Sequence record: OL362273.1 | From: Escherichia phage 6949 | Direction: 5' to 3' (one strand) | Length of the DNA: 44,371 nt | Shown: positions 1 through 44,371 of the stretch, in pieces | How positions within the stretch are numbered: position 1 is the stretch's first letter | How the letters are laid out: every line of letters starts with the position of its first letter | Position numbers and translations under genes: made by a program | The notes under the pieces: generated by a model | Databases searched by the model: none | The model's input: only the letters and a program-made list of their open reading frames with translations | What the model was told of the DNA's origin: nothing

Positions 1-195
1 ATGATTAACTCCGAACTGGTAGATAGTGGTGTGAAGCTTGCGCCACCTGCACTCGTATCAGGTGGGTACTTCCTCGGTATCAGTTGGGATAATTGGGTGT
101 TAATAGCAACATTCATTTATACCGTGTTGCAAATTGGGGACTGGTTTTATAATAAGTTCAAGATTTGGAGGGAGAAGCGTGAGCGTACACAATAA
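1..195 (+). CDS. Holin (T7 gp17.5-like, class II)
   Basis: The 64 aa translation resembles T7 gp17.5 as I recall it (ELV..APP..G..FLGIS.D.W..IA.FIYTVLQIG), with a hydrophobic core and a basic C-terminal tail. It lies just upstream of the terminase genes, and its RBS AAGGAGGT sits at 44361-44368, the last bases of the permuted window. Confidence 0.7.
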   Translation: MINSELVDSGVKLAPPALVSGGYFLGISWDNWVLIATFIYTVLQIGDWFYNKFKIWREKRERTQ

Positions 196-478
196 ACATG
201 CAGCTACAGAGGATGAGGTTGGCATTCTGCATGGTGCTATTACCAAAATCTTCAATAAGAAAGCACAGGCAATACTGGACACTATAGAAGAAGACCCTGA
301 TGCAGCATTACATTTAGTGTCTGGTAAGGATATTGGTGCGATGTGTAAGTGGGTTCTTGATAACGGCATTACCGCCACACCTGCTGCACAGCAGGAAGAG
401 TCCAAGTTATCTAAGCGCCTCAAGGCTATCCGAGAGGCATCCAGTGGTAAGATAATTCAATTCACTAAGGAGGATTGA
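179..478 (+). CDS. Terminase small subunit (T7 gp18-like)
   Basis: The ORF lies directly upstream of the large terminase and overlaps it by a TGATG junction. I prefer the GTG start at 179 because it follows RBS GGAGGG (167-172). The track start at ATG 134 overlaps the holin by 62 nt and lacks an RBS. The assignment is by position and size only. Confidence 0.55.
   Translation: MSVHNKHAATEDEVGILHGAITKIFNKKAQAILDTIEEDPDAALHLVSGKDIGAMCKWVLDNGITATPAAQQEESKLSKRLKAIREASSGKIIQFTKED
270..292 (+). promoter_or_regulatory. Candidate SP6-type promoter inside the small terminase gene
   Basis: CAATACTGGACACTATA followed by GAAGAA. The core from -13 to +6 is perfect, and there are three mismatches in the upstream AT-rich part. 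Confidence 0.45.
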
Positions 479-2376
479 TGGCTAAGGCAAGAGAATCACA
501 AGCGGAGGCTCTTGCCAGATGGGAGATGCTACAGGAGTTACAGCAGACCTTTCCTTACACAGCGGAAGGTTTGCTTCTCTTTGCAGATACAGTTATTCAT
601 AACTTAATTGCAGGCAACCCTCATCTGATTCGTATGCAGGCTGATATCTTGAAGTTCCTATTTTACGGACACAAGTACCGCCTCATCGAAGCGCCTCGTG
701 GTATCGCTAAGACAACACTATCAGCAATCTATACGGTATTCCGTATTATTCATGAACCGCATAAGCGTATCATGGTTGTGTCCCAAAACGCCAAGCGAGC
801 AGAGGAGATCGCAGGTTGGGTAGTTAAAATCTTCCGTGGCTTAGACTTTCTTGAGTTTATGCTGCCGGATATCTACGCTGGGGATCGTGCATCCGTTAAG
901 GCGTTTGAGATTCATTACACCCTACGTGGTAGTGATAAGTCTCCTTCTGTATCCTGTTACTCAATCGAAGCAGGTATGCAGGGTGCTCGTGCTGATATTA
1001 TTCTAGCGGATGACGTAGAGTCGATGCAGAACGCTCGTACGGCAGCGGGCCGTGCCTTGCTTGAGGAACTGACTAAGGAGTTTGAATCTATCAACCAGTT
1101 TGGGGATATAATTTACCTTGGTACACCTCAGAACGTAAACTCTATCTACAACAACCTACCTGCTCGTGGTTACTCTGTTCGTATCTGGACTGCGCGTTAC
1201 CCTTCAGTAGAGCAAGAGCAATGTTATGGCGACTTCCTTGCACCTATGATTGTTCAAGATATGAAGGACAACCCAGCACTTCGCTCAGGGTACGGGTTGG
1301 ATGGTAATAGTGGTGCACCTTGTGCCCCTGAAATGTATGATGATGAAGTCCTGATTGAGAAGGAAATCTCTCAGGGTGCTGCTAAGTTCCAGCTTCAGTT
1401 CATGCTTAACACTCGCATGATGGATGCTGACAGATACCCATTACGCCTGAACAATCTAATCTTCACCTCGTTTGGTACAGAGGAAGTCCCTGTGATGCCT
1501 ACGTGGAGTAATGATTCCATAAACATCATTGGTGATGCACCTAAGTATGGTAACAAGCCTACAGACTTCATGTACAGACCTGTAGCTCGCCCATACGAAT
1601 GGGGTGCTGTCTCCCGCAAGATTATGTATATTGACCCTGCGGGTGGCGGTAAGAACGGGGATGAGACGGGTGTAGCCATCGTATTCCTGCACGGCACATT
1701 CATTTATGTGTATCAGTGCTTTGGTGTACCTGGCGGATACCGAGAATCGTCCCTGAATCGCATTGTGCAGGCCGCAAAGCAGGCTGGTGTTAAAGAGGTA
1801 TTCATTGAGAAGAACTTTGGTCATGGCGCGTTTGAGGCGGTAATTAAGCCGTACTTTGAACGAGAGTGGCCTGTAACTCTGGAAGAGGATTACGCCACCG
1901 GACAGAAAGAGTTGCGTATCATTGAGACGCTGGAGCCGCTCATGGCAGCCCATAGGCTTATCTTCAATGCAGAGATGGTGAAGTCAGACTTTGAGTCGGT
2001 ACAGCACTATCCGCTTGAACTACGCATGTCCTACAGTCTTTTCAATCAAATGTCGAACATAACGATTGAGAAGAACAGCCTCCGGCACGATGACCGCCTA
2101 GACGCCCTGTATGGCGCTATACGGCAATTAACTTCTCAGATAGACTATGACGAGGTTACTCGAATTAATCGCCTCAGAGCGCAGGAGATGCGTGATTACA
2201 TCCATGCTATGAACACACCTCATCTGCGCAGGGCAATGCTATATGGAGATTACGGTACGGAGCGAAGAGTGACCAACACTTCCGTAGCGATGCAGCAGCG
2301 AGTTTACGGGCAGAACTACCGAAATAAATCGGCAAGCAGAAATGCACTTTCTGCAAGGATTTCAAGGACTTATTAA
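478..2376 (+). CDS. Terminase large subunit (T7 gp19-like)
   Basis: A roughly 632 aa ORF with the size and position of the T7-group large terminase. ATG 478 follows RBS AAGGAGG (467-473); the track start at 475 is a TTG. Confidence 0.88.
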   Translation: MAKARESQAEALARWEMLQELQQTFPYTAEGLLLFADTVIHNLIAGNPHLIRMQADILKFLFYGHKYRLIEAPRGIAKTTLSAIYTVFRIIHEPHKRIMVVSQNAKRAEEIAGWVVKIFRGLDFLEFMLPDIYAGDRASVKAFEIHYTLRGSDKSPSVSCYSIEAGMQGARADIILADDVESMQNARTAAGRALLEELTKEFESINQFGDIIYLGTPQNVNSIYNNLPARGYSVRIWTARYPSVEQEQCYGDFLAPMIVQDMKDNPALRSGYGLDGNSGAPCAPEMYDDEVLIEKEISQGAAKFQLQFMLNTRMMDADRYPLRLNNLIFTSFGTEEVPVMPTWSNDSINIIGDAPKYGNKPTDFMYRPVARPYEWGAVSRKIMYIDPAGGGKNGDETGVAIVFLHGTFIYVYQCFGVPGGYRESSLNRIVQAAKQAGVKEVFIEKNFGHGAFEAVIKPYFEREWPVTLEEDYATGQKELRIIETLEPLMAAHRLIFNAEMVKSDFESVQHYPLELRMSYSLFNQMSNITIEKNSLRHDDRLDALYGAIRQLTSQIDYDEVTRINRLRAQEMRDYIHAMNTPHLRRAMLYGDYGTERRVTNTSVAMQQRVYGQNYRNKSASRNALSARISRTY

Positions 2377-2397
2377 TTACTGGACACTATAGAAGGA
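2375..2397 (+). promoter_or_regulatory. SP6-type phage promoter downstream of the terminase genes
   Basis: AATTACTGGACACTATA followed by GAAGGA; the predicted +1 G is at 2392. Confidence 0.8.
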
Positions 2398-2530
2398 AGA
2401 CCCAGATAATAAGAGAAATAATAGGTAATATAGGTTAACCTAGGTTATATAGGTATGCCTTAGTATGGGTGTACTCCTGTACACCCTATTCCTTACTTCC
2501 TTACTATATTTACATAATAGGAGAGAGACA

Positions 2531-2809
2531 ATGGCTAATGATTATAGTAGTCAACCATTAACAGGTAAGTCTAAGCGAAAGCAGGTACAACCTGTAAGTG
2601 AAGCACTAATGCTTCCGGTAATCTCAAAAGAGGAAGCTAGTAAGAAAATCAATGTTATTAATGATGCCACCAAATCAGGTAAACAGAAAGGGGCCATGGT
2701 GTGCCTTGAAGTGGAAGGTGGTGTATTGAAGATTGCTATCGCGGTTGATGGCAAAGAAGATTCAGAGTGGAAGTTAGTAACAGTGGAACCAACTGTTAAC
2801 CCAGTTTAA
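2531..2809 (+). CDS. Hypothetical protein, tandem paralog A (SGKQKGAMV motif)
   Basis: ATG 2531 follows RBS AGGAGAG. The protein shares the block SGKQKGAMVCLEVEGG..KIAIAV with the next gene. Confidence 0.55.
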   Translation: MANDYSSQPLTGKSKRKQVQPVSEALMLPVISKEEASKKINVINDATKSGKQKGAMVCLEVEGGVLKIAIAVDGKEDSEWKLVTVEPTVNPV

Positions 2810-2827
2810 GATAAGGAGGAAGATTAC

Positions 2828-3127
2828 ATGGCTAAATATGGTACTACAGGTTCTGTTACTGGTCAGGCTTTTCGAGTAAAAGCAGTACAAACTATTGCAA
2901 CGGCAATCCCGATGCCTGTTGTTAAAGAAGCAGACCTTAAGAGTAAAGATCACCCTATCAACATCAAACATTTATCAGGTAAACAGAAAGGTGCAATGGT
3001 TGCTCTTGAGAAAGGTGACATAACCTTACATATTGCTGTTGCACGTGGTAGTGAACCCACAGACCCTTGGGATGTAACTGGTATGGAAGAGGAAGCTGTT
3101 ACTCCAGCAGGGAATAATAATGCTTAA
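2828..3127 (+). CDS. Hypothetical protein, tandem paralog B (SGKQKGAMV motif)
   Basis: RBS AAGGAGGAAG precedes the ATG. It is a paralog of the preceding ORF (SGKQKGAMVALEKGDITLHIAVA). Confidence 0.6.
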   Translation: MAKYGTTGSVTGQAFRVKAVQTIATAIPMPVVKEADLKSKDHPINIKHLSGKQKGAMVALEKGDITLHIAVARGSEPTDPWDVTGMEEEAVTPAGNNNA

Positions 3128-3464
3128 TAAATACTTCAAGCGTAAAGAGTTTGCTTGCCGTTGTGGCTGCGGTACATCCACTGTTGATGCTGAATTACTA
3201 CAGGTAGTCACAGATGTGCGTGAGCACTTTGGTTCTCCTGTAGTTATCACTTCTGGGCACCGCTGTGCTAAGCACAATGCTAATGTAGGAGGAGCTAAGA
3301 ACTCCATGCATCTTACTGGTAAGGCTGCTGACATTAAGGTGTCTGGTGTTGGCCCAATGGAGGTGCGTGCATACCTCTGCAATAAATACCATGATAAGTA
3401 TGGTATTGGTGCTTATCCTACTTTTACCCATATCGACGTTAGAGATAACAAAGCAAGATGGTAA
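3120..3464 (+). CDS. Endolysin, peptidase M15-like zinc peptidoglycan peptidase
   Basis: The 114 aa translation carries SGHRC.KHN..VGG...S.H..G.A.D and FTHIDVRD motifs, which fit the H/D/H zinc-binding pattern of M15 family peptidases. It sits in the lysis region. Confidence 0.7.
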   Translation: MLNKYFKRKEFACRCGCGTSTVDAELLQVVTDVREHFGSPVVITSGHRCAKHNANVGGAKNSMHLTGKAADIKVSGVGPMEVRAYLCNKYHDKYGIGAYPTFTHIDVRDNKARW

Positions 3465-3572
3465 GATGCATTGAATGGTGTGAACGCATGGTTGCTAAGG
3501 CTTCAGAGGAAGGTAATTATGAAGATTGGCAGAACTACTCAACTTTATTAGCACAATGGAAAGGGAGGTGCA

Positions 3573-3722
3573 ATGAAAAAGCTGTTCAAATCTAAGAAGG
3601 TTGTAGGTGCACTAGTTGCATTGGCAATTGCTCTTGTTTCTGTAGGTCTTGGTGTAGACCTTGGCTCTGGCACGGAATCCTCTGTGACAGATGTGGTCTG
3701 CCAAGTGATCACCTGTGAATAA
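3573..3722 (+). CDS. Small membrane protein (49 aa), possible lysis accessory protein
   Basis: This ORF is below the track size cutoff. RBS GGGAGGTG precedes ATG 3573. The protein has a basic N-terminus (MKKLFKSKK), one hydrophobic helix, and a short C-terminal tail with two Cys. Confidence 0.4.
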   Translation: MKKLFKSKKVVGALVALAIALVSVGLGVDLGSGTESSVTDVVCQVITCE

Positions 3723-3936
3723 GTTTCTAGAAGTTCTGGCAGGTCTTATTGGCCTGCTTATTTCTGCTAAGAAGAAACAAGAAGAGAAGGAGGCACAAAG
3801 TGAAGCGAATCATGTTAGTGACAACCCTGCTGATTGGTTCGCTGACCACTTCCGGGTGTCAGCAGGCGTTACCAGAGAAAGCAATGGTGAAACCTCTGAG
3901 GCCGACGCTGACGGAAGTTTACGAGGTAGACGATAA
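3715..3936 (+). CDS. Putative i-spanin-like ORF (weak)
   Basis: A GTG-start ORF with an N-terminal hydrophobic segment (FLEVLAGLIGLLISA) followed by a charged region. It overlaps the o-spanin candidate in another frame. Both the start codon and the membrane topology are uncertain. Confidence 0.25.
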   Translation: MNKFLEVLAGLIGLLISAKKKQEEKEAQSEANHVSDNPADWFADHFRVSAGVTRESNGETSEADADGSLRGRR

Positions 3937-4009
3937 GGTCTGCTTTAGTAAGCCTGACGCTACAAAATTAGGTTTGTATATTCTTTCGCTAGAACGAGGG
4001 TATAATTAA
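3812..4009 (+). CDS. Putative o-spanin (Rz1-like outer-membrane lipoprotein)
   Basis: ATG 3812 opens MLVTTLLIGSLTTSGC, a signal peptide with a lipobox-like TSGC, followed by a Pro-rich mature region. It overlaps the preceding ORF in another frame, as Rz/Rz1 pairs do. Confidence 0.5.
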   Translation: MLVTTLLIGSLTTSGCQQALPEKAMVKPLRPTLTEVYEVDDKVCFSKPDATKLGLYILSLERGYN

Positions 4010-4038
4010 TACATAGCTTTATGTATCAGTGTCTTACG

Positions 4039-4061
4039 ATTTACTGGACACTATAGAAGAG
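4039..4061 (+). promoter_or_regulatory. SP6-type phage promoter upstream of tailspike 1
   Basis: ATTTACTGGACACTATA followed by GAAGAG, with the predicted +1 G at 4056. A leader hairpin lies at 4072-4089. Confidence 0.8.
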
Positions 4062-4140
4062 GTAAGATAGCGCCGTTCTTTTGAGCGGCCTATTACTAGC
4101 CAATCTTCATAGGGAGGGTTGGAAAGTAATAGGAGATAGC

Positions 4141-6039
4141 ATGGCTAAATTAACCAAACCTAATACTGAAGGAATCTTGCATAAAGGACAATCTTTGTAT
4201 GAGTACCTTGATGCGAGAGTTTTAACATCAAAGCCGTTTGGTGCTGCAGGTGACGCCACTACTGATGATACGGAGGTTATAGCTGCTTCATTAAACTCTC
4301 AGAAAGCTGTCACAGTCTCAGATGGTGTATTCTCTAGCTCTGGTATTAATAGTAATTACTGTAATTTAGACGGTAGGGGCAGTGGCGTGCTAAGTCACCG
4401 TTCCAGTACAGGTAACTACTTAGTATTTAACAATCTACGTGCAGGTCGCTTAAGTAATATTACGGTAGAAAGTAATAAGGAGACTGATACAACTCAGGGA
4501 CAGCAGGTATCTCTTGCTGGTGGAAGTGATGTTACTGTAAGTGACGTTAACTTCTCAAACGTTAAAGGTACTGGTTTCAGTTTAATCGCATACCCTAATG
4601 ATGCGCCACCTGATGGACTTATGATTAAAGGCATTCGAGGTAGCTATTCAGGCTATGCTACTAATAAGGCAGCCGGATGCGTACTTGCTGACTCCTCAGT
4701 TAACTCCCTCATAGATAACGTCATTGCTAAGAACTACCCTCAGTTCGGAGCAGTAGAGTTGAAAAGTACAGCCAGTTACAACATAGTCAGTAATGTTATA
4801 GGGGCAGATTGCCAGCATGTAACTTACAACGGCACTGAAGGGCCAATAGCCCCTTCTAATAACCTTATCAAGGGGGTGATGGCTAATAACCCTAAGTATG
4901 CAGCGGTTGTTGCAGGCAAAGGAAGTACGAACTTAATCTCAGACGTGCTCGTAGATTACTCAACTTCTGATGCTAGGCAGGCTCATGGTGTTACCGTAGA
5001 AGGGTCTGATAACGTCATAAATAATGTGCTTATGTCAGGATGTGATGGTACTAACTCTTTAGGACAAGGGCAGACTTCTACAATTGCACGCTTTATAGGT
5101 ACAGCTAATAACAACTATGCGTCTGTATTTCCTAGCTACAGTGCTACAGGTGTTATTACTTTCGAATCCGGCTCTACCCGTAACTTCGTAGAGGTAAAGC
5201 ACCCTGGCAGGAGAAACGACCTTCTCAGTTCTGCTAGTACTATTGACGGTGCAGCTACTATTGACGGCACTAATAATAGTAACGTAGTGCACGCACCTGC
5301 CTTAGGGCAGTACATAGGTAGTATGTCAGGTAGGTTCGAATGGCGGATTAAGTCCATGTCACTCCCTTCAGGAGTTCTTACTTCTGCTGATAAGTACAGA
5401 ATGCTTGGGGATGGTGCTGTATCATTAGCTTTAGGTGGGGGTACTTCTTCTCAAGTTCGCCTATTTACTTCTGATGGTGCTTCTCGGACAGTGTCCCTCA
5501 CCAACGGTAACGTGCGTCTTTCTACCAGTAGCACAGGCTATTTGCAGTTAGGTGCTGATGCAATGACCCCAGATAGTACTGGTACATACGCATTAGGTTC
5601 CGCCAGTCGAGCATGGTCTGGCGGTTTTACTCAAGCAGCATTCACTGTTACCTCAGATGCTCGGTGTAAAACAGAACCTCTTACTATCTCAGATGCCTTA
5701 CTGGATGCTTGGTCTGAAGTTGACTTTGTGCAGTTTCAGTATTTGGATCGTGTTGAGGAGAAGGGTGCAGACTCAGCTAGATGGCACTTCGGTATCATCG
5801 CTCAGCGAGCTAAGGAGGCTTTCGAACGTCACGGTATAGATGCACATCGCTATGGCTTCTTGTGCTTCGACAGTTGGGATGATGTATACGAGGAAGATGC
5901 CAATGGCTCTCGTAAACTGATTACACCAGCAGGTTCCCGCTACGGTATTCGTTACGAGGAAGTACTGATATTAGAGGCTGCGTTGATGCGGAGGACTATC
6001 AAGCGTATGCAGGAAGCACTAGCTTCCCTGCCTAAGTGA
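4141..6039 (+). CDS. Tailspike 1: beta-helix depolymerase with C-terminal intramolecular chaperone (peptidase S74-like) domain
   Basis: ATG 4141 follows RBS AGGAGA; the track start at 4081 is a TTG. The C-terminus carries SDARCK and HFGIIAQRAKEAF motifs, which are typical of auto-cleaving chaperone domains of endosialidase and K5-lyase type tailspikes. A phage promoter lies upstream and a terminator downstream. Confidence 0.8.
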   Translation: MAKLTKPNTEGILHKGQSLYEYLDARVLTSKPFGAAGDATTDDTEVIAASLNSQKAVTVSDGVFSSSGINSNYCNLDGRGSGVLSHRSSTGNYLVFNNLRAGRLSNITVESNKETDTTQGQQVSLAGGSDVTVSDVNFSNVKGTGFSLIAYPNDAPPDGLMIKGIRGSYSGYATNKAAGCVLADSSVNSLIDNVIAKNYPQFGAVELKSTASYNIVSNVIGADCQHVTYNGTEGPIAPSNNLIKGVMANNPKYAAVVAGKGSTNLISDVLVDYSTSDARQAHGVTVEGSDNVINNVLMSGCDGTNSLGQGQTSTIARFIGTANNNYASVFPSYSATGVITFESGSTRNFVEVKHPGRRNDLLSSASTIDGAATIDGTNNSNVVHAPALGQYIGSMSGRFEWRIKSMSLPSGVLTSADKYRMLGDGAVSLALGGGTSSQVRLFTSDGASRTVSLTNGNVRLSTSSTGYLQLGADAMTPDSTGTYALGSASRAWSGGFTQAAFTVTSDARCKTEPLTISDALLDAWSEVDFVQFQYLDRVEEKGADSARWHFGIIAQRAKEAFERHGIDAHRYGFLCFDSWDDVYEEDANGSRKLITPAGSRYGIRYEEVLILEAALMRRTIKRMQEALASLPK

Positions 6040-6046
6040 GAGACAG

Positions 6047-6069
6047 GCAGTGCGTAAGCACTGCTTTTC
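6047..6069 (+). terminator. Intrinsic terminator between the two tailspike genes
   Basis: A 7 bp stem GCAGTGC / GCACTGC with a GTAA loop, followed by TTTTC. Confidence 0.55.
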
Positions 6070-6124
6070 ACGCAACTTTTCTTAAAGGTTATCATGGTGG
6101 TAGCCTTTCAGAAGAGGAGGTTAC

Positions 6125-7837
6125 ATGCTTCAAAGATTAAGTGCTTACTTGGTGAAGTACAAGAGTAAACTAACAGGTACTATTGAGCGCCTGCTATCTG
6201 ATAAACTATCGGATACAATAGATGTTGCGGATTTTGGAGTTACTCCATCTTCCAATGACAACAGGCAAGCACTTCAAGCTGCGTTCAATGCAGTCAGAGT
6301 GTTAGGTGGTGGCACTGTATTAGTCACTAAAGCTGGAAAATACAAACTCAGTGGTACTGTTGAGATATTTGCTAATACACACTTCAAGGTTGCTAAAGGT
6401 GTAACATTTGTACGTGACTACGAAACAGGAGATACGCTATTCAGATTATCACAAGGGCAAGCTAGTAATGTAACAGTCAGTGGAGGTATCTATGAAGGCA
6501 ATGGTCACACTAAGGGAGATACACCTTTTGTAGTATTTGCATCTACTAGTAATAATGATTTGAAGTTTGAAGGCATAACAGTTAACAATGTAGTGGACTA
6601 CCACGCCATAGATTTAGCAGATTGGAACAACGTAGTTATTCGTGATTGTAAATTCCTAGGTTTTAAGAATACAGGCAGTCGTAACTTCTCAGAGGCTATA
6701 CAGTTAGACCCAGGTCTTATTACAGTTGGTCACTATGTGCAGTCAAGTGGTATGCTGGTGGAGAATTGCTATGCTGGTCCAAACATAGAATCAGGGTTTG
6801 GAGGTTATGGTGCACTAATTGGAAATCACGCCTCAGCTTACGGTGTACAGGACAACAATATCCGTATCTTGAATTGCACTACAGATGGTGCTCTCTTTGC
6901 AGGTGTACGTGTATTTAACTGGAAAAACTGGACAGTGCGTGGTTGCACATTTAGGAACTCTAATGCAAGAGGTGTCCATGTTACACCTGTCTCATCTCAG
7001 ACTAAACCGCAGGGTACTCGACAAGGTAATATTGTAGATTGCACTTTTGATGGCGTAAGGACACCAGTGCTAATTGCTGCACCATCTTGGCCTTTTACCG
7101 ATATTAGTGACATTTGGCATGACCATATTGAAATTTCTAATAATACTATGATCCTCACAGAGGATGTATCCTATGGTGTAGATGCAAGGTGGTGTAAGAA
7201 TTTAATTGTAAAAGGTAATACAGGCTCTGGTGGCTTAGGGTTAATAGGTTTACGCTTTGGGACAAAATACCACATCGAAGGTAATACTTGGGAAAACGGA
7301 AGAGGTAGTGGGATTTGGTTAGGTGAGTCTGATGCTACTACATTCATTGGTACTGGTTTATCAGGAGAAGGTATACTTAGTCGTAATATCTTCTCTAAAT
7401 TAGGGCAATATGGTATTCATGTAAACTGCAAGGCTAGCGGTCTAGTGATTAAAGCCAATAATATGAAGGAAGTATCTACAGATGAAGCAGGTAGGCACTT
7501 CATTAGTATAAACACAGGGGCTAACAACATCCTAGTAGAAGGTAATATTGGAGTAGACGGAGAAAGCCCTAACAAGCCAAGCCTTGGTATTCGTGTTACT
7601 TCTTCTTGTTCCAATATTAAACTCATTGGCAATGATTGCTATGGCACACAGGCGCCTCAGAATAACCAAGGAGTTGGTTCTAGTACGGTGATTGTTTATG
7701 GACTAAATGGCAACCCTACAACTTTAGGCGTAGGTGCACCTGTAGGCTCTTTAGCAACTGATATCAATGGTTCTGGTGGTAGTACATTGTACGTTAAAGA
7801 ATCTGGTACATCTGCTCAAGGTTGGGTTGCAAAGTAG
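6125..7837 (+). CDS. Tailspike 2: pectate-lyase-like right-handed beta-helix depolymerase
   Basis: RBS GAGGAGG precedes ATG 6125. The 570 aa protein has repetitive beta-helix coils (NNVVIRDCKF, IRILNCTTDG, WTVRGCTF, NIVDCTFDG, IKLIGNDCYG) and no C-terminal chaperone domain. Confidence 0.75.
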   Translation: MLQRLSAYLVKYKSKLTGTIERLLSDKLSDTIDVADFGVTPSSNDNRQALQAAFNAVRVLGGGTVLVTKAGKYKLSGTVEIFANTHFKVAKGVTFVRDYETGDTLFRLSQGQASNVTVSGGIYEGNGHTKGDTPFVVFASTSNNDLKFEGITVNNVVDYHAIDLADWNNVVIRDCKFLGFKNTGSRNFSEAIQLDPGLITVGHYVQSSGMLVENCYAGPNIESGFGGYGALIGNHASAYGVQDNNIRILNCTTDGALFAGVRVFNWKNWTVRGCTFRNSNARGVHVTPVSSQTKPQGTRQGNIVDCTFDGVRTPVLIAAPSWPFTDISDIWHDHIEISNNTMILTEDVSYGVDARWCKNLIVKGNTGSGGLGLIGLRFGTKYHIEGNTWENGRGSGIWLGESDATTFIGTGLSGEGILSRNIFSKLGQYGIHVNCKASGLVIKANNMKEVSTDEAGRHFISINTGANNILVEGNIGVDGESPNKPSLGIRVTSSCSNIKLIGNDCYGTQAPQNNQGVGSSTVIVYGLNGNPTTLGVGAPVGSLATDINGSGGSTLYVKESGTSAQGWVAK

Positions 7838-7848
7838 TAGGAAGCTGA

Positions 7849-7998
7849 ATGCCATTAATCAAATCAGTTAAGCAAAGTGCTGTACGCCAGAACACAGAAG
7901 GGCTTATTCAATCAGGACGTGACCCTAAGCAAGCCTATGCCATTGCCAAGGATGTACAACGTCGTGTTATGAAGAAACCTTCTGCATCTTCTGCGTAG
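7849..7998 (+). CDS. Small basic hypothetical protein (49 aa)
   Basis: This ORF is below the track cutoff. RBS AGGAAG precedes ATG 7849. The translation is MPLIKSVKQSAVRQNTEGLIQSGRDPKQAYAIAKDVQRRVMKKPSASSA. Confidence 0.3.
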   Translation: MPLIKSVKQSAVRQNTEGLIQSGRDPKQAYAIAKDVQRRVMKKPSASSA

Positions 7999-8067
7999 CA
8001 GGTTAATATCTTAGTATAAACAAGGGCAGACTTAGGTTTGTCCTTAGTGTATTCCAAAGGAGGTAAC

Positions 8068-8196
8068 ATGCTGAAAGATGGTTGGGTTTCATATGACCCT
8101 ACAGACCCTAAGAATTGGCTACAGGTTATCGCTATAGCTTGTGCAGGTAGCCTATTGGCTGCCCTGATGTATTCATTATGGATGTACACAAAGTAA
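8068..8196 (+). CDS. Small membrane protein (42 aa)
   Basis: RBS AAGGAGGT lies 3 nt upstream of ATG 8068. The protein has one hydrophobic helix (LQVIAIACAGSLLAALMYSLWMY). It is the last ORF before the presumed genome end. Confidence 0.4.
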   Translation: MLKDGWVSYDPTDPKNWLQVIAIACAGSLLAALMYSLWMYTK

Positions 8197-8231
8197 CCAA
8201 AGTCAAAATTTTGATGTAGGCGTGTGTCAGC

Positions 8232-8420
8232 TCTCTCGCCCTCGCCCTCGCCGGGTTGTCCCCATAGGGTGGCCTGAGGGAATCCGTCTTCGACGGGCAT
8301 GGCTGATGTACTCCTTGGATAGTACAAGGGAGGCGGAGGGAACGCCTAGGGAGGCCTAGGAATGGCTTAGTGGTGGACAAGGTGATTACCTTAGTGAAGC
8401 CTCTTAGTGCATTCCTGAGG
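8232..8420. repeat. Probable genome terminus and terminal-repeat region (one collapsed copy)
   Basis: TCTCTCGCCCTCGCCCTCGCCGGGTTGTCCCCATAGGG at 8232 parallels the T7 left end as I recall it (TCTCACAGTG...CCCCCATAGGGGG). The region is non-coding and the first early genes lie downstream. The exact boundaries cannot be set from one collapsed copy. Confidence 0.4.
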
Positions 8421-8794
8421 CCATTCAGGGCTTTTATGAGGTATTGACAGGGTGGATGGGCGTGGGCTATCTGTTCGTTTCGTTCACTCCGCTTGCGCTA
8501 CGTTCACTCGCTCACGTGTACCTTATGCTATTACTTGATGGATAGCTTAGGTTATAGCTTAGTGGCCTACCTTAGTTATAACCTTAGTGCATAGCTTAGT
8601 ATCAGCTTAGTAGTGTACCTTAGTAAGTCTTAGTGTCTTCTCTTAGTGATTGCACATGCAAGCATGTAAGATGCCATTAGGTCGCGGTCGGTAGACCGCT
8701 ACAGAAGGAGAATAGTAATAAGATGCAGTAGGAGGAACACCAGAAACCTAGCCAACCTAGCCTATCCTAGCTCTGTATCTATTGCTTTTCCTTA

Positions 8795-8810
8795 GTCTAA
8801 CATGTGAGAC
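8795..8810. repeat. Palindrome family copy, degenerate (GTCTAACATGTGAGAC)
   Basis: One mismatch from a perfect 16 bp palindrome. Its flank CTAGGTTGTCTCACATG (read on the minus strand) matches the copy at 14411-14428. Confidence 0.4.
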
Positions 8811-8844
8811 AACCTAGATTTATCTTAGTGATGATATCTTAGTG

Positions 8845-8876
8845 TTGACAAGGCCATCTCAATATAATACTATTCA
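8845..8876 (+). promoter_or_regulatory. Candidate host sigma70 early promoter
   Basis: A perfect TTGACA at 8845-8850 is followed by a TATAATACTAT block. Spacing to the exact TATAAT is only 12 bp, so the working -10 is more likely TACTAT or AATACT at 15-17 bp. It sits upstream of the first early genes. Confidence 0.35.
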
Positions 8877-9016
8877 TCACGTAGGCAGCACTGAGGTGCT
8901 TAGTAGCCAGCTAGTAAGGCATACGAAGAGACTAGCGCTTACATTGCTCTTTAACAATTTGCTTAGTGTAACCTATGTATGCCGTGGTCAATTACTTATT
9001 GAATGAGGGATTAACT

Positions 9017-9196
9017 ATGACATTAAACAACCGTGAACTATCCGTTCTCTTCACTCTGTTGTGCTACATGATTCGTAAAAACGAATTGCTTACAGATGAC
9101 GAGTTAGCCTTGTATCACCGCTTTCTTAACGAAGGTTGGACCGATACAGTTAATCAATACCGTAACATGATAGATGAGTTGAGGGAGGGTAAATAA
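9017..9196 (+). CDS. Early hypothetical protein
   Basis: RBS GAGGGA precedes ATG 9017, which is in frame within track ORF 8975-9196. It is the first gene of the early region. Confidence 0.5.
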   Translation: MTLNNRELSVLFTLLCYMIRKNELLTDDELALYHRFLNEGWTDTVNQYRNMIDELREGK

Positions 9197-9420
9197 TGTA
9201 TCAGCATGAGGTTTTCTTTGAGTCAGCTAGTGAAGCTATCCGCTTCCTTGAAGATATGCTACAAGCTGGCGTAGGTGTTGATGTACATCACTTCCTACTA
9301 GATTACGACACTGAATATCACCGAGTTACCTTAGTATCTGAGTATGACAACCAAGTCATTACTGAGTACCTAGGCAGTGAAGATTACGATTACGATGAAG
9401 TAATCACGACAAATCTCTAA
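9196..9420 (+). CDS. Early acidic hypothetical protein
   Basis: RBS GAGGGAGGG precedes the ATG, which is coupled to the upstream stop through TAATG. The C-terminus is acidic and aromatic-rich. Confidence 0.55.
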   Translation: MYQHEVFFESASEAIRFLEDMLQAGVGVDVHHFLLDYDTEYHRVTLVSEYDNQVITEYLGSEDYDYDEVITTNL

Positions 9421-9549
9421 ATTAACTGATGACAGCCACGGCATACAAGGTTACATTAAGCATCAAGACGGCGACGTCTTTAAACATCCCGCTCTTTAAC
9501 AATACGGTTTGTGTCTTGATAGGCTAACTAACTAACTAAGGTAATTATC

Positions 9550-9660
9550 ATGAAAGGGTTAATTTGTGTAGAACGTATGGTCAATGGTAAACTTGAAATT
9601 TTACCACTGGAAAACCAATCTAGCTTCAAAGAGTGGTATGGCTGTTTCTCACTGATTTAA
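9550..9660 (+). CDS. Small early ORF (36 aa)
   Basis: RBS TAAGGT precedes ATG 9550, itself preceded by a CTAACTAACTAA stop-rich spacer. The ORF is below the track cutoff. Confidence 0.35.
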   Translation: MKGLICVERMVNGKLEILPLENQSSFKEWYGCFSLI

Positions 9661-9811
9661 GGTAAAGGCTGGCACTAGTCAGCCTATCAAGGCGCAAACC
9701 AAGCTCTTTAACAATTTGGATGGTAGCTTCTTAGTCTGGATAGGTTAAACCTAGGAGATTCTCTTGAGTCTCCTATAATGTAACCTAACTAACTAAATGA
9801 GGATTAACAAC

Positions 9812-10171
9812 ATGGCTATGTCTAATATGACTTACTCTCAGGTTTACAACACTGCTCATGCTGCATTAGTTGAACGTATCTGGAATGATGCTATTGATTG
9901 TATTGATAACGCACATGATGCAATCCATGATGCGGCGGATAGTGCTGTACCAATCTATTATGCTGACATCTTCTCCGTGATGGCGAGTGAAGGAATTGAT
10001 CATTTCTTCGAAGACTCCGGCCTGATGCCAGACACTAAGGATGTAACCGTAGTATTGCAAGCCCGTATCTATGAGCAACTCACAGTTGATCTATGGGAAC
10101 GTGTTCAGTATATGATTGTTGAATACGTCAACTCCGCCGAATATTTAGAAAAAGAAGAAGAGGAAGAATAA
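9812..10171 (+). CDS. ocr: Ocr (T7 gp0.3-like DNA mimic, anti-restriction)
   Basis: The translation from ATG 9812 is MAMSNMTY...[41 protein letters not shown]...[15 protein letters not shown] with an acidic tail. These blocks match my recollection of T7 Ocr. RBS AGGA lies upstream. Confidence 0.85.
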
Positions 10172-10172
10172 G

Positions 10173-10286
10173 ATGGAAAAGCTATACAACTTCATCTTTT
10201 CAGACGGTGTAACCCTGAAGTGTTCCCTACGATTCGCTCAGATTCGTGAGGAAGTGCTAGGTACTACATACAAACTATTTAGCTGA
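10173..10286 (+). CDS. Small early ORF (37 aa)
   Basis: RBS GAGGAAGA precedes ATG 10173, which is tightly coupled to the ocr stop. The ORF is below the track cutoff. Confidence 0.35.
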   Translation: MEKLYNFIFSDGVTLKCSLRFAQIREEVLGTTYKLFS

Positions 10287-10299
10287 CACTATAAGAGAA
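10277..10299 (+). promoter_or_regulatory. SP6-type promoter variant (+1 A) in the early region
   Basis: ATTTAGCTGACACTATA followed by AGAGAAG. The -17 to -1 region is near-identical to the canonical SP6 promoter, but the +1 base is A rather than G. Confidence 0.5.
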
Positions 10300-10362
10300 G
10301 GCTTAACAAGGCGTTGCTACGGTAGCGCCTGATTAAACTTTCACTTACTAGAGGTTAAAATT

Positions 10363-10488
10363 ATGAAACTATCGCCATCCGCTAAAGGCCTCATTGCAGA
10401 ACTTAAAGACTCTTTGAGGAATCCAATCATTTGGGCACTTATCTACATACCTTATGGTATCTACCTATTTCACCTCATCACTGAGTAA
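10363..10488 (+). CDS. Small early membrane protein (41 aa)
   Basis: RBS GAGGT precedes ATG 10363. The C-terminal segment IIWALIYIPYGIYLFHLI is hydrophobic. Confidence 0.35.
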   Translation: MKLSPSAKGLIAELKDSLRNPIIWALIYIPYGIYLFHLITE

Positions 10489-10521
10489 ATAGCCTATAGC
10501 CTACCTATGTGGGCTATGTGA

Positions 10522-10544
10522 TATTTACTTACACTATAAGGTGA
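10522..10544 (+). promoter_or_regulatory. Degenerate phage-promoter-like sequence
   Basis: TATTTACTTACACTATA followed by AGGTGA. The ACACTATA core is present, but the upstream half is shifted by one base. Confidence 0.25.
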
Positions 10545-11473
10545 TTGATATGACTACGGAAAACATCCTTCTGTCTGTTCGTGAAGCTGCAACCGCTGAA
10601 ATCAAGCAGCACTTAGACAATATCGGCACTTCTTACATCAAAGTTGGCGCTTGTCTGAATGAATTACGCGGTGATTTCGAAGGTCAAAAAGACTTTTTAG
10701 CTTATGTAGAATCAGAGTTCGGCATCAAGAAAGCACAATGCTACAAGCTGATGAGTGTAGCCCGTGTCTTTGAAGGAGACGAACGCTTTAAAGGTGTGGC
10801 TATGCGTGTAATGCTGGCGCTTGTTCCTTTCGCTGATGAAAATATAATCATGGAGAAGGCCGCAGAACTCGCCGCAGAGGGCAAGCTGGACACTAACGCC
10901 GTAAACGCCCTGATTGATCCTAAGAAAGAGACAAAGGCCGAGACGGTACAATCTAAGGCTGAGGCGGTAAAACCGCAGGAGAATGCGACTGAGGCCGCAG
11001 AAACTATGCAAGGACATGCAACCTTTGAGGATTTCATATTAGAGAAGGCGAAAGAGGAGCTACAAAGTGTGCCGCCAGCAAGTGAGTCTGGTAACGACGA
11101 ATCCGCACCGTGGGAAGACAAAAGCAAGCAGGAAGACACAAAGGCAGCGCCACGGGATAACACGGCTAACACCGAGAGTGCCGCTATTGCTGGCCTTCTG
11201 GCACAAATTAAAGCACTGACCGAGCAATTACAGGCAGCTAATGACCGCATTGCCTCCTTAAGCAGCGCACGCGAAAGCAAGAAAGCAGCCGCGCCTATGC
11301 TGCCGCAATTCAAATCTTCCTGCTTCTATGCTCGCTTAGGTTTAAGCGCTGAGGAGGCAACGAAGAAAACAGCAGTTAACAAGGCACGCCGCGAACTGGT
11401 TAAGCTAGGATACGGCGAAGGCCATGAAGCATGGCCCTTAATCTCTGAGGCAGTAGAAGAATTAACTAAGTAA
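10541..11473 (+). CDS. Early hypothetical protein (310 aa) immediately upstream of the RNA polymerase gene
   Basis: RBS AAGGTGA precedes the ATG. The protein has a structured N-terminal domain, a low-complexity Ala/Glu/Lys-rich middle, and a C-terminal helical domain. It occupies the slot that T7 gp0.7 holds, but I see no kinase motifs. Confidence 0.6.
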   Translation: MIDMTTENILLSVREAATAEIKQHLDNIGTSYIKVGACLNELRGDFEGQKDFLAYVESEFGIKKAQCYKLMSVARVFEGDERFKGVAMRVMLALVPFADENIIMEKAAELAAEGKLDTNAVNALIDPKKETKAETVQSKAEAVKPQENATEAAETMQGHATFEDFILEKAKEELQSVPPASESGNDESAPWEDKSKQEDTKAAPRDNTANTESAAIAGLLAQIKALTEQLQAANDRIASLSSARESKKAAAPMLPQFKSSCFYARLGLSAEEATKKTAVNKARRELVKLGYGEGHEAWPLISEAVEELTK

Positions 11474-11536
11474 CCTTATCGGTGGCATCTTCTTAGGTGT
11501 CACCTATTAAGGTTTCTTTCACTAGGAGTAAACAAG

Positions 11537-14164
11537 ATGCAAGACCTACACGCTATTCAACTTCAACTTGAAGAAGAAATGTTTAACGGCGGTATCCGTC
11601 GCTTTGAAGCGGACCAACAACGCCAGATTGCATCCGGTAATGAATCAGACACGGCATGGAATCGCCGCTTATTGTCCGAGTTAATCGCGCCAATGGCTGA
11701 AGGTATTCAGGCATACAAGGAAGAGTATGAAGGTAAAAGAGGCCGTGCACCGCGTGCATTAGCTTTCATTAACTGCGTAGAAAACGAAGTGGCAGCATAT
11801 ATCACGATGAAAATCGTTATGGATATGCTGAACACGGATGTAACCTTGCAGGCTATAGCCATGAATGTAGCTGACCGCATTGAGGACCAAGTACGTTTTA
11901 GCAAGCTGGAAGGTCACGCCGCCAAATACTTTGAGAAAGTTAAGAAGTCACTTAAGGCAAGTAAGACTAAATCATATCGCCATGCGCACAACGTAGCGGT
12001 CGTGGCTGAGAAGTCAGTAGCTGACCGTGACGCTGATTTCTCTCGCTGGGAGGCATGGCCTAAAGACACCTTGCTGCAAATTGGGATGACCTTGCTTGAA
12101 ATCTTAGAGAATAGCGTATTCTTCAACGGGCAACCTGTCTTCCTCCGCACCTTGCGCACTAATGGCGGCAAACATGGTGTTTACTACCTACAGACTAGTG
12201 AACACGTAGGTGAGTGGATAACTGCATTTAAAGAACATGTAGCGCAACTTAGTCCAGCCTATGCACCTTGCGTTATTCCTCCGCGTCCGTGGGTATCACC
12301 CTTTAACGGTGGGTTTCATACTGAGAAAGTAGCAAGCCGTATTCGTCTGGTAAAAGGCAATCGTGAGCACGTCCGCAAGCTGACCAAAAAGCAAATGCCA
12401 GCGGTTTACAAGGCTGTTAACGCTTTGCAGGCGACTAAGTGGCAGGTTAATAAAGAGGTTTTACAGGTTGTGGAGGACGTTATACGTCTAGACCTCGGCT
12501 ATGGTGTACCTTCCTTTAAACCACTCATCGACCGTGAGAACAAGCCCGCTAATCCGGTGCCGTTAGAGTTCCAGCACCTGCGAGGCCGTGAACTGAAAGA
12601 AATGCTTACGCCGGAACAATGGCAAGCCTTTATCAACTGGAAAGGTGAATGTACTAAGCTGTACACCGCTGAAACTAAGCGCGGAAGCAAATCGGCGGCA
12701 ACCGTTCGCATGGTTGGTCAGGCCCGTAAATATAGCCAGTTCGACGCAATCTACTTCGTGTATGCACTGGACAGCCGCAGCCGTGTATACGCGCAATCTA
12801 GCACGCTCTCGCCGCAATCAAACGACTTAGGCAAGGCATTGCTCCGTTTTACCGAAGGGCAGCGTCTTGATAGCGCTGAGGCGCTTAAGTGGTTTTTGGT
12901 GAACGGGGCTAATAACTGGGGTTGGGATAAGAAAACTTTTGACGTGCGCACCGCTAACGTGCTGGATAGTGAATTTCAAGACATGTGCCGCGACATTGCA
13001 GCGGATCCGCTGACCTTCACTCAATGGGTAAATGCCGACTCCCCTTACGGCTTCCTTGCATGGTGCTTTGAATATGCGCGTTATCTGGATGCACTGGATG
13101 AAGGCACGCAAGACCAATTCATGACGCACCTCCCAGTCCATCAAGATGGTAGTTGTTCTGGTATCCAGCACTACAGTGCTATGCTACGCGATGCAGTAGG
13201 TGCGAAAGCAGTAAACCTTAAGCCCTCTGACTCCCCTCAAGATATTTATGGCGCGGTTGCGCAGGTTGTTATCCAGAAGAATTACGCCTACATGAATGCA
13301 GACGACGCAGTGACTTTCACATCTGGAAGCGTCACACTTACAGGTGCAGAACTGCGTAGCATGGCTAGTGCGTGGGATATGATAGGAATCACTCGCGGAT
13401 TGACCAAAAAGCCCGTAATGACACTACCTTATGGCAGCACACGTCTAACCTGCCGTGAATCAGTGATTGATTATATCGTTGATTTAGAAGAAAAAGAGGC
13501 CCAACGGGCTATTGCGGAAGGGCGTACCGCCAATCCTGTACACCCTTTTGATAATGACCGTAAAGACAGCCTGACACCTAGCGCAGCTTATAACTATATG
13601 ACAGCTTTAATCTGGCCTTCTATTTCGGAAGTGGTTAAAGCTCCTATAGTGGCAATGAAAATGATTCGTCAGCTTGCCCGTTTCGCAGCTAAAAGGAATG
13701 AAGGCTTAGAGTATACCCTGCCTACTGGCTTCATCTTGCAACAAAAGATTATGGCTACTGATATGCTACGCGTATCTACTTGCTTGATGGGAGAAATCAA
13801 GATGAGTCTACAGATTGAAACGGACGTAGTAGATGAAACGGCAATGATGGGCGCTGCTGCTCCTAACTTTGTGCATGGTCATGATGCCAGTCACCTTATC
13901 TTAACGGTCTGCGACCTTGTTGATAAAGGGATTACATCTATCGCAGTAATTCATGATTCTTTTGGCACTCATGCAGGCCGTACAGCCGATCTACGCAACA
14001 GCTTAAGGGCAGAAATGGTGAAGATGTATCAAGGCCGTAATGCACTGCAAAGCCTGCTAGATGAGCACGAAGAACGCTGGTTAGTTGATACAGGAATACA
14101 AGTACCAGAGCAAGGGGAGTTTGACCTTAACGAAATCTTAGTTTCAGACTATTGCTTCGCATAA
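11537..14164 (+). CDS. Single-subunit DNA-directed RNA polymerase (SP6-type)
   Basis: The 875 aa protein starts [32 protein letters not shown], matching the SP6 RNA polymerase N-terminus as I remember it. The catalytic region reads [19 protein letters not shown] and VIHDSFGTH, and the C-terminus ends ..FA. Confidence 0.97.
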
Positions 14165-14172
14165 TATTAATA

Positions 14173-14202
14173 GGCCATTCCTTCGGGAGTGGCCTTTCTT
14201 TT
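14173..14202 (+). terminator. Intrinsic terminator after the RNA polymerase gene
   Basis: The stem GGCCAUUCC / GGAGUGGCC (one G-U pair) encloses a UUCG tetraloop and is followed by TTTCTTTT. Confidence 0.65.
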
Positions 14203-14237
14203 ACCTACTACCTGTAACATTTCATTAACATAAAAGT

Positions 14238-14253
14238 GTCTCACATGTGAGGC
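14238..14253. repeat. Palindrome family copy (GTCTCACATGTGAGGC)
   Basis: The core CTCACATGTGAG is a perfect palindrome. It lies 3 bp upstream of the phage promoter at 14256. Confidence 0.5.
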
Positions 14254-14255
14254 TT

Positions 14256-14278
14256 ATTTACCGGACACTATAGGATAG
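14256..14278 (+). promoter_or_regulatory. SP6-type phage promoter
   Basis: ATTTACCGGACACTATA followed by GGATAG; the predicted +1 G is at 14273. Confidence 0.8.
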
Positions 14279-14439
14279 CCGTCGGAGACGGGAAAGAAAG
14301 GGAAGATAAAGGATATAAAGGAAGTAATAGGTATTAAAGGTTATATAGGTTATCTAGGAATACCTATTACCTTCTTCCTTCCTCTTATTACCACTCAGAG
14401 GAAGGGCAGACCTAGGTTGTCTCACATGTGAGACTTCGT
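14279..14439. other. Origin-like region between twin phage promoters (possible primary replication origin)
   Basis: A purine-rich tract (GGAAAGAAAGGGAAGATAAAGGATATAAAGGAAG) and its pyrimidine-rich mirror flank a 12 bp perfect inverted repeat (GTAATAGGTATT at 14324-14335 and AATACCTATTAC at 14359-14370) around an AT-rich spacer. The position matches the T7 primary origin between gene 1 and gene 1.1. Confidence 0.4.
14419..14434. repeat. Palindrome family copy (GTCTCACATGTGAGAC, perfect)
   Basis: A 16 bp perfect palindrome, 5 bp upstream of the promoter at 14440. Confidence 0.55.
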
Positions 14440-14462
14440 ATTTACCGGACAGTATAGATAAG
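14440..14462 (+). promoter_or_regulatory. SP6-type phage promoter variant (ACAGTATAG core)
   Basis: ATTTACCGGACAGTATA followed by GATAAG. It carries a C to G change in the core relative to the other copies. Confidence 0.6.
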
Positions 14463-14487
14463 ACTAACTTACTTTGGAGATTTAACC

Positions 14488-14616
14488 ATGCGTAACTTCG
14501 AAAAGATGACCCGTAAAGCTAACCGTTTTGACATGGAAGAAGGGCAGAAGAAAGGCAAGAAGCTAAATAAACCTGTCCGTGACCGTGCATCTAAACGCGC
14601 AGCGTGGGAGTTCTAA
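14488..14616 (+). CDS. Small basic protein, T7 gp1.1-like (42 aa)
   Basis: The translation is MRNFEKMTRKANRFDMEEGQKKGKKLNKPVRDRASKRAAWEF. Its N-terminus MRNFEKMT and basic composition match my recollection of T7 gp1.1. RBS GGAG lies upstream. The ORF is below the track cutoff. Confidence 0.55.
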   Translation: MRNFEKMTRKANRFDMEEGQKKGKKLNKPVRDRASKRAAWEF

Positions 14617-14619
14617 GTT

Positions 14620-16608
14620 ATGGCTATTATTCAGAATGTACCGTGTCCTGCCTGTCAAAAGAACGGACATGATATTACTGGCAATCATTTAATGATCTTT
14701 GACGACGGGGCAGGATACTGTAACCGTGGTCACTTCCATGATAACGGTAAACCTTATTACCACAAGCCGGAAGGTGGCATCGAGATAACCGAGTTACCTA
14801 TTACTGGCAATATCAAATATACACCTTCTCAATTCAAAGAAATGGAGAAGGAAGGGAAGATAAGCGACCCTAAATTACGTGCCATCGCACTAGGTGGTAT
14901 GCGTATGAAAGACCGTTGGGAGGTCATGAATGAGCAAGAAAGGGCAGACCAAGAAGCAGAGTGGAAACTTGATGTTGAATGGTTCCTCACGCTTAAGCGT
15001 AAGAACCTTGTTTCCCGACACATTCGCGGCGACATTTGCGCATTGTATGATGTACGTGTCGGACACGATGAAGAGGGTAGAGTCTCGCGGCATTACTATC
15101 CACGCTTCGAGAAAGGTGAGCTAGTAGGAGCTAAGTGTCGTACCTTACCTAAAGATTTCAAGTTTGGACACTTAGGTAAACTCTTTGGTATGCAAGATCT
15201 TTTCGGTATGAATACTTTGTCTCACGTGTTAGACAAGGGAAGACGAAAGGATTGCTTGCTTATTGTGGGTGGGGAACTGGATGCACTAGCAGCGCAGCAG
15301 ATGCTCCTTGATTCTGCCAAGGGTACTAAGTGGGAAGGTCAACCTTACCATGTATGGTCTGTTAACAAAGGGGAGTCTTGCCTTGAAGAGATTGTGCAGA
15401 ACCGTGAACACATCGCCCAATTCAAGAAGATTATTTGGGGCTTCGATGGGGATGAGGTAGGGCAGAAGCAGAACCAGCAAGCGGCTCGCCTGTTCCCTGG
15501 CAAATCCTATATCCTTGAGTACCCTTCTGGTTGCAAAGATGCCAACAAGGCATTGATGGCTGGCAAGGCTAAAGAGTTTGTTGATGCATGGTTTAATGCC
15601 AAGTCATCTGATGAAGTCTTTGGTAGCCAGATTAAATCTATCGCATCTCAAAGGGATAAGCTCAAGGCTGCACGTCCAGAGCAAGGACTATCATGGCCTT
15701 GGCCTAAGCTGAACAAGGTAACGCTAGGTATTCGTAAGAATCAGCTTATCATTGTAGGTGCAGGGTCTGGTGTAGGTAAGACTGAGTTCCTTCGTGAAGT
15801 AGTTAAGCACCTCATTGAAGAACACGGTGAATCTGTAGGCATCATTTCTACAGAAGACCCGATGGTCAAGGTGTCCCGTGCTTTTATCGGCAAGTGGATT
15901 GATAAGCGTATTGAGTTACCGCCAACCAACGACCCGAAAGAAGACGGATACCGTGAGGTGTTCGATTACACCGAGGAAGAAGCTAACGCCGCCATTGATT
16001 ATGTAGCTGATACAGGTAAGCTGTTTGTAGTTGACCTAGAGGGTGACTATTCGATGGAAAAGGTAGAGCAAACTTGCCTAGAGTTTGAGGCTATGGGTAT
16101 TTCTAATATCATCATTGATAACTTAACGGGGATTAAATTAGATGAGCGTGCTTTTGGTGGGAAGGTTGGTGCACTTGATGAATGCGTCAAGCGGATTGGT
16201 ACTATCAAAGACCGACACCCGGTTACTATATTCCTTGTATCACACCTTACACGTCCTCCGGCAAACCGTACCCAACACGAAGAAGGTGGCGAAGTTATCC
16301 TTTCTGACTTCCGAGGCTCAGGCGCTATCGGATTCTGGGCATCTTACGCCTTGGGGATTGAGCGTAATACAAGAGCTGAAACGCTTGACGAAAGGACTAC
16401 CACGTACATCTCATGTGTCAAAGACCGCGACCAAGGTATCTGGACTGGAACCAAGGTCATGCTTAAGGGTGACATTCAAACCGGACGTTTAATGGAACCA
16501 CAAGCCCGTACTAAGTCATTTGACACCGGCGAAGCAAGGCAACAAGAAGTACCGGATTTACCGGACACTATAGAAGAGACTAACTTCGATGAAGAAAGTG
16601 AGTTCTGA
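14620..16608 (+). CDS. DNA primase/helicase (T7 gp4-like)
   Basis: The N-terminus has a zinc-binding motif (CPACQ...C.RGH), and the helicase domain has a Walker A motif (GAGSGVGKTEF). The C-terminus is acidic and ends in Phe (DEESEF), as in T7 gp4. Confidence 0.93.
   Translation: MAIIQNVPCPACQKNGHDITGNHLMIFDDGAGYCNRGHFHDNGKPYYHKPEGGIEITELPITGNIKYTPSQFKEMEKEGKISDPKLRAIALGGMRMKDRWEVMNEQERADQEAEWKLDVEWFLTLKRKNLVSRHIRGDICALYDVRVGHDEEGRVSRHYYPRFEKGELVGAKCRTLPKDFKFGHLGKLFGMQDLFGMNTLSHVLDKGRRKDCLLIVGGELDALAAQQMLLDSAKGTKWEGQPYHVWSVNKGESCLEEIVQNREHIAQFKKIIWGFDGDEVGQKQNQQAARLFPGKSYILEYPSGCKDANKALMAGKAKEFVDAWFNAKSSDEVFGSQIKSIASQRDKLKAARPEQGLSWPWPKLNKVTLGIRKNQLIIVGAGSGVGKTEFLREVVKHLIEEHGESVGIISTEDPMVKVSRAFIGKWIDKRIELPPTNDPKEDGYREVFDYTEEEANAAIDYVADTGKLFVVDLEGDYSMEKVEQTCLEFEAMGISNIIIDNLTGIKLDERAFGGKVGALDECVKRIGTIKDRHPVTIFLVSHLTRPPANRTQHEEGGEVILSDFRGSGAIGFWASYALGIERNTRAETLDERTTTYISCVKDRDQGIWTGTKVMLKGDIQTGRLMEPQARTKSFDTGEARQQEVPDLPDTIEETNFDEESEF
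16556..16578 (+). promoter_or_regulatory. SP6-type phage promoter inside the 3' end of the primase/helicase gene
   Basis: ATTTACCGGACACTATA followed by GAAGAG; the predicted +1 G is at 16573. Confidence 0.75.
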
Positions 16609-16628
16609 TTAGTGTATTTATCAGGGCT

Positions 16629-16646
16629 TGTCTCACACGTGAGACA
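16629..16646. repeat. Palindrome family copy (TGTCTCAC-AC-GTGAGACA)
   Basis: Two 8 bp inverted arms separated by 2 bp, extendable with a G-U pair to about 11 bp, followed by CTCTTATT. Confidence 0.55.
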
Positions 16647-16684
16647 GGCTCTTATTAAGTACATTAAATAACTGGAGATTGATT

Positions 16685-17368
16685 ATGTATAAATTAGTAT
16701 TGAATGTAGGTGATTATGTTCGTAACATCAATGTAACCTCACGTAGATATCGTTGCCGTGGTACTGTGACTAATGTAAGTGAAAACAGCTACTATGTAGA
16801 ATACAGTAATGGTATTAGACAGGCTTATCAAAAGGAATCAGCACATAACTACCTTGAGAAGATTGGAGAGGTAAGCAATCAATGTAAGTGCGTACACGAT
16901 GAGATTTGCGATAAGTGTGCCCGCCAGCTGCATAAAATGCTATTATACCCTCTTCGCTATGGTGCTGGTGTTCAAACATTAGCAGAGGCATATGGCAAAA
17001 GTAAGACCACACTCAAGAAAGAGCGCCGCAATGTAATCACTGGTAAGACTCAAAGTGAAATGATTAAACTATGTGGCACTGCATTAGGTGTTACGCAGTT
17101 TAATACTCGTTCATTGGGTAAATCCACAGGGCAAGCTATGGTGAAGATTGGCGAAGCCATGATGCATCCAAATGTACCTGTACGAATCATGGATGTTGAC
17201 CATGCAATCACAGAACACGGTACGCAACGACGTGTAATTAATAAGCATTTTGCCGACACTATAGAAGGTATTATTCGTAAGCAAGAGTTGAAGGGTCTTC
17301 ACATCTTAAATGGTGAAGAATTACTGTACCTACCTATCGTTACTGAAGAAACATACGTGAATATCTAA
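16685..17368 (+). CDS. Hypothetical protein with Cys cluster and a possible helix-turn-helix segment
   Basis: RBS GGAG precedes ATG 16685; the track start at 16679 is a TTG. The protein has a CKCVHDEICDKC cluster and the segment YGAGVQTLAEAYGKSKTTL. Confidence 0.6.
   Translation: MYKLVLNVGDYVRNINVTSRRYRCRGTVTNVSENSYYVEYSNGIRQAYQKESAHNYLEKIGEVSNQCKCVHDEICDKCARQLHKMLLYPLRYGAGVQTLAEAYGKSKTTLKKERRNVITGKTQSEMIKLCGTALGVTQFNTRSLGKSTGQAMVKIGEAMMHPNVPVRIMDVDHAITEHGTQRRVINKHFADTIEGIIRKQELKGLHILNGEELLYLPIVTEETYVNI
17247..17269 (+). promoter_or_regulatory. Candidate internal SP6-type promoter (degenerate upstream half)
   Basis: ATTTTGCCGACACTATA followed by GAAGGT. The core from -12 to +5 is intact, and there are three mismatches upstream. 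Confidence 0.4.
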
Positions 17369-17378
17369 GGAGTTAATC

Positions 17379-17537
17379 ATGACTAAGGTATTAATTTATA
17401 TGCGTGGACCTCATAAATGCTATGCAGTTGTAGCACCAAATGGCGTTAAACCTTATCGTACTTCAAAAAGATTGGCATTAATAGGTGCTAGTAGTAGTGC
17501 AAGTTTCCAAATGGAACTTTTTTGGTCATTGGACTGA
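17379..17537 (+). CDS. Small hypothetical protein (52 aa)
   Basis: RBS AAGGAG precedes ATG 17379. The ORF is below the track cutoff. Confidence 0.45.
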   Translation: MTKVLIYMRGPHKCYAVVAPNGVKPYRTSKRLALIGASSSASFQMELFWSLD

Positions 17538-17587
17538 AAGGCAATTCCGTGAGGATTTTAAAGTCATTGGCAGTTTCATGGTGAAAT

Positions 17588-17764
17588 ATGCAGAATAAAC
17601 ATAGTCTTAGAATGTTCGATGGTCATGAAGACCTGCAAGCCAAGATTACTAACCAAGCCTTCCTGTTCGCACAGTTAACTATGGCTGAGGCCAAGAAGAA
17701 TAGTCTCACTCGTGAACAGGTTATCAAGGAAAGTGAAGTGAAACGTAAGATTCGCAGTCGATAA
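17588..17764 (+). CDS. Small hypothetical protein (58 aa)
   Basis: An ATG-start ORF with a weak RBS, ending just before a palindrome copy. It is below the track cutoff. Confidence 0.4.
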   Translation: MQNKHSLRMFDGHEDLQAKITNQAFLFAQLTMAEAKKNSLTREQVIKESEVKRKIRSR

Positions 17765-17773
17765 GTCAAGGGT

Positions 17774-17791
17774 TGTCTCACGTGTGAGACA
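17774..17791. repeat. Palindrome family copy (TGTCTCAC-GT-GTGAGACA)
   Basis: Two 8 bp inverted arms separated by 2 bp, followed by GCCTTTAT. Confidence 0.55.
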
Positions 17792-17820
17792 GCCTTTATC
17801 ATGTTGATTGGAGGTGCATT

Positions 17821-17928
17821 ATGCCACGTGATTATGATTCTGATTGGGACTACTATGACTCAATGAATCCAAAACCAGAACGTTCAGATGATTACTACGA
17901 AACAGAGGCAATGTATGAAAACTATTAA
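17821..17928 (+). CDS. Small acidic Tyr/Asp-rich peptide (35 aa)
   Basis: RBS GGAGGTG lies 4 nt upstream of ATG 17821. The ORF is below the track cutoff. Confidence 0.4.
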   Translation: MPRDYDSDWDYYDSMNPKPERSDDYYETEAMYENY

Positions 17929-18133
17929 AGTCAGTAAGGTTTGCTCTTGCGGTAAAGGTTATCGCAGTCGTATTGATGGTAAGTGTGGACATTGTAGGTC
18001 TAAGAAAGAGGCTGCTTTGTTTGACAAGTACCACAATGAATTAGCCTATAACTACCCACATCTAACACCTAATTCTTTATTAGGGCTTGGTTATAGAGCT
18101 AAATACTTTGGAGCAATCTATGAAATCAATTGA
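17915..18133 (+). CDS. Small Cys-rich (zinc-ribbon-like) protein
   Basis: ATG 17915 follows RBS GAGG and is in frame within track ORF 17888-18133. The protein has a CSCG...CGHC motif. Confidence 0.5.
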   Translation: MKTIKVSKVCSCGKGYRSRIDGKCGHCRSKKEAALFDKYHNELAYNYPHLTPNSLLGLGYRAKYFGAIYEIN

Positions 18134-20666
18134 TTGGAAGAAGGAGGCAGAAGGTCGTATCCTCGTGATGGATGCGGAAGCTAAAGGACTCCTTGACGCT
18201 ATCCGATATGGACACCGTGAAGATGTGCATATCATTTGCTGCATGGATTTGCTTACTACCGAGGAGTTTCTCTTCTTTGACCCGTATGAGATGCGCGACC
18301 CTGAGGCAAGGGAACGCCTGAAGGAGTGGGAAGGCCACCAAGACGGAACCTTGATTGATGGTGTTAACTTCCTGAAGCATTGTGAAGCTATTGTGTCACA
18401 GAACTTCCTAGGGTATGACGGACTTCTCTTTGAGAAAGCATTCCCTGATATTTGGAAAGGCTTTAACTATACCGAGAAGCGCGGTAAGGGCAGACTCCGT
18501 GCTGACCTGTGTCCGGTGCGAGTCATGGATACGCTGGTGATGAGTCGCCTGTTAAACCCCGATAGACGCCTTCCTCCGCAAGCATATGCCAAAGGTATGG
18601 GTAACGTCGCCCCTCACTCAATTGAGGCGCACGGCATCCGTATAGGTCGCTATAAACCGGAGAACGAGGACTGGTCTAAACTAACTGACCACATGGTTCA
18701 CCGTGTACGTGAGGACGTGGCGATTGGTCGTGACTTGTTCCTCTGGCTCTTTAACGGGGAATGGATGGAGCACAAACGCCGTGGCGTGAATAAACGCACG
18801 GGCCTAGGCATTGAGACAGCCTTCCACATGGAGTCCATTGTGGCGCTGGAGATGAGCCGTCAGGCCGAGCGTGGGTTCCGTCTGGACATCGACAAGGCTT
18901 TGGCCCGATGCGAAGAATTGGACGCTAAGATTGATGAGACAGTCGCAGCGTTCCGCCCTCACATGCCTATGCGTATCAAGTCTAAACCTTTTAAACCGGA
19001 AGAAAAGAATGAAGTATGCCAACGCGCAAATGAGTATGGAGCTAGCAACAATATACCTACTGTCCTTGACCCCTCACACTTTCTTCATGCCGAGAGACGA
19101 GGAGATCGCAAGACAGTATGGAGTGTCACTACTAAGTCTGGTGATTGGTCGGCTAGTGTCAAGAAAGACTTTCCTCACCTTAGAGGAAACCGTAATGACA
19201 CGCCAAGCATCAAGTGGATTGGCGCTTACTCGCCTGTTACTTTCGAAGAGATTCCCTTGGGTAACAGGGATACAGTTAAGCAAGTGCTCTATGATTATGG
19301 ATGGAAAGGTGTTGAATTTAACGATACCGAGCAAGCGCATCTCGATGAGCACGGAGTGTTACCCAAACCTTGGAGTGGTAAGATAAATGAAAAGTCCCTT
19401 ACTTTATGGCAAGAAAGAGCCGCACGTGAAGGTAAAACAGTCCCTGATTGGTGCTTGGGTATCGCTGCATGGTACATACTCGTATCCCGTCGTGGTCAGA
19501 TACTCAACCGTGGTGACGTTGAAGCCTTCAACGAGAAGGGAACGTGGCCCTCGCAGGCTGGTGTACGAAAGTGTCGCGGCCTTGTACCTGTAGCATTCAA
19601 CAAGGAGCTAGGAATCAATGCGCAGCAATACTACGAGAGGTACGGATGTTGGCCTACGTCTGACAAAGATGACGGAGAGTGGCGTGTTCCAGCTGTTGCT
19701 ATTAGCATTGGCACTTCTACGTTCCGTATGCGTCATCGTAACGTGGTCAATATTCCTGCCCGTGGCTTGTATCCTTTACGTGATTTATTCATAGCAGGGA
19801 AAGGCAAGCTAATCCTTGGTTGTGACGGTGCAGGTCTTGAACTGCGTGTCCTGTCTCACTTCATGAATGACCCTGAGTACCAAGAGATTGTACTGCACGG
19901 TGATATTCATACGCATAACCAGATGAAGGCTGGTCTTCCTAAGCGTGATATGGCGAAGACGTTTATATACGCCTTCCTCTATGGCTCTGGTATAGCCAAC
20001 CTTGCAGCAGTATGTGGTGTTACTGAGGAAGAAATGAAGGAAGTTGTGGCAAGATTCGAGATTGAACTGCCGTCTCTTGCACGTCTTCGTGAGAATGTTA
20101 TCGCACAAGGTAACAAGTTTGGCTACCTGCAAGCACCTGATGGGCATTGGGGTCGCATCCGCATGTCTGGTGGTGAACTTAAAGAGCACACGATGCTTAA
20201 CGTATTACTCCAGATGACTGGCTCTTTGTGTATGAAATATGCATTAGTCAAGGCATTTGCAGTAATGCGCAAGGAAGGTGTAGCTTTGGATGCTATGGGA
20301 AATCCTTGTGGTGTGGCTAACGTGCATGATGAAATCCAGATGGAAGTTCCTGAAGAGGAGGTCTTGTATCTTAACTACGACCTACCTTTCACCTTAGATG
20401 GGTTCGAAACAGAGAAGGCTGCTGTGAAAGCAGTTTTCGATGCAGAGGAGAAACGTGTTCATGTGGATTCTGAAGGACGTATGTGGTCTGCTGCAAACCT
20501 CGTTAGCGTTGATGCTGATGCTGGTGTGTTGCATTGCCAGCGCCGTTATCACCGTGCAGGTCATATCATTGCCGACGCCATGACTTGGGCAGGGCAGTAT
20601 CTGAAGATGCGTTGCCCGATGGCAGGAGAATATAAGATTGGCGCAAGCTGGAAGGAAACACACTGA
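18120..20666 (+). CDS. DNA polymerase, family A (T7 gp5-like) with 3'-5' exonuclease domain
   Basis: The N-terminus has the Exo I motif (VMDAEAKG). The polymerase motifs are GCDGAGLELRVLSHF, KTFIYAFLYGSG and VHDEIQ. ATG 18120 follows RBS GGAG; the track start at 18087 is a TTG. Confidence 0.93.
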   Translation: MKSIDWKKEAEGRILVMDAEAKGLLDAIRYGHREDVHIICCMDLLTTEEFLFFDPYEMRDPEARERLKEWEGHQDGTLIDGVNFLKHCEAIVSQNFLGYDGLLFEKAFPDIWKGFNYTEKRGKGRLRADLCPVRVMDTLVMSRLLNPDRRLPPQAYAKGMGNVAPHSIEAHGIRIGRYKPENEDWSKLTDHMVHRVREDVAIGRDLFLWLFNGEWMEHKRRGVNKRTGLGIETAFHMESIVALEMSRQAERGFRLDIDKALARCEELDAKIDETVAAFRPHMPMRIKSKPFKPEEKNEVCQRANEYGASNNIPTVLDPSHFLHAERRGDRKTVWSVTTKSGDWSASVKKDFPHLRGNRNDTPSIKWIGAYSPVTFEEIPLGNRDTVKQVLYDYGWKGVEFNDTEQAHLDEHGVLPKPWSGKINEKSLTLWQERAAREGKTVPDWCLGIAAWYILVSRRGQILNRGDVEAFNEKGTWPSQAGVRKCRGLVPVAFNKELGINAQQYYERYGCWPTSDKDDGEWRVPAVAISIGTSTFRMRHRNVVNIPARGLYPLRDLFIAGKGKLILGCDGAGLELRVLSHFMNDPEYQEIVLHGDIHTHNQMKAGLPKRDMAKTFIYAFLYGSGIANLAAVCGVTEEEMKEVVARFEIELPSLARLRENVIAQGNKFGYLQAPDGHWGRIRMSGGELKEHTMLNVLLQMTGSLCMKYALVKAFAVMRKEGVALDAMGNPCGVANVHDEIQMEVPEEEVLYLNYDLPFTLDGFETEKAAVKAVFDAEEKRVHVDSEGRMWSAANLVSVDADAGVLHCQRRYHRAGHIIADAMTWAGQYLKMRCPMAGEYKIGASWKETH

Positions 20667-20782
20667 TGGATAGGCTTGACATTATTTGCCTATTCTTCAC
20701 TCTCTTTCTTACACTCCTTATGCTTGCTTGTTATGGGAGTATGAGACTAGATATACCTGATGAAGAAGAGGGTTACGACTAA
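20666..20782 (+). CDS. Tiny hydrophobic peptide (38 aa)
   Basis: The ATG overlaps the polymerase stop (TGATG). The peptide has one transmembrane-like helix and ends ..GYD. It is below the track cutoff. Confidence 0.35.
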   Translation: MDRLDIICLFFTLFLTLLMLACYGSMRLDIPDEEEGYD

Positions 20783-20880
20783 TGCAAACTGCTTTTATTA
20801 TTCTTGGTATCATATTATTTATGGTAGTATTCTGGGCTTTCTCTGGCATTGACCCAGATTGTGATGGTAACTACGACTGA
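20782..20880 (+). CDS. Tiny hydrophobic peptide (32 aa)
   Basis: The ATG is coupled to the upstream stop through TAATG. The peptide has one transmembrane-like helix and ends ..NYD. It is below the track cutoff. Confidence 0.35.
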   Translation: MQTAFIILGIILFMVVFWAFSGIDPDCDGNYD

Positions 20881-20939
20881 GTTATACTCAAGGTCACTTA
20901 CGAGTGGCCTTTATGAATAACTTAACTGGAGGAAATATA

Positions 20940-21497
20940 ATGAATGAACTGAACACTAAGATGCTCAAGAAAGTTTATAATCTTGTATATAGTATCACGG
21001 GCCTACAATTCTACCCTGTAGGCGGTGCGGTTCGTGACACCCTGTACGGATTAACACCTAAAGACTATGATATGGTGTTGCCTGTAGGGTCTATGGCAGA
21101 TTCTCAGGCGCACGAAATCATGGAAAATATCTCTGAAGAGATGGCAATTATGGGATTTAGTACCAAACTCTACCAATCATACGGTATCAATTTAGGTTAT
21201 GAAATCAACCCTACCTCTTTTCAGGCTATGTTCCTTAGCTGCATGAAAGTGCAGATGCGTAATTGCCAACTTGATTTGCTTCTTTCTAAGGCTGAAACCA
21301 TCCAAGATCATGTACGTAAGCACGATTGCAATATGAATATGGTGTGGTTCGATGGTAAAGATATCAAGTGGGAGCACGGCGGTGTTACTCCTTTCGTTCC
21401 TGTGTTAGAGTTCAACCCTGACGGATGTGATCGTCGCATTGCTTACATGGACAAGAAGCGCCATGAACTTATCCGTCACAAATTAATGCATCTTTGA
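20940..21497 (+). CDS. Minimal nucleotidyltransferase, CCA-adding enzyme / poly(A) polymerase head-domain-like
   Basis: RBS GGAGGA lies 6 nt upstream of ATG 20940. The motif FYPVGGAVRDTLYGLTPKDYDMVL matches the class II tRNA nucleotidyltransferase signature GGxVRD...D.D. At 185 aa it has no room for the usual body and tail domains. Confidence 0.65.
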   Translation: MNELNTKMLKKVYNLVYSITGLQFYPVGGAVRDTLYGLTPKDYDMVLPVGSMADSQAHEIMENISEEMAIMGFSTKLYQSYGINLGYEINPTSFQAMFLSCMKVQMRNCQLDLLLSKAETIQDHVRKHDCNMNMVWFDGKDIKWEHGGVTPFVPVLEFNPDGCDRRIAYMDKKRHELIRHKLMHL

Positions 21498-21519
21498 TTT
21501 ACCGGACACTATAGAAGGA
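21497..21519 (+). promoter_or_regulatory. SP6-type phage promoter
   Basis: ATTTACCGGACACTATA followed by GAAGGA; the predicted +1 G is at 21514. Confidence 0.8.
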
Positions 21520-21583
21520 AGTCCTAGGTAATCTAGGTTTATAAGGTAGTATAGGTAATTAAGTAAATATAGGAGATATAAAC

Positions 21584-21961
21584 ATGTCTATGGTAACTAC
21601 TCTGGTATTTGTAGCTCAATACTTTCGTGGTCTGGCTAATAAGTTCAAGTCCAAGGCTATCAAAGCTATTGAGTCTCGCATCGAGGCAGTACAGGCAGAG
21701 CAAGTTAAAGTTGAAGAGCATCGTAGTTCTCAAATGATTGACTGCCATAACCGCTACTATGCATCTCGTGATGACCTTAATGCACGCCAAGTCAAAGAGG
21801 TTGAAGAGATGCTGGCACGTCACCAGCAAGAGCGCGACAGCCTGAAAGCTGAATTTGAAGAGAACAAGGCATCCATCGCCCTTGTACATCAAGCCGCATC
21901 TGACAACCTGAAGAAGGAGATTGTTATGCTGGAAATTGAGTTAGACAACCTGACCAAATAA
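21584..21961 (+). CDS. Hypothetical protein with N-terminal hydrophobic segment and coiled-coil region
   Basis: RBS AGGAG precedes the ATG. The protein has hydrophobic MSMVTTLVFVAQYF followed by a heptad-like charged helix. Confidence 0.6.
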   Translation: MSMVTTLVFVAQYFRGLANKFKSKAIKAIESRIEAVQAEQVKVEEHRSSQMIDCHNRYYASRDDLNARQVKEVEEMLARHQQERDSLKAEFEENKASIALVHQAASDNLKKEIVMLEIELDNLTK

Positions 21962-21982
21962 TTACTGGACACTATAGAACAA
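21960..21982 (+). promoter_or_regulatory. SP6-type phage promoter
   Basis: AATTACTGGACACTATA followed by GAACAA; the predicted +1 G is at 21977. Confidence 0.8.
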
Positions 21983-22038
21983 TAGGTCGGCTTAGTTCGG
22001 CCTATGATTGTGTAGTGTAACAACAGGAGACTAAATAA

Positions 22039-22845
22039 ATGGCACGTGGTGATTTTGATTTTGGTGCTCAGGTTACTAAAGCTGAAGGTAAGGTTTTTAA
22101 GAACCCTGAAGTTGGCGATCATGAAGCAGTAATCTCTGGCATCATTCATGTGGGTTCCTTCCAAGATATCTTTAAGAAAGGTAATACCACTGAAGCTAAG
22201 AAGCCAGCAAACTTTGTTCTTGTTAAGATTGTACTGATGGGTGACGATGACAAGAACGAAGATGATTCTCGCATGGAACAGTGGATGGCTGTGCCTCTGA
22301 AGTCTGGTGACAAGGCAACCTTGACTAAGTTCCTGAATGCAGTTGACCCTAAAGAGCTGCTTGGTGGTTTCGATGACTTCATCGGTGAATGCCTGACTGC
22401 AACTATGGTTGGCTCTGGCGACAAGAAGGATGATGGTACTTTCAAGTATGTTAACTGGAAAGGCTTTGGCGGTATGCCTGATAAGTTGAAGAAGCTTGTA
22501 CTGGCTCAGGTAGAAGAGGAAGGTCTGTCTATGACAGGTCATATCACCTTCGACAAGCTGACCAAAGAAATCCTTGATGACATTCCTGCTAACTTGGTGC
22601 GTCAATACTTCCTTAATGAAACACCTCGTGGTAAGAACCTGTCTGTTGCTGGTTCTCACGTAGAAGCAATCATTAAAGCTGCTCGTGAAGAAGACCCAGA
22701 GTGGAAGAAAGCCAAGAAGAAAGATGACGAGGATGCTACTCCAGCTAATCGTAAATCTCTGGATACTGGAGAGTCTGTTCCACAGGAAGTACCTGAAGCA
22801 GAAGATACTCCTGCACCGGAGATGGATGAGGACGCGGAATATTAA
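22039..22845 (+). CDS. Putative single-stranded DNA-binding protein (T7 gp2.5-like)
   Basis: A 268 aa protein with a strongly acidic C-terminal tail ending in an aromatic residue (..EMDEDAEY), which is the gp2.5 hallmark. It sits in the replication module. The assignment is by architecture only. Confidence 0.5.
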   Translation: MARGDFDFGAQVTKAEGKVFKNPEVGDHEAVISGIIHVGSFQDIFKKGNTTEAKKPANFVLVKIVLMGDDDKNEDDSRMEQWMAVPLKSGDKATLTKFLNAVDPKELLGGFDDFIGECLTATMVGSGDKKDDGTFKYVNWKGFGGMPDKLKKLVLAQVEEEGLSMTGHITFDKLTKEILDDIPANLVRQYFLNETPRGKNLSVAGSHVEAIIKAAREEDPEWKKAKKKDDEDATPANRKSLDTGESVPQEVPEAEDTPAPEMDEDAEY

Positions 22846-22854
22846 GGAGAAAGG

Positions 22855-23073
22855 ATGAAAGTACAAATCGTAACCCTGCACTGCAAGAAAGGTATCACAA
22901 CGCTAGTAGGTGGCACTTTTCACTCCTTCTCTGAAGGGGACACATATGCTGACCTGCACTACATCTGGCGCGACGGACAGCACGTGGTGAACTACAGCGA
23001 CCCAGCTACGGGGAAACGCCACGGCGTATCGCTTCCGGCGCATGACATTGCTCAGGTGAACACAGTTTTATAA
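22855..23073 (+). CDS. Hypothetical protein (72 aa)
   Basis: RBS AAGGAG precedes the ATG. No motif was recognised. Confidence 0.5.
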   Translation: MKVQIVTLHCKKGITTLVGGTFHSFSEGDTYADLHYIWRDGQHVVNYSDPATGKRHGVSLPAHDIAQVNTVL

Positions 23074-23074
23074 A

Positions 23075-23090
23075 GTCTCACGTGTGAGAC
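23075..23090. repeat. Palindrome family copy (GTCTCAC-GT-GTGAGAC)
   Basis: Two 7 bp inverted arms separated by 2 bp, lying between the stop at 23073 and the promoter at 23106. Confidence 0.5.
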
Positions 23091-23105
23091 AAATCGGTGT
23101 CCGGT

Positions 23106-23128
23106 ATTTACTGGACACTATAGAAGAG
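23106..23128 (+). promoter_or_regulatory. SP6-type phage promoter
   Basis: ATTTACTGGACACTATA followed by GAAGAG; the predicted +1 G is at 23123. Confidence 0.85.
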
Positions 23129-23178
23129 AAGAATTTTAATCGGCGATAATGCCATAACCAACAAAAGGAGAATTTAAT

Positions 23179-23553
23179 ATGTTCAAGATTGAAACTATCG
23201 TAAACCGTGTTGTTAAAGGTGCTGCTCTGGTATCCGTTGAGTCTTTCATTATCGTCGATGAAGCTGATCAACTGGTAGCTGGTACTAAGGCTTATGATAC
23301 TCGTGAAGAAGCTCAGGCTAAGATTGACAGCATGGGTAACTTCGCTGCGGGTCTGGAGTTCGCTCGTGCTTGCTTCCCTGAGCAGGCTGACAAAGCTCAG
23401 ATTGGTAAGGCTAATATCGTAGCTGAATATCTGGATTGGATTGCTGCTGGTAAGCCGGTGAAAGAAGTTAAAGCTGCGGAAGAAGTTGAAGCTCCGGCAG
23501 TAGAAGAAGTAGCTGCACCGGAAGTTCCGGTAAGCGAAGAAGAAGAGTTTTAA
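23179..23553 (+). CDS. Acidic hypothetical protein (124 aa) in a stand-alone promoter-gene-terminator unit
   Basis: RBS AAGGAG precedes the ATG. The C-terminal tail is acidic and ends SEEEEF. A terminator follows directly. Confidence 0.6.
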   Translation: MFKIETIVNRVVKGAALVSVESFIIVDEADQLVAGTKAYDTREEAQAKIDSMGNFAAGLEFARACFPEQADKAQIGKANIVAEYLDWIAAGKPVKEVKAAEEVEAPAVEEVAAPEVPVSEEEEF

Positions 23554-23559
23554 TTGATG

Positions 23560-23592
23560 CCCTGTCTGCCTTAGTGTAGGCAGGGTCTTTTG
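23560..23592 (+). terminator. Intrinsic terminator
   Basis: The stem CCCUGUCUG / UAGGCAGGG (two G-U pairs) encloses an 8 nt loop and is followed by TCTTTTG. It is a homolog of the terminator after the capsid gene. Confidence 0.55.
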
Positions 23593-23617
23593 CGTAATAG
23601 TTATTGGAGAATGAATT

Positions 23618-23908
23618 ATGCCGACTATTGAAGAACGTTTCCTGATTCACGTGAGCTTCTCATCCATACATCTTGGTTATCTTATCACTATTCTCTTAGG
23701 TGAAGAGATTTATCTGCATAACCACTTAATACCAGAGTATGTATGTCACCGAGATAAGATACACCCTGCTAATTGGGCGAAAGAGTGGCTGCGTGAACAT
23801 GTGCTGAAGGAGTGGCCTACATGCGACCAAACTTCGACTTCGGAGCTACAGTATCGGAAGACAATAACCTGTTGCTGTGGCCGACTGAAGGTAATCGAAT
23901 CGCTTTAA
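23618..23908 (+). CDS. Hypothetical ORF overlapping the exonuclease start (uncertain)
   Basis: RBS GGAG precedes ATG 23618. Its 3' end overlaps the exonuclease gene by about 88 nt in another frame, so it may be shorter than drawn or not expressed. Confidence 0.3.
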   Translation: MPTIEERFLIHVSFSSIHLGYLITILLGEEIYLHNHLIPEYVCHRDKIHPANWAKEWLREHVLKEWPTCDQTSTSELQYRKTITCCCGRLKVIESL

Positions 23909-24849
23909 TAGATGCTGATATGTTACCTTACATCGTCGGGTATACAATCAGTGACATGACTTATGTACGAGCCACAACTCGTGTTAAGTCAGGACAAGTC
24001 CTATCAATCAAAGATACCCCTGAGTGTAAGCAAGCGTGTGACCGTGTGAACTCCTTGCTTAACTCTTGGGTGTATGCAGCAGAGTGTGATGCTGCTAAGT
24101 TATTCATGACGAAATCAGAAGCTAACTTCCGAGTTCGCCTAGCCTTCACCAAACCTTATAAGGGTCAACGTAAGACCGAGAAGCCTCCGTTCTTCTATGA
24201 ATTGCGAGAGCATCTCTTAGAGGTTCATGGTGCAATATTGGCAGATGGAGAAGAGGCTGATGACCTCATGAGCATTGCACAATGGGACAGCCACCGCCGC
24301 TTCCAGCAAGATACAGGTAACGAGTTCCCTATCGGTAGTCCAGAGCATAAAGCATTCTCTGATACTTGCATCGTTTCCTTAGATAAGGATTTGATGATTG
24401 TTCCCGGTTGGCATCTTCAGCCGGGTCAAGAGAAGAAATGGGTAGAGCCTATGGGTTGGCTTGAGTTACGCCGTAAGGCTAATGGTCAGGTTAAAGACCT
24501 TAAAGGTGCTGGCCTCATGTTTCATTATGCACAGATGATTATCGGTGATGATATTGATAACTATGCTGGCATACCTGGACGTGGTGCTAAATACGCCTAT
24601 GATCTTCTCAAAGATTGTAAGACAGAGAAAGAGTTGTACATGGCAGTGCTTGGTGCTTACAAGGCTAAGTTCGGACATGGGCAAGTTAAGATTAAGAATT
24701 ACCGAGGTGGTTATCGTATCGGCAAGGCTTTTGACCTGATGCTCGAATGTGGTCGCCTAGCTCACATGGCAAGATTCAAAGGTGATATATGGCGAGCCGA
24801 TAAGAACCCAATCTTGTGGGGAGATGATGCGGAATGGTTAGCAAATTAA
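23821..24849 (+). CDS. 5'-3' exonuclease (T7 gp6-like, FEN family)
   Basis: The N-terminal acidic cluster IALIDADMLPY, plus EEADD, IVSLDKDL and GIPG motifs, are as in T7 gp6. ATG 23821 follows RBS AAGGAG; the track start is a GTG. Confidence 0.85.
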   Translation: MRPNFDFGATVSEDNNLLLWPTEGNRIALIDADMLPYIVGYTISDMTYVRATTRVKSGQVLSIKDTPECKQACDRVNSLLNSWVYAAECDAAKLFMTKSEANFRVRLAFTKPYKGQRKTEKPPFFYELREHLLEVHGAILADGEEADDLMSIAQWDSHRRFQQDTGNEFPIGSPEHKAFSDTCIVSLDKDLMIVPGWHLQPGQEKKWVEPMGWLELRRKANGQVKDLKGAGLMFHYAQMIIGDDIDNYAGIPGRGAKYAYDLLKDCKTEKELYMAVLGAYKAKFGHGQVKIKNYRGGYRIGKAFDLMLECGRLAHMARFKGDIWRADKNPILWGDDAEWLAN

Positions 24850-25244
24850 AATCATCGGAGGTAGCAGCTTATAAGAGGGAATTGCTAGAGAAGCAAGGAT
24901 GGAAGTGCCCCCTATGTGGCGGCAGTCTCAAGGCTGTTACTCCTATAAACCGTGTACTTGACCATGACCATGAGACAGGATTCTGCCGTGCTGTTGTATG
25001 CCGAGGCTGCAATGGTGCAGAAGGAAAGATTAAGGGTGTTATCTCTGGTTATGGTAAGGCTGGTAACAACCGTTACTTCCAGCTTCAATGGTTAGAGCGA
25101 CTATATGAATACTGGAAGTTACATAGTACGCCTCAGACAGATAAGTTATATCACAAACACCAAACGGAGGCAGAGAAGCGCGAGGCTAAGAACCGTAAGG
25201 CACGCCTTGCTTATGCAAGAAAGAAGGAGGTTAAAGTTGGGTAA
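24834..25244 (+). CDS. Endonuclease VII-like Holliday junction resolvase
   Basis: The motif CPLCGG...LDHDHETG...RAVVCRGCNGAEG matches the T4 endonuclease VII zinc/HNH-like core (C.IC...LDHDHE...RGLLC.LCN.AEG). Confidence 0.8.
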   Translation: MVSKLKSSEVAAYKRELLEKQGWKCPLCGGSLKAVTPINRVLDHDHETGFCRAVVCRGCNGAEGKIKGVISGYGKAGNNRYFQLQWLERLYEYWKLHSTPQTDKLYHKHQTEAEKREAKNRKARLAYARKKEVKVG

Positions 25245-26244
25245 GCTTCGCAGCTTGTACAAAGACTCCGAGGTACTTGATGCAATCGAGCAAGCTACCG
25301 ACGAGAAAGGTAATGTTAATTACAATGAGATGGCACGTGTATTATCGTGTCACCCTGTGGGTAAGAAGATTACCCGCCAGTTGGCTCGATACTGGCATGG
25401 TCAATTCAAGAAGACCAAGAAGAATGGTGATTATTACCAGACCCTTCTGCAAGAAGATAAGCGTATCAAAGAAGAGCGTAAGCTCAGGACTCCTGACCGC
25501 TACGAGGATTTGGCTATTGTGCCATTGCCTGACTCGCCTCATCGAAGTGTACTGGTGATCCCTGATACTCATGCACCTTATGAGCACCCAGATACCCTAG
25601 AGTTCCTTGCAGCCGTGGCAGCACGTTACCGTCCAGACACAGTGGTACACCTAGGAGATGAGGCAGACAAACATGCCTTGTCATTCCACGATTCGGACCC
25701 AAATCTGGATAGTGCTGGAATGGAGTTAGAGAAGGCTCGTATCTTCATGCACAAATTGCACAAGATGTTCCCTGTGATGCGCCTATGTCACTCCAACCAC
25801 GGCTCTATGCACTTCCGTAAGGCAAGCGCCAAGGGTATTCCAGTGCAATATCTTCGCACCTACCGTGAAGTCTTCTTCCCAAATGGAGGTGGCGACCAGT
25901 GGGATTGGCAGCATACACATGTTCTTGAGTTGCCGAATGGCGAACAGGTGGCATTCAAGCATCAACCTGCTGGCTCTGTCCTAGCAGATGCAGCGCATGA
26001 GCGTATGAACCTTGTGTGTGGTCACTTGCACGGTAAGATGTCTGTGGAGTACGCACGTAATACACATGAACAGTATTGGGCTGTGCAAGGTGGCTGCTTA
26101 ATTGATGAGTCATCCCGTGCATTTGCCTATGGGCGTGAGTCTAAATACAAGCCAGCATTAGGTTGTGTGGTTATTCTGGAGGGTGTACCTCATATTGTCC
26201 CGATGCAAACCAATAGCGACAACCGTTGGATTGGCAAGATTTAG
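25237..26244 (+). CDS. Calcineurin-like metallophosphoesterase
   Basis: The ordered motifs are PDTH (DxH), HLGDEAD (GDxxD), SNHG (GNH-like) and GHLHG (GHxH). I prefer the TTG start at 25237 because it follows RBS AAGGAGGT; the longer track ORF from 25105 overlaps the endonuclease VII gene. Confidence 0.7.
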   Translation: MGKLRSLYKDSEVLDAIEQATDEKGNVNYNEMARVLSCHPVGKKITRQLARYWHGQFKKTKKNGDYYQTLLQEDKRIKEERKLRTPDRYEDLAIVPLPDSPHRSVLVIPDTHAPYEHPDTLEFLAAVAARYRPDTVVHLGDEADKHALSFHDSDPNLDSAGMELEKARIFMHKLHKMFPVMRLCHSNHGSMHFRKASAKGIPVQYLRTYREVFFPNGGGDQWDWQHTHVLELPNGEQVAFKHQPAGSVLADAAHERMNLVCGHLHGKMSVEYARNTHEQYWAVQGGCLIDESSRAFAYGRESKYKPALGCVVILEGVPHIVPMQTNSDNRWIGKI

Positions 26245-26261
26245 TTGACACTATAGAACAA
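26239..26261 (+). promoter_or_regulatory. SP6-type phage promoter
   Basis: ATTTAGTTGACACTATA followed by GAACAA, which is very close to the canonical SP6 promoter. Confidence 0.8.
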
Positions 26262-26344
26262 AGGGCTAGATAAGACTTTATCGGCTGGCGTATCCAAATG
26301 ATATTGCACTAGCCCTTGATTGTATAGTGAATGGAGGATTCAAT

Positions 26345-26848
26345 ATGTCACACTATGAATGTAAGAAGTGTCATAAGCGTTATGATTACTGTACTTGTGG
26401 TCAAGAGAAAACATCTTTTAAAGTTGGAGACAAGGTATTTCGTAATGAAAAAGATTCTATTCCTTGGAATCAATTCTGCAAAGAAGCTGGTATTGACCCT
26501 GATAGCCCTGTAACCATAGATGATATTGATGGCATTAACTTGTGCTTTCGTGAGGTGAGGGGTACAGGTTGGGATTCCAAAAAATTCAAACTTGCATCTG
26601 ATAAGTTAGACAACAATATGGTAACTCAGCCTAAGCACTACGAGTTCTTTGATGGTGTAGAGGCAATCACTATCATTGCCCGCAGTATGACTGAAAAGCA
26701 ATTCGCTGGGTACTGCATGGGTAATACCCTTAAGTATCGCCTGCGTGCAGGTAAGAAGTTCAATACTGAAGAAGACTTGAAGAAGGCAGACTATTATAAA
26801 GAGTTATTCCAGAAGCATCGTCACGAATGTATTGATGAGGATATTTAA
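26345..26848 (+). CDS. Hypothetical protein with N-terminal Cys cluster and a conserved phage domain of unknown function
   Basis: ATG 26345 follows RBS GGAGGA; the track start is a GTG. The N-terminus has CKKCHKRYDYCTC, and the C-terminal block reads PKHYEFFDGVEAITII....F..YCMGNTLKYRLRAGKK. Confidence 0.6.
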   Translation: MSHYECKKCHKRYDYCTCGQEKTSFKVGDKVFRNEKDSIPWNQFCKEAGIDPDSPVTIDDIDGINLCFREVRGTGWDSKKFKLASDKLDNNMVTQPKHYEFFDGVEAITIIARSMTEKQFAGYCMGNTLKYRLRAGKKFNTEEDLKKADYYKELFQKHRHECIDEDI

Positions 26849-26849
26849 T

Positions 26850-27023
26850 ATGGAAGGTAAACTGTATAGAGGGTACTTCGGTAACTTATATAAAGTAAGC
26901 TCTCGCGGTTTTGTATTGACCTCTGATGATGAAGGTGCAATGTGGCACCTAAGTGCATATGGTTCTAACTTAGCACACTTTAAAGAGGCAATAGTCAAAG
27001 GTGTGATGAAGGAGGTGAAATGA
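26850..27023 (+). CDS. Small hypothetical protein (57 aa)
   Basis: ATG 26850 is coupled to the upstream stop and is in frame within track ORF 26832-27023. Confidence 0.45.
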   Translation: MEGKLYRGYFGNLYKVSSRGFVLTSDDEGAMWHLSAYGSNLAHFKEAIVKGVMKEVK

Positions 27024-27967
27024 ACATCTTCCAATTCCTAGGTCTTCCAGAAGACCACCGCAATCATCCATTCATGCTGGTGAAGCATCGCGGTGAAGTT
27101 CCTGAGAAGAAATTAACTTTTCCATGTTATGCACAGGTGAAACGAGATGGAATATTCAGTGCTGTTGTGGTGCGTAATGATGGTGTTGTTGCCATCTTTG
27201 GTCGTACTGGTAAGAAGCTCGCAAATGTTGAAGCCTTGGAAAAGACATTTAGTGTATTTCCTGTCGGGTTGTATCTTGGTGAGTTGCAATCTATGGCTGT
27301 TGATGTTTATCTTGAAGCTCTGTCAGGAGTGGTAAACCCTAATCGTACAGAGCCACTTGATTTCATAGGGCAGCAGATTAAAGACAACCTATATATCGAC
27401 TTCTTCGATATGTTAACCATTAAGGCATTCCATGATGGATTCACTGATGTTTCTTATCTCAAACGTTACGATGCTTTACATCGTCGCATCGGCACTCATC
27501 TTAGCGGGTACAACGCTATTCTTCCTATTACTCCTTGCCATAATGAGCGAGAGGTTGAAGCGTTTGCTCAAGAGCAAATAGATGCAGGCAGAGAAGGTGC
27601 GGTATTTAAACTTGACGTGGAGTACGAAAGTGGGCACAAGGGCTATCGTCAAACGAAGATTGTTCGTATGGTATCTTATGACCTCACCTGCATTGGGTGG
27701 GAGGAAGGAAAAGGTAAGTATAAAGGTAAAGTAGCTAATTTAATCTTTAAATGGAAAGGTGGTAAGTCCGTTAAGGCTATGCTGGGGCGTGGCTGGTCAC
27801 ATGAGGATGCAGCACAGATGTATCACGATATTAAGCACGGTGGCGAACTAAACGTCATTGGGAAAATCTTCGCTGTTAAGGCGTTACAGGAATCTAGTAA
27901 GGGAGTCCTGAGACTCCCCAAGGTTTCTGAACTTAGGTTTGATAAGGAAGTCCCTGATGTCTTCTAA
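27020..27967 (+). CDS. ATP-dependent DNA ligase (T7 gp1.3-like)
   Basis: RBS AAGGAGGTG precedes the ATG. The adenylation motif I is present as KRDG (AQVKRDGIFSAV), together with EGAVFK. The size fits phage ligases. Confidence 0.9.
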   Translation: MNIFQFLGLPEDHRNHPFMLVKHRGEVPEKKLTFPCYAQVKRDGIFSAVVVRNDGVVAIFGRTGKKLANVEALEKTFSVFPVGLYLGELQSMAVDVYLEALSGVVNPNRTEPLDFIGQQIKDNLYIDFFDMLTIKAFHDGFTDVSYLKRYDALHRRIGTHLSGYNAILPITPCHNEREVEAFAQEQIDAGREGAVFKLDVEYESGHKGYRQTKIVRMVSYDLTCIGWEEGKGKYKGKVANLIFKWKGGKSVKAMLGRGWSHEDAAQMYHDIKHGGELNVIGKIFAVKALQESSKGVLRLPKVSELRFDKEVPDVF

Positions 27968-28442
27968 TCCAAATTATCGAAAACCACCTCGTACACCGCC
28001 AAGACCACTTGCCTACTGTCCTTTTACTGGAAAGCTTTTCCGTAAGTTCAAAGATGGCTGGAGAGAAACAGGACTTAGCAGAAAGAGTGATGGATATTTA
28101 CAGTATAAAGTCGATGGTAAGACTGTAAGTGTTCATGTTTTAGCAATGAATATGATGGGTTATGACACTACCGGCTTTACAGTAGATCACATAAATCATA
28201 TACGCTGGGATAATAGGTTTATTAATCTACGTCTACTATCTCATAAAGATAATTGTTTAAATAGAGAGGCGATACATACAAGTAAGCTGCCGAGTGGTAA
28301 CTACAGAGCGCGATGTGGAAATGTTCATCTTGGCGTATTTGAGGATAAGTTACTTGCTCGTGGTGCTATCCTATGGTATCGCCATAGGAGATTTAATAAT
28401 GTTAAATTCAATGAAGGCAACGCGTGCCGTAGAAGTAGCTGA
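27957..28442 (+). CDS. HNH homing endonuclease
   Basis: The motif SVHVLAMNMMGYDTTGFTVDHINHIRWDNRFINLRLLSHKDN is an HNH signature. The ORF overlaps both neighbours, as a compact insertion would. Confidence 0.8.
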   Translation: MSSNPNYRKPPRTPPRPLAYCPFTGKLFRKFKDGWRETGLSRKSDGYLQYKVDGKTVSVHVLAMNMMGYDTTGFTVDHINHIRWDNRFINLRLLSHKDNCLNREAIHTSKLPSGNYRARCGNVHLGVFEDKLLARGAILWYRHRRFNNVKFNEGNACRRSS

Positions 28443-28593
28443 AGCTATATTTGAAACTTTATCCTGTGGCATGGAAGTGCCATATACTTTACTGGCTGAT
28501 GCAGAAGAACTTGGTCTTTCTGTAGAAGCTATCCAAGAGAAGGTTGACGAATTATATGGTACAGACGAAGAAGAAACCGACGATTTCATTTGA
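28399..28593 (+). CDS. Small acidic hypothetical protein (64 aa)
   Basis: RBS AGGAG lies 8 nt upstream of ATG 28399. The C-terminus is acidic (EEETDDFI). The 5' end overlaps the HNH gene. Confidence 0.45.
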   Translation: MLNSMKATRAVEVAEAIFETLSCGMEVPYTLLADAEELGLSVEAIQEKVDELYGTDEEETDDFI

Positions 28594-28597
28594 AGGA

Positions 28598-28726
28598 ATG
28601 GAGATGCTTGAGATGATTCTCAAGCCTTCTTCTCCTAAGGTGACTAAGACTCATGAAGAGTTAATCGTTGATGAGGTTAAGCGTTACATCATGGATTGTG
28701 TCAGAGCACAACTGGTGATCCAATGA
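28598..28726 (+). CDS. Small hypothetical ORF (start uncertain)
   Basis: Several in-frame ATGs (28598, 28604, 28613) lie near a GAAGGA/GGAG RBS. The stop overlaps the GNAT start (ATGA). Confidence 0.3.
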   Translation: MEMLEMILKPSSPKVTKTHEELIVDEVKRYIMDCVRAQLVIQ

Positions 28727-29184
28727 TACGTCCAGCTTCCTTCCTAGATATTCCTGAGATTATAAACCTTGGGAATAAATATGTGGAAGAGGAAGTCAAG
28801 GTTGTAGCCCACCACTCAGCCTCATGGAATGCAGAACAAAGTGCACATAACCTTTGTGCATCTCTTAGTAGAGAAGATTTATTCCTATGGGTTGCTGTAG
28901 ATGAAGGGCAGATTGTAGGGTTCCTGTGGGCTGGCTATCACGAGTTGGCCCCTTGGACACCTGTAAGAGTTGCCTCTGACATTCTCTTTTATATTATACC
29001 AGAGAGGCGAGGAACACTTCTTGGTATGCGTCTCATCAAAGCCCTAAAGCAATGGGCTAGTGATAATGAATGCTCTGAGGTTCGCCTGTCTATCGCCTCT
29101 GGTATTAATGAAGAACGTGTCGGACGTATGTATAAGCGACTTGGCTTTGAACCGTTTGGCACTGTGTATAACATGAAGTTCTAA
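28723..29184 (+). CDS. GNAT family N-acetyltransferase
   Basis: The acetyl-CoA binding motif A is present (QIVGFLWAG ... RRGTLLGMRLIKALKQWA), followed by the RLGFEP motif. ATG 28723 is coupled to the upstream stop. Confidence 0.72.
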   Translation: MIRPASFLDIPEIINLGNKYVEEEVKVVAHHSASWNAEQSAHNLCASLSREDLFLWVAVDEGQIVGFLWAGYHELAPWTPVRVASDILFYIIPERRGTLLGMRLIKALKQWASDNECSEVRLSIASGINEERVGRMYKRLGFEPFGTVYNMKF

Positions 29185-29193
29185 GGAGATAAC

Positions 29194-29403
29194 ATGGGTG
29201 TTGTAAAGAAAGCATTTAAGGCTATCGGTCTTGCTCAAGATGCACCACGTATTGAAGCCAAAGTACCAGCACAGCAGCTTGAGCGTAAGCCTGAGACTGA
29301 AGCTGAAGATATTCAAATTGGTGCAGGTGGTGATGATGCGACTGCATCTGCAAAAGGTAAGCGCGGCCTTGTCCGTCCGGTAGCTTCTAGCTTGAAGGTG
29401 TAA
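29194..29403 (+). CDS. Small Gly/Ala-rich protein upstream of portal (possible minor virion protein)
   Basis: RBS AAGGAG precedes the ATG. It is position-equivalent to the small head proteins of T7 (the 6.7/7.3 region). The assignment is by position only. Confidence 0.45.
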   Translation: MGVVKKAFKAIGLAQDAPRIEAKVPAQQLERKPETEAEDIQIGAGGDDATASAKGKRGLVRPVASSLKV

Positions 29404-29404
29404 T

Positions 29405-30955
29405 ATGAAACAGAGCACAGATTTGGAGTATGGAGGTAAGCGGTCTAAGATACCTAAGCTATGGGAGAAATTCTCCACTAAACGTAGCTCTTTCCTTGAT
29501 AGGGCGAAGCATTACTCCAAATTAACCTTGCCCTATCTGATGAATGACAAAGGTGATAACGAGACTTCGCAGAATGGATGGCAAGGTGTAGGTGCTCAGG
29601 CAACCAACCATCTAGCCAACAAGCTAGCGCAAGTACTATTCCCTGCACAGCGTTCCTTCTTCCGTGTAGACTTAACTGCACAAGGTGAGAAGGTTCTTAA
29701 TCAGCGTGGCCTGAAGAAGACAGAGCTAGCTACCATCTTCGCTCAAGTGGAAACACGGGCAATGAAAGAGTTAGAGCAACGTCAATTCCGACCTGCTGTA
29801 GTAGAAGCATTTAAGCATCTTATTGTTGCTGGCAGCTGTATGCTATACAAGCCGAGCAAAGGTGCAATCAGTGCTATCCCAATGCATCACTACGTAGTTA
29901 ACCGTGATACCAATGGCGACCTGTTAGACATTATCTTGCTACAAGAGAAAGCCTTACGTACCTTTGACCCAGCTACACGTGCTGTAGTAGAGGTTGGCCT
30001 GAAAGGTAAGAAGTGCAAAGAAGATGACAGCGTTAAGCTGTACACACATGCTAAGTATCTTGGTGATGGATTTTGGGAACTCAAGCAATCTGCTGATGAT
30101 ATCCCTGTGGGTAAGGTGAGTAAAATCAAATCAGAAAAGCTACCTTTCATCCCATTAACTTGGAAGCGAAGCTATGGTGAGGATTGGGGTCGCCCTCTTG
30201 CAGAGGATTACTCCGGTGATTTATTCGTTATCCAATTCTTATCTGAAGCGGTTGCCCGTGGTGCTGCGCTGATGGCAGATATCAAGTACCTGATTCGTCC
30301 GGGTGCTCAAACTGATGTTGACCACTTTGTTAACTCTGGCACTGGTGAGGTTATCACTGGTGTAGAAGAAGACATCCATATTGTACAGTTAGGTAAGTAT
30401 GCAGATCTCACACCCATTAGCGCGGTTCTAGAGGTATACACTCGCCGTATCGGTGTTGTCTTCATGATGGAGACAATGACACGCCGTGACGCCGAACGTG
30501 TTACTGCTGTAGAAATCCAGCGAGATGCGTTAGAGATTGAGCAGAACATGGGTGGTGTATACTCCCTCTTTGCTACTACTATGCAATCGCCAGTAGCGAT
30601 GTGGGGTCTGCTGGAGGCAGGGGAGTCCTTCACTAGTGACCTAGTGGACCCTGTGATTATCACAGGTATTGAAGCTTTAGGACGCATGGCTGAGTTGGAT
30701 AAACTGGCTAACTTTGCTCAGTATATGTCACTGCCATTACAATGGCCTGAGCCTGTCCTAGCTGCTGTGAAATGGCCTGACTATATGGATTGGGTGCGTG
30801 GTCAAATCTCTGCTGAACTGCCGTTCCTTAAATCAGCTGAAGAGATGGCACAAGAACAGGAAGCACAGATGCAAGCACAGCAAGCACAGATGCTTGAAGA
30901 AGGTGTGGCTAAGGCCGTGCCGGGTGTAATTCAACAAGAACTTAAGGAGGCGTAA
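29405..30955 (+). CDS. Head-tail connector (portal) protein (T7 gp8-like)
   Basis: A 516 aa ORF in the gp8 position, immediately upstream of scaffold and capsid. Its C-terminus is acidic and Gln-rich. Confidence 0.88.
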   Translation: MKQSTDLEYGGKRSKIPKLWEKFSTKRSSFLDRAKHYSKLTLPYLMNDKGDNETSQNGWQGVGAQATNHLANKLAQVLFPAQRSFFRVDLTAQGEKVLNQRGLKKTELATIFAQVETRAMKELEQRQFRPAVVEAFKHLIVAGSCMLYKPSKGAISAIPMHHYVVNRDTNGDLLDIILLQEKALRTFDPATRAVVEVGLKGKKCKEDDSVKLYTHAKYLGDGFWELKQSADDIPVGKVSKIKSEKLPFIPLTWKRSYGEDWGRPLAEDYSGDLFVIQFLSEAVARGAALMADIKYLIRPGAQTDVDHFVNSGTGEVITGVEEDIHIVQLGKYADLTPISAVLEVYTRRIGVVFMMETMTRRDAERVTAVEIQRDALEIEQNMGGVYSLFATTMQSPVAMWGLLEAGESFTSDLVDPVIITGIEALGRMAELDKLANFAQYMSLPLQWPEPVLAAVKWPDYMDWVRGQISAELPFLKSAEEMAQEQEAQMQAQQAQMLEEGVAKAVPGVIQQELKEA

Positions 30956-31875
30956 TGTCTTTCTCATTTACTGAACCGTCAACCACTCACCCTACTACTG
31001 AAGAGGGTCCGGTAGAAACCAAGGAGGTAACAACTGATGCTGCTACTACTGATGCTACTGCTGACGCTGGCACTGCTGTACAAGATGACAATGCTGGTGC
31101 ACAACCTACTGAAGACACCGGAGGAGAAGCTTCTGGACAGCCTTCAGAAAAAGGAGACAATGGCGGAGAGAATGGTGAATCTAAGCCAGATGATACCGCG
31201 ACCGACACTGAGGAAGTGCAATACTTCTTCGGAGAACATGAAGTAACAATAGACATCCCACAGGATGTAACTGACAGCCTTAAAGAGAAAGGCATTGATG
31301 CCAAGCAGGTTGCCAAGGAACTATATTCCAAAGGTGGCAAGTTTGAACTGTCAGATGCAACCAAGCAGAAATTGTATGATGCTTTTGGCAAGTTTGCGGT
31401 AGATGCTTACCTGTCAGGTCTTAAGGCTCAAAATGAAGCCTTCTTCCTGAAAGAAGCCAACGCAGCTAAAGAGTTGGAAGCAGCTAACACCCAACGCTTC
31501 TCTGATGTTTCTAAGGAAATTGGTGGCGAAGAAGGTTGGTCCCGTCTTGAGGAGTGGGCGCTTGAAACGCTATCCGATGACGAACTCACGGCATTCAATG
31601 CTGTGATGGAGTCTGGCAACCAGTACCTCCAGCAGTACGCTGTGCGTGAACTGGAGAGCCGCCGTAAGGCTGCACAGGGTGATGATAGGCCATCCCTGAT
31701 TGAGCCATCAGCACCTGCTAAGGCTAATGAAGAGAATGGCCCACTGACGCGAGATCAGTACGTTCAAGCAATCGCAACTCTTAGCCAGAAGTACGGCAAT
31801 GACCGTAAAGCTATGGCAGAAGCTCAGGCTAAACTGGACGCCCGTCGCCGTGCTGGCATGGCTCGCGGTATCTAA
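30955..31875 (+). CDS. Capsid assembly scaffolding protein (T7 gp9-like)
   Basis: A highly acidic, low-complexity N-terminal half and a helical C-terminal half, lying between portal and capsid. RBS AAGGAGG precedes the ATG. Confidence 0.75.
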   Translation: MSFSFTEPSTTHPTTEEGPVETKEVTTDAATTDATADAGTAVQDDNAGAQPTEDTGGEASGQPSEKGDNGGENGESKPDDTATDTEEVQYFFGEHEVTIDIPQDVTDSLKEKGIDAKQVAKELYSKGGKFELSDATKQKLYDAFGKFAVDAYLSGLKAQNEAFFLKEANAAKELEAANTQRFSDVSKEIGGEEGWSRLEEWALETLSDDELTAFNAVMESGNQYLQQYAVRELESRRKAAQGDDRPSLIEPSAPAKANEENGPLTRDQYVQAIATLSQKYGNDRKAMAEAQAKLDARRRAGMARGI

Positions 31876-31882
31876 TTCAGTA

Positions 31883-31905
31883 TTTACTGGACACTATAGA
31901 AGGGA
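31883..31905 (+). promoter_or_regulatory. SP6-type phage promoter for the capsid gene (phi10 analog)
   Basis: ATTTACTGGACACTATA followed by GAAGGG, with the predicted +1 G at 31900. A leader stem-loop GGGAGAA-AAG-TTCTCCC follows at 31902-31918. Confidence 0.85.
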
Positions 31906-31954
31906 GAAAAGTTCTCCCTAGTTATCAATTTGATTTATAAGGAGATTATAATAC

Positions 31955-33163
31955 ATGTCTACACCGAATACTCTGACTAACGTTGCTGTATCTGCATCCG
32001 GTGAGGTTGACAGCCTTCTCATTGAGAAGTTTAATGGTAAGGTCAATGAGCAGTACCTGAAAGGTGAGAACATTCTGTCCTACTTTGATGTACAAACTGT
32101 TACTGGCACTAACACAGTGAGCAACAAATATTTGGGCGAAACTGAGTTGCAGGTGCTAGCACCGGGTCAGTCTCCTAATGCCACCCCTACTCAGGCGGAT
32201 AAAAACCAGTTGGTAATTGATACCACTGTCATTGCTCGTAACACTGTGGCTCACATCCACGATGTACAAGGTGACATCGATAGCCTGAAACCAAAATTGG
32301 CTATGAACCAAGCCAAGCAACTGAAACGTCTGGAAGACCAGATGGCAATTCAGCAGATGCTGTTAGGCGGTATTGCTAACACCAAGGCCAAACGTAACAA
32401 GCCGCGTGTTAAAGGGCATGGCTTCTCTATCAACGTTAACGTAACTGAGAGTGAAGCACTGGCTAACCCTCAGTATGTTATGGCTGCGGTAGAGTATGCT
32501 CTGGAGCAACAGCTTGAGCAGGAAGTGGACATCTCTGATGTAGCTATCATGATGCCGTGGAAGTTCTTCAATGCTCTGCGTGATGCAGACCGAATTGTAG
32601 ATAAGACTTACACTATCAGCCAGTCTGGTGCAACCATTAATGGCTTCGTTCTCTCTTCTTATAACTGCCCTGTGATCCCGTCTAACCGATTCCCTACCTT
32701 CGCTCAGAATCAGGCTCACCACCTGTTGTCTAATGAAGATAACGGCTATCGTTATGACCCTATCGCAGAGATGAATGGTGCAGTTGCTGTTCTGTTCACT
32801 GCCGACGCACTGCTGGTGGGTCGTACCATTGAAGTGACTGGTGACATCTTCTATGAGAAGAAAGAGAAGACTTATTACATTGACACCTTCATGGCTGAGG
32901 GTGCAATCCCTGACCGTTGGGAAGCAGTGTCTGTAGTTACCACTAAACGTAATGCAACTACTGGTGCTGCTGAAGTTTCTGGTGATGATCACGCAACCGT
33001 ACTGGCTCGTGCACAGCGTAAGGCTGTATATGTCAAAACCGAAGGTGCTGCGGCTGCATTCTCTGCTGCCCCAGCAGGTATCCAAGCGGAAGACCTTGTA
33101 GCGGCGGTACGTGCTGTAATGGCAAATGACATTAAGCCGACTGCAATGAAACCTACTGAGTAA
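31955..33163 (+). CDS. Major capsid protein (T7 gp10-like)
   Basis: A 402 aa ORF with RBS AAGGAG, bracketed by a strong promoter with a stabilising leader hairpin and a strong terminator. Confidence 0.9.
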   Translation: MSTPNTLTNVAVSASGEVDSLLIEKFNGKVNEQYLKGENILSYFDVQTVTGTNTVSNKYLGETELQVLAPGQSPNATPTQADKNQLVIDTTVIARNTVAHIHDVQGDIDSLKPKLAMNQAKQLKRLEDQMAIQQMLLGGIANTKAKRNKPRVKGHGFSINVNVTESEALANPQYVMAAVEYALEQQLEQEVDISDVAIMMPWKFFNALRDADRIVDKTYTISQSGATINGFVLSSYNCPVIPSNRFPTFAQNQAHHLLSNEDNGYRYDPIAEMNGAVAVLFTADALLVGRTIEVTGDIFYEKKEKTYYIDTFMAEGAIPDRWEAVSVVTTKRNATTGAAEVSGDDHATVLARAQRKAVYVKTEGAAAAFSAAPAGIQAEDLVAAVRAVMANDIKPTAMKPTE

Positions 33164-33171
33164 CACCTATG

Positions 33172-33207
33172 CCCTATCTACCTTGCGTAGGTAGGGTTCT
33201 TTTTGTT
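33172..33207 (+). terminator. Intrinsic terminator after the capsid gene (T-phi analog)
   Basis: The 9 bp stem CCCUAUCUA / UAGGUAGGG (one G-U pair) encloses a 7 nt loop and is followed by TTCTTTTTGTT. Confidence 0.7.
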
Positions 33208-33217
33208 AGGAGGATTC

Positions 33218-33955
33218 ATGCCTGTAATTAGACAAACCAGTAAATTAGGACATATGATGGAAGATGTGGCCTTCCAGATTATTGATAGTAAGCTGGAAGC
33301 GGTAAACTTGTGTATGCGAGCTATTGGTCGTGAGGGTGTGGATTCCCTCGACTCAGGGGACTTGGACGCAGAAGATGCAAGCAAAATGATCGACATCGTA
33401 TCCCAGCGGTTCCAGTACAACAAAGGAGGTGGCTGGTGGTTCAATCGTGAACCAAACTGGCAACTTGCACCAGACACTAACGGTGAAGTTAATTTACCTA
33501 ACAACTGCCTAGCAGTATTGCAGTGTTATGCTTTAGGTGAAAAGAAAGTACCTATGACTATGCGAGCAGGTAAGCTCTACTCTACTTGGAGTCACACCTT
33601 TGATATGCGTAAGCATGTTAATGCTAATGGTATGATTCGTCTTACCTTACTCACCTTACTACCCTACGAGCATCTACCTACAAGTGTAATGCAGGCTATT
33701 GCCTATCAAGCTGCTGTAGAGTTTATTGTGTCTAAGGATGCAGATCAGACTAAGCTAGCCACTGCGCAGCAGATAGCCACTCAGCTTCTTATGGATGTAC
33801 AATCTGAGCAAATGTCACAGAAGCGATTAAACATGCTGGTACATAACCCTACTCAGCGTCAGTTTGGTATCATGGCTGGTGGCTCTCAGAATGTACCTGC
33901 TTACTCTCATTCACCTTATGAGAGTTGGGCGCTCCGTCCGTGGGAGGATCGTTAA
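33218..33955 (+). CDS. Tail tubular protein A (T7 gp11-like)
   Basis: ATG 33218 follows RBS AGGAGG. It is coupled to the next gene through TAATG. Confidence 0.8.
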   Translation: MPVIRQTSKLGHMMEDVAFQIIDSKLEAVNLCMRAIGREGVDSLDSGDLDAEDASKMIDIVSQRFQYNKGGGWWFNREPNWQLAPDTNGEVNLPNNCLAVLQCYALGEKKVPMTMRAGKLYSTWSHTFDMRKHVNANGMIRLTLLTLLPYEHLPTSVMQAIAYQAAVEFIVSKDADQTKLATAQQIATQLLMDVQSEQMSQKRLNMLVHNPTQRQFGIMAGGSQNVPAYSHSPYESWALRPWEDR

Positions 33956-36357
33956 TGGAAGTACAAGGTTCATTAGGTAGACAAATCCAAGGGATTAGCC
34001 AGCAGCCGCCAGCGGTACGCTTGGATGGTCAGTGCACAGCTATGGTTAATATGATACCTGATGTAGTGAATGGTACTCAATCACGCATGGGTACAACTCA
34101 TATTGCAAAGATACTTGATGCGGGGACTGATGACATGGCTACCCATCATTATCGCAGAGGTGATGGTGATGAAGAGTATTTCTTCACGTTGAAGAAAGGA
34201 CAAGTTCCTGAGATATTTGATAAGTATGGGCGCAAATGTAATGTGACTTCACAAGATGCACCTATGACCTACCTCTCTGAGGTTGTTAATCCAAGGGAAG
34301 ATGTGCAATTCATGACGATAGCTGATGTTACTTTCATGCTTAATCGTAGGAAAGTAGTTAAAGCTAGTAGCAGTAAGTCACCTAAAGTTGGAAACAAAGC
34401 CATTGTGTTTTGTGCGTATGGTCAATATGGTACATCTTATTCCATTGTAATTAATGGGGCCAACGCTGCTAGTTTTAAAACACCGGATGGTGGAAGTGCA
34501 GACCATGTTGAACAAATTCGAACTGAACGTATCACTTCTGAATTGTACTCTAAGTTGCAGCAATGGAGCGGTGTGAGTGACTATGAAATACAAAGAGACG
34601 GTACTAGTATATTTATCGAGAGACGGGATGGTGCTAGCTTTACAATAACAACCACCGATGGTGCAAAAGGTAAGGACTTAGTGGCTATCAAGAATAAAGT
34701 TAGCTCTACTGACCTACTCCCTTCTCGTGCGCCTGCTGGTTATAAAGTACAAGTGTGGCCTACTGGCAGCAAACCTGAGTCTCGTTACTGGCTGCAAGCT
34801 GAGCCTAAAGAGGGAAACCTTGTGTCTTGGAAAGAAACAATAGCTGCTGATGTATTACTTGGGTTTGATAAAGGCACAATGCCTTACATTATTGAACGTA
34901 CAGATATCATCAACGGCATAGCTCAATTCAAGATAAGACAAGGTGATTGGGAAGATCGTAAAGTAGGGGATGACTTGACTAACCCTATGCCCTCTTTTAT
35001 TGATGAGGAAGTACCCCAGACAATAGGTGGAATGTTCATGGTGCAGAACCGCCTATGCTTTACAGCAGGTGAAGCGGTTATTGCTTCTCGTACATCCTAC
35101 TTCTTCGATTTCTTTCGTTATACGGTTATCTCTGCATTGGCAACTGACTCCTTTGATATTTTCTCAGATGCTAGTGAAGTCTACCAGCTAAAACATGCAG
35201 TGACCTTAGATGGCGCTACCGTGTTGTTCTCTGATAAGTCACAATTCATACTGCCAGGCGATAAGCCTTTAGAGAAGTCAAATGCACTGCTTAAGCCTGT
35301 TACAACATTTGAAGTGAACAATAAAGTGAAGCCAGTAGTAACTGGTGAATCGGTAATGTTTGCCACTAATGATGGTTCTTACTCTGGTGTACGAGAGTTC
35401 TATACAGACTCTTATAGTGACACTAAGAAGGCACAAGCAATCACAAGTCATGTGAATAAACTCATCGAAGGTAACATTACCAACATGGCAGCAAGCACCA
35501 ATGTCAACAGGTTACTTGTCACTACCGATAAGTATCGTAACATAATCTACTGCTACGATTGGTTATGGCAAGGAACAGACCGTGTACAATCAGCATGGCA
35601 TGTATGGAAGTGGCCTATAGGTACAAAGGTGCGAGGTATGTTTTATTCTGGTGAATTACTTTACCTGCTCCTTGAGCGAGGAGATGGCGTGTATCTGGAG
35701 AAGATGGACATGGGTGATGCACTAACCTATGGTTTGAATGGCCGCATCAGAATGGATAGGCAAGCAGAGTTAGTCTTCAAGCATTTCAAAGCAGAAGATG
35801 AATGGGTATCTGAGCCGCTCCCTTGGGTTCCTACTAACCCAGAACTTTTAGATTGCATCTTAATCGAGGGTTGGGATTCATATATTGGCGGCTCTTTCTT
35901 ATTCAAGTACAACCCTAGTGACAATACTTTGTCTACAACCTTTGATATATATGATGACAGCCATGTAAAAGCGAAGGTTATTGTTGGTCAGATTTACCCT
36001 CAAGAGTTTGAACCTACGCCTGTGGTTATCAGAGACAATCAAGACCGTGTATCCTACATTGATGTACCAGTTGTAGGATTGGTTCACCTTAATCTTGACA
36101 TGTACCCCGATTTCTCCGTAGAAGTTAAGAATGTGAAGAGTGGTAAAGTACGTAGAGTATTAGCGTCAAACCGTATAGGTGGTGCTCTCAATAATACAGT
36201 AGGCTATGTTGAACCGAGAGAAGGTGTCTTCAGATTTCCACTGAGAGCTAAGAGCATGGATGTTGTTTATCGTATTATTGTAGAGTCACCTCACACATTC
36301 CAGCTTCGTGATATTGAGTGGGAAGGGAGCTACAATCCAACCAAAAGGAGGGTCTAA
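33955..36357 (+). CDS. Tail tubular protein B (T7 gp12-like)
   Basis: The N-terminus LGRQIQGISQQPPAVRLDGQ carries the GISQQP motif seen in T7 gp12. The size is about 800 aa. Confidence 0.85.
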   Translation: MEVQGSLGRQIQGISQQPPAVRLDGQCTAMVNMIPDVVNGTQSRMGTTHIAKILDAGTDDMATHHYRRGDGDEEYFFTLKKGQVPEIFDKYGRKCNVTSQDAPMTYLSEVVNPREDVQFMTIADVTFMLNRRKVVKASSSKSPKVGNKAIVFCAYGQYGTSYSIVINGANAASFKTPDGGSADHVEQIRTERITSELYSKLQQWSGVSDYEIQRDGTSIFIERRDGASFTITTTDGAKGKDLVAIKNKVSSTDLLPSRAPAGYKVQVWPTGSKPESRYWLQAEPKEGNLVSWKETIAADVLLGFDKGTMPYIIERTDIINGIAQFKIRQGDWEDRKVGDDLTNPMPSFIDEEVPQTIGGMFMVQNRLCFTAGEAVIASRTSYFFDFFRYTVISALATDSFDIFSDASEVYQLKHAVTLDGATVLFSDKSQFILPGDKPLEKSNALLKPVTTFEVNNKVKPVVTGESVMFATNDGSYSGVREFYTDSYSDTKKAQAITSHVNKLIEGNITNMAASTNVNRLLVTTDKYRNIIYCYDWLWQGTDRVQSAWHVWKWPIGTKVRGMFYSGELLYLLLERGDGVYLEKMDMGDALTYGLNGRIRMDRQAELVFKHFKAEDEWVSEPLPWVPTNPELLDCILIEGWDSYIGGSFLFKYNPSDNTLSTTFDIYDDSHVKAKVIVGQIYPQEFEPTPVVIRDNQDRVSYIDVPVVGLVHLNLDMYPDFSVEVKNVKSGKVRRVLASNRIGGALNNTVGYVEPREGVFRFPLRAKSMDVVYRIIVESPHTFQLRDIEWEGSYNPTKRRV

Positions 36358-37079
36358 TGGCTATAGGTTCAGCCGTTATGGCTGGTATGTCTTCTATTGG
36401 TAGCATGTTTGCAGGCAGTGGTGCAGCAGCCGCTGCTGGAGGTGCTGCCGCAGGTGGCGGAGGTTTGCTAGGTTCACTAGGTGGATTCCTAAGTGGCTCT
36501 ACTGCTGGTTTCTCTAATGCTGGCCTTCTTGGTGCTGGCCTTCAAGGGTTAGGCTTGATTGGTGATCTATTTGGTGGAAGTGATGAAGCCAAGGCGATGA
36601 AGAAAGCACAAGAAGAGCAATGGCGGCAGCAGCTTATTGCTACACAAGAGGCGTACAAGACAGTGGCAGACGCAGAACGTTCTGCTGCTAAACAATATCA
36701 TGCAGATGCAATCAGTAATCAGGCTTCACTGCTACAGCAGCGAGCACAGGTTGCATTACTTGCTGGGGCTACTGGTACTGGTGGTAATTCTGTGTCCTCT
36801 ATGCTTAATGACTTAGCAGCAGATGGCGGCAGGAACCAGAGTACTATCATTGATAACTATGAGAATCAGAAGATTAATTTCACCAACCAGCTTAAGTCTA
36901 TCCAACGTGGTGGTCAGATGCAGATGCGTGAGTTTAAGAAGCCTTCTGCTATGAATACCTTGGTTAAAGGTATTCCAAGTCTGGCATCTGCCTATGTAAC
37001 TGGTAGTAAGTCTGGCAAGGCATTGGGTAAAGTCTTAACTGATTCTCGCACATATTCATCTGGAACAAGAGGTATTTAA
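36357..37079 (+). CDS. Internal virion protein (small, Gly-rich N-terminus)
   Basis: RBS AAGGAGGG precedes the ATG, which is coupled through TAATG. The protein has a Gly/Ala-rich N-terminus and a helical C-terminal half. Confidence 0.65.
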   Translation: MAIGSAVMAGMSSIGSMFAGSGAAAAAGGAAAGGGGLLGSLGGFLSGSTAGFSNAGLLGAGLQGLGLIGDLFGGSDEAKAMKKAQEEQWRQQLIATQEAYKTVADAERSAAKQYHADAISNQASLLQQRAQVALLAGATGTGGNSVSSMLNDLAADGGRNQSTIIDNYENQKINFTNQLKSIQRGGQMQMREFKKPSAMNTLVKGIPSLASAYVTGSKSGKALGKVLTDSRTYSSGTRGI

Positions 37080-40027
37080 TGGCAATTGAGCGACAAGCAG
37101 TACAAGGTCTGCCACAAGTGCAGGCCACTTCTCCTAATGTCATGACCTTTGCACCTCAACAAGTGGGAGGTGTGGAGGCTGGCGTGGCTTCTACCTCCGG
37201 TAGTAGGTTTATCGAAGACCTTATTCGTGCAGCAAGCAGCGTGGCTGATGTTACCACTGGTATCCTTAATCAGAAGATTGAGGAAGATAAGGTTGTTCAA
37301 ATGGAACGGGCATATAACGGATTAATGCCTTCTGAGGATGCAACTCGTGGTGGCGCTCGTGCTAACATGCTTGTCAAAGCTCAACTGCTAGCTAATGATG
37401 AAGCAGCACGAATGAAAGACATGGCTACTCGTTTCCAAGGAACGGATGACGAATGGACACAACTTATGGTTGACTCTCGTAATGAGATGCAGAATAAGCT
37501 GTTCCAGCAATACCCTGAGTTGCAAGGTGACAAAGATACTATGCGTATGGTCACTAATGTCTTCCAAGAACAGCAGCCTCAGATTTGGGCTACACGAACC
37601 CAGCATAAACTTGACCGTGAACAAGCAGACCGTGAGGATACCTTTGACGGGCGAGTGGCTTCTACTTGGGATTCTAATATTGACCCTGAAGCCTCTGGCT
37701 ATGCTTTACAGGAACGAATCCGCGAAGGTCTTACTCAAGGATTACTACCTGAACAGATGCACAAGAAGTTAGTCCAGCGAGCAATTTCACTTGCACAAGG
37801 CGGTGATGTTAGCATGGCTGAAGCCCTGAAGTATGTGAAGGACGATAAGGGTGTTTCTGTTTATGCTAAGAATCCACAGCTTATCACAGCCATCACTAGT
37901 GGTAATGCAGTTTGGGCTAGGAATAATGTAGCTGATGTAACTCGTATGTCTTTCGAAGTTAAAGAATCCTACCTTGCAGGTGATTTAACTGATGAAGAAC
38001 TGTTGGAACGAGCACAGCACATTAATAATCTGACAGGTAACTCTGTCTTCTCTAATCCAGAGCTAGAGGCACTGATGCGCCAACGGGCTAAGCAGAATGC
38101 AGAGCTAGGTGCAATGCAGGATATGCGACGTGAGCTTTACTCTGACCGCCTGACTGGCTTCCAAGGTAAGACTGATAAAGAGAAGAAGGCTTACATTGAT
38201 GTTATCAAACAGGATAGCCAACTTTATGCAGACCAGCAAATCAAACAACGTGGCTTGGACCCTTACAGTCAAGAGGCTGAAGCTATTCGTGGTGCAGTGG
38301 AAGTGCAGCGCCTGCAATTCATGAACTCCAAAGGCTTAGTGGATGATACCTTTGAGTCTCGTATCAAAGCCATGGAATCTATGCTATCGCCTGAGCACTT
38401 TGCCAAGGGCGAACCACAGGAGTTGATGACTATTCGCCAGTTGTGGGAACAGTTGCCAGAAGAGAGCCGAGGTGTCTTTGGTGACACGGTGAATGGCTAC
38501 ATGGATAACTACAACACTGCACTACAAATGGGAGAGACACCTTTGCAGGCTGCAAGGTTTGCGCGTGAAGCACAGCAGAAATTCTCTCGTACTGAGAAGG
38601 AAACCAAGAAGTTCAACTCAGCTATTGGAGATGCACTGGATGAGGTATCTGGTGCTGGCTGGTTTGATGGTAAAACCGAAGTGTCAGACTTAGGTAAAGC
38701 TATTGCGGAAGAAGAGTTACGAGCTAAGGCCAATATGTTGTGGTCTAGTGGTATGCGTAACATGGATTCTATCAAGAGGGCTTTAATTACTTGGGGCAAT
38801 AAACGCTACACTCAAACAGAGGATGCAAAGACTTCCGGTGGCTATTTCATTAAAGGTGATTACACTTCTGCATCTGATATGCTTATGTCAGTTGGGAAAG
38901 GCGTAAACCCTACCGATGTACCTCTTGCGCTTGGTAGGTATGTAGAAACACAGATGCCAGAATTGAAGAAGGAGCTTCAAGAGTGGGAAACTAAAGATGA
39001 TATATACATTGATTACAATGAACAGAAAGGTACTTTCGTGATTCGTGCTGGTGCAGCAGGTCGCCCTCTTTCTGGAGTAATCCCTGTAACCTCTTTAGAT
39101 ACCACTTCACTACTAGATTCTGCCTATCAGAAGAAAGTAGAGGAACGAGATAAAGGCGAGTATGTTCACCCTTATCGTACAGATATTGGTGCACAAGAGC
39201 CTATGCCAGCTAAACCAACTGCCAAAGATATTGGTAAATTTGGACTAGCTAACTTCCTCATGTCTTCTGCTTTTGCTTCTGGTGAGAATCTGCCTTCTAA
39301 CTTCGAGATTAACTATCGAGGTAATATGCAACAATTCTATGACAAGCTAGCTATGGATGAGAATAAAGATAAAGTTGGCTTTAATAAGGCAACTGGAACC
39401 TTTACTCCATATAAAGATGCTCACGGTGAGTCTATCGGTTACGGTCATTTCTTAACGGAAGAAGAGAAGCGAAACGGGTATATTAAGATTGGTGATGAAC
39501 TAGTTCCCTATCGAGGGTCTATGTCTCAGCTTACAGAGAGCAAGGCTCGCGCTCTTATGGAGCAAGATGCCAAGAAGCATGTGCCTCCTACTCGTGACTG
39601 GAAGATTCCGTTTGACCAGATGCATCCTGCACAGCAACGTGGCTTGATGGATTTAACCTACAATTTAGGTAAAGGTGGAATCCAGAACTCACCGCGTGCT
39701 CTTGCTGCATTCAAAGCTGGTAAGCTTACGGAAGGCTTTATCGAAATGCTGGGCACTGCATCAAGTGAAGGTAAGCGTATCCATGGTTTACTGAAGCGAC
39801 GCGCTGAGGCATACAATATGGCATCTGCTGGTGGTGTGCCTAAGATTACCGAAGTGGAGACTCGTGAAGATGGCTCCATGTGGGTTAGGTTTGGTGGACC
39901 TATGCCAGCAGGTTCTGTCTCGGCATGGACTCATAAACGTATTGGCGCGGATGGTTGGTATCAGGTTTATGAGGCTGCACCTACCAAGTTAGCTAAAGGT
40001 TCTAAGGTGGGTAAATTTAAGTTGTAG
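37079..40027 (+). CDS. Internal virion (ejection) protein with C-terminal lysozyme-like peptidoglycan hydrolase domain
   Basis: A 982 aa ORF in the internal-protein block. The C-terminal region has YKDAHGESIGYGHFLTEEE, which resembles the T4 lysozyme core (YKDTEGYYTIGIGHLLT). Confidence 0.75.
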   Translation: MAIERQAVQGLPQVQATSPNVMTFAPQQVGGVEAGVASTSGSRFIEDLIRAASSVADVTTGILNQKIEEDKVVQMERAYNGLMPSEDATRGGARANMLVKAQLLANDEAARMKDMATRFQGTDDEWTQLMVDSRNEMQNKLFQQYPELQGDKDTMRMVTNVFQEQQPQIWATRTQHKLDREQADREDTFDGRVASTWDSNIDPEASGYALQERIREGLTQGLLPEQMHKKLVQRAISLAQGGDVSMAEALKYVKDDKGVSVYAKNPQLITAITSGNAVWARNNVADVTRMSFEVKESYLAGDLTDEELLERAQHINNLTGNSVFSNPELEALMRQRAKQNAELGAMQDMRRELYSDRLTGFQGKTDKEKKAYIDVIKQDSQLYADQQIKQRGLDPYSQEAEAIRGAVEVQRLQFMNSKGLVDDTFESRIKAMESMLSPEHFAKGEPQELMTIRQLWEQLPEESRGVFGDTVNGYMDNYNTALQMGETPLQAARFAREAQQKFSRTEKETKKFNSAIGDALDEVSGAGWFDGKTEVSDLGKAIAEEELRAKANMLWSSGMRNMDSIKRALITWGNKRYTQTEDAKTSGGYFIKGDYTSASDMLMSVGKGVNPTDVPLALGRYVETQMPELKKELQEWETKDDIYIDYNEQKGTFVIRAGAAGRPLSGVIPVTSLDTTSLLDSAYQKKVEERDKGEYVHPYRTDIGAQEPMPAKPTAKDIGKFGLANFLMSSAFASGENLPSNFEINYRGNMQQFYDKLAMDENKDKVGFNKATGTFTPYKDAHGESIGYGHFLTEEEKRNGYIKIGDELVPYRGSMSQLTESKARALMEQDAKKHVPPTRDWKIPFDQMHPAQQRGLMDLTYNLGKGGIQNSPRALAAFKAGKLTEGFIEMLGTASSEGKRIHGLLKRRAEAYNMASAGGVPKITEVETREDGSMWVRFGGPMPAGSVSAWTHKRIGADGWYQVYEAAPTKLAKGSKVGKFKL

Positions 40028-40043
40028 TATCTAACTCAAGGCT

Positions 40044-40061
40044 TGTCTCACATGTGAGACA
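40044..40061. repeat. Palindrome family copy (TGTCTCACATGTGAGACA, perfect 18 bp)
   Basis: A perfect 18 bp palindrome between the two large internal virion protein genes, followed by GGTCTTTAT. Confidence 0.55.
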
Positions 40062-40091
40062 GGTCTTTATGATAGGCACTATGGAGGAATT

Positions 40092-43000
40092 ATGGAACAA
40101 GACATTAAGACTAATTGGGCTGGATATGTCCAGTCTACTCCTGAGCCGTTTTCTATTGAGGCGGCTCCGGTATCGGCTCCTACGATACGCCAGCGTAATG
40201 AGTTACAAGAGCAAGTTCTTGAAGCTAAAGCTGATGCTGATATCTTAGGTGCTGTAGGTGCTGCCTTCCAGAATGAGTGGTTGGCATTCGGAGGCAAGCG
40301 GTGGTATGACCGTGCCACTGCTGATTTCACACCTCAACCAGACTTCGAGATACAACCTGAGCAACGTGAAGCACTACGTTTCAAATATGGTACAGATATG
40401 ATGCAGACAATCACTGAGGGTGTTCGTTCTGAGGATGAATTGAACTTCCGTATTCAGAATGCTGATGAAGACCTTGAGCGCAATAAGCGCATTGCTCGGG
40501 CTGGCTGGGTTGGCTCTGTGGCGACGATTGGCGCTGCTGTGCTTGACCCTGTGGGATGGGTTGCCTCTATTCCAACCGGTGGTGCCGCTAAAGTTGGACT
40601 CGTAGGCCGTGCTGTGCGTGGCGCTATCGCCGCTGGCGTAAGTAATGCCGCTATTGAATCCGTATTGGTCCAAGGTGACATGACTCGTGATTTAGATGAC
40701 ATTATGGTAGCACTAGGCGCCGGTATGGCTATGGGTGGCGTTATTGGAGCTGTAGCGCGTGGTAGGGCCACTAAGCTCAGTGAGCAAGGAGATGACAGGG
40801 CTGCGAGCATTGTGCGCAGTGCAGACGCAGGGGACCGCTATGTGCGTGCTGTTGCTGATGATAGTATCGGTGCGATGCGTGTTAAGGGTGAAGAGGTACT
40901 CACTGAGGGTGCATTTGATATCTCTAGCAAAGGTGAAGATTTGCTGAAAACCCTACAGCGGGAAGGTAATGCAATTGATATGACCCCTCGCCGCTGGGCC
41001 GGAACTCTGTCTGCCCTTGGTACTGTCGTACATTCCTCTCAGGATGCAAGTGTACGCGGCCTTGGTGCTCGCCTGTTTGAGTCCCCCCAAGGCTTAGGTA
41101 TGCAGAAGGCATCTGCTAGTCTCATGCAGAATACTAACTTGAACCGTCTGAAATCTGCTGATATGAATCGTTTCAACGATGGGTTCGATTTATGGCTCAA
41201 AGAGAATAATATCAATCCGGTTGCAGGTCATACTAACTCTCACTATGTGCAGCAATATAATGAGAAGGTATGGGAAGCTGTACGCATCGGTATGGATGAG
41301 TCTACGCCTAAGTCTATCCGTATGGCAGCAGAGGGGCAGCAAGCTATGTATCGTGAAGCATTAGCATTACGTCAACGCTCTGGTGAATCTGGGTTTGAAA
41401 AGGTTAAAGCAGATGATAAGTACATGCCTGATATTTTTGACAGTATGAAGGCTCGTCGTCAATTCAGTATGCACGATAAAGAGGACATCATTGAGTTATT
41501 CTCTCGTGCATACCAGAATGGTTCTCGTAAGGTTCCAAAGGAAGTGGCTGATGATATTGCACGAGCACAAGTAAACCGCGTTGCTGATGCCACCTTGACC
41601 GGACAGCTTAGCTTTGAAAAGGCTATGTCTGGTCAAACCAAAGCAGAATATGAAGCACTAATGCGCAAAGCAGGCTTTAGTGATGAAGAGATTGAAAAGA
41701 TGGTAGAAGCTCTGGATAATAAAGAAACCAGAGATAATATCTCTAACCGAGCTAAGATGAGTTTAGGCTTAGATGTTACTCAAGAGTACAATGGCATTCG
41801 TATGCGTGACTTTATGAACACTAACGTGGAAGAGTTAACAGATAACTACATGAAGGAAGCGGCAGGTGGTGCTGCCTTGGCTCGTCAAGGCTTCTCTACC
41901 TATCAGGCTGCACTTAATGCAATTGATCTTGTAGAGCGAAATGCACGAAATGCAGCTAAAGATACAAAAGCACACGCACAATTTGAAGCGGAGTCGGCTA
42001 AGATCCGTCAATCAGAGCCTGATTACAAGAAGGCACAAGAGAAGATTGAAGAGTTAAAGAAGCGACTTAAATTGAAAGAGAAAGATGAAGCAGCTGGTCT
42101 GGCTATTGATGAAGAAATCCGTCAGATGCGAGAAGGGCTTCGCTTGATTATGGGTAAATCTATCGATTCAAACCCACAAGATTTGTCTACTAAAATGCTG
42201 CGTCGTGGGCGTGACATTACAGGTGTACTTCGCTTAGGTCAGATGGGCTTCGCACAGCTAGGTGAACTTGCTAACTTCATGGGTGAGTTTGGTATTGCTG
42301 CCACCACTATGGCTTTAGGTAAGCAATTCCGCTTCACCTCTAAGGCGTTGCGTAATGGCGATGGCTTCTTTCGAGATAAGAATTTAGCTGAGGTTGAGCG
42401 AATGGTAGGTTACATTGGTGAAGACAACTGGCTGACAACTAAGGGTGCGCGTCCCGATGAGTTTGGTGATGTAACCACAGTGCGAGGTATGATGGCCCAT
42501 TTTGACCAGTCCATGAACTCTATACGACGTGCTCAGACAAACCTATCCCTCTTCCGCATGGCACAGGGTTCTCTGGAGCGAATGACCAATAGGCAAATAG
42601 CTTTGTCTTTCATTGACCACCTTGAAGGCAAGAAGATTATTCCTCAGAAGAAACTGGAGGAACTTGGTCTTACTCAGGAGTTCATGACTAACCTACAGAA
42701 GCACTATGATGCTAACTCTAAAGGTTCTGGCTTGCTTGGCTTTGATACAATGCCTTATGCCATGGGTGAAACTTTAGCTAATGCTATTCGTCGTAAGTCA
42801 GGTCTAATTATCCAACGTAACTTCATTGGTGATGAAGGTATCTGGATGAACAAAGCACTAGGTAAGACATTTGCACAGCTTAAGTCATTCTCTCTTGTAT
42901 CTGGTGAGAAGCAATTTGGTCGAGGGATTCGCCACGATAAAATTGGTCTTGCTAAGAAGACAGCTTATGGTTTTGCTTTGGGTTCAATAGTGTATGCGGC

Positions 43001-43400
43001 AAAAGCCTATGTTAACTCTATTGGTCGAGAAGACCAAGATGAATATTTGGAAGAGAAGTTATCGCCTAAAGGGTTGGCCTTTGGTGCAATGGGTATGATG
43101 AGTACAACTGCTGTATTTAGTCTAGGTGGAGATTTCTTAGGTGGCCTAGGTGTTCTACCTTCTGAGTTAGTACAATCCCGTTATGAGGCTGGCTTTCAGA
43201 CTAAGGGTTTGATAGACCAAATACCACTAGTAGGTGTTGGTCAAGATGCATATCGTTTAGCAGATTCTATAACTAAATACGCAGAGGGCGATACAGAAGG
43301 TGTAGATGTGGCACGTAGGGCTTTACGCTTAGTGCCTCTAGCTAATGTAATAGGAATCCAGAACGCATTGCGTTATGGCTTAGATGAACTGGAGGATTAA
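40092..43400 (+). CDS. Internal virion (ejection) protein, largest core protein (T7 gp16 position)
   Basis: A 1102 aa ORF with RBS GGAGGA, last of the internal-protein block before the tail adaptor. Confidence 0.75.
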   Translation: MEQDIKTNWAGYVQSTPEPFSIEAAPVSAPTIRQRNELQEQVLEAKADADILGAVGAAFQNEWLAFGGKRWYDRATADFTPQPDFEIQPEQREALRFKYGTDMMQTITEGVRSEDELNFRIQNADEDLERNKRIARAGWVGSVATIGAAVLDPVGWVASIPTGGAAKVGLVGRAVRGAIAAGVSNAAIESVLVQGDMTRDLDDIMVALGAGMAMGGVIGAVARGRATKLSEQGDDRAASIVRSADAGDRYVRAVADDSIGAMRVKGEEVLTEGAFDISSKGEDLLKTLQREGNAIDMTPRRWAGTLSALGTVVHSSQDASVRGLGARLFESPQGLGMQKASASLMQNTNLNRLKSADMNRFNDGFDLWLKENNINPVAGHTNSHYVQQYNEKVWEAVRIGMDESTPKSIRMAAEGQQAMYREALALRQRSGESGFEKVKADDKYMPDIFDSMKARRQFSMHDKEDIIELFSRAYQNGSRKVPKEVADDIARAQVNRVADATLTGQLSFEKAMSGQTKAEYEALMRKAGFSDEEIEKMVEALDNKETRDNISNRAKMSLGLDVTQEYNGIRMRDFMNTNVEELTDNYMKEAAGGAALARQGFSTYQAALNAIDLVERNARNAAKDTKAHAQFEAESAKIRQSEPDYKKAQEKIEELKKRLKLKEKDEAAGLAIDEEIRQMREGLRLIMGKSIDSNPQDLSTKMLRRGRDITGVLRLGQMGFAQLGELANFMGEFGIAATTMALGKQFRFTSKALRNGDGFFRDKNLAEVERMVGYIGEDNWLTTKGARPDEFGDVTTVRGMMAHFDQSMNSIRRAQTNLSLFRMAQGSLERMTNRQIALSFIDHLEGKKIIPQKKLEELGLTQEFMTNLQKHYDANSKGSGLLGFDTMPYAMGETLANAIRRKSGLIIQRNFIGDEGIWMNKALGKTFAQLKSFSLVSGEKQFGRGIRHDKIGLAKKTAYGFALGSIVYAAKAYVNSIGREDQDEYLEEKLSPKGLAFGAMGMMSTTAVFSLGGDFLGGLGVLPSELVQSRYEAGFQTKGLIDQIPLVGVGQDAYRLADSITKYAEGDTEGVDVARRALRLVPLANVIGIQNALRYGLDELED

Positions 43401-44362
43401 TGAGTTATACTTTCACAGAACATATAGCCAACGGTACGCAAGTAACCTATCCCTTTAGCTTTGCTGGTAGGGATAAAGGTTATCTTCGTGCCTCAGATGT
43501 GATAGTGGAGTCTCTTCAAGGTAACACTTGGATTGAGGTTACATCTGGCTGGCAACTAACTGGCACGCACCAGATTACTTTTGATGTAGCACCAGTTGCA
43601 GGTTTGAAGTTCCGTATTAGAAGGGAAGTACAAAAGGAGTATCCATACGCTGAGTTTGACCGTGGTGTTACCTTGGATATGAAGTCTTTAAATGGTTCTT
43701 TCATTCATATACTGGAGATTACACAGGAGTTACTTGACGGGTTTTATCCAGAAGGATACTTCATTAAACAGAATGTAAGCTGGGGCGGCAATAAGATTAC
43801 TGATTTGGCTGATGGCACAAATCCGGGAGATGCAGTAAATAAAGGGCAGCTTGATGCCATCGACAAGAAGCATACAGATTGGAACGCCAAACAGGACATT
43901 GAGATTGCTGGCCTTAAGGCTGGTATGACTTCTGGTATTGCGCACAGAACTGTTCCTTGGTACACGATAGCCCAAGGTGGTGAGATTTCCGTAAAACCAC
44001 CTTATGAATTTCAAGATGCACTAGTTTTCCTTAATGGGGTGTTGCAGCACCAAATTGTAGGCGCATACTCTATAAGCAACAACACTATCACTTTCGCAGA
44101 GCCGCTTGTGGCTGGTACAGAGGTGTATGTGCTGATTGGTAGTCGTGTGGCTACATCTGAACCTAATATTCAGTTAGAGTTGAACTTTGACTTAGTAGAA
44201 GGCCAACAAGTAGTACAGATTGGCTCTGCATTTAAGTACATTGAGGTCTACCTTGATGGATTATTACAACCTAAACTTGCTTATCAGGTAGACGGTGACA
44301 TTGTTACTTTCTCAGAAAGAGTACCAGAATGCCGGATGACTGCTAAGATTATCACAGCATAA
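43400..44362 (+). CDS. Tailspike adaptor protein (T7 gp17 N-terminal domain-like)
   Basis: The N-terminus (VTYPFSFAGRDKGYLRASDVIV ... GNKITDLADGTNPGDAVNKGQLDA) resembles the tail-attachment domain of the T7 fibre. It has no receptor-binding domain, and the tailspikes are encoded separately. Confidence 0.7.
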   Translation: MSYTFTEHIANGTQVTYPFSFAGRDKGYLRASDVIVESLQGNTWIEVTSGWQLTGTHQITFDVAPVAGLKFRIRREVQKEYPYAEFDRGVTLDMKSLNGSFIHILEITQELLDGFYPEGYFIKQNVSWGGNKITDLADGTNPGDAVNKGQLDAIDKKHTDWNAKQDIEIAGLKAGMTSGIAHRTVPWYTIAQGGEISVKPPYEFQDALVFLNGVLQHQIVGAYSISNNTITFAEPLVAGTEVYVLIGSRVATSEPNIQLELNFDLVEGQQVVQIGSAFKYIEVYLDGLLQPKLAYQVDGDIVTFSERVPECRMTAKIITA

Positions 44363-44371
44363 GGAGGTGGG

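Follow-up and report, generated by a model that had tools for sequence, protein, structure and literature searches.

The small terminase gene of Escherichia phage 6949 (gene 39) contains a copy of the phage promoter that is genuine, not random, and oriented like the gene. On the basis of the sequence comparisons described below, we consider it likely (with a probability of roughly 0.6) that positions 270–292 constitute a working late promoter for the phage RNA polymerase (RNAP), which would top up the mRNA of the large terminase and of the distal late genes. All positions refer to the window, i.e. the whole stretch of 44,371 nucleotides that was analysed (sequence record OL362273.1), unless another genome is named. 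The gene-39 site is an element of an ordinary type that occupies a lineage-specific position. No promoter in gene 39 is annotated in any of the GenBank records examined, and the accessible literature yielded no 5′-end, promoter or transcript mapping for any Vectrevirus.

The window is a K1-5-like Vectrevirus genome, circularly permuted and beginning at the holin gene. Its first 3 kb show 98.6% identity with positions 35219–38225 of K1-5 (Vectrevirus, Molineuxvirinae), and position 1 of K1-5 corresponds approximately to position 9168 of the window. Since there are no direct repeats of at least 40 nt in the whole window, the terminal repeat is collapsed into one copy. All genes are located on the + strand, like all 13 promoter sites (Table 1), and the ATG of the large terminase gene (gene 40) overlaps the stop codon of gene 39 (TGATG). 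In some Vectrevirus genomes, the two terminase genes are separated by a gene for an HNH homing endonuclease (positions 631–1074 in L032 and 633–965 in L036), and in K1E (L004) and Kpp-61 (L007) the large terminase gene is split by a homing-endonuclease ORF (40A/40.5/40B; positions 38777–39310 and 37629–38162, respectively). The window has neither insertion, be it at the gene 39/40 junction or within the large terminase gene.

Table 1. Positions of genes, promoters and other elements discussed in the text (window coordinates unless another genome is given)
Feature	Position	Strand	Basis or remark
Holin gene	1–195	+	PF10746
Small terminase gene (gp39, 99 aa)	GTG 179 to TGA 478	+	PF11123, phrog_891
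Predicted phage-RNAP promoter in gene 39, 23 bp, −17 to +6: CAATACTGGACACTATAGAAGAA	270–292	+	Match to the genome's promoter set
Predicted transcription start, +1 G, initial GAA	287	+	Alignment with 12 other promoters
Shine–Dalgarno of large terminase, AAGGAGGA	467–474	+	Sequence; role inferred
Large terminase gene (gp40, 632 aa)	ATG 478 to 2376	+	PF22530 and several terminase PHROGs
Next promoter, directly after large terminase stop	2375–2397 (+1 2392)	+	Position kept in all Molineuxvirinae compared
Phage single-subunit RNA polymerase gene	11537–14164	+	PF00940 (E = 1e-89), PF14700
Promoter within coding sequence	16556–16578 (+1 16573)	+	35 nt before stop of ORF 14620–16608 (K1E gp9 counterpart, putative helicase)
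Promoter within coding sequence	17247–17269 (+1 17264)	+	104 nt before stop of ORF 16679–17368 (K1E gp10 counterpart)
Capsid-gene promoter (preceding late promoter)	31882–31904 (+1 31899)	+	
Capsid gene	31955–33163	+	
Terminator-like hairpin just after capsid gene	33171–33197	+	11 pairs and a T-run
All promoter +1 positions	287, 2392, 4056, 10294, 10539, 14273, 16573, 17264, 21514, 21977, 23123, 26256, 31899	+	
gp36-type internal site, other genomes (+1)	L006 30257, L013 3775, L017 3827, L019 3838, L021 3826		

The 18-mer TGGACACTATAGAAGAAG is found without mismatch at positions 276–293 of the + strand. The site lies 108 nt into the 300-nt small terminase gene and 191 nt before the ATG of the large terminase gene, in agreement with the original prediction, which had placed it within the small terminase gene, about 190 bp upstream of the large terminase. 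It is read in frame as GCA ATA CTG GAC ACT ATA GAA GAA (A I L D T I E E), and its predicted transcript begins with GAAG (+1 G followed by AA), in the orientation of the gene. The 12 promoter copies other than 287 give the consensus ATTTACTGGACACTATAGAAG(A/G)G, which the site matches from −14 to +5. The match had been described as perfect from −13 to +6; this stands with respect to the genome's own consensus, in which +6 is variable, but fails with respect to the classical SP6 promoter, which has GGT at −12 to −10 instead of the CTG found here.

When up to three mismatches are allowed, the 18-mer has nine matches, all on the + strand, compared to 0.04 expected by chance. A weight matrix built from the other 12 promoters assigns 25.0 bits to site 287. 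Leave-one-out scores of the 11 other promoters that align gap-free range from 20 to 39 bits (promoter 10539, which has a one-base offset in the ungapped alignment and scores −5.3, is left out of this range), and the best unrelated position on either strand of the window reaches 7.4 bits. The cognate single-subunit RNAP is encoded in the same genome. In addition to the 13 sites, we observed a fourteenth promoter-like site, ATTTACCGGACAGTATAGATAAG (positions 14435–14468, predicted +1 at 14457), with G for C at −5; it scores 22.6 bits and lies in the gap that follows the RNA polymerase gene, 184 nt downstream of promoter 14273.

The CTG at −12 to −10 is common to site 287 and the promoters at 2392, 4056, 21977, 23123 and 31899; three members of this group (2392, 4056 and 31899) are promoters of late genes. 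Site 287 also shares a 20-nt core (TACTGGACACTATAGAAGA) with the intergenic promoters of K1-5 and K1E, and it resembles them in strand and in the +1 G with its GAA start. Unlike these promoters, it sits in the middle of a coding sequence and deviates at −17 (C) and −15 (A). The A/T-rich upstream element at −17 to −15 is ATT, and site 287 has C-A-A in its place. The A at −16 also occurs in promoters 2392 and 21977. Positions −17 and −15 are A and T, invariant in the 11 promoters that align gap-free, and the C and A are unique to site 287; since these are differences from otherwise invariant bases, the strength of the site could be low. The K1E RNAP and its capsid promoter have already been used experimentally (PMC6412113).

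Promoters within coding sequences are nothing unusual in this phage. Promoters 16573 and 17264 each lie within the 3′ end of an ORF, an arrangement that is shared by the corresponding promoters of K1E and SP6. A further site within a gene was observed in SP6 (L005), where the SP6-type sequence TTAGGTGACACTATAGG, read L-G-D-T-I-G, lies inside the gene of an internal virion protein (SP6 gp36; +1 at 29410). Sites of this kind are also found in other genomes, even where a genome's own promoters belong to the CTGGAC type. The SP6 gp36 site is part of a late structural gene, situated after the capsid terminator and before the terminase genes, and it has the same GAC ACT ATA (D-T-I) reading as the gene-39 site; its 17-nt core is kept and its flanks vary. 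It differs from the gene-39 site in the gene that it occupies and in its GGTGAC specificity bases. SP6 has been reported to have 12 promoters (PMC11880802), a number that our own count reaches only if the gp36 intragenic site is included. The internal virion protein gene of the window (37079–40027) shows 31% identity over the aligned 42 residues and has no gp36-type site. We rejected the idea that gene-39 and gp36-type sites compensate for each other, since the two alleles with a mutated gene-39 core (L014 and L020; see below) carry no gp36-type site either.

The promoter DNA is not forced by the protein. With the codon usage of the genome, the probability of ILDTIE being written as ATA CTG GAC ACT ATA GAA is about 3.5e-4, and ATA, which occurs twice in the site, is the rarest isoleucine codon (16%). 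Shuffles, the weight-matrix scan and this codon-usage probability together rule out that the site is due to chance or a by-product of the protein sequence. The mismatches at −17 and −15 are situated on bases that are fixed by conserved alanine and isoleucine codons, and the free third position at −16 is A, T or G among relatives. The promoter is thus about as good as the protein permits.

To describe the conservation of the site, we used 25 Vectrevirus-type gene-39 copies from GenBank phages and IMG/VR (20 distinct, 87–100% identical) and five metagenome copies. Of the 30 copies, 28 have an intact core from −14 to +1, with the gene diverging by up to 13%. The L014 allele has a synonymous C-to-T change at −7, and the L020 allele has an A-to-G change at −8 that replaces D by G. 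Parsimony counts on a neighbour-joining tree of the 20 distinct alleles give two changes for the six third-codon positions of the core, compared to a median of 10 per six consecutive third positions in gene 39. However, the same degree of invariance is seen in 11 of the 95 such windows (the core and the stretches 179–208 and 410–439), and the test of synonymous conservation is therefore suggestive rather than decisive. With this caveat, the intact copies, the parsimony counts, the codon-usage probability and the codon-degenerate search described below support a conservation of the core across the genus that exceeds the demands of the protein. The invariant stretch 179–208 begins in the overlap with the holin gene. 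The stretch 410–439 (TCTAAGCGCCTCAAGGCTATCCGAGAG...), which shows almost no synonymous variation among the 20 alleles, is located approximately 40–70 nt upstream of the junction of genes 39 and 40, the place at which homing-endonuclease genes are inserted in relatives.

A degenerate back-translation of the peptide KKAQAILDTIE retrieved 10 IMG/VR and five metagenome loci, and 14 of these 15 use the exact promoter codons; the same pattern has no match in bacterial genomes. Past +4, the sequence varies freely (GAAGAAGAC, GAAGGGGAC, GAAGGAGAT, GAAGGTGAC and GAAGCAGAC), with replacements of E by G and of E by A included. The output of SP6 RNAP is reported to be best with GAA at +1 to +3 and not to depend on positions +4 to +8 (PMC7429497), and the free variation after +4 fits this dependence.

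Outside Vectrevirus, the site is absent: no promoter is present at the gene-39 position of SP6, Kpp-61, PM85, POP72 or F5M1D. The equivalent place reads ATC CTA GCT GCG GTA GAA GAA in SP6 and ATC CTC GAT GCT ATC GAG GAC in Kpp-61, and for POP72 and F5M1D the check used the promoter cores of these phages themselves (GGCGGACTATAG and GGCGAGTATAG), which we derived from repeated 11-mers. An orthologous SP6 promoter with covarying specificity bases was also considered and was not found at the equivalent place. Three late promoters are common to the Molineuxvirinae compared: one precedes the capsid gene, one follows directly on the large terminase gene and one precedes the tailspike gene. Whereas these are positionally conserved across the subfamily, the extra promoter in gene 39 occurs only in Vectrevirus among the genomes compared. 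Its absence from the five other Molineuxvirinae identifies it as a Vectrevirus-specific gain. Since sister genera do without the site and two natural alleles have a mutated core, it is dispensable; the element tunes expression and is not essential.

Within 17 nt, five synonymous changes and one A-to-T amino acid change separate the site from a Kpp-61-like sequence. The ancestral GAAGAAGAYCC resembled the initial transcribed sequence of other promoters (GAAGGAAGACC), and a single short conversion tract is thus a plausible origin of the gene-39 promoter, which we infer from this resemblance only. It is conceivable, but rather doubtful, that the site represents a recent genus-specific gain of overlapping code, perhaps by such a tract (five synonymous changes and A/E to T), that serves to uncouple the expression of the large terminase from that of the small one. 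If this were true, metagenomic core knock-outs of the L014 type would be natural experiments on how much uncoupling matters.

In the mechanism that we propose, the phage RNAP would bind to the site and start at G287. The resulting transcript would comprise the 3′-terminal 192 nt of gene 39, all of gene 40 (large terminase) and the genes that follow; among those served would be genes 41–45 (peptidase and spanin candidates included) and, further on, the tailspike genes. A message shortened for the small subunit, as originally proposed, is indeed what a start at this site would give: all of gp40 with its own Shine–Dalgarno sequence, and only the 3′ two-thirds of gp39, which would lack a start codon. 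The Shine–Dalgarno sequence at 467–474 would allow independent translation of the large terminase from such a transcript, and site 287 probably supplies extra large-terminase transcripts.

The arrangement of the late region is consistent with such a role. When the window is read as a circle, the weight-matrix scan finds no site above 7.4 bits between 31899 and 287; site 287 is the first promoter after the capsid terminator and is preceded by a promoter-free stretch of approximately 11.5 kb. In an SP6-like phage, a terminator has been reported at the same place, after the capsid gene (PMC4837284). Transcription from the capsid promoter would thus meet a strong terminator followed by the promoter-free stretch, and site 287 would renew it. 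Given this stretch, a start at 287 would lift the mRNA of the large terminase and of the distal late genes relative to genes 32–39, and an increase of large-terminase mRNA relative to small-terminase mRNA would be an automatic by-effect. This suggests a reading broader than the subunit ratio, namely the re-supply of the large terminase together with all downstream genes.

The promoter at 2392 starts 16 nt past the large terminase stop codon. At +76 to +95 of this promoter, we observed a GC-rich hairpin of eight pairs (2467–2486), which the record of one relative calls a terminator; its fold is no better than that of shuffled sequence (z = 0.11), and it has no good T-run. It may act as a leaky terminator, as a processing site or as a 5′ stabiliser. 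A dedicated gene-40 terminator that would produce a monocistronic message was therefore rejected, as this sole hairpin is situated past the next promoter and has a poor T-run. The predicted leader after 287 shows no unusual RNA structure compared to shuffled sequence (z = −0.98). A truncated small terminase starting from the in-frame ATG at 341 was rejected as well, since the AAGGA upstream of this codon is not kept in K1E (AAA GAC).

A similar arrangement is known from T7. In the account attributed to Dunn and Studier (1983), the T7 late promoters phi13 and phi17 are said to lie downstream of the T-phi terminator, and phi4c is said to lie inside gene 4. We know of no promoter inside the small terminase gene of T7 (gene 18). 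Like site 287, phi13 and phi17 are phage-RNAP promoters that re-supply distal late genes past a leaky post-capsid terminator, which in our case is a predicted one, and phi4c is a promoter within a reading frame, as in Vectrevirus. The T7 late promoters nevertheless have a different sequence specificity and no positional homology with site 287. Some T7 promoters are associated with replication origins.

Could the site be a cryptic or very weak promoter copy that arose once, perhaps by a short conversion tract from another promoter, gives no useful output and persists because it is nearly harmless and this part of the gene changes slowly? Its mismatches to the 11 other promoters aligning gap-free, at −17 and −15, would fit such a copy, as would its absence from sister genera and the existence of natural alleles with a mutated core; one of these changes is synonymous and was thus not under selection at the protein level. 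The core is also not the only stretch of gene 39 with so little synonymous variation, and an ancestral GAAGAAGAYCC that was already GAAGGAAGACC-like would have eased a conversion event. However, 28 of 30 copies have kept the site through up to 13% divergence, including its two rare ATA codons, and variation starts precisely where SP6 RNAP stops caring about sequence. Moreover, a 25-bit match is unlikely to be silent with a highly specific polymerase, and selection would be expected to purge, not to keep, a strong promoter that arose spuriously inside a gene. We regard a cryptic copy as improbable.

That the site is active, but was selected for the ratio of large to small terminase subunits via a message for the large subunit only, is possible, although we do not favor it. 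The geometry fits, with a start at 287 inside gene 39 and a strong gene-40 Shine–Dalgarno sequence at 467–474, and this is the only late promoter unique to the genus and lies immediately before gene 40. Nevertheless, transcripts from 287 would read into all downstream late genes, as there is no convincing terminator after gene 40, and SP6, Kpp-61, PM85, POP72 and F5M1D have homologous terminase pairs without such a promoter. Very unlikely, in our view, is a role other than mRNA supply, such as the priming of a secondary replication origin, or a conserved block that promotes recombination between phages. The former would have an analogy in the origin-associated promoters of T7, and the gene-39/40 junctions of relatives are mosaic, with homing-endonuclease insertions. 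Yet the site is followed neither by an AT-rich, origin-like region nor by a special RNA structure, it is located far from the genome ends, and no recombination breakpoints in our comparisons point to it. We prefer a late promoter that re-supplies the large terminase and the distal late genes; the extra large-terminase message may be what selection has acted on.

The finding is mainly of use as a caveat for annotation and engineering and raises no new question for the field. K1-5 and K1E phages find use in phage therapy and in synthetic biology. If gene 39 were recoded or codon-optimised, the promoter copy would be lost unnoticed, and cloning a fragment of this gene would bring a phage promoter into the construct. 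The site also provides a small and clean case of a reading frame that carries a superimposed regulatory signal, with a visible dual constraint. If it is active, K1-5-like phages and SP6 have different transcription maps, and the former possess an additional start site, dedicated to the large terminase and distal late genes, that annotation pipelines have missed.

Follow-up and report, generated by a model that had tools for sequence, protein, structure and literature searches.

The lysis region

The window analysed here, the whole 44,371-nt stretch from Escherichia phage 6949 (OL362273.1), is a permuted Vectrevirus (K1-5-like) genome, and the genes described below, all on the plus strand, make up the lysis region of a K1-5/SP6-type coliphage, which is already known and annotated. 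A 64-aa T7-type holin (1..195) matches PF10746 (E=1.5e-27; 95.5 bits, cutoff 25.4) and phrog_920 ‘holin’ (E=6e-28). Its gene stands directly 5' of the small terminase subunit gene (179-478; PF11123 and phrog_891); the large subunit, a 633-aa ORF (475-2376), is assigned by the annotation of its K1-5 and LL11 counterparts. The terminase genes (179..2376) stand between the holin and the remaining lysis genes, and the LL11 and K1-5 records are alike in this. An earlier sequence-only reading of this DNA had placed the holin upstream of the terminase and the endolysin and spanin candidates downstream, and the PF10746 and PF11123 matches together with the ORF coordinates bear this out. The position of the holin is not a peculiarity, since it is the ordinary one in the T7 supergroup: in the T7 record, gene 17.5 likewise lies just 5' of the gene for the small terminase subunit.

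The K1-5/SP6-type consensus for phage RNA polymerase promoters has eight matches (none expected in shuffles). One, at 2375..2397, heads the endolysin/spanin operon; the next, an exact match at 4039..4061, lies at the end of the lysis operon and 5' of the tailspike genes (tailspike ORF start at 4081). The operon with a promoter on each side (2397-4039) contains the M15 endolysin and four small conserved ORFs. Selection on these genes was measured as pN/pS over 23 distinct relatives, frame by frame.

The endolysin (3120..3464, 114 aa) is a zinc peptidase of the M15 family (M15_3/M15A), as the sequence-only reading had it: it matches Peptidase_M15_3 (PF08291) over profile positions 1-108 of 108 (E=3e-33, 114.6 bits, cutoff 23.2) and phrog_894 ‘endolysin’ (E=3e-45). 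Over the SxH...D zinc-ligand stretch it can be aligned with 1lbu, a Zn D-Ala-D-Ala carboxypeptidase of Streptomyces, so that H64 and D71 fall on H154 and D161 of the 1lbu chain, which we take to be zinc ligands. The third ligand would be H104 in FTHID, beyond the aligned stretch. We looked for an N-terminal hydrophobic segment in the endolysin sequence and found none; judged by its sequence, the enzyme is cytoplasmic and signal-less. Its pN/pS is 0.22.

A small membrane protein and a lipoprotein

Three overlapping ORFs (3573-3722, 3715-3936 and 3812-4009) had been singled out as spanin candidates. All three are real genes under selection; the last is better started at GTG 3800. We refer to them as o49, o73 and osp. 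A Pfam scan of these three and of the 45-aa ORF o45 gave no match at E<=0.1.

The first, o49 (3573..3722), is a 49-aa bitopic inner-membrane protein by hydropathy and matches phrog_4712. Its ATG is preceded by GGGAGG (3563-3568). Five Lys in the N-terminus precede a 19-residue apolar transmembrane segment (TMD; best 19-residue window: Hessa sum -1.2 kcal/mol, KD mean 2.64), which is followed by a 21-residue acidic tail ending in a conserved CxxxxC, periplasmic in the predicted orientation. The net charge is +1 and the pN/pS 0.27. By hydropathy scales, this is a type II protein with the N-in/C-out topology of a textbook i-spanin. As an i-spanin it would have a periplasmic tail of 21 residues, which falls short of spanning the periplasm, and no coiled coil was predicted in this tail. 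The protein goes by ‘holin’ in RefSeq and PHROG versus ‘i-spanin’ among the annotators of LL11 and SP6. A lipobox scan for a second lipoprotein partner elsewhere in the window gave nothing convincing.

The last of the three, osp (3800..4009, 69 aa), is an outer-membrane lipoprotein and o-spanin candidate, and matches phrog_8971 ‘Rz-like spanin’ (E=2e-38). It belongs to the same operon as the endolysin, starts 77 nt past the end of o49 and overlaps o73 by 137 nt, in the +1 frame of the latter. The start is most likely GTG 3800 rather than ATG 3812; AAGGAGG (3787-3793) lies 6 nt 5' of the GTG. The signal peptide (MKRIMLVTTLLIGSLTTSG, followed by the lipobox C) leaves a mature part of 50 aa. In a six-frame regex scan of the window, osp was the only ORF of the lysis cassette with a lipobox, in agreement with the lipoprotein candidate proposed earlier, and the lipobox Cys is present in all relatives. 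The +2 residue is Gln, and in relatives Gln, Gly, Ser, Ala, Thr or Val; lipoproteins with a +2 residue other than Asp are sorted to the outer membrane. The osp-only stretch (3937-4006) has a pN/pS of 0.13.

A conserved 73-codon ORF between o49 and osp

The middle ORF, o73 (3715..3936, 73 aa), matches phrog_9219 over profile positions 1-68 of 68 (E=3e-33). It starts at a GTG that overlaps the stop codon of o49 (TGTGAATAA) and has no Shine-Dalgarno sequence 5' of it. The frame is open in 23/23 relatives (61-73 aa). Within the stretch that is o73 only (3723-3799), pN/pS is 0.33 in the o73 frame versus 3.5 and 1.55 in the other two, and diversity by codon position is 0.21/0.054/0.35. In the overlap with the start of osp (3800-3859) pN/pS drops to 0.16 in the o73 frame, versus 0.60 for the osp signal peptide, and overall diversity is 0.099 versus about 0.24 elsewhere; with both frames selected, this low diversity marks the overlap as doubly constrained. 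Over 3860-3936 the o73 value is 0.96, that is, the last 25 residues, about a third of the protein, evolve neutrally. Residues 1-48 form the conserved core, in which we recognise a helix rich in Leu at the N-terminus, a cluster of three Lys (KKK), a helix with EAQSEA and the motif DNPADWFADHF. The acidic tail is disordered and without constraint.

An 8-bp hairpin (3738..3758), picked up by a terminator scan, lies inside the o73 coding sequence, with 8/8 pairs in all but two of 23 sequences (15/17 distinct variants). We rejected it as a terminator, the U-tract not being conserved. Its changes are single-sided wobble changes, with no compensatory double ones, and substitutions around it are codon-periodic; on these grounds we also rejected it as the cause of conservation, and the codon-periodic pattern identifies the stretch as protein-coding.

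The family to which o73 belongs is uniformly small. A profile search of 1.84e9 representative proteins returned 47 clusters, 45 of them of 49-95 aa; the two longer matches (103 and 132 aa) cover the C-terminal part only and look like miscalled ORFs. A word-index search for a full-size relative gave only proteins of 53-73 aa. All 44 distant homologues match phrog_9219, and scanning them against Pfam produced noise only, with no convincing family. Homologues at 25-45% identity share a P..WF..HF motif in unrelated nucleotide contexts. Profile-profile comparison (hhalign) led us to reject homology of the o73 family both to T7 gp18.5 (probability 0.3%) and to the o49 family (0.6%).

Whether o73 is a membrane protein is a less comfortable matter. 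Its AF2 model (mean pLDDT 61) has a helix at residues 3-29, which includes the hydrophobic part, a second at 38-45 and disorder in the rest, with nothing resembling an extended helical or coiled-coil periplasmic domain. The longest apolar run is 12 residues (KD19 mean 1.27, Hessa sum +8), and the KKK cluster follows the helix. Across the family the median KD19 is 1.27, a value of 1.6 is reached by 14/50 members, apolar runs stay below 17 residues in all members, and a median of 4 charged residues falls within the first 22. The N-terminal helix would accordingly be a weak TMD rather than a convincing transmembrane segment, and the KKK cluster behind it favours, on sequence grounds, a cytoplasmic C-terminus. 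T7 gp18.5, an accepted i-spanin, scores similarly to o73 on crude hydropathy scales. The o73 homologue of UAB_Phi78 passed the pipeline of Kongari et al. 2018 (PMC6139136) as an i-spanin.

The sequence-only reading had concluded that a clean full-length inner-membrane partner of the lipoprotein is missing. This stands insofar as neither o49 nor o73 would span the periplasm, but the conserved candidates number two, not zero.

Association of o73 with the lipoprotein gene across phages

We gathered 61 complete loci from IMG/VR with an osp profile; a degenerate DNA pattern also recovered o73 contexts. In 61/61 loci we find an o73-like ORF in overlap with an osp-like lipoprotein gene, and the latter is always in the +1 frame. 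This co-occurrence is not independent proof of partnership, because physical overlap alone would keep both. The o49 gene is present in 28/61 loci and absent from 33/61. In the 33 loci lacking it, the gene 5' of o73 encodes a small holin-like membrane protein (phrog_8494-like, with two TMDs, or phrog_9685-like), and with a holin-like gene directly upstream o73 is left in the i-spanin slot. The o73 start could be placed in 58/59 distinct combinations of o73 and upstream gene, and wherever it could be placed it overlaps the upstream stop by 1, 4 or 8 nt. We dropped the idea of an o49-o73 frameshift fusion: o73 has its own start codon everywhere, and the upstream genes in other clades are unrelated.

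Three remote loci carry an extra downstream ORF with a TMD and a coiled coil, which could be a conventional i-spanin there. For the genomic context of the distant o73 homologues, single-protein IMG/VR scans found none and tblastn against isolate phages found nothing beyond the known clade. No prophage copies were found in 185,579 reference genomes.

Two published curations of one locus

Kongari et al. 2018 (PMC6139136) curated the o49 homologue as the i-spanin of K1-5, K1E and SP6 and classed these spanins as ‘separated’, with the K1-5 osp homologue as the separated o-spanin. In the same work the K1-5 o49 homologue is marked ‘Too small?’ and the pair ‘Too short’; the supplement marks the total periplasmic length of o49 and osp, 71 residues, likewise as ‘Too short’ (PMC6139136). 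The sequence-only reading had suggested an unusually short inner spanin or an atypical arrangement, which agrees both with our results and with these marks in the Kongari 2018 supplement. The o49 and osp proteins are also annotated as spanins in LL11 (MH729818) and SP6 (AY288927.2), and an M15 endolysin with a ‘too short’ spanin pair is already on record for K1-5, K1E, SP6 and LL11. The likeness to K1-5 is close: the window o49 and osp are 98% and 99% identical to their K1-5 counterparts, with the same 77-nt gap and the same lengths of 49 and 69 aa. The curation of K1-5, K1E and SP6 differs from ours in that the conserved o73, which fills this ‘gap’ and overlaps the o-spanin, is left out.

UAB_Phi78, on the other hand, was curated as an ‘overlapped’ spanin with a singleton i-spanin family (Kongari 2018, PMC6139136). 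This locus is a homologue of ours: the 69-aa i-spanin is an o73 homologue and the o-spanin falls in the K1-5 o-spanin family. The inner-membrane partner chosen is therefore the opposite one, the o73 homologue rather than the o49 homologue as in K1-5. Since UAB_Phi78 encodes an o49 homologue too, the two curated architectures are one three-gene locus; o49 and o73 are both present in the genomes of K1-5, K1E, SP6 and UAB_Phi78. The labels that o73 bears in sequence records are just as divided: none, ‘hypothetical’, ‘membrane protein’, ‘i-spanin’ (UAB_Phi78) and ‘o-spanin’ (SP6 gene 48). A literature search found no published experimental test of SP6 or K1-5 spanins.

Relation to other lysis systems

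The cassette resembles lambda Rz/Rz1 and T7 gp18.5/gp18.7 in having, within a lysis cassette, a lipoprotein gene in the +1 frame of its partner. The sequences are unrelated, the partner is 49 or 73 aa long here versus about 145-155 aa in lambda Rz and T7 gp18.5, and, unlike the lambda and T7 spanins, the window candidates have no coiled-coil periplasmic domain. The spanin genes of the window lie 3' of the large terminase subunit gene, whereas the T7 pair lies between the two terminase genes.

A parallel to o49 is the ‘mini-spanin’ of the Vibrio phages ICP3, VP4 and N4, a 47-aa protein collinear with o49 and 30% identical to it, with the same KKK-TMD-GVDL-CxxxxC plan. It adjoins a small lipoprotein, and the pair is also marked ‘Too short’ (Kongari 2018, PMC6139136). 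In ICP3-like phages the pair is encoded between the genes for the two terminase subunits, where T7 has its Rz/Rz1; it differs from our locus in that its lipoprotein is not homologous to osp and there is no o73. In PP1-like phages, too, an o49-like protein co-occurs with a related small lipoprotein and no o73.

In podophage phiKT, described as spaninless, gp28 is a cationic amphipathic peptide that takes the place of spanins (bioRxiv 10.1101/515445). This ‘disruptin’ is similar to o73 as a small helical, possibly amphipathic protein from the lysis cassette of a podophage without canonical spanins; it differs in that o73 has a net charge of -3 and is always tied to a lipoprotein gene. We rejected disruptin identity, as o73 is at -3, o49 at +1, and a lipoprotein gene is present. 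Additional small lysis proteins do have precedents. The Mu ‘releasin’ is an extra small membrane protein needed for lysis. In the LambdaSo prophage of Shewanella, the 65-aa membrane protein Lcc6, whose gene lies within or close to a lysis cassette, is needed besides holin, endolysin and spanin (bioRxiv 10.1101/2024.01.23.576932). A fourth or fifth lysis protein, as o49, o73 or o45 might be, would hence not be without parallel. Lcc6 differs in acting at the holin step, in a prophage with a full-size Rz/Rz1 (bioRxiv 10.1101/2024.01.23.576932), and homology is not expected.

A possible three-part spanin-like set and its alternatives

The reading that we lean towards, tentatively and with somewhat less than even confidence, is that o49, o73 and osp form a three-part spanin-like set within a standard SP6/K1-5-type late lysis system. 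The T7-type holin (1-195) would permeabilise the inner membrane, the signal-less M15 endolysin (3120-3464) would then reach and cut the peptidoglycan, and a miniature spanin-like set encoded in one operon would then deal with the outer membrane. In this set o49 would be the bitopic inner-membrane part, with two Cys in its 21-residue periplasmic tail, translation of o73 would be coupled to the o49 stop codon, and osp, encoded in the +1 frame inside o73, would be the outer-membrane lipoprotein; the three may act jointly on the outer membrane and contact one another. We think that o73 and osp are an evolutionarily constant functional pair, arranged like overlapped Rz/Rz1, and that o49 is a partner or anchor at the inner membrane that is peculiar to some lineages and was inherited from the T7-like ‘mini-spanin’ line of Vibrio ICP3-type phages. 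In favour of such a set we count the purifying selection on all three ORFs in their own frames, the o73-osp linkage in 61/61 loci, the pairing of o49-like proteins with lipoproteins in ICP3-like and PP1-like phages, the position of osp as sole lipoprotein candidate near the cassette, and curation that separately backs o49 (K1-5/K1E/SP6, LL11) and o73 (UAB_Phi78). Against it count the 71-residue length of o49 plus osp, the weak o73 TMD, the position of the KKK cluster, the unconstrained o73 end and the extra TMD and coiled-coil ORF of three remote loci.

Alternatively, the locus could encode an overlapped two-component spanin with o73 as i-spanin and osp as o-spanin, o49 acting otherwise at the inner membrane, for example as another holin-like protein, as an antiholin or as a factor for endolysin release. 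The linkage of o73 and osp, 33 of the 61 loci being without o49, and the remote cassette order (endolysin, holin-like protein, o73, osp) point this way, as do the classification of the UAB_Phi78 homologue as an overlapped i-spanin (Kongari 2018, PMC6139136), the label ‘holin’ that RefSeq and PHROG give to o49, and the extra small lysis membrane proteins documented elsewhere, such as Lcc6 of LambdaSo. However, o73 has no convincing TMD and the wrong charge distribution for an N-in/C-out protein, while o49 has both textbook i-spanin topology and periplasmic Cys, and its ICP3-like counterparts occupy the T7 Rz/Rz1 slot together with their lipoprotein; we consider the overlapped pair unlikely, albeit a serious contender. 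The converse arrangement, a separated spanin of o49 and osp with o73 as an overprinted gene of unrelated or dispensable function, is the one annotated for K1-5, K1E, SP6, LL11 and version 2 of the SP6 GenBank record; it accords with the strong type II TMD and conserved periplasmic CxxxxC of o49 and with the ICP3-like and PP1-like phages, which pair o49-like proteins with lipoproteins and lack o73. It leaves the function of osp unexplained in the 33 loci without o49, where the membrane proteins encoded upstream lack a periplasmic domain with which they could reach the lipoprotein, and it sits badly with a constraint over 3800-3859 that is stronger on o73 (0.16) than on the osp signal peptide (0.60); the curators themselves judged the 21-residue periplasmic tail too short (Kongari 2018, PMC6139136). 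We regard the separated pair as distinctly improbable.

Hardly credible at all is that the 73-codon frame is not a gene and that the hairpin 3738-3758 and the ribosome binding site of the lipoprotein gene have preserved the 77-nt ‘gap’. The intact pairing of the hairpin in most relatives, the invariance of some synonymous sites inside it and the missing Shine-Dalgarno sequence before GTG 3715 would fit such a view, but diversity follows codon position with low pN/pS in the o73 frame only, in every relative the frame is open and its conserved start overlaps the stop of the gene upstream, protein homologues at 25-45% identity keep P..WF..HF in unrelated nucleotide contexts, and the hairpin lacks double compensatory changes.

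A bolder proposition, which we hold to be rather unlikely, is that the outer-membrane step of SP6/K1-5-type phages, and of other phages with phrog_9219 plus a lipoprotein, is carried out by a new miniature system with no periplasm-spanning spanin of the Rz/Rz1 type. Such a system may consist of the 50-residue lipoprotein and an obligate o73 with its 48-residue core, which may not be an integral type II membrane protein: it may be a weakly anchored, releasable helix, or a cytoplasmic protein that meets the lipoprotein only once the membrane has been opened by the holin. The third component, o49, may then be interchangeable.

The putative spanin part of the cassette comprises three tiny conserved proteins, versus two annotated in databases, and published curation disagrees on whether o49 or o73 is the inner-membrane partner. 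Relatives of K1-5, K1E and SP6 are in wide use for therapy and as models. Three selected proteins with an invariant o73-lipoprotein pair in 61 loci give annotators a consistent picture. Were it true that these 50-residue proteins disrupt the outer membrane, they would mark a minimum size for spanin function, one hard to fit into the current periplasm-spanning model.

A fourth conserved small ORF, overlooked in the sequence-only reading, is o45 (3458..3595), which encodes a 45-aa soluble protein and overlaps both the endolysin stop (ATGGTAA) and the o49 start. It matches phrog_1312 (E=4e-18), has a pN/pS of 0.26 in its own frame and is kept in all 23 relatives, the position of its start codon varying among them. 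Klebsiella phage vB_Kp_H01, Proteus phage PM116 and a Pseudomonas MR4-like contig have it too.

Layout of the lysis region

Among phage records, 92 match window positions 2400-4100, and almost every one is a Vectrevirus or SP6-like phage; identity is 97% to Escherichia phage 6948 and 93% to K1-5. These matches point to a K1-5-like podophage (Autographiviridae, Molineuxvirinae), whose genome the window gives in circularly permuted form. On the + strand, the holin gene (1-195; T7 holin family PF10746, E=1.5e-27) is followed by genes for the small (179-478) and large (475-2376) terminase subunits, two paralogous ORFs with no assigned function (2531-2809 and 2828-3127), the endolysin gene (3120-3464) and four small ORFs: o45 (45 aa, 3458-3595), o49 (49 aa, 3573-3722), o73 (73 aa, GTG start, 3715-3936) and the lipoprotein ORF osp (69 aa, GTG start, 3800-4009). 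Promoters for the phage polymerase, matched by consensus, bracket the stretch from the paralog pair through osp (2375-2397 and 4039-4061, +), which is therefore a single transcription unit. The K1-5/SP6-type promoter consensus ATTTACTGGACACTATAGAAGAG has eight matches in the window at three or fewer mismatches, all on the + strand (starting at 2375, 4039, 14256, 16556, 21497, 21960, 23106 and 31882), against a chance expectation of none.

The two paralogs, about 95 aa each, have a common SGKQ.GAMV motif and no Pfam match; Pectobacterium phage PP1 carries three copies (L024 2989-3861). RefSeq names them 'acetyl-CoA acetyltransferase' via phrog_2725, probably a propagated misannotation, the ORFs being far below that enzyme's length.

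The sequence-only reading had described lysis genes split around the terminase, the holin upstream and the endolysin and spanin candidates downstream. The layout is as described, and it is the ordinary T7-supergroup arrangement: the holin gene directly precedes that of the small terminase subunit, as does gene 17.5 in T7. T7 differs in having its spanin genes between the two terminase subunits, whereas here they lie 3' of the large subunit and adjoin the endolysin gene. That the endolysin is a zinc peptidase is borne out by its match to Peptidase_M15_3 (114.6 bits; cutoff 23.2). In an alignment with 1lbu, a Zn D-Ala-D-Ala carboxypeptidase from Streptomyces, its stretch SMH64...D71 falls on the zinc-ligand stretch, and the residues opposite H64 and D71 are zinc ligands of 1lbu. 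Since the N-terminus has no hydrophobic segment, export should rely on the holin, and the two proteins would act in the conventional order, holin first and endolysin next.

Conflicting spanin assignments in related phages

The spanins of K1-5, K1E and SP6 have been classed as 'separated' two-component (Kongari et al. 2018, PMC6139136), with a 49-aa i-spanin flagged 'Too small?' (21 periplasmic residues), a 69-aa o-spanin after a 77-nt gap, and a total periplasmic length of 71 residues, 'Too short'. The LL11 record and genome announcement make the same assignment. The SP6-like phage UAB_Phi78 is instead classed as 'overlapped' (PMC6139136), with a singleton 69-aa i-spanin overlapping a K1-5-family o-spanin by 110 nt; judged from coordinates and length, this i-spanin is the o73 homologue (L009). 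UAB_Phi78 also encodes o49 and K1-5 also encodes o73, and thus the two curated architectures are one three-gene locus. Database labels are equally mixed: o49 is a 'holin' in RefSeq and o73 a 'membrane protein' in Proteus phage records. In version 2 of the SP6 GenBank entry the label 'o-spanin' sits on gene 48 (AY288927.2 39607-39804; L039 1123-1320), whose translation is a Cys-free o73-family protein (VAGLLGLLLAYKKK...), while the actual lipoprotein ORF, in the +1 frame and ending at L039 1396, is left unannotated.

Coding status of the small ORFs

We aligned 23 distinct relatives with endolysins 77-98% identical and computed pN/pS (Nei-Gojobori, summed over all sequence pairs). All four small ORFs are kept in 23/23. 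The endolysin, o45 and o49 have own-frame pN/pS values of about 0.22-0.27 (o45, 0.26), and values above 1 in other frames. The K1-5 and LL11 annotations leave the 77 nt at 3723-3799 as a gap without coding sequence; read in the o73 frame these have a pN/pS of 0.33, whereas the remaining frames give 3.5 and 1.55, and diversity by codon position is 0.21/0.054/0.35. Where o73 overlaps the osp signal peptide (3800-3859), total diversity falls to 0.099 and the o73 frame is better conserved than the osp frame (0.16 vs 0.60). Over 3860-3936 the o73 frame is neutral (0.96), and the osp-only part is strongly constrained (0.13). From this frame-specific pattern we conclude that o73 is a true gene and that its functional part is approximately the first 48 residues.

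Nearly all SP6-like relatives retain an 8-bp GC-rich hairpin inside o73 (3738-3758, +), with some synonymous sites invariant; we rejected it as a substitute for the coding explanation, since compensatory double changes are absent and the U-tract is not conserved. It might act on translation of the osp gene that follows, or on mRNA stability. In every SP6-like relative the o73 GTG and the o49 stop overlap (TGTGAATAA), and because no Shine-Dalgarno sequence precedes it in the window, o73 is presumably translated by coupling to o49.

o45 (phrog_1312) has a CxxWC motif; its ends overlap the stop of the endolysin gene (ATGGTAA) and the start of o49. SP6-like phages of Klebsiella, Proteus and Pseudomonas conserve it, but the K1-5 and LL11 records leave it unannotated. 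It may be a further component of the lysis cassette.

Distribution of o73, osp and o49

The o73-family profile retrieved 47 clusters among 1.84 billion representative proteins, 45 of them 49-95 aa long; the other two (103 and 132 aa) matched in the C-terminal part only, look like miscalled ORFs and were set aside as long relatives. All 44 members scanned fall in phrog_9219 (function not assigned), with no Pfam support. Shared across the family are a Leu-rich helix at the N-terminus, a cluster of basic residues, a helix K.EQ..AQ.EAD bearing the motif [DN]P..WF..HF.G, and a low-complexity, acidic tail. With the osp profile we retrieved 62 IMG/VR loci, 61 with complete context, and in 61/61 of the latter an o73-like ORF overlaps the lipoprotein gene, which lies in the +1 frame. 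o49 is found in just 28/62, the SP6/K1-5-like clade and one relative. Elsewhere another small membrane protein gene precedes o73, behind various endolysin types; its products are phrog_8494-like (two TMDs), phrog_9685-like (TPTxxDD motif) or of other kinds, all holin-like in form. Wherever the o73 start is assignable (58/59 distinct combinations with an upstream gene), it and the stop of that gene overlap by 1, 4 or 8 nt.

Three remote loci have an extra ORF 3' of the pair (L084 2669-3085, L088 2698-3000, L090 2652-2999). These ORFs encode 100-138 aa, with a TMD at the N-terminus and a charged, coiled-coil-like region, and one gives a weak Rz-like PHROG match (E=1e-3). Such an ORF may be a conventional i-spanin beside o73.

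The o49 family (77 clusters, 45-75 aa) has the converse pattern. In Vibrio ICP3-like phages an o49-like gene occupies the T7 Rz/Rz1 slot between the terminase genes and is directly followed by a lipoprotein gene non-homologous to osp, with no o73. Pectobacterium PP1-like phages have an o49-like gene and, across the M15 endolysin gene from it, a 38-aa lipoprotein with a similar C.V.IVKDS..V start, the similarity being weak (E=8e-4). The mature start C-x-V-x-I-V-K-D-S-x-x-V is common to the small lipoproteins that go with o49-like proteins in both groups (L043 2908-3105, ICP3; L116 1648-1869; L024 3873-3989, PP1; L117 1029-1145); the PP1-type mature lipoprotein has just ~22 residues.

Proposed composition of the outer-membrane step

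By its sequence o49 would be a clean N-in/C-out anchor: five Lys at the N-terminus precede 19 apolar residues (Hessa sum -1.2 kcal/mol, KD 2.64), and the acidic tail, 21 residues long, ends in a conserved CxxxxC. The hydrophobic stretch of o73 is 12 residues (KD19 1.27, Hessa +8) followed by KKK; across the family, KD19 has a median of 1.27, apolar runs all stay below 17 residues, and residues 1-22 carry a median of 4 charges. The AF2 model of o73 (mean pLDDT 61) is helical at 3-29 and, briefly, over PADWFADH, with the tail disordered. We lean against a TMD in o73, and only lean, because T7 gp18.5 also scores low on these crude scales. The sequence-only reading had seen a lipoprotein candidate among three overlapping ORFs. 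The candidate stands in the third of them (3812-4009), osp: its lipobox (TSG|C) is of the standard kind and is followed by Gln at +2, a linker rich in Pro and Lys, and a C-terminal domain that is highly conserved (VCFSKPDATKLGLYILSLERGY). Its start, however, most likely moves to GTG 3800, ATG 3812 being an internal Met.

Our tentative preference is that o49, o73 and osp act together on the outer membrane, the invariant overlapped pair o73+osp being joined by o49 as a lineage-specific inner-membrane partner. o73 and osp are the only components in every locus and carry the system's two most conserved motifs; that they act without o49 we consider rather unlikely. The pairing currently annotated, o49 with osp only, seems doubtful, as it leaves unexplained 33 loci with osp but without o49. 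The periplasm is roughly 20 nm or more wide, and none of the three proteins is obviously able to bridge it; for this reason we allow a non-spanning mechanism, unlikely as it is, whose composition overlaps the three-part and two-part readings. The cautious suggestion of an unusually short inner spanin or an atypical arrangement agrees with the 21-residue o49 tail and the published size flags. Close relatives already have this known region annotated, which keeps novelty low; what is worth taking away is a documented conflict between annotations and, for a very small, widespread lipoprotein-plus-partner module, a question that can be tested cleanly.

A six-frame lipoprotein scan gave osp as the only cassette-linked candidate in the window. 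The only other noteworthy + strand candidate is a 38-aa ORF at 20666-20782 (MDRLDIICLFFTLFLTLLMLAC...), whose hydrophobic N-terminus runs up to MLAC, an atypical lipobox-like sequence.

Follow-up and report, generated by a model that had tools for sequence, protein, structure and literature searches.

A host-range cassette in Escherichia phage 6949 that combines a K5 lyase with a second tailspike putatively directed at the Escherichia coli K2 capsule

Escherichia phage 6949 carries, between positions 4039 and 7837 of the 44,371-nucleotide sequence record OL362273.1 (analysed over its whole length and referred to here as the window), an interval that we interpret as a Vectrevirus host-range cassette. 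In this interpretation, to which we assign a probability of roughly 80%, the genes for a K5 lyase and for a second spike that probably hydrolyses the K2 capsule are served by a single promoter, and the spikes are swapped through conserved flanks. The two-spike layout is that of the already known K1-5/SP6 architecture and is not new. What is new is the exact placement of the breakpoints of both spike slots, together with a host-range triangulation that suggests K2 as the target of the second spike.

Results

The window holds the genome of a Vectrevirus, a coliphage of the K1-5 kind, in circularly permuted form, and the genes and regulatory features described below lie on its plus strand. Reading frames for spike 1 (4141-6039, 632 aa) and spike 2 (6125-7837, 570 aa) were found where the first-pass annotation had placed them. 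Its claim of two different tailspikes holds; the former is a K5 lyase with a Peptidase_S74 domain and the latter a beta-helix without one. The gene order of endolysin, holin, spanin, spike 1, spike 2 and gene 48 is the same in K1-5 and LL11, and the flanks of the cassette are 96-97% identical to those of K1-5. The features of a dual-tailspike locus occur together: the spike genes are adjacent, lie downstream of the lysis genes close to the right end of the genome and encode only short N-terminal docking peptides; an adaptor with a T7 gp17 N-terminal tail-binding domain is encoded separately; and a conserved promoter, a leader and a hairpin spacer of ~85 nt flank the spike bodies. Contrary to the first-pass annotation, the cassette stops short of the genome end: about 400 bp with two small open reading frames lie between it and the terminal repeat. 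The first is a gene 48 homologue (7849-7998, 49 aa) that aligns with K1-5 gene 48, matches PHROG 2423 (unknown function) and forms the conserved right-hand flank; the second encodes 52 aa (8038-8196). The position of the terminal direct repeat, which marks the physical genome ends and is collapsed by the permutation, then follows at 8236-8469, where the 234-bp repeat of K1-5 (left end, 1-234, identical to the right end) maps with 87-96% identity.

Spike 1 had been described as being of the K5-lyase type, which points in the right direction but is imprecise: with 8 residue differences from K1-5 gp46, it is by sequence the K5 capsule (heparosan) lyase KflA itself. PHROG 14895 matches the protein over its full length, and two PDB entries match at E = 0: 2x3h ('K5 lyase') over residues 1-505 and 9vvr, a lyase body joined to a 241-aa anchor, over residues 31-631. 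Relative to KflA of coliphage K5A (PDB 2x3h), residues 1-505 align end to end with a few substitutions, among them G209S beside K208. Both E206 and K208, which we take to be the active-site residues of the K5 lyase, are present. The auto-cleaving chaperone that had been proposed at the C-terminus is confirmed by a Peptidase_S74 match (PF13884) at residues 505-565 (54.4 bits, cut-off 22), by PDB 3gw6 and 3gud, which also match this domain, and by the motifs SDARCK and HFGIIAQ, which begin at residues 505 and 549. S505 and K510 within TSDARCK form a Ser...Lys pair with a five-residue spacing, presumably corresponding to Ser911 and Lys916 of endoNF. The crystallised mature KflA chain aligns as far as residue 505, and the mature spike would accordingly comprise about residues 1-505, with the C-terminal chaperone starting at S505. 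We propose that this chaperone assists the folding of spike 1 and then cleaves itself off at S505, and that the mature spike would cut the heparosan capsule by beta-elimination.

Attachment to the tail may be provided by the adaptor protein encoded at 43400-44362, a gp37 homologue with a T7 fibre N-terminal domain (PF03906, residues 3-153, 27.2 bits, cut-off 25.2) that matches PDB 7y22_e ('tail adaptor protein', E 1e-81) and PHROG 2710. The beta-helices of both spikes begin at about residue 30, and the short N-termini and separate T7-like adaptor noted at first pass are therefore both in place. In spike 2, the adaptor-docking peptide covers residues 1 to ~38 and is held in common with the K1-5 endosialidase. 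The K1-5 virion is said to carry both of its spikes. By analogy, the adaptor would serve as the docking platform for trimers of either spike, each of the six tail positions would hold both, and we infer that the two are present together in the virion.

The proposal that the cassette starts with its own phage promoter is supported by an SP6-type RNA polymerase promoter at 4039-4061 (ATTTACTGGACACTATAGAAGAG; ATTTACTGGACACTATAGAAG at 4039-4059). The core GACACTATAGAAG occurs in 8 exact copies, including the 4039 site, and when up to 2 mismatches are allowed there are 13 matches (12 on the plus strand) versus 1.4 expected by chance. The ATTTAC(T/C)G upstream of the 4039 core is common to the other promoter copies, and this promoter is identical in phage T147P1 despite the different spike 1 there. 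A scan for sigma-70-like sites found them to be rarer than in shuffled sequence. The 5' leader (4062-4140) contains the ribosome binding site AGGAGA and is predicted to form two hairpins, at 4072-4089 and at 4090-4132; its fold (-34 kcal/mol, z = -5.1 against shuffles) is accompanied by conservation in relatives regardless of which spike 1 is present.

Between the spike genes lies an 85-nt spacer (6040-6124) that contains the ribosome binding site GAGGAGG and two hairpins, the first terminator-like, at 6046-6067 and followed by UUUU, the second at ~6076-6116; the spacer folds with -39.7 kcal/mol (z = -7.1 versus shuffled sequence). The first hairpin (GCAGTGC-GTAA-GCACTGC, then TTTT) has a perfect 7-bp GC-rich stem, a GNRA loop and a U run, and the LL11 annotation marks the spacer as a terminator. 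These features would suit an efficient terminator that leaves spike 2 as a silent spare cassette with little or no expression, a scenario that we regard as very improbable. Spike 2 is intact and 92-99% identical in 21 phages and is preceded by a strong ribosome binding site, K2 hosts that a K5 lyase cannot serve have yielded phages with the same gene pair, and the spacer is nearly identical in K1-5, where the gene for a functional endosialidase follows. A simple terminator scan left the hairpin uncalled because its stem is trailed by 4 U only. No promoter core with up to 3 mismatches was found in 5500-6130, and the spike 2 transcript must therefore pass the hairpin, at least partly. The hairpin of the first-pass annotation thus stands, but its role as a full terminator does not: it is probably read through at least in part, and the promoter at 4039 would transcribe both spike genes.

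Comparison with relatives resolves the limits of both slots. Homology with the Vectrevirus T147P1/T147P9 stops at 4154 and restarts at 6045, and the difference, an unrelated 630-aa spike, is confined to 4155-6044, which in phage 6949 corresponds to spike 1 minus its first 5 codons. For slot 2, homology with K1-5 covers 3457-6178 and restarts at 7843, which delimits a module at 6179-7842 (spike 2 minus its first 18 codons; GC 40.9% versus 45.0% for the genome). K1-5 has an 811-aa K1 endosialidase in this slot, in contrast to the unrelated 570-aa beta-helix without S74 found here, and the first 18 codons alone are shared. The two slots are exchanged independently, K1-5 differing at slot 2 only and T147P1/T147P9 at slot 1 only. 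These nucleotide-level breakpoints are new from the present analysis. The presence of other genes in either slot of relatives, with breakpoints at conserved flanks, bears out the earlier suggestion that the layout favours modular exchange. The stretch from the promoter through the leader to codon 5 of spike 1, the 85-nt spacer with the first 18 codons of spike 2, and gene 48 are conserved across the genus, and homologous recombination in these flanks could swap single spikes.

The sole Pfam match of spike 2 is Beta_helix (PF13229). The same search returned no Peptidase_S74 match (PF13884), in line with the earlier view that spike 2 lacks the auto-cleaving chaperone, and its C-terminus is a different conserved motif, ...LYVKESGT..GWVAK. 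An AlphaFold model built on a 39-sequence alignment is a right-handed beta-helix with a pLDDT of 88 (a single-sequence input gave 48 and was unusable). The protein resembles capsule-depolymerase tailspikes in that it has a right-handed parallel beta-helix and is homologous to tailspikes of phages. The term 'pectate-lyase-like' is therefore apt for the fold but not for a lyase family, as no lyase family matched, those of the pectate lyases (PL1/PL3/PL9 type) included. Relatives include tailspikes of Bacillus phages (SPO1 gp18.3 group), and those at 44-51% identity have other anchors, either the P22 head-binding PF09008 or the TSP1/gp66 N-terminal PF18668.

When the PDB was searched with the spike 2 sequence, PfbA alone was found. 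This nearest solved structure (Streptococcus pneumoniae, PDB 3zpp/4mr0) is an adhesin anchored to the cell wall, for which no enzymatic activity is known, a kinship that would fit a spike 2 acting as a non-catalytic receptor-binding protein, that is, an adhesin-like beta-helix and no depolymerase. We consider this unlikely. An invariant polar cluster (H160, E190, Q193, D195 and H235) is kept in homologues down to 23% identity, and GH28/Pectate_lyase_3 signatures are present in more distant relatives. In addition, halos have been reported around the plaques of vKMB47 and Sem1-4, which have the same pair, and vKMB47 was propagated on a non-K5 host. Capsule-specific podophages also generally must cut through the capsule. 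In the reading that we prefer, spike 2 would be an enzyme, with the chemistry considered in the Discussion.

Several host-range observations connect spike 2 with the K2 capsule. Phages LI10_P3 to P6, which have the K5 lyase and spike 2 at 98-99.5% amino acid identity, were isolated on LI10, an O25:H4 K2 strain. vKMB47, with the K5 lyase and spike 2, grows on CFT073, which is described as a K2-capsule host in the SHAK phage preprint, and vKMB14, with the K5 lyase and another spike 2, does not. Published host-range counts, copied manually from a supplementary table, cover T147 and T205 phages; the K types in that study were predicted from genomes and not determined serologically. T147 Vectreviruses, which pair spike 2 with another spike 1, hit 9/10 K2 strains, NILS75 being the one not hit, versus 46/393 others (p = 8e-8). 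None of the 10 K2 strains was hit by T205 phages, in which the K5 lyase is accompanied by a different second spike. Among non-O6 strains only, T147 Vectreviruses hit 7/8 K2 strains, mostly at score 1, the weakest score given, versus 30/374 others (p = 3e-7). The K2 strains hit span O1, O4, O25, O75, O107 and O-negative types and phylogroups B2 and D. Carriage of spike 2 is statistically linked to hits on K2 strains, and together these observations suggest the E. coli K2 capsule as its putative target. Two ST131 strains typed '5', not K2, have the same weak signature.

A competing explanation is that spike 2 targets a non-K2 glycan (O6, O25 or another) that co-occurs with K2 lineages, which would make the K2 link a clonal by-product. 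CFT073 and T147 are both O6:H1 ST73, 18 of the 21 O6 strains are hit by T147 Vectreviruses, and the K types were, as stated, predicted from genomes. Among E. coli prophages, the closest homologue is P0006 (47% identity); its head-binding domain is of the P22 type, and spikes built in this way usually cleave O antigen. We nevertheless give this explanation a low probability, as the K2 strains hit span many O types and two phylogroups, the closest relatives were isolated on LI10, which is O25 rather than O6, and phages with the K5 lyase and spike 2 grow on K2 hosts without an O6-type spike. The O6 hits are explained by the T147 slot-1 spike: they are held in common with the Kayfunavirus T147_P5, whose receptor-binding protein is homologous to that spike, and the family is seen in phages of O6 hosts. 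The O6 antigen as the main target of spike 2 was rejected on two of these grounds, the O6 association of the T147 slot-1 spike and the O25 type of LI10. A dual polysaccharide specificity, put forward in the first-pass annotation as dual capsule or O-antigen specificity, is likely.

Discussion

The most probable role of spike 2 is to bind the K2 capsule, a galactose-glycerol-phosphate polymer, and to hydrolyse it. This polymer includes galactose and, to our knowledge, no uronic acid. In the K2 strain CFT073 it has been reported as glycerol phosphate residues, so beta-elimination would lack a substrate unless uronic acid is present in K2, and a K2-directed spike 2 would therefore be a hydrolase and not a lyase. 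With spike 1 acting on K5 and spike 2 on K2, extra-intestinal pathogenic E. coli of both capsule types would fall within the host range of the phage. A bolder and still tentative proposal, which we place slightly short of even odds, is that spike 2 is the first identified K2 depolymerase, a beta-helix related to PfbA and the Bacillus tailspikes that hydrolyses a teichoic-acid-like, phosphodiester-linked polymer as a glycosidase or phosphodiesterase. Such chemistry, if true, would depart from the usual lyase or O-antigen glycosidase chemistry. In the literature searched, we found no K2-specific phage enzyme assigned and no biochemical test of spike 2; PMC12488582, a paper on the K2 capsule, and PMC12505892 name no K2-dependent Vectrevirus or K2 depolymerase.

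Importantly, the cassette itself adds nothing to the textbook host-range modularity of podophages; spike 2 is what gives it practical value. Among extra-intestinal pathogenic E. coli, including uropathogens, CFT073 (ST73) and part of ST131, K2 is a common capsule type. A validated K2 depolymerase could be used in capsule typing, anti-virulence enzyme therapy, phage cocktails and engineered K1-5-type phages, for which the mapped breakpoints provide recombination arms.

Coliphage K1-5 belongs to the same genus and has a corresponding promoter, leader, spacer, gene order, adaptor and repeat position. Its gene 46 reportedly encodes the K5 lyase and gene 47 the endosialidase, with gp37 as the adaptor. 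T147P1/T147P9 and LF31P3 agree with phage 6949 in spike 2 (96% aa) as well as in the spacer, the promoter and the leader, and their slot 1 holds the 630-aa spike of the O6-host-linked family, not the K5 lyase. The whole interval, or the exact gene pair, is found in ~17 deposited phage genomes. LL11, 6948, EEc2/EEc4, EC120, vB_EcoP-101101UKE1, vKMB47, Sem1-4, vB_Ec-G9 and LI10_P3 to P6 have the K5 lyase together with spike 2 at 92-99.5% amino acid identity. The pair has been described as two spikes or depolymerases in LL11 (PMC6687929), vKMB47 (PMC11162368) and Sem1-4 (PMC13005862), and none of the papers on phages with this pair gives spike 2 a substrate. Several of the same-pair phages differ from phage 6949 downstream of the cassette, where a gene for an HNH homing endonuclease takes the place of the 52-aa reading frame at 8038-8196.

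Spike cassette and genome context

The 44,371-base sequence represents a K1-5-like podophage of the genus Vectrevirus (Autographiviridae) and covers its complete genome in circularly permuted form. It shares the gene order endolysin, holin, spanin, tail spike, tail spike and small ORFs with the LL11 and K1-5 annotations. As in K1-5 and SP6, a cassette of two short-necked spikes is combined with a T7-fibre-like adaptor. Seventeen deposited phages match the interval 3900-8400 from end to end at 95-98% identity, among them 6948, LI10P5, EEc2, vKMB47, 101101UKE1, Sem1-4, LL11 and G9, and K1-5 matches it at 97% identity across 63% of the interval. The pairing of spike 1 with spike 2 has already been deposited and published, and the system is not new. 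The anatomy described in the first-pass annotation held and its interpretation was borne out in part. Both spike ORFs were found, at 4141-6039 and 6125-7837 on the plus strand, and the proposed adaptor (43400-44362) matches PF03906 and PDB 7y22_e, a 'tail adaptor protein', at E 1e-81. The statement that the cassette abuts the genome end holds only approximately: ORFs 7849-7998 and 8038-8196 come after it, and the counterpart of the 234-bp K1-5 terminal repeat lies at 8236-8469.

Judged by its sequence, spike 1 is a K5 lyase. Eight residues separate it from K1-5 gp46. PDB 2x3h (coliphage K5A lyase) aligns with its residues 1-505 and PDB 9vvr with 31-631. The 9vvr protein has this lyase body joined to a 241-residue N-terminal anchor, indicating that the K5 lyase body is itself a mobile module. 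The motifs previously read as an auto-cleaving chaperone domain are present, with SDARCK at residue 505 (S505, K510), HFGIIAQ at 549 and a PF13884 (Peptidase_S74) match over residues 505-565 (54.4 bits). The alignment of the crystallised mature chain ends at residue 505, which would fit self-cleavage at S505. A start at TTG 4081, taken from a mechanical ORF list, was rejected in favour of ATG 4141, because this choice puts residue 1 opposite the first native residue of the crystallised lyase and leaves a ribosome binding site upstream. Residue 209, a glycine in K1-5 and 9vvr, is serine here (G209S) and adjoins E206 and K208, the catalytic residues of KflA.

Spike 2 and its probable K2 target

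No substrate assignment for spike 2 was found in the literature searched, where the reports on LL11 (PMC6687929), vKMB47 (PMC11162368) and Sem1-4 (PMC13005862) term it only a second spike or putative depolymerase. Weighing all limits, we put the chance that its target is the K2 capsule at about two in three, and K5 plus K2 is the probable specificity of the pair. Strain LI10, which is O25:H4, ST131 and capsule K2 (Gaborieau et al. supplement, bioRxiv 10.1101/2023.11.22.567924), was the isolation host of LI10_P3 to P6 (bioRxiv 10.1101/2023.11.22.567924), whose GenBank records hold the K5 lyase and spike 2 at 98-99.5% amino-acid identity. The same pair is carried by vKMB47, whose propagation host CFT073 is called a K2-capsule host in the SHAK phage preprint; vKMB14, in which the K5 lyase has a different partner spike, fails to infect CFT073.

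Host-range data separate the contributions of the two slots. Four T147 Vectreviruses encode spike 2 at 96% identity together with a different slot-1 spike, and their host-range columns were transcribed by hand from Supplementary Table 3 (bioRxiv 10.1101/2023.11.22.567924). With K types being genomic predictions, these phages hit 9 of 10 K2 strains compared with 46/393 for the remaining strains (Fisher p = 8e-8); one K2 strain escapes them. Among non-O6 strains the counts are 7/8 for K2 and 30/374 for others (p = 3e-7), most of these K2 hits having score 1, the weakest score given. The T205 phages, which pair the K5 lyase with another second spike, hit none of the 10 K2 strains. On O6 strains, the T147 Vectreviruses hit 18/21 and the Kayfunavirus T147_P5, which is without spike 2, hits 17/21. 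This shared range, together with the relatedness of the T147_P5 receptor-binding protein to the slot-1 spike, indicates that the O6 signal comes from the slot-1 spike, leaving the K2 signal to spike 2. An O-antigen target for spike 2 is argued against by the K2 strains that are hit, which cover O1, O4, O25, O75, O107 and O-negative backgrounds.

Two ST131 O25:H4 strains of unnamed capsule type '5', NILS55 and NILS64, resemble the K2 strains in their weak signature, being hit only by T147_P9 and T147_P10 (Supplementary Tables 1 and 3, bioRxiv 10.1101/2023.11.22.567924); their capsule may be either related to K2 or wrongly typed.

The alternative slot-1 spike (630 aa; 1523-3415 in L004, the Vectrevirus T147P1 record, and also in L005) is unrelated to the K5 lyase. 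It is 43% identical to the receptor-binding protein of T147_P5, with further relatives in Kagunavirus 536P11 (48%), in phiEB49 and in other phages; the hosts of all these phages are O6 strains. Members of this family occur in phages isolated on the O6 hosts 536, LF31, CFT073 and ATCC 25922. The phiEB49 group is reported as O6-antigen-dependent, and the spike probably belongs to an O6-antigen family common to three phage families.

Structure and chemistry of spike 2

Spike 2 had been called pectate-lyase-like, a description that stands for the fold and does not tell the chemistry. Its profile matches are to the generic Beta_helix family only, with no S74 domain among them, and AlphaFold, with a 39-sequence alignment, models a right-handed beta-helix with good confidence (pLDDT 88.2, pTM 0.89) that drops in the first 28 and last ~60 residues. 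Across homologues down to 23% identity, three residues (H160, Q193 and H235) never vary and two more (E190 and D195) are kept in at least 90% of sequences, making these five residues a plausible active-site row. Homologues at 44-51% identity differ in their N-terminal anchors: those from prophages of E. coli and Rahnella carry a P22 head-binding domain, and those from other phages a TSP1/gp66 N-terminal domain. Further away, the N-terminal half is related to Bacillus and Streptomyces phage tailspikes. The C-terminal 35 residues, in the low-confidence part of the model, carry the motif GAPVGS..T..G.....LY.KESGT...GWVAK, which every full-length homologue retains, even at 33% identity, and may be a trimerisation or folding element in place of the absent S74 chaperone.

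Beta-elimination requires uronic acid. The sugar of the K2 capsule is galactose, and the polymer is not known to contain uronic acid; spike 2 would have to hydrolyse a glycosidic or phosphodiester bond if K2 is its substrate. Binding without cleavage remains a rival, favoured by the closest solved structure being an adhesin, PfbA of S. pneumoniae; the halos around vKMB47 and Sem1-4 plaques fit spike 2 acting as an enzyme. Spike 2 is possibly the first K2 capsule depolymerase, and this, with the K5 and K2 specificity, is the part worth follow-up.

Modular exchange and expression

The suggested modular exchange is directly visible in two comparisons. Homology to K1-5 runs from 3457 to 6178 and again from 7843, so that only 6179-7842, spike 2 without its first 18 codons, is replaced. 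Spike 2 and the K1-5 endosialidase share 20 of their first 38 residues, and this common N-terminal peptide is presumed to be a docking segment. Homology to Vectreviruses T147P1 and T147P9 runs up to 4154 and again from 6045, and here only spike 1 without its first 5 codons is replaced, by the unrelated 630-aa spike. These breakpoints indicate that the slots change independently, by recombination in three conserved arms: the promoter plus leader, the 85-nt spacer and gene 48. GC content is 40.9% in spike 2 compared with 45.0% in the genome.

The cassette does begin with its own phage promoter, as ATTTACTGGACACTATAGAAG at 4039-4059 fits the consensus of the window's SP6-type promoters. Their core has 8 exact copies in the window. 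Allowing up to 2 mismatches gives 13 sites against a chance expectation of 1.4, and 12 of these sites are on the plus strand. The hairpin noted between the two genes is also present, GCAGTGC-GTAA-GCACTGC followed by UUUU at 6046-6067; a second lies immediately 5' of the spike 2 ribosome binding site, and the 89 nt at 6036-6124 fold at -39.7 kcal/mol (z = -7.1 against shuffles). No promoter core with up to 3 mismatches was found between 5500 and 6130, which implies transcription of spike 2 from 4039 or further upstream, via the hairpin. We infer that the 6046-6067 hairpin is a partial terminator at most; it may instead stabilise or process RNA. The 5' leader (4062-4140) forms two stable hairpins (z = -5.1), is conserved even where phages carry another spike 1, and could serve RNase III processing or mRNA stability.

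Several features lie outside the spikes. Neighbouring paralogous small genes at 2465-2809 and 2828-3127 have counterparts named 'acetyl-CoA acetyltransferase' or 'duplication region' in the K1-5 and LL11 annotations, the former a doubtful label for 99-114-aa proteins between terminase and lysis genes. After the terminal repeat, the non-coding 8380-8960 is dense in copies of CTTAGT(G/A) and AGCTTAGT, which are candidate early promoters, replication signals or packaging signals. In LL11, an HNH/NUMOD4 homing endonuclease gene (5626-6087 in L001, the LL11 record) replaces the 52-aa ORF 8038-8196 (window 8015-8199) and immediately adjoins the spike cassette, and homing-linked co-conversion could aid the spread of adjoining spike alleles. 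By annotation, Sem1-4 and G9 have a homing endonuclease gene at the same place.

Follow-up and report, generated by a model that had tools for sequence, protein, structure and literature searches.

The genome record of Escherichia phage 6949 (OL362273.1), a stretch of 44,371 nucleotides referred to here as the window, is interrupted by a gap in its coding sequence between positions 8197 and 9016. The locus raises the question of whether the gap marks the place where the linear genome begins and ends, brought into the interior of the record by circular permutation as an earlier note made from the sequence alone had proposed, or whether it is an ordinary intergenic region. It also raises the question of what the many short repeats within it might do. 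We consider it very probable that the genome ends of a K1-5-like Vectrevirus are seen here in their concatemer-junction form, as a collapsed direct terminal repeat (DTR) followed by the non-coding leading end.

Identity of the phage and layout of the window

As judged from sequence comparison, the window is the complete, circularly permuted genome of a K1-5-like Vectrevirus, of the subfamily Molineuxvirinae in the T7 supergroup. It is collinear with K1-5 (AY370674), in which the end and the start of the window adjoin with 99.6% identity over the join. The alignments place window 7832–8469 on K1-5 43748–44385 and window 8236–9815 on K1-5 1–1578. The order in the window is thus right-end unique DNA of K1-5, one DTR and left-end unique DNA of K1-5, which is the layout of a concatemer junction and, together with the contiguous join, bears out the proposed circular permutation. 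The K1-5 record, in contrast, is linear with two repeat copies where the window is a rotated circular assembly with one, and the tailspike module at 6178–7832 of the window also differs. Over the terminus region, identity is 98% to GenBank OZ035816 and 98.4% to Vectrevirus LI10P5, and matches are found in 113 related phage records.

K1-5 and SP6 (AY370673) share with the window the junction sequences on both sides, the non-coding layout of the left end, the heptamer, the early promoter and the first gene. The terminase is identical: the small subunit (window 179–478) has 100% identity to K1-5 gp39 and the large subunit 100% identity to K1-5 gp40 over the first 400 residues, which makes the enzyme T7-type. 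The coding gap itself is real, since the last and first coding sequences of K1-5 map to either side of it.

8069–8196, + strand: last gene of the linear genome, homologue of K1-5 gene 49 (from mapping of the last K1-5 coding sequence)
9017–9196, + strand: first gene of the linear genome, homologue of K1-5 gene 1 (from mapping of the first K1-5 coding sequence)

Open reading frames annotated across 8197–9016 are spurious; several deposited relatives carry such "hypothetical proteins". As a genome end of the K1-5/SP6 type the region is real and already well known, and it adds nothing new on K1-5-like phages; the K1-5 genome, including its ends, is said to have been described by Scholl et al. in 2004.

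A single, collapsed terminal repeat

8232–8469, + strand: single collapsed copy of the DTR, 238 bp if the end is SP6/T7-like (TCTC...), 234 bp (8236–8469) by the K1-5 record

Exact DTRs are present in the linear records of K1-5 (234 bp), SP6 (174 bp), K1E (288 bp) and phD2B (262 bp), and the window copy is 96% identical to that of K1-5. In window coordinates these records start at 8232 (SP6), 8234 (K1E), 8235 (phD2B) and 8236 (K1-5), and the repeats of all four end with GGGCTA, followed by TCTGTTC, corresponding to 8469. Starts within 8232–8236 and a common end uphold the claim that a genome terminus lies here. Among the deposited relatives the left end varies by up to 4 nt, and its exact position here is uncertain to that extent; 8232 agrees with SP6, T7 and T3, all of which begin TCTC, and the sequence TCTCTCGCCCTCGCCCTCGCCGGGTTGTCCCCATAGGGTGG, which the earlier note took for the left end, starts at exactly this position. 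From homology to the records of these relatives we infer the termini of the 6949 isolate.

A second copy of the DTR was not found in the window: BLAST of 8232–8469 against the whole window matches only itself, and there is no long direct repeat. The earlier reading of a single copy, left by an assembler that had collapsed a direct terminal repeat, fits this result and the position of the one DTR between the two kinds of unique DNA. The assembler would have fused the two copies into one, closed the sequence into a circle and shifted its starting point, so that 8232/8236–8469 is the only copy in the record. The correct form is obtained by re-linearising at ~8232 and adding a second copy of 8232–8469 at the right end, which gives a genome of ~44.6 kb.

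Among relatives, in which the repeat ranges from 174 to 288 bp, both ends of the DTR are kept and the interior is variable with indels; the conservation maxima coincide with the two repeat boundaries. This pattern bears on the alternative of headful (pac) packaging with permuted ends, for which the region would be merely an intergenic control region and its resemblance to the ends of T7 incidental. A single repeat copy is also expected from a truly circularly permuted genome, and the pipeline annotation of one related record calls the large terminase "P22-like headful". That terminase is, however, identical to the K1-5 enzyme over 400 residues, and conservation peaks precisely at both repeat boundaries. 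Headful packaging implies variable redundancy and no fixed termini, whereas the deposited records of six or more relatives are linear, with exact, fixed repeats and common boundaries. The virions of close relatives hold linear DNA with an exact DTR of ~234 bp, and DTRs of the group have been mapped experimentally, in one relative by Bal31 digestion and run-off sequencing (PMC4837284). We therefore regard headful packaging as extremely improbable.

Conserved signals at the two boundaries

8200–8231, + strand: right-end unique flank AAGTCAAAATTTTGATGTAGGCGTGTGTCAGC, directly left of the left-end cut site, conserved in distant genera
8235–8252, + strand: (CTCGCC)x3 at the extreme left end, kept as CTCG(G/C)CCTCG(G/C)CC across genera
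8260–8269, + strand: inverted repeat CCCCATAGGG, 25–29 nt from the end; the T7 counterpart is CCCCCATAGGGGG at nt 26
8468–8475, + strand: TATCTGTT, a match to the class II pause/termination core (HATCTGTT) known for T7-type RNA polymerases, adjoining the right DTR boundary
8476–8545, + strand: A-poor, pyrimidine-rich spacer with two copies of CGTTCACTC (8481, 8501), 57% identity among relatives

The left end carries a conserved signature, a TCTC start with a C-run, ATAG and a G-run ~25 nt inside. The inverted repeat CCCCATAGGG is located at nt 29 counted from 8232, or at nt 25 from the K1-5-type end at 8236. The parallel with the left end of T7, which the earlier note had drawn, is correct: TCTC opens the T7 record, in which CCCCCATAGGGGG follows at nt 26, and in T3 the position that matches CCCCATAGGG of the window is occupied by a C-run and ATAG.

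Distant genera (Proteus, Klebsiella, Pectobacterium and Lelliottia phages) keep only window 8200–8276 and a G-GGG-TATCTGT block. The first of these consists of the flank 8200–8231 and the first ~40 nt of the DTR, the distant matches covering query positions 1–77 only, and the two parts together probably belong to the terminase recognition/cleavage signal. A scan of IMG/VR viral contigs with the conserved flank gave 92 matches, of which only 12 are real junctions.

Two families of small repeats had been suggested as part of the packaging or end-processing signal, CGCCCT in three copies and CGTTCACTC in two. The second count is right and the first is not: CGCCCT occurs twice (8237, 8243), and the unit present three times is CTCGCC (8235, 8241, 8247). 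Since the CTCGCC triplet is within the most conserved block, it is a plausible component of the end-processing signal. The CGTTCACTC pair is in a tract of 57% identity that is kept solely as A-poor (A fraction 0.04–0.13 over 8476–8545 in 12 of 14 relatives), which makes a specific signal improbable. The DTR was also considered as the site of a sigma-70 promoter, and this was rejected; the TTGACA at 8444 is conserved, but the -10 element would be CTATCT or TATCTG, and a promoter scan gave no call.

At the right boundary, ATCTGTT has no second copy on the + (coding) strand anywhere in the window, and the motif has the same placement in SP6, K1-5, K1E, phD2B, T3 and T7. It directly follows the DTR in T7 (nt 161–167, the DTR ending in CCCT immediately before it) and in T3 (nt 232–238); ATCTGTC or ATCTATT takes its place in some genera. 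Downstream of the motif is CGTTTCGTTCAC, which is A-poor and pyrimidine-rich with no clean T run. The variant motifs and the only moderately T-rich tract after the motif (CGTTTCGTT) count against the reading. The T7 junction site likewise has no long T run and acts as a pause, and polymerases of the K1-5/SP6 type have been reported to respond to ATCTGTT. According to the literature on T7-type RNA polymerase, HATCTGTT is the consensus of the class II signal, and such a signal is carried by the T7 concatemer junction, where the polymerase pauses and interacts with gp18/gp19. Our literature search for pausing at concatemer junctions gave evidence for T7 only and none for K1-5/SP6-type polymerases at ATCTGTT.

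The heptamer array

8366–8409, + strand: three CTTAGTG copies inside the DTR (8366, 8390, 8403)
8546–8648, + strand: main heptamer array, nine CTTAG(T/G) units at a spacing of 10–13 bp, all in one orientation

Between 8000 and 9000 the + strand has 18 copies of the hexamer CTTAGT and the − strand has 0, where the rest of the window would predict 0.42 (Poisson P ~ 1e-23). Across the window there are 36 copies of CTTAGTR, against 15.3 ± 3.6 in shuffles, and Tandem Repeats Finder reports an array of period 12 at 8542–8624. The enrichment seen earlier is thus genuine, although the figure of at least 15 copies of CTTAGT(G/A) was slightly too high: the strict heptamer is present 13 times inside 8232–8960, plus one copy at 8962–8968, and it is the hexamer that numbers 15 in this interval (16 with the copy at 8962). 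Further copies are found at the right end just upstream of the last gene, CTTAGT(A/G) at 8010 and 8043 and CTTAGG at 8030.

This arrangement is that of the short repeats of T7, the CCTAAAG arrays reportedly described by Dunn and Studier in 1983. In both phages three heptamers are located in the DTR, an array in a single orientation with a period of 12–13 bp is located just internal to the left repeat, and a few copies are near the right end, so the array was rightly called a counterpart of the T7 repeats. Because the motif here is CTTAGT(G/A) and differs from CCTAAAG, the array is an architectural analogue and not a sequence homologue. It is also set further in, with a ~77-nt A-poor spacer between pause motif and array compared with ~15 nt in T7. 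With the same architecture, phD2B uses CATGATG and Klebsiella Gansuvirus-like phages use CATAGTG. The motif turns over between genera (CCTAAAG, CTTAGTG, CATAGTG, CATGATG) and the architecture is fixed; in the genomes compared, the heptamer motif is genus-specific. A literature search for the heptamers and for "SRL/SRR" gave no relevant description, the SP6 and K1-5 genome papers being outside its reach. The Klebsiella Gansuvirus-like relatives additionally have a cluster of 8–9 DnaA-box sequences inside the repeat, which may belong to the machinery of the heptamer array.

Tandem arrays whose repeat number varies slightly among relatives, as it does here, can be read as neutral, non-functional products of replication slippage or low complexity. 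The conservation of the array already contradicts this reading: in ten relatives the cores have 95% pairwise identity against 57% for the spacers (P = 4e-14), and by this comparison the heptamer cores are under purifying selection. Against neutrality there is also the occurrence of every copy on one strand and the persistence of the architecture, with different motifs, in T7, T3 and several genera of Molineuxvirinae. We regard a neutral origin as very improbable.

Hairpins, early promoter and boxA

8654–8667, + strand: hairpin 1, ACATGC-AA-GCATGT, then AAGATGC; stem sequence varies with complementarity kept, four of six pairs compensatory
8684–8699, + strand: hairpin 2, GCGGTC-GGTA-GACCGC, then AAGATGC; covarying, three of six pairs compensatory, 98% of cells paired
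8795–8810, no strand assigned: near-palindrome GTCTAACATGTGAGAC upstream of the early promoter; the same palindrome family occurs elsewhere in the genome
8824–8873, + strand: two CTTAGTG copies (8824, 8838) adjoining the sigma-70 early promoter (TTGACA 8845–8850, 17-nt spacer, TACTAT 8868–8873)
8945–8957, + strand: TGCTCTTTAACAA, rrn-type boxA antitermination element in the early leader; further copies at 9491 and 9703

Taken together, the two hairpins have 97.5% of cells paired in the relatives, with compensatory changes at 7 of the 12 pairs. These covarying hairpins set the window apart from T7 and T3, and they may belong to the machinery of the heptamer array. An Rfam scan of 7800–9900 at E <= 1 found no family, and the early leader (8878–9016) folds no better than shuffled sequences (z = −0.74).

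In a different reading, the left end would hold a replication origin or priming region made up of the array, the hairpins and the palindrome, with iteron-like heptamers bound by an initiator or by the primase-helicase. In its favour, the repeats are arrayed on one strand and adjoin the two hairpins of conserved structure, with AAGATGC after each. A secondary origin is located near the left end of T7, and GCA, a trinucleotide that is frequent around the hairpins, is reportedly recognised by the SP6 primase. The heptamers themselves, however, have no GCA, and there is no phage promoter in 8232–9016, on which an origin of the T7 type would depend; the phiOL promoter at the left end of T7 has no equivalent here. 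We know of no initiator protein in the K1-5/SP6 group, and in a paper on an SP6 relative the origin proposed for SP6 is located close to the DNA polymerase gene. An origin at this site seems to us quite unlikely.

In the early promoter region, TAGTGTTGACA is invariant in the relatives. The candidate boxA TGCTCTTTAACAA is located ~70 nt downstream of the promoter (8845–8873), and TGCTCTTTAACAATTT at 8945–8960 is identical over 16 nt to the boxA of E. coli rrnB (sequence from PMC2176067). Unlike the rrn element, the copy in the window is in a phage early leader. The same boxA 13-mer is found in T7 (nt 816) and T3 (nt 784), likewise downstream of sigma-70 promoters.

A further reading is that the heptamers are bound by a host or early phage protein, which would act on the leading end after injection, for example by organising or protecting the DNA or by modulating the early promoter. 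Copies reach and adjoin the -35 element (CTTAGTG-TTGACA, 8838–8850) and flank promoter and boxA, and in T7-like phages entry into the cell starts with the left-end region. Most copies, however, are located inside the DTR and 200–300 bp ahead of the promoter, and others (8010, 8043) are at the right end, the last to enter. The Klebsiella phages ULIP33 (CTTAGTG) and FBKp16 (CATAGTG) have similar promoter regions, and a motif that differs between phages of the same host genus argues against a conserved host factor. We think a role of this kind unlikely.

A possible role for the array in processing

The most likely role of the heptamer array, which we put forward tentatively and at somewhat less than an even chance, is that of a putative directional multi-site protein-binding platform for concatemer processing or for ending packaging. 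Short oriented repeats likewise adjoin the terminase cleavage site in lambda (cosB/cosQ) and in the pac-site arrays bound by small terminase. By this analogy a role in positioning or reprogramming the terminase would be plausible here, although there is no sequence or protein homology to either system.

Two other ideas were not borne out. The first, that heptamer class co-varies with the small terminase, held in seven genomes (same-motif pairs >=77% identical, different-motif pairs <=75%) and was broken by a wider tblastn search. Pectobacterium phages of the PP1/POP72 type have CTTAGTG arrays and a small terminase 69% identical to that of the window, equal to the CATAGTG group (67–69%) and to phD2B with CATGATG (69%), so similarity of the small terminase does not track heptamer class. 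The array might instead serve genome entry, early transcription or replication. The second idea took the heptamer for part of a phage promoter, CTTAGTG in reverse complement resembling CACTATAG of the K1-5 promoter. It was rejected because the phD2B heptamer, CATGATG, is unrelated to the phD2B promoter GGGGCTACTATAGAAG; the orientation would also be opposite to that in T7 and T3.

By analogy with T7 and T3, the junction may work as follows. Late in infection the phage RNA polymerase would transcribe rightward into the junction and pause at TATCTGTT (8468–8475), and the paused complex would help to recruit the terminase. The terminase would cut the left boundary between GTGTCAGC and TCTCTCGCC, with CCCCATAGGG ~25 nt inside, and the right boundary just before or at ATCTGTT, and synthesis during processing would duplicate the repeat. 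The non-coding leading end downstream of the DTR would be injected first. Its order is the A-poor spacer, the one-stranded ~12-bp array of CTTAGT(G/A), the two structure-conserved hairpins, the palindrome, the strong sigma-70 early promoter, boxA and gene 1, and the rrn-type boxA would make host RNA polymerase resistant to termination.

Outside short shared blocks there is almost no sequence homology between the window and T7 or T3. The logic of the T7 junction, with its TCTC end, C-run palindrome, ATCTGTT edge and heptamer array, is nevertheless common to two subfamilies with almost no DNA similarity otherwise. To our knowledge, the function of the T7 short repeats has never been settled. On the analogy with lambda cosQ/cosB, the arrays at the ends of T7-supergroup genomes are candidate sequence-specific platforms to which a phage protein would bind, acting in one direction as concatemers are processed or packaging is brought to an end, a proposal that we regard as possible rather than probable. 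If it is true, the comparative set of motifs and arrays would offer a way to learn what the T7 short repeats do. The shared architecture, the conserved cores and the genus-specific motif make the function of these repeats experimentally approachable.

Genome identity and permutation

By megablast, the interval 8100–9100 matched 113 phage records, the top match being Vectrevirus LI10P5 at 98.4% identity, with K1-5 at 91%. K1-5 (AY370674) is collinear with the entire window except for a swapped tailspike segment at 6178–7832, and the terminases of the two are identical. A 1200-nt probe made of the final 600 and initial 600 bases of the window matched K1-5 34619–35818 unbroken, at 99.6% identity. 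Together these matches make the window a complete K1-5-like genome in circularly permuted form (Autographiviridae, Molineuxvirinae, Vectrevirus), starting at the beginning of K1-5 gene 38. The same permutation is found in 18 GenBank 'Vectrevirus' records, with the junction at ~8–8.7 kb. A 570-aa ORF at 6125–7837 occupies the tailspike position and, since segment 6178–7832 has no counterpart in K1-5, a receptor-binding module has probably been exchanged here.

The terminal repeat and its ends

The genome terminus that the earlier note proposed at 8232–8960 is real, and corresponds to the end structure already known for this phage genus. The sequence at 8232 reads as it was given, and the coding gap is present: the last gene of K1-5 maps to 8069–8196 and its first to 9017–9196. 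Exact terminal repeats are found in four independently deposited linear genomes (K1-5, 234 bp; SP6, 174 bp; K1E, 288 bp; Lelliottia phage phD2B, 262 bp) and are annotated in two further records, Raoultella phage P3a and phage Mt1B1_P10.

Left ends of the repeat in relatives (window coordinates)
8232: SP6
8234: K1E
8235: phD2B, P3a, Mt1B1_P10
8236: K1-5

The common repeat end, GGGCTA/TCTGTTC (slash, boundary), lies at 8469 in all four of the genomes checked directly (K1-5, SP6, K1E and phD2B). At the right end of K1-5 the bases 5' of the repeat (...GTGTCAGCTCTC) are identical to window 8220–8235. From these matched flanks and shared boundaries, the order in the window is therefore right-unique DNA, one repeat and left-unique DNA, as for a concatemer junction or an assembler-collapsed repeat; the window holds no second copy of the repeat, and the single copy and the collapse had both been proposed from the sequence. 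The parallel drawn with T7 also holds: the T7 record opens with TCTC and carries CCCCCATAGGGGG at nt 26, and the window has CCCCATAGGG 29 nt from 8232. A TCTC start is common to T7, T3 and SP6, and 8232 is therefore most likely the true left end, with an uncertainty of 4 nt. Among the small repeats that had been listed, CGTTCACTC does occur twice; the unit present three times is CTCGCC rather than CGCCCT. Scholl et al. in 2004 reportedly determined the ends of SP6 and K1-5 directly. For an SP6 relative, Bal31 digestion together with run-off sequencing placed the repeat experimentally (PMC4837284).

Conserved boundaries and a putative pause motif

Distant Molineuxvirinae (Proteus, Klebsiella, Pectobacterium and Lelliottia phages) keep similarity only to window 8200–8276, that is, the final 32 nt of right-end unique DNA and the initial ~45 nt of the repeat. 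Alignment of 14 repeats gave a conserved left block, CTCG(G/C)CCTCG(G/C)CC followed by GTCCCCATAGGG, and a conserved right block, G-GGG-TATCTGT, containing TATCTGTT (8468–8475). The interior is variable and indel-rich, which accounts for repeat lengths of 174–288 bp. ATCTGTT occurs once on the plus strand of the 44-kb window and once in each of SP6, K1-5 and phD2B; in T7 (repeat 1–160, motif 161–167) and T3 (1–231, 232–238) it directly follows the repeat.

Class II pause/termination signals of T7-type RNA polymerases have HATCTGTT as their core, and the paused polymerase–lysozyme complex is reported to contact gp18/gp19, starting maturation and packaging (PMC3276506). A K1-5-type polymerase may respond to TATCTGTT. 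The boundary is CT/ATCTGTT in T7 and T3 but CTA/TCTGTT in SP6-like records. Non-templated A addition makes the end ambiguous in run-off sequencing (PMC4925675), and this 1-nt shift may be only such an ambiguity.

A TTGACA at 8444–8449, 18 nt 5' of TATCTGTT, is kept in Vectrevirus, SP6 and Proteus phages and has no credible -10 element. In Proteus phage PTGBLG0005 (our locus L108), the right edge of the repeat, ~195–240 nt from the left end, carries two successive class II-like motifs, TTATCTGTTTCTTTT and TAATCTGTTTGTTTG, both with T runs.

In Klebsiella Gansuvirus-like phages, the presumed repeat interior holds 8–9 same-orientation copies of CTGTGGATAA, the reverse complement of the DnaA box TTATCCACA, ~60–300 nt past the conserved TCTCTCGG end. 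The records with this cluster (our loci in brackets) are FBKp16 (L105/L111), F5M1D (L106), K22PH164C1 (L112), VLCpiA2a (L114), K13PH07C1L (L115) and Koku (L116); the window's own repeat has no DnaA-box cluster of this kind. In K22PH164C1, the repeat is broken up by runs of 14–17 G, probably a sequencing or assembly artefact.

The heptamer array

Between 8000 and 9000, CTTAGT occurs 18 times on the plus strand and never on the minus strand, against 0.42 expected from the rest of the window (Poisson P ~1e-23), and Tandem Repeats Finder detects an array of period 12. The earlier count of at least 15 CTTAGT(G/A) was slightly high: strictly there are 13 in 8232–8960, and CTTAGTT and CTTAGTC are needed for more.

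Heptamer copies (plus strand, window coordinates)
8010, 8030, 8043: two to three right-end copies
8366, 8390, 8403: three CTTAGTG copies inside the repeat
8546–8648: main array, nine units at 10–13-bp spacings
8791, 8824, 8838, 8899, 8962: additional copies

In T7, CCTAAAG follows the same plan: three copies lie in the repeat, an array of 12–13-bp period begins at nt 176, and a few more copies precede the right repeat, like the right-end copies of the window. T3 resembles T7 in this. Across ten relatives the hexamer cores are in register and 95% identical, compared with 57% for the spacers (Mann–Whitney P = 4e-14), a contrast to be read with the caveat that repeats tend to act as anchors for the aligner. 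CTTAGTG is retained in Proteus phages, Pectobacterium phages and Klebsiella phage ULIP33; six Klebsiella Gansuvirus-like phages have CATAGTG, and phD2B has ten CATGATG at the equivalent place and no CTTAGT array.

Judged from these alignments, selection acts on the cores and the architecture is kept, and the presumably recognised sequence has changed between genera. Such a combination points to a sequence-specific, phage-encoded partner rather than a conserved host factor. A resemblance of the heptamer to phage promoters is broken by phD2B. Co-variation of heptamer class with the small terminase was promising in seven genomes and was lost in a wider search; Pectobacterium phages with CTTAGTG have a small terminase as divergent as in other motif classes. 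Neither explanation held across all the phages compared, and the function of the heptamer is therefore one that we infer. Our preferred reading, held tentatively and at somewhat less than even probability, is a directional protein-binding platform for concatemer processing or for ending packaging. Packaging of T7 DNA starts at the right end, and in that order the motor would come to the array immediately before the left repeat.

Hairpins, early promoter and boxA

A ~77-nt A-poor tract 3' of the putative pause motif keeps its composition and not its sequence.

Features from the array to the early region (window coordinates)
8654–8667, 8684–8699: two 6-bp hairpins between the array and the early promoter, each followed by AAGATGC
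8795–8810: near-palindrome of the family TTGTC(T/C)(C/A)ACA(C/T)GT(G/T)(A/G)GACA, in intergenic positions
8845–8873: sigma-70 promoter (TTGACA, 17-nt spacer, TACTAT), kept in relatives
8945–8957, 9491–9503, 9703–9715: three copies of GCTCTTTAACAA

The hairpin stems vary among five genera yet stay complementary, with 97.5% of cells paired (22–34% at slid control positions) and changes on both sides in 7 of 12 pairs. Both lie 5' of the only convincing host promoter in the region, whose -35 element is adjoined by a heptamer, and from this position the hairpins may function either as DNA or as RNA; the non-coding region has no phage promoter, the nearest upstream being at 4046. The palindrome family, perhaps a protein-binding site or a short hairpin, recurs at 16610–16655, 17755–17800 and 40025–40070 and at eight sites in phD2B (L009); in each of the genera examined, one copy lies just 5' of the early promoter. 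An Rfam scan of the region gave no matches.

TGCTCTTTAACAATTT (8945–8960) matches E. coli rrnB boxA at all 16 nt. At nt 816 of T7 and nt 784 of T3, the boxA 13-mer also precedes the first RNase III site. These copies point to antitermination by Nus factors when host RNA polymerase makes the early transcripts.

The practical value of these results lies in a corrected assembly and annotation, and the comparative data sharpen the question of what the heptamer array and the hairpins do.

Follow-up and report, generated by a model that had tools for sequence, protein, structure and literature searches.

The genome of Escherichia phage 6949 (OL362273.1) carries a dispersed family of 16-bp palindromes which, at a probability of about 0.7 on the sequence evidence, are recognition sites on duplex DNA for gp6, a conserved and uncharacterised early protein whose gene lies shortly before that of the RNA polymerase (RNAP). 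The window, i.e., the whole stretch of 44,371 nt that was analysed, is a complete, permuted Vectrevirus genome of the SP6/K1-5-like type.

The palindrome GTCTCAC-RY-GTGAGAC was found in five exact and three one-mismatch copies, none being expected by chance. Exact matches to GTCTCAC-NN-GTGAGAC start at 14419, 16630, 17775, 23075, and 40045. The one-mismatch copies start at 8795 (GTCTAAC in the left half), 14238 (GTGAGGC in the right half), and 15219 (GTTAGAC in the right half, inside the primase/helicase CDS). All eight are where an earlier note on this DNA had placed them. Shuffled sequences did not match the density of the motif, with no exact copy against the five observed. With up to three mismatches, nine matches were observed against a mean of 1.56 in shuffles, and the ninth, at 17703 with three mismatches, is probably a chance match. 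The copies, the hairpins around some of them, and the gp6 gene are as follows:

8795..8810, unstranded: left-end palindrome GTCTAACATGTGAGAC, one half-site of which is the TAAC variant
10550..11473, plus strand: gp6 gene (307 aa), homolog of K1-5 gp6 and SP6 gp7
14238..14253, unstranded: palindrome GTCTCACATGTGAGGC, 73 nt past the stop codon of RNAP, 2 nt before position -17 of promoter 14255-14276
14419..14434, unstranded: exact palindrome, 5 nt before position -17 of promoter 14439-14460
15219..15234, unstranded: copy GTCTCACGTGTTAGAC in the primase/helicase CDS, codons TCT CAC GTG TTA GAC, i.e., S-H-V-L-D
16609..16667, plus strand: RNase III-type hairpin 3' of the primase gene, palindrome 16630-16645 at the apex
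17751..17813, plus strand: RNase III-type hairpin 3' of gp11, palindrome 17775-17790 at the apex, -32.4 kcal/mol, z = -5.3
23075..23090, unstranded: exact palindrome, 1 nt past the stop codon of gp17, 15 nt before position -17 of promoter 23105-23126
40022..40084, plus strand: RNase III-type hairpin at the gp35/gp36 junction, palindrome 40045-40060 at the apex, z = -3.2

The position of most copies just past stop codons, and of three a few bp before phage promoters, had been noted earlier and was confirmed. Besides the distances listed for gp17 and RNAP, the palindromes at 16630, 17775, and 40045 lie 21 nt (primase), 10 nt (gp11), and 17 nt (gp35) past the stop codon. The promoters at 14255, 14439, and 23105 are of SP6 type. 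The last of these drives gp18, and the layout of gp17, palindrome, and promoter is kept out to Vibrio phage phi-A318. The 8795 copy is approximately 35 nt upstream of the -35 hexamer (TTGACA at 8845) of the strongest sigma-70-like early promoter, and one copy was found 350-750 bp from the left end in all compared genomes.

Counting the motif in related phages, a check suggested in the earlier note, gave 5-12 copies of its own variant in each SP6-like phage examined, down to approximately 36% primase identity. The count refers to genomes or 20-kb loci that were sampled without regard to the motif. The variants across the SP6-like supergroup were GTCTCAC, GTCCAAC, GTCTAAC, GTCTACA, and GTTTCAC with a spacer of 2 or 3 nt, and both spacer lengths occur side by side within the single genomes PM93, L157, and L159. 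K1-5 and K1E have orthologous copies; in T7, neither the palindromes nor a gp6-family protein was found. Judged from these sequences, the palindrome is an ancient, lineage-specific element. In distant relatives many copies directly adjoin Shine-Dalgarno sequences, a hint of a role in RNA or in translation.

The link to gp6 comes from the co-variation of one residue with one base. The residue at the Lys66 column is K in all xTCAC loci, N (H in SP6) in all xxAAC loci, and R in the TACA locus. Compared with half-site position 5, i.e., Lys with C and Asn/His with A, there were 0 exceptions in approximately 40 loci. The test took in approximately 2,500 columns of four proteins (gp6, RNAP, primase, and DNAP). 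Of 270 gp6 columns, the Lys66 column alone had disjoint sets of residues, and it was the only such column in the whole test; approximately 2,300 control columns of the other three proteins yielded just noisy, variable ones. On a parsimony reading, residue and motif switched independently at least four times, including a reversal in Vectrevirus, whose gp6 shows 64-70% identity to N/H-type proteins versus 44% to the K-type Era103 protein. Lysine with G:C and asparagine with A:T are the pairings classically seen in major-groove readout. Because the Lys66 column tracks the half-site base, the favoured reading of the palindromes is as operators bound by gp6 in double-stranded DNA; the co-variation would also be expected if gp6 recognised a hairpin of RNA or single-stranded DNA. 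An operator for a dimeric DNA-binding protein, as the earlier note had considered, is the reading best supported for the 16-bp core by symmetry, selection on coding copies, and co-variation. The binder proposed there, gp10 (the 16685-17368 product), is unsupported, being absent from Era103 and phi-A318, which both carry the motif.

The gp6 protein is composed of a predicted N-terminal DUF3102-like helix-turn-helix, an acidic disordered linker of approximately 80 residues, a coiled coil, and a C-terminal J-like domain. In the AF2 secondary structure, a helix (43-57), a turn (G58-I59-K60), and a second helix (61-74) were seen, and the Pfam search matched DUF3102 in 30 of 98 gp6-family representatives (best E = 1e-6). 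As the AF2 model is of low confidence (mean pLDDT 55) and fold searches with it returned no match, the helix-turn-helix call is based on secondary structure, weak or sub-threshold DUF3102 matches, and the sequence pattern.

The constraints on the palindrome are two-fold symmetric and strand-independent. The centre is AT in four, GT in three, and AC in one of the copies in phage 6949, and purine-pyrimidine in 161 of 167 2-nt spacers of the subfamily, so the fixed CACGTG or CATGTG centre described earlier was wrong. GT and AC centres were similarly frequent (61:45), as were ACT and AGT (34:27). T exceeds A at position -1, mirrored by A over T at +1, and this preference lends slight support to the earlier idea of a unit extending beyond the palindrome. 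The shared flank CTAGGTTGTCTCACATG that had prompted the idea is real, but it occurs once on the minus strand (8801-8817) and once on the plus strand (14412-14428), and the CTAGGTT flank is common to just two copies in Vectrevirus and SP6. Flanks vary independently, therefore no selection for flank pairing is indicated. Mismatches in imperfect copies comprised 29 G-U, 15 A-C, and 38 others, i.e., no enrichment of G-U. The asymmetry at position 4 runs in opposite directions in the SP6 group and in loci L151-153. Stem extension past the core was bimodal, either 0-2 bp or 5-8 bp.

The copies inside genes are under constraint as well, being conserved at synonymous sites in both primase and RNAP. 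In the primase motif, three of five codons have zero synonymous variation versus 8.5% of columns gene-wide; these codons, AAC/CAC, GTG, and GAC, lacked it in 21 distinct genes. An Asn to His change arose twice independently, in the primase of Vectrevirus and in the RNAP of Era103; it matches the variant of the genome and breaks hairpin pairing (C.U). The phi-A318 RNAP keeps a copy in another codon phase (VSRCET versus VSHVLD). Since the alignments are gapless at the coding-region copies, these are not insertions. The right half of the 15219 copy is barred from GTGAGAC, because a TGA stop would arise in the primase frame.

Three copies have a second, RNA-level context. The palindromes at 16630, 17775, and 40045 are the apex of irregular hairpins of approximately 25 bp in a frame CTCAAGG...CCTTTAT/GA (slash, putative cut). 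With G-U pairs counted, their stems reach 13 bp, and CTCTTAT or CTTTAT comes next, in agreement with the G-U extension and (G/C)CTTTAT-like tail in the earlier note. The 16609..16667 hairpin, which the promoter at 16555 precedes by 58 nt, has a 13-bp upper stem and a 12-bp lower stem with an internal loop between them (-31.5 kcal/mol, z = -5.3). The contexts of the other two are CAAGGGTT-palindrome-AGCCTTTAT/CA at 17751..17813 and CTCAAGGCTT-palindrome-AGGTCTTTAT/GA at 40022..40084. A consensus structure of the latter from 10 sequences has 22 pairs, seven with compensatory changes, and the lower stem shows covariation. The architecture matches the T7 sites R0.3 to R18.5, and the search pattern for the 40022..40084-type hairpin also retrieves T7 R0.5. 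The three hairpins are probably cut by host RNase III after CUUUAU. The other five of the eight copies are bare and fold no better than shuffled sequence (z about -1 to 0, e.g., -0.87 at 14238 and +0.13 at 8795), so an RNA reading fails to cover them. The earlier suggestion of terminators or RNase III-type sites thus holds for three copies and not for the five unstructured ones.

It is unlikely that all copies act in RNA only, as plus-strand hairpins serving as sites for RNase III or other RNases, barriers to 3' exonuclease, 5' stabilisers near ribosome-binding sites, or weak phage-RNAP terminators, with the stem conserved by common descent or an RNA-binding factor. The three T7-like hairpins with covariation fit it, the family shares the niche of T7 RNase III sites (before ribosome-binding sites, by promoters, mostly in the left half), the spacer varies in length as a loop would, and SP6 copies have a consistent U.G pair. 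However, the bare copies, the bimodal stem extension, the two-fold symmetric centre and flank rules, the independent flanks, and mismatches without G-U enrichment, including C.A on the sense strand in L151-153, argue against it. A stem of 6-7 bp is too short for RNase III, the copy at the left end precedes the early promoters, and in-gene copies shifted to the variant of their genome despite broken pairing and an amino-acid cost. Improbable, too, is recognition of DNA hairpins or cruciforms, extruded or formed by single strands in replication, by gp6 or a replisome protein, with a role in origin function, primase/helicase loading, or recombination, as in the hairpin promoters of phage N4 or RAYT-recognised REP hairpins. 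Both-strand symmetry and the 2- or 3-nt spacer suit hairpins on either strand, sites cluster after the RNAP gene at the counterpart of the T7 primary origin, and both outer ends read GTC, the T7 primase recognition triplet. The Lamassu/DdmABC system senses phage palindromes as single-stranded DNA hairpins (PMC11707656), which also counts for this possibility. On the other hand, 7-bp stems are very short for cruciform extrusion, pairing is often broken in imperfect copies, flanks do not co-vary, and the Lys-to-Asn/base-pair correspondence is typical of major-groove readout in a B-form duplex.

Selfish or structural linkers, like REP, MITE, or the promoter-stem-loop cassettes (PeSLs) of T4-type phages, homogenised by gene conversion and giving microhomology for module exchange between phages, are a very doubtful explanation. 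K1-5 has a foreign copy of the CAAC type at the very point where the gene downstream was replaced, and one copy in Era103 splits a promoter-like sequence. BLAST breakpoints within 60 nt of palindromes were mildly enriched (7 versus 2.3 expected), but the null model also took in non-intergenic DNA. Gene conversion leaves the RY centre rule and the gp6 residue change at every motif change unexplained, and the in-gene copies are not insertions. A host transcription factor or nucleoid protein exploited by the phage is hardly credible. The GTCTCAC form is common to phages of E. coli, Erwinia, and Vibrio, but variants differ among phages of close hosts (E. coli, Salmonella, and Klebsiella) with near-identical DNA-binding proteins and track gp6 of the phage. 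We know of no E. coli operator that matches the palindrome.

Under gp6 binding to duplex DNA, the protein would be made early from host-RNAP transcripts and presumably dimerised by its coiled coil. Each head would read one half-site (T/A)GTCTCAC-R, with Lys66 of the recognition helix reading the C:G pair at position 5. Dimeric operators seldom mix 2- and 3-nt spacers, as a hairpin loop would naturally do; the mixture may be tolerated here because the heads are loosely tethered by the long linker. gp6 would fill approximately eight sites, mostly where the early and DNA-metabolism genes lie. The sites are upstream of the early promoters, directly before three middle promoters, inside primase, and at three gene ends. 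The leading idea is that bound gp6 may be a roadblock or insulator at transcription-unit borders, or may modulate adjacent promoters, and so would help to time early and middle expression. Fixed-geometry activation or repression does not fit, because site-promoter spacing ranges from 0 to 15 nt. No homologs of T7 gp0.7, gp2, and gp3.5 were detectable in phage 6949. At 16630, 17775, and 40045, the palindrome would double as the apical stem of an RNA hairpin, separate from the role of gp6. Together, palindromes and hairpins suggest that a classic phage group has a layer of sequence-specific regulation, of which no description was found in the searchable literature (scope without the original SP6 and K1-5 genome papers).

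Known systems resemble parts of this arrangement. The T7 RNase III sites (R0.3, R0.5, R1, R1.1, R1.3, R3.8, R4.7, R6.5, R13, and R18.5) are also a dispersed set of approximately 10 similar hairpins, placed between genes, 25-35 nt before start codons, often by phage promoters, and mostly in the early/middle region. The three hairpins of phage 6949 share their CTCAAGG...CCTTTAT/GA frame, internal loop, and lower stem. However, T7 apical stems are imperfect, RNA-only, and G.U-rich, with no copies inside genes, whereas the 6949 apex is a perfect DNA palindrome that also stands alone (5 of 8), occurs in genes, and co-varies with a phage protein. In REP/BIME of enterobacterial chromosomes and PeSL cassettes of T4-type phages, too, each genome has its own short palindromes at the borders of genes; they go with promoters or terminators and may take part in the shuffling of modules. 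The 6949 elements are far shorter (16-18 bp), perfectly symmetric, and few, some lie in genes and are not insertions, and no RAYT-like transposase is present in phage 6949.

Plasmid regulators that combine a helix-turn-helix head with a coiled-coil or ParB-like body have global sets of operators. Such systems, e.g., KorB/OB sites on RK2, KfrA, and ParB/parS, likewise involve approximately 10 copies of one 13-16 bp palindrome across a small replicon, some by promoters and others far from them or in genes, and a replicon-encoded dimeric helix-turn-helix binder (for gp6, predicted). In proteins of the KfrA type, a globular DNA-binding head at the N-terminus is joined to a long coiled-coil tail (PMC7821693, PMC7783346). 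gp6 has no detectable sequence homology to KorB, ParB, or KfrA, Pfam giving DUF3102 alone, and no partner ATPase was evident. The present case differs in being a lytic T7-like phage, in tolerating 2- or 3-nt spacers, and in the J-like C-terminal domain of gp6. In GntR-family regulators, a specificity-determining residue correlates with a motif base (PMC4494728). Such co-evolving factor/operator pairs are alike in that one recognition-helix residue changes with one half-site base across lineages. Here, in contrast, the putative regulon is carried by a viral genome and extends to sites in coding regions, whose codons appear to have been remodelled to follow the regulator.

The sequence was a complete, circularly permuted Vectrevirus genome, i.e., that of a K1-5/K1E/SP6-like podophage in the subfamily Molineuxvirinae. 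The K1-5-type left end was located at approximately position 8237, and all genes were carried on the + strand. In a 4-kb test region, phage vB-Eco-KMB47 showed 97% identity to the window. The first tailspike (4141-6039) was 99% identical to the K5 lyase of K1-5. The second tailspike (6125-7837, 570 aa) was unrelated to the K1-5 endosialidase, with 35% identity over 20% of its length, and the second host specificity of phage 6949 therefore probably differs from that of K1-5.

The eight palindrome copies reported in the earlier note were all recovered. Five carry the exact motif GTCTCAC-NN-GTGAGAC, against none in 100 shuffled sequences, and three differ by one mismatch. With up to three mismatches allowed, nine matches were found in the window where 1.56 were expected; the one with three mismatches, at 17703, probably arose by chance. 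The palindrome family reported earlier is real and highly non-random. As had been read from the sequence, three copies lie just upstream of phage promoters (nine SP6-type promoters were found in the window) and four follow stop codons by 1-21 nt.

Palindrome copies in the window, by start coordinate
8795, one mismatch: followed, approximately 35 nt on, by the -35 hexamer that belongs to the best sigma-70-like early promoter
14238, one mismatch: 2 nt upstream of position -17 of a phage promoter
14419, exact: 5 nt upstream of position -17 of a phage promoter
15219, one mismatch: within the primase/helicase gene
16630, exact: soon after a stop codon
17775, exact: soon after a stop codon
23075, exact: soon after a stop codon and 15 nt upstream of position -17 of a phage promoter
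40045, exact: soon after a stop codon

A fixed CACGTG or CATGTG centre had been described, but the centre proved to be purine-pyrimidine (RY). The flank said to be shared by two copies (CTAGGTTGTCTCACATG) exists, but its two occurrences lie on opposite strands. Dense short CTTAGTG or CCTTAGT repeats were also seen at approximately 8500-8840, between the terminal-repeat region and the left-end palindrome. Short repeats are placed in a similar manner near the genome ends of T7.

Weak terminators had been suggested as one function of the palindromes. The copies do not fit an intrinsic (hairpin plus U-tract) terminator, as they lack its G+C-rich stem with a U run directly behind it. The copies at 14238 and 14419 appeared in a terminator consensus scan with minimal 6-pair stems and weak tails (TTATTTAC and TTCGTATT), and those at 16630, 17775, and 40045 are followed by CUUUAU or CUUAUU without a U run. 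Terminator-like sites proper were located elsewhere in the window, at 14172-14195 and 23559-23586. In the minimum-energy fold of 14160-14500, the palindromes 14238 and 14419 pair with each other over approximately 20 bp; any two copies are mutually complementary because each is self-complementary. The loop left by this pairing holds the first phage promoter and AT-rich DNA crowded with TAGG repeats, and its place corresponds to that of the primary origin in T7.

RNase III-type processing sites had been offered as a further possibility, which held for three copies on their hairpin architecture and failed for the other five. The copies at 16630, 17775, and 40045 form the apex of approximately 25-bp irregular hairpins, in which an internal loop separates a 13-bp upper stem from a lower stem of 10-12 bp, with fold energies of -31.5, -32.4, and -24.7 kcal/mol (z = -5.3, -5.3, and -3.2), respectively. 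No irregular hairpin was found at 8795, 14238, 14419, 15219, and 23075, the bare copies, where z ranged from -1.4 to +0.1, no better than shuffled sequence. In a set of 245 non-identical subfamily sites, the intergenic ones fell into two groups by stem extension past the core, 138 with 0-2 bp and 44 with 5-8 bp. T7 was folded at the RNase III cleavage positions of the Dunn and Studier annotation. The fold matched in design, i.e., aCTCAAGG, a 9-10-bp apical hairpin, CCTTTAT/GAT, and a lower stem. The conserved frame CTCAAGG...CCTTTAT/GA that surrounds the cleavage loop in T7 R0.3, R0.5, R1.1, and R18.5 was present, and one search pattern found both T7 R0.5 and the hairpins at the gp35/36 junction in 10 SP6-like genomes. 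Looser versions of the frame occur at 17775 (CAAGGG..CCTTTATCA) and 16630 (CAGGG..CTCTTATTA). RNAalifold, run on 10 sequences of the gp35/36 junction only, gave 22 pairs, seven of them compensatory on both sides and four of these seven in the lower stem. From the folding, the shared pattern, and the compensatory pairs, the three structured copies are therefore T7-type RNase III sites in architecture, with putative cleavage.

The palindrome was followed across SP6-like phages. The motif is kept at orthologous positions in K1-5 and K1E. SP6 has no exact copy and carries GTCTAAC-NN-GTTGGAC at the same gene boundaries instead. Further variants came from named phages and from a motif-independent sample of 56 IMG/VR loci retrieved via the primase protein.

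Palindrome variants in the compared genomes
GTCTCAC-NN-GTGAGAC: Erwinia phage Era103
GTCTCAC-NNN-GTGAGAC, nine copies: Vibrio phage phi-A318 (Colwellvirinae)
GTCCAAC-NN-GTTGGAC: Klebsiella phage, Lelliottia phage phD2B, and Pectobacterium phage PP1
GTCCAAC with a 3-nt spacer, plus a single left-end copy with a 2-nt spacer: Proteus phage PM93
GTCTACA-NN-TGTAGAC, 12 copies in 22 kb: new variant
GTCTAAC-NNN-GTTAGAC: new variant
GTTTCAC-N2/3-GTGAAAC: new variant

Most loci with at least 36% primase identity bear a family on a common GT(C/T)NNNN arm; a few such loci, short or with imperfect copies, had no family of at least three perfect repeats. Some loci at 25-29% primase identity carry unrelated dispersed palindromes, e.g., AGTATC-N2/3-GATACT, and T7 has neither the palindromes nor a gp6-family ORF. 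A left-end copy lies 350-750 bp from the left end in every complete genome, and the early and DNA-metabolism third of the genome holds most copies. On this comparison, the palindrome element is family-wide, ancient, and lineage-specific. In the papers searched, no description of a conserved palindrome in SP6-like phages or of gp6 function was found, and the motif strings had no match. The palindromes may already be mentioned in the original genome papers on SP6 and K1-5 (Dobbins 2004, Scholl 2004).

Several observations were made in other genomes. In four distant T7-like environmental phages (L173-L176, primase approximately 28% identical), AGTATC-N2/3-GATACT occurs in 7-9 copies per locus and precedes the ribosome-binding sites of almost all genes by 10-25 nt. 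A gp6 homolog was undetected in these loci, and the palindromes may form a comparable system that works with another partner. Two unrelated IMG/VR contigs (L081, 2411-2512, and L108, 8702-8812) have tandem arrays of three GTCTCAC-NN-GTGAGAC sites each, beside AT-rich DNA that resembles a promoter. The sites have TG, AG, or CA at the centre, not RY, and no gp6-family ORF was found on either contig; the arrays were dropped as gp6 sites on these grounds. They probably belong to a different system and look like an operator array for another repressor. In Era103, two palindromes 35 bp apart (7022-7072) lie just past the early terminator, the second inside an apparently disrupted phage promoter (ATTAACCACCCAG/gaa-palindrome-...TATAAGG). 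Many of the copies in distant relatives directly adjoin a Shine-Dalgarno sequence (GAGAC-aAGGAG), so the element may have a further role in RNA or translation.

The constraint on the core was examined in 245 non-identical sites from the subfamily. With 2-nt spacers, the centre was RY in 161 of 167 sites (GT:AC = 61:45). With 3-nt spacers it was A(C/G)T (ACT:AGT = 34:27). Read along its own strand, either half-site is thus ...CAC-R. Position -1 was T in 156 sites and A in 82, and position +1 was A in 174 and T in 54, with G and C nearly excluded. The two flanks varied independently (joint frequencies equal to the product of the marginals) and are therefore under no selection for pairing. Positions that depart from Watson-Crick pairing in imperfect copies comprised 29 G.U, 15 A.C, and 38 other combinations, a split without wobble bias. 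SP6 copies show a consistent T.G, and the lineage L151-153 shows its mirror image, a consistent C.A on the sense strand. The centres, the mirrored T(-1)/A(+1), and these asymmetries in both directions are two-fold symmetric, strand-independent constraints of the kind found in operators. Half-site spacing is not fixed as in a strict operator, since 2- and 3-nt spacers coexist in PM93, L157, and L159. Alignment of the copies, which had been proposed as the way to tell a conserved RNA stem from conserved DNA sequence, gave a divided answer: the core is under sequence constraint, the hairpins at the gp35/36 junction show stem covariation, and the flanks do not co-vary. Judged by these site statistics, the core is constrained as a symmetric sequence, not as a stem.

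Copies inside genes pointed in the same direction. The primase copy reads TCT CAC GTG TTA GAC (S-H-V-L-D) in Vectrevirus and TC(T/C) AAC GTG TTG GAC (S-N-V-L-D) in the SP6, Klebsiella, Lelliottia, and Pectobacterium phages. Its Asn, Val, and Asp codons show no synonymous variation in 21 distinct primase genes, a state shared by only 8.5% of degenerate columns gene-wide. The right half at 15219 cannot take the form GTGAGAC because a TGA stop would arise in frame, which explains the copy described earlier as degenerate. Its left half switched from A to C, which replaced Asn by His and broke the hairpin complementarity. The copy in the RNAP gene of Era103 shows an independent Asn to His change (VSHVLD) against phD2B and PP1 (VSNVLD). 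In the SP6 RNAP gene, the peptide VSNVLD is kept and the motif is destroyed by synonymous changes, and in phi-A318 the motif stands at the same place in another codon phase (VSRCET). By these patterns, selection acts on the half-site sequence, not on the peptide or on base pairing. By their codons, the in-gene copies are under nucleotide-level selection and track the variant of their own genome.

The protein that might read such a sequence was searched among the phage genes. The product of 16685-17368 (gp10), named earlier as a candidate, was rejected because motif-bearing Era103 and phi-A318 have no homolog. No gene tracked the motif by presence or absence; every motif-bearing genome has all SP6-like core genes. 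PHROGs and Pfam searches of ten unknown early and middle proteins returned nothing DNA-binding. The gp18 protein was tried because it is a single-gene unit in a conserved palindrome-promoter-gene-terminator arrangement. It was dropped because its AF2 model was mediocre (pLDDT 67) without a fold match, and its acidic tail points to a replisome partner. Both gp16 (22039-22845) and gp18 (23179-23553) end in an acidic stretch whose last residue is aromatic (..DEDAEY and ..SEEEEF), similar to the ends of T7 gp2.5 and gp4 that dock on DNA polymerase. The gp16 protein is probably an SSB analogue, and gp18, from its acidic C-terminal tail, may be a small replisome partner.

The association was found in gp6 (10550-11473, + strand, 307 aa), an early protein and core gene PHROG 4571. 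Homologs of gp6 were aligned from approximately 40 loci whose palindrome variant was known beforehand. The column of Lys66 is Lys in every xTCAC genome, i.e., Vectrevirus, Era103-like phages, all Colwellvirinae-like loci, L041, L029, and L170. It is Asn in every CAAC/TAAC genome, i.e., the Klebsiella, Lelliottia, Pectobacterium, and Proteus phages, L142-155, and L159/L160. SP6 has His, and the GTCTACA genome (L157) has Arg together with a Gln63 to Tyr change. The residue (Lys, Asn, His, or Arg) matched half-site positions 5 to 7 without exception in these loci. Vectrevirus gp6 shares 64-70% identity with proteins of the Asn/His type, against only 44% with the Lys-type Era103 protein; on a parsimony reading, at least four independent switches therefore lie behind the association. 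Among 270 well-occupied gp6 columns, that of Lys66 alone had disjoint residue sets between the two motif classes (K in 15 against N in 14 and H in one). The control proteins RNAP, primase, and DNAP gave five disjoint columns among approximately 2,300, all highly variable within each class. In classical major-groove recognition, Lys reads a G:C pair and Asn an A:T pair. A few family members (among representatives P0289-P0400) carry S or A in the specificity column, or have Gln63 replaced by H/Y, and further half-site variants are predicted from them.

The gp6 protein, predicted to bind DNA, is thus the same-genome protein whose putative specificity co-varies with the site, as expected of an operator and its regulator. 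The comparisons support a conserved site family under sequence-level selection, with specificity co-evolving with residue 66 of gp6. Of the two functions that the earlier note left side by side, the operator applies to the core, with gp6 in place of gp10 as the candidate binder, and the RNase III site applies to three copies.

The N-terminal segment of gp6, DFLAYVESEF-GIK-KAQCYKLMSVARVF, fits a helix-turn-helix pattern. If Gly58 is set at position 9 of the standard 20-residue helix-turn-helix scheme, residue 66 would be position 17, which contacts bases. The rest of the protein comprises, in order, an acidic region of low complexity, a segment rich in heptads, and a small helical domain at the C-terminus. 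The AF2 model, of overall low confidence, places helices at residues 43-57 and 61-74, a disordered region at 121-206, and one long helix over 205-247. Pfam DUF3102 (PF11300) gave no match to the window protein and matched 30 of 98 family representatives (best E = 1.1e-6), so the relationship is transitive. No functional literature on DUF3102 was found. Approximately the last 50 residues (11315-11470) resemble a J-domain, with Pfam DnaJ matches in 10 of the 98 relatives and PDB J-domain matches at E ~0.002. The HPD motif between helices II and III is absent, as HP[DE] occurs in the last 75 residues of none of 106 family members, and the C-terminus is predicted to be J-like only. The fold search with the gp6 model gave no useful information, as that model consists of helices only and has low confidence. 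PDB sequence searches with gp16, gp6, and gp18 gave no matches.

Other explanations of the sites were weighed. Mobile palindromes of the REP/MITE kind are unlikely, because the in-gene copies align without gaps to motif-less orthologs and no transposase-like gene appeared in the gene tables or family searches. The Rfam scan of the window matched no family. BLAST breakpoints showed a weak enrichment near palindromes (7 within 60 nt against 2.3 expected, under a null that also spans non-intergenic DNA). In K1-5, a foreign CAAC-type palindrome at 9570 stands exactly where the downstream gene differs from the window (17775-17890) and from K1E, and looks like a module boundary. Two ORFs are likely mobile or accessory insertions, i.e., a very basic 161-aa HNH-like ORF (27957-28442), absent from all eight compared genomes, and a nucleotidyltransferase-like ORF (20913-21497), shared only with Proteus phage PM93 and Pectobacterium phage PP1. 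None of several host operators (CRP, LexA, SlmA, MatP, DeoR, RutR, and lacO) is known to match the palindrome in both half-site arrangement and spacing.

Recognition of an RNA or single-stranded DNA hairpin by gp6 would also give the co-variation, but the symmetric constraints, the changes that break pairing, and the bare copies favour duplex DNA. A role of the sites in replication or genome organisation, of the KfrA/ParB kind, is conceivable, as they are concentrated near the counterpart of the T7 primary origin. Searches for the ParB, KorB, and KfrA Pfam families found none in gp6 or its 98 relatives.

T7, SP6, and K1-5 are textbook systems. To our knowledge, accounts of their expression usually invoke promoters, terminators, RNase III sites, and RNAP-binding proteins, not sequence-specific DNA-binding regulators. 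At a probability of about 0.45, i.e., slightly under even odds, we propose that gp6 of SP6-like podophages (Molineuxvirinae, Colwellvirinae, and relatives) is an unrecognised sequence-specific global DNA-binding regulator. Its co-evolving regulon of 8-12 palindromes would give protein-mediated punctuation of transcription in place of T7 gp0.7, gp2, and gp3.5. No homologs of these three proteins were found by tblastn in the window, which makes an alternative control device plausible. The regulator would combine a DUF3102-like helix-turn-helix, a coiled coil, and a J-like domain. When its specificity residue flips (Lys, Asn, or Arg), all sites of the genome would follow, and the sites in the RNAP and primase genes would be kept at the cost of amino-acid substitution.

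The gene of gp6 lies between host-type early promoters and the RNAP gene, so the protein would be made early. It may dimerise via the coiled coil and place two helix-turn-helix heads on the two half-sites of duplex DNA, and the disordered linker of approximately 80 residues could account for the tolerance of 2- and 3-nt spacers even in one genome. It would then sit on sites directly upstream of middle promoters, at gene ends, and in the primase gene (the RNAP gene in other genera). The site-promoter distance is variable (0-15 nt), which disfavours an activator or repressor of fixed geometry. Variable spacing would fit a roadblock or insulator halting polymerases that arrive from upstream, or a looser modulation of adjacent promoters, so that T7-type transcription might be punctuated by roadblock, insulation, or promoter control. 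The doubled role of some operators, which also form the apical stem of an RNase III hairpin, may reflect how compact the intergenic regions are.

If gp6 binds these sites, a function would be given to core gene PHROG 4571 and to the DUF3102 fold. A natural one-residue specificity change would be mirrored across a whole-genome site set, with essential genes recoded. Orthogonal protein-operator pairs (K, N, and R types) would become available to synthetic biology beside SP6-type RNA polymerases, and the system would be relevant to the design of therapeutic K1-specific phages. The Lamassu/DdmABC defence senses palindrome-type features in T7-like phages (PMC11707656). Given this sensing, the palindromes may be a liability that the phage must balance against function.

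The likeness of gp6 to the ParB/parS and KorB/OB systems lies in function and architecture only, and no ParB-type protein is involved. An operator with its regulator is a known kind of system. What is new here is a DUF3102-like early protein in lytic phages of the T7 supergroup, together with a genome-wide site set, recoded positions inside essential genes, and sites fused with RNase III hairpins.

Follow-up and report, generated by a model that had tools for sequence, protein, structure and literature searches.

Predicted rrn-type BoxA elements adjoin conserved long-range RNA helices in the early leader of an SP6-like coliphage

The window, i.e., the whole stretch of 44,371 nucleotides that was analyzed (OL362273.1), represents the genome of a coliphage of the K1E/K1-5/SP6-like type (Vectrevirus) in circularly permuted form. 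Its early region carries three copies of a 13-mer that the initial annotation had reported at 8946, 9491, and 9703; all three are perfect and the positions are exact. The positions of the open reading frames (ORFs) confirmed that the copies and the accompanying elements are situated between the early genes or ahead of them. The features of the region are the following.

8845 to 8873, plus strand: early sigma-70 promoter P1 (TTGACA-17-TACTAT), consensus prediction, top scoring in the region with 10 of 12 matches
8946 to 8958, plus strand: BoxA1, GCTCTTTAACAAT, by sequence an rrn-type NusB/NusE site (identity with the rrnH leader BoxA; relatives)
8960 to 8987, plus strand: leader (5') strand of helix 1, inverted repeats I3/I4, starting 1 nt past BoxA1
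9017 to 9420, plus strand: helix 1 cargo, consisting of two small early genes (9017 to 9196, 59 amino acids; 9196 to 9420, 74 amino acids)
9429 to 9457, plus strand: second sigma-70 promoter P2 (ATGACA-17-TACATT), consensus prediction
9436 to 9462, plus strand: trailer (3') strand of helix 1 (inverted repeats, duplex energy, global fold, covariation)
9466 to 9481, plus strand: small hairpin AAGACG-GCGA-CGTCTT with a 6-bp stem, between P2 and BoxA2, seen in the fold
9491 to 9503, plus strand: BoxA2, exact copy of GCTCTTTAACAAT, conserved in relatives
9506 to 9530, plus strand: leader strand of helix 2, inverted repeat I1, starting 2 nt past BoxA2
9550 to 9660, plus strand: cargo of helix 2, a 36-amino-acid mini-gene (ORF)
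9666 to 9685, plus strand: local GC tetraloop hairpin ("H" hairpin), covarying in relatives
9676 to 9700, plus strand: trailer strand of helix 2 (inverted repeat, fold, covariation), ending 2 nt short of BoxA3
9703 to 9715, plus strand: BoxA3, exact copy of GCTCTTTAACAAT, corresponding in position to the T7 BoxA that precedes R0.3 and gene 0.3
9727 to 9802, plus strand: local bulged hairpin, candidate RNase III site (z score of -3.6; individual folds; global fold)
9812 to 10171, plus strand: ocr, gene 0.3-like anti-restriction protein (PHROG 2568, E = 6e-46)
14172 to 14195, plus strand: terminator-like hairpin, a 10-bp stem followed by a T-run, 3' of the RNA polymerase gene

The predicted start of P1 is at about 8880, which places BoxA1 at about +66. 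The -35 element of P2 is ATGACA in the window, a mutated version of the TTGACA present in relatives, and the spacer and -10 element of this promoter are at the same time part of the trailer strand of helix 1. All BoxAs are found on the sense strand. Predicted promoters (P1 and P2) precede them, and the first promoter for the phage polymerase follows at 10287. The hairpin at 14172 to 14195 likely marks the end of early transcription by the host polymerase. The cargo of helix 1 matched PHROG 9275 and PHROG 6403, both without an assigned function; a PHROG search with the mini-gene of helix 2 returned no matches. The first gene past the last module is ocr. RNase III-like hairpins are also present further downstream (10289 to 10351 and 11472 to 11514), and a search for BoxA after these two hairpins found none. 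An Rfam scan of the whole window retrieved no family at the gathering score, and in a scan of positions 8800 to 10400 at E <= 1, the single match, at 10286 to 10356, was to a miRNA model and reflected a generic hairpin. A leftward promoter on the strand complementary to the helix 1 leader (TTGACC-15-TACACT) was considered and rejected, since the relatives lack the -35 element.

In E. coli, BoxA is the site to which NusB-NusE binds and from which the Nus-factor antitermination complex assembles on RNA polymerase. All three 13-mers of the window are identical to the BoxA of the E. coli rrnH leader over 13 nt and have a single mismatch to the spacer BoxA. By its sequence, the repeated motif is an rrn-type BoxA, that is, a predicted Nus-factor loading and antitermination signal. 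It occurs nowhere else in the 44 kb; shuffled sequences gave an expectation of 0.01 copies, and none of 100 shuffles contained three or more. When both strands of the 44 kb were searched with the gammaproteobacterial BoxA consensus GYTCTTTAANA (PMC5725501), the only perfect matches were the three BoxAs. Phage T7 has one identical copy, located between promoter A3 and gene 0.3, and according to a passage of PMC3709561 that cites Savalia 2010, this T7 BoxA is an antitermination element in which mutations make Gp2 dispensable. The initial annotation had considered the 13-mer as part of RNase III-type processing units; as a cleavage site it has to be discarded, since it corresponds to the BoxA of rrnH and T7.

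A lack of conservation in related phages had been named as evidence that would speak against the modules, but the modules are conserved. All 20 of the closest loci contain 2 or 3 BoxA copies, all on the sense strand and upstream of the polymerase gene, and more distant SP6-like loci, with polymerase identities down to 42%, contain 1 to 4 copies. Over 49 distinct contexts, the information content is near maximal across the 13-mer and low in its flanks, so that the motif forms a conserved island. A sigma-70 promoter with at least 10 of 12 matches is present within 100 nt upstream in 50 of 93 distinct BoxA modules, compared with 1% of random positions. The GenBank records of T7 and SP6 contain no annotated BoxA or RNase III features, and a full-text literature search retrieved no paper naming BoxA together with SP6-like phages; an earlier description in the K1F or SP6 genome papers is possible.

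A long helix adjoins every BoxA, its 5' strand starting within 1 to 2 nt past the motif; this is the main new result. In units 1 and 2, the partner strand is located 145 to 450 nt downstream, just ahead of the next BoxA, and a gene cassette is enclosed. Helix 1 has 27 bp and a duplex energy of -47.6 kcal/mol, which was surpassed by 0 of 1,098 control windows; in the global fold of positions 8880 to 9830, its pair probabilities are about 1.0. In the alignment of helix 1, which excluded two divergent sequences that were out of register, 97% of the cells are paired and 13 of 28 pairs show compensatory change. On all five measures, none of 500 shuffles was as good, and controls in which the partner strand was shifted by 1 to 3 columns showed only 22 to 36% pairing. 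Helix 2 has 24 bp (-39.7 kcal/mol; z score of -6.5), with pair probabilities of 0.74 to 1.0 at 24 of the 25 leader-strand positions in the same global fold. Its alignment is 98% paired with 15 compensatory cells, and on three of the five measures it was equaled by none of 500 shuffles. The cargo of helix 2 varies between relatives. The 3' arm of the H hairpin shares nucleotides with the distal portion of the trailer strand of helix 2, and the two structures compete in the global fold.

No long-range partner was found for the segment past BoxA3, the best candidate reaching -25 kcal/mol compared with -40 to -47 kcal/mol for helices 1 and 2. This segment instead contains the local hairpin at 9727 to 9802, which consists of 19 plus 10 bp with an internal loop. 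Its lower stem pairs 9731 to 9747 with 9781 to 9796, and its 10-bp upper stem pairs 9752 to 9761 with 9766 to 9775; the 3' arm of the lower stem is TAACCTAACTAACTAA, which contains (CTAA)3. A hairpin had been annotated at 9754 to 9775; it is real but represents only the upper stem of the larger structure. Because the MAFFT alignment of this hairpin was out of register at the divergent upper stems, relatives were compared by individual folds: the lower stem is constant, and at least four different upper stems exist. In one relative (L005), the upper stem AGGGTAT..GTGCCCT corresponds to the T7 stem upstream of gene 0.3. The hairpin agrees in position with T7 R0.3, which we take to be a mapped RNase III cleavage site before gene 0.3, whereas the sequence of the upper stem agrees in some relatives only.

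The elements that gave rise to the initial annotation can now be reassigned. Its view was that the 13-mer, the small hairpins, and the CTAA spacers form local RNase III or re-initiation units, with CTAA clearing ribosomes before the next gene. Some of the evidence agrees with this: the modules are intercistronic and conserved, the hairpin at 9752 to 9775 is part of an R0.3-like structure, and TAA is present in all three frames of both CTAA runs. We nevertheless regard local units of this kind as very unlikely, for the following reasons. (i) The 13-mer is the rrn BoxA. (ii) The hairpin at 9466 to 9481 exists, as it can be read in the sequence and is present in the fold, but with a stem of 6 bp it is too short for RNase III; it is also optional, being missing from several relatives, and its assignment as a processing site is not upheld. 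(iii) The spacer CTAACTAACTAA is present at 9524 to 9535 and 9528 to 9539, where the two overlapping copies together form (CTAA)4 at 9524 to 9539, and at 9785 to 9796, one base away from the 9784 given before; the chance expectation for the spacer is 0.00. In the second module, however, the CTAA run is replaced in relatives by CTTACTAACAAAGG and the like, so that the three-frame property is not conserved, and no real ORF enters either run. A three-frame stop function was therefore rejected as the main explanation, and both runs are accounted for as helix strands: the start of the (CTAA)4 run is the distal end of the helix 2 leader strand, and the (CTAA)3 run belongs to the unit-3 hairpin. What stands of the proposal of reiterated intercistronic processing units is that modules are reiterated and that the evidence points to an RNase III type of processing, whereas several of their parts had been misassigned.

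To place the helices in a wider context, 53 distinct BoxA-to-BoxA intervals were taken from relatives that infect E. coli, Salmonella, Pseudomonas, and Vibrio. A helix starting 1 to 2 nt past BoxA was found in 50 of them, with energies of -33 to -61 kcal/mol, and was absent in 3. No control window matched 48 of the 50 duplexes, and the other 2 were matched by one window each. The intervals comprise about 18 unrelated helix sequences, and the helix strands are always outside ORFs. Among the helix mismatches, G.U pairs outnumber A.C (55 versus 19; p = 3e-5, which is not a strict probability, because the counted sequences are kin to one another), and this excess points to selection on the sense RNA. 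Relatives with a single BoxA also have a long-range helix beginning next to it, and SP6 has a perfect 30-bp helix of this BoxA-adjoining type, formed by positions 940 to 969 and 1491 to 1520 of its genome. In several relatives, a helix is present without a BoxA after its trailer strand, and any reloading at a following BoxA is consequently not obligatory.

These data bear on the possibility that the direct repeats of BoxA, together with the inverted repeats that flank them, act at the DNA level, as scars or substrates of cassette-shuffling recombination comparable to mobile regulatory cassettes or terminal inverted repeats; the helices would then serve no function in RNA. Identical leaders do enclose different cargo in different phages, one and the same upstream part continues into different downstream leaders with the switch exactly at BoxA, L005 resembles the window minus its BoxA2-to-BoxA3 unit, and another relative (L043) has an "empty" hairpin. 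However, the preference for G.U over A.C is strand specific and unexpected for DNA repeats, compensatory changes maintain pairing across the roughly 18 unrelated sequences, and the strands avoid ORFs and begin 1 to 2 nt past BoxA with a geometry as in rrnH. Exchange of cassettes is, moreover, compatible with a function of the helices in RNA, and we hold an exclusively DNA-level origin to be highly improbable. The changing cargo and constant leaders indicate rather that BoxA-to-BoxA units act as exchangeable cassettes.

Helices 1 and 2 and the hairpin at 9727 to 9802 are candidate RNase III substrates, as judged from predicted structures that take no account of ribosomes or transcription kinetics; helices 1 and 2 had been missed in the initial annotation. 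Both helices 1 and 2 have at least 20 bp, or about two helical turns, the size required by RNase III, and pairing is kept by compensatory change in the two helices and in the upper stems of unit 3. A predicted helix of at least 20 bp would be necessary for RNase III but is not proof of cleavage, and the helices could instead stabilize the mRNAs by end pairing or tune translation. No RNase III-like local hairpin was found between the BoxAs; that a BoxA would be reloaded after RNase III is tenable since the long-range helices lie between the BoxAs.

Two further explanations concern what the helices and the BoxAs do. The helices may be real but uncut, pairing the mRNA ends against RNase E and exonucleases or insulating the folds of individual cistrons, with BoxA serving for antitermination only. 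Covariation is evidence of selected pairing and silent on cleavage, and paired ends would plausibly stabilize an mRNA. Against this, the third unit is like T7 R0.3 in position and partly in sequence, R0.3 being presumably a cleaved site, and the helices, in their length of 24 to 30 bp and their placement directly past BoxA, follow the rrn leader-trailer helix, which RNase III cuts, so that we consider uncut helices unlikely. The least probable of the alternatives, in our estimation, is that BoxA serves mainly as a translational repressor, with Nus complexes occluding ribosome-binding sites as in suhB, or as a NusB/NusE decoy that acts against the host rrn operons. Repression of suhB translation that depends on BoxA is documented (PMC5725501), and three BoxAs per transcript from a strong promoter would give many BoxA-bearing fragments. 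However, the start codons are 47 to 96 nt past the BoxAs with helix strands intervening, the T7 mutations described in the above passage of PMC3709561 affect an antitermination element, and the adjoining covarying helices would be left unexplained.

The closest parallel to the phage region is the rrn operon of E. coli, which has a boxB-BoxA-boxC leader, a leader-trailer helix that surrounds 16S rRNA and is an RNase III substrate, and a second BoxA set before 23S. The BoxA 13-mer is the same, the leader strand starts 0 nt past BoxA in rrnH as compared with 1 to 2 nt in the phage, and both systems have a further BoxA past the trailer strand and a sigma-70 promoter shortly upstream. The phage helices of 24 to 30 bp compare with 25 to 40 bp in rrn (PMC10250234). 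The cargo, in contrast, consists of small protein-coding genes in loops of 145 to 450 nt rather than rRNA, boxC is not shared by the phage leader strands, and the next promoter shares sequence with the trailer strand of helix 1. The region is consequently predicted to work like an rrn leader but lies outside that family, as its cargo is protein coding and a common boxC is missing.

Similarities to phage systems are more partial. T7 has an identical BoxA and the same order of BoxA, bulged hairpin, ribosome-binding site, and ocr, and its upper-stem sequence is common to some of the relatives; however, T7 and K1F have a single BoxA and local hairpins only, whereas long-range helices enclosing genes are present both in the phage studied here, with its three BoxAs, and in its SP6-like relatives. 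The lambda nut site requires a downstream boxB hairpin and the N protein. As in the phage, it contains a BoxA, which in the nascent RNA recruits NusB/NusE to the host polymerase for processive antitermination, but the phage BoxA is of the rrn type and is followed by a helix strand instead of a boxB hairpin. A lambda-type nut site was rejected, given that there is no boxB after BoxA and that the small hairpins are upstream of BoxA. T4-type phages have mobile regulatory cassettes, composed of a promoter and a stem-loop, that flank shuffled genes. Conserved modules likewise bound variable small early genes in the phage and appear to be exchange joints, but the repeat is a BoxA with a covarying pair of complementary strands. 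The BoxA of lambda departs from the rrn sequence and is bound more weakly (PMC3177189). An rrn-type BoxA in an mRNA leader is also found in the suhB 5' untranslated region (PMC5725501), where, unlike in the phage, the element represses the adjacent downstream gene and is neither reiterated nor tied to long-range helices.

The motif is that of the rrn BoxA; the helices exist, are conserved, covary, and are fixed beside BoxA; and promoters are often located upstream. From this we infer Nus binding, antitermination, chaperoning of the helices, RNase III cleavage, and reloading. The early leader read by the host polymerase would accordingly consist of three consecutive units that resemble an rRNA operon leader in their construction, a reading that we judge probable from the sequence; because each BoxA adjoins a strand of a conserved, cassette-bracketing helix, the early operon appears to be laid out like a miniature rRNA operon. 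The best explanation is, with similar probability, a combination of Nus-dependent antitermination, helix holding, and excision of cassettes by RNase III in units headed by BoxA. Each unit starts with the rrn-type BoxA GCUCUUUAACAAU and continues, within 1 to 2 nt, into the 5' strand of a helix measuring at least 20 bp. The host polymerase starting at P1 or P2 would read BoxA and form a fast complex resistant to Rho and pausing, which could then cross the untranslated structured leader and arrive at the gene of the phage RNA polymerase. With BoxA tethered at the RNA exit channel, the leader strand would be held until the trailer strand is out, which would favor formation of the long-range helix. 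Cleavage of the helices by RNase III would then give each cassette its own mRNA with paired ends, freed from the BoxA-bearing leader, and the BoxA past each trailer strand would tether the complex again. In the rrn operons, RNase III cuts the leader-trailer helix, and a tethering model has been proposed in which BoxA holds the leader strand for the trailer strand (PMC10250234); a stable rrn antitermination complex enhances the cutting of the long-range helix by RNase III during transcription by a factor of about 5 or more (bioRxiv 10.64898/2026.03.17.712431).

More tentatively, SP6-like phages may have copied the logic of the rRNA operon for mRNAs, using the BoxA-loaded Nus complex as an RNA chaperone that enables co-transcriptional excision by RNase III of the early gene cassettes, which probably serve anti-defence; the BoxA fragments set free might in addition sequester host NusB/NusE. 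The role of the rrn antitermination complex as an RNA-looping chaperone for RNase III is an active question that has so far concerned only rRNA (PMC10250234; bioRxiv 10.64898/2026.03.17.712431). If the phage units work as proposed, the same device would operate on protein-coding transcripts, providing a natural non-rRNA case of polymerase-tethered long-range RNA folding and a compact, genetically tractable test model (loops of 200 to 550 nt) with many natural compensatory variants; each BoxA-to-BoxA unit would in this case amount to a self-contained expression cassette that can be exchanged. The finding accounts for the multiple BoxAs of SP6/K1E-like phages and for the constant leaders before changing early genes, and it suggests how anti-defence cassettes are swapped without breaking expression signals. 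For annotation, the intergenic repeats are to be labeled as BoxA and helix strands and not as stop-codon spacers.

The 13-mer that occurs three times between the early genes is almost certainly BoxA. Exactly three copies are present (8946, 9491, and 9703, as recorded in the initial annotation, against 0.01 expected), and these are identical to the Escherichia coli rrnH leader BoxA (TGCTCTTTAACAATTTATC), differ by 1 base from the rrn spacer BoxA, and fit the consensus GYTCTTTAANA (PMC5725501), for which no other match was found on either strand of the window. In T7, a single identical copy lies downstream of promoter A3 and upstream of gene 0.3 (813-825); according to PMC3709561, citing Savalia 2010, this copy is an antitermination element, and mutating it renders Gp2 dispensable. 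Each of 20 close relatives contains 2 or 3 copies, all on the sense strand and all ahead of the polymerase gene, and more distant SP6-like contigs, including Pseudomonas phage Alpheus and Vibrio phage Vc1, contain 1 to 4. Information is near-maximal over the 13-mer, and the flanks are variable (49 distinct contexts). A full-text search of incomplete coverage found no literature linking BoxA to SP6-like phages. At 2354-2360 of rrnH, the spacer BoxA is followed by CTGGAT, and the same six bases follow BoxA in K1F and in one close relative (L020); the match is limited to CTGG or CTGGA in several other relatives and in T7.

The modules (8946-9811) form the beginning of the early operon. Window positions 8400-10400 share 91 to 98% identity with genomes of Vectrevirus (the K1E/K1-5 group, part of the SP6-like Molineuxvirinae); the window is circularly permuted, and several records start at about window position 8470. 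Since the first phage-polymerase promoter (..CACTATA..) lies at 10287, the segment ~8880-10280 is expected to be transcribed by the host polymerase only. The main features are as follows.

Features of the early region (+ strand numbering)
8845-8873, P1, sigma-70 promoter predicted by consensus, precedes BoxA1
8960-8987 with 9436-9462, helix 1, 27 bp with one bulge
9017-9196, 9196-9420, and 9550-9660, + strand, small early genes
9429-9457, P2, sigma-70 promoter predicted by consensus, precedes BoxA2
9506-9530 with 9676-9700, helix 2
9812-10171, + strand, ocr
11537-14164, phage RNA polymerase gene
14172-14195, terminator-like hairpin after the RNA polymerase gene

The ~30 nt directly 3' of BoxA are complementary to the segment right ahead of the next BoxA. 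The two resulting helices, each with a leader (5') and a trailer (3') strand, are both predicted when the whole 8880-9830 RNA is folded to minimum energy (pair probabilities close to 1), and their strands flank the coding regions 9017-9420 (helix 1) and 9550-9660 (helix 2) without overlap. These helices are very probably under selection at the RNA level. (i) A duplex of -33 to -61 kcal/mol that starts 1 to 2 nt after BoxA was found in 50 of 53 distinct BoxA-to-BoxA intervals (all loci, from sequences related to each other); no control window was as good for 48 of these 50, and a single one was for each of the other two. The helix sequences belong to ~18 unrelated types. (ii) Among the compared sequences, likewise interrelated, 97% of helix 1 cells were paired (22 to 36% when the partner strand was moved by 1 to 3 columns), 13 of 28 pairs had both-side changes, and none of 500 shuffles was as good on any measure; for helix 2, 98% of cells were paired and 15 were compensatory, and on three of five measures no shuffle of 500 was as good. 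(iii) Non-Watson-Crick positions were G.U in 55 cases and A.C in 19 (P = 3e-5, symmetric scoring), and this excess argues for selection on sense-strand RNA rather than on DNA repeats. (iv) In SP6 (AY370673; 926-1560), the genes at 998-1477 are enclosed by a perfect 30-bp helix (940-969 with 1491-1520), downstream of which lie a promoter-like TTGACT-17-TACATT and a degenerate third BoxA with one mismatch (GATCTTTAACAAT); in single-BoxA relatives, a long-range helix still adjoins BoxA. A GC-rich tetraloop hairpin (9666-9685) also covaries among relatives; its 3' arm is common to the distal helix 2 trailer (9676-9700), making the two mutually exclusive over ~5 to 8 bp, which could represent a switch or a folding intermediate.

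The units share the rrn geometry of a BoxA followed by a helix leader strand: in the rrnH operon, 0 nt separate the BoxA 13-mer from the leader strand of the 16S leader-trailer helix (342-384 with 2018-2060). The rrn helices span 25 to 40 bp and are cleaved by RNase III, a second BoxA set lies ahead of 23S, and NusB-bound BoxA is proposed to retain the leader at the RNA exit channel until the trailer strand appears (PMC10250234); a stably assembled antitermination complex is reported to increase cotranscriptional RNase III cleavage of the rrn long-range helix ~5-fold or more (bioRxiv 10.64898/2026.03.17.712431). The phage cargo, in contrast, is protein coding, and boxC is absent. The units would function in the manner of an rrn leader but do not belong to the rrn family. 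RNase III would probably cut the phage helices; more tentatively, a BoxA-tethered complex may chaperone helix formation and would reload at the following BoxA, a possibility that we rate at somewhat below even.

A strong predicted sigma-70 promoter lies 17 to 35 nt upstream in 50 of 93 distinct BoxA modules, as compared to 1% of random positions; its -35 is almost invariably a perfect TTGACA. In most lineages, the helix 1 trailer strand also supplies the next such promoter with its spacer and -10. The P2 -35 element (9429-9434) reads ATGACA in the window and TTGACA in all close relatives; judged from sequence, P2 may be weakened in this genome.

No long-range partner was found for BoxA3; the structure after it is a local bulged hairpin (9727-9802). 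The initial annotation had proposed two small hairpins and two three-frame-stop CTAACTAACTAA spacers as intercistronic processing or re-initiation units. Both hairpins exist, the second being only the tip of 9727-9802. The two runs are real (0 expected), at 9524/9528 (together (CTAA)4) and at 9785 rather than 9784; the helix 2 leader strand ends distally in the first bases of (CTAA)4, (CTAA)3 makes up the 3' arm in the lower stem of 9727-9802, and module 2 of relatives does not retain stops in all three frames. Relatives retain this lower stem with at least four different upper stems, one of which (L005; AGGGTAT...GTGCCCT) matches the T7 stem between BoxA and gene 0.3. We take this T7 stem to be the mapped RNase III site R0.3; it carries no annotation in the sequence records examined. 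Other long bulged hairpins occupy this position in more distant relatives, and structure in the 100 nt that follow the last BoxA exceeds that of random segments. The T7 segment after BoxA (826-861; CUCUUGAGU...) has two alternative pairings, a local one in the leader hairpin of gene 0.3 and one with ACUCAAGG (1420-1459, intergenic after gene 0.4; -29.7 kcal/mol, z = -3.7) that would enclose genes 0.3 and 0.4; the latter signal is weak and may reflect only a motif common to both sites.

Three leader types recur, each ahead of differing genes; one promoter part is joined to differing leaders exactly at BoxA, and one relative lacks the entire BoxA2-to-BoxA3 unit. Exchange at BoxA would keep both strands of one helix together. 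The 58-nt leader after BoxA1 (8959-9016; TTGCTTAGTGTAACCTATGTATGCCGTGG...GAATGAGG..ATG) is near-invariant in relatives, yet at least five unrelated genes lie downstream. At 2508-2600 of another relative (L043), helix 2-family strands form a local hairpin directly after BoxA (-35 kcal/mol) with no gene between, which looks like an empty cassette site.

Two phage-polymerase promoters (..CACTATAAG..; 10287 and 10532) lie upstream of the RNA polymerase gene, so that the phage polymerase can transcribe its own gene as well. Three further intergenic bulged hairpins (z = -2.8 to -4.8), none with a BoxA ahead, occur in the early/middle region, namely, 10289-10351, directly after the promoter at ~10287; 10486-10527; and 11472-11514, immediately upstream of the RNA polymerase gene. 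The hexamer CTTAGT (often CTTAGTG) has 32 copies on the window + strand, 18 of them within 8366-9730; most form an irregular array near the genome left end and P1 (8366-8962; also 9330 and 9730), and copies also stand at the start of helix 1's leader strand and of the lower stem in hairpin 9727-9802.
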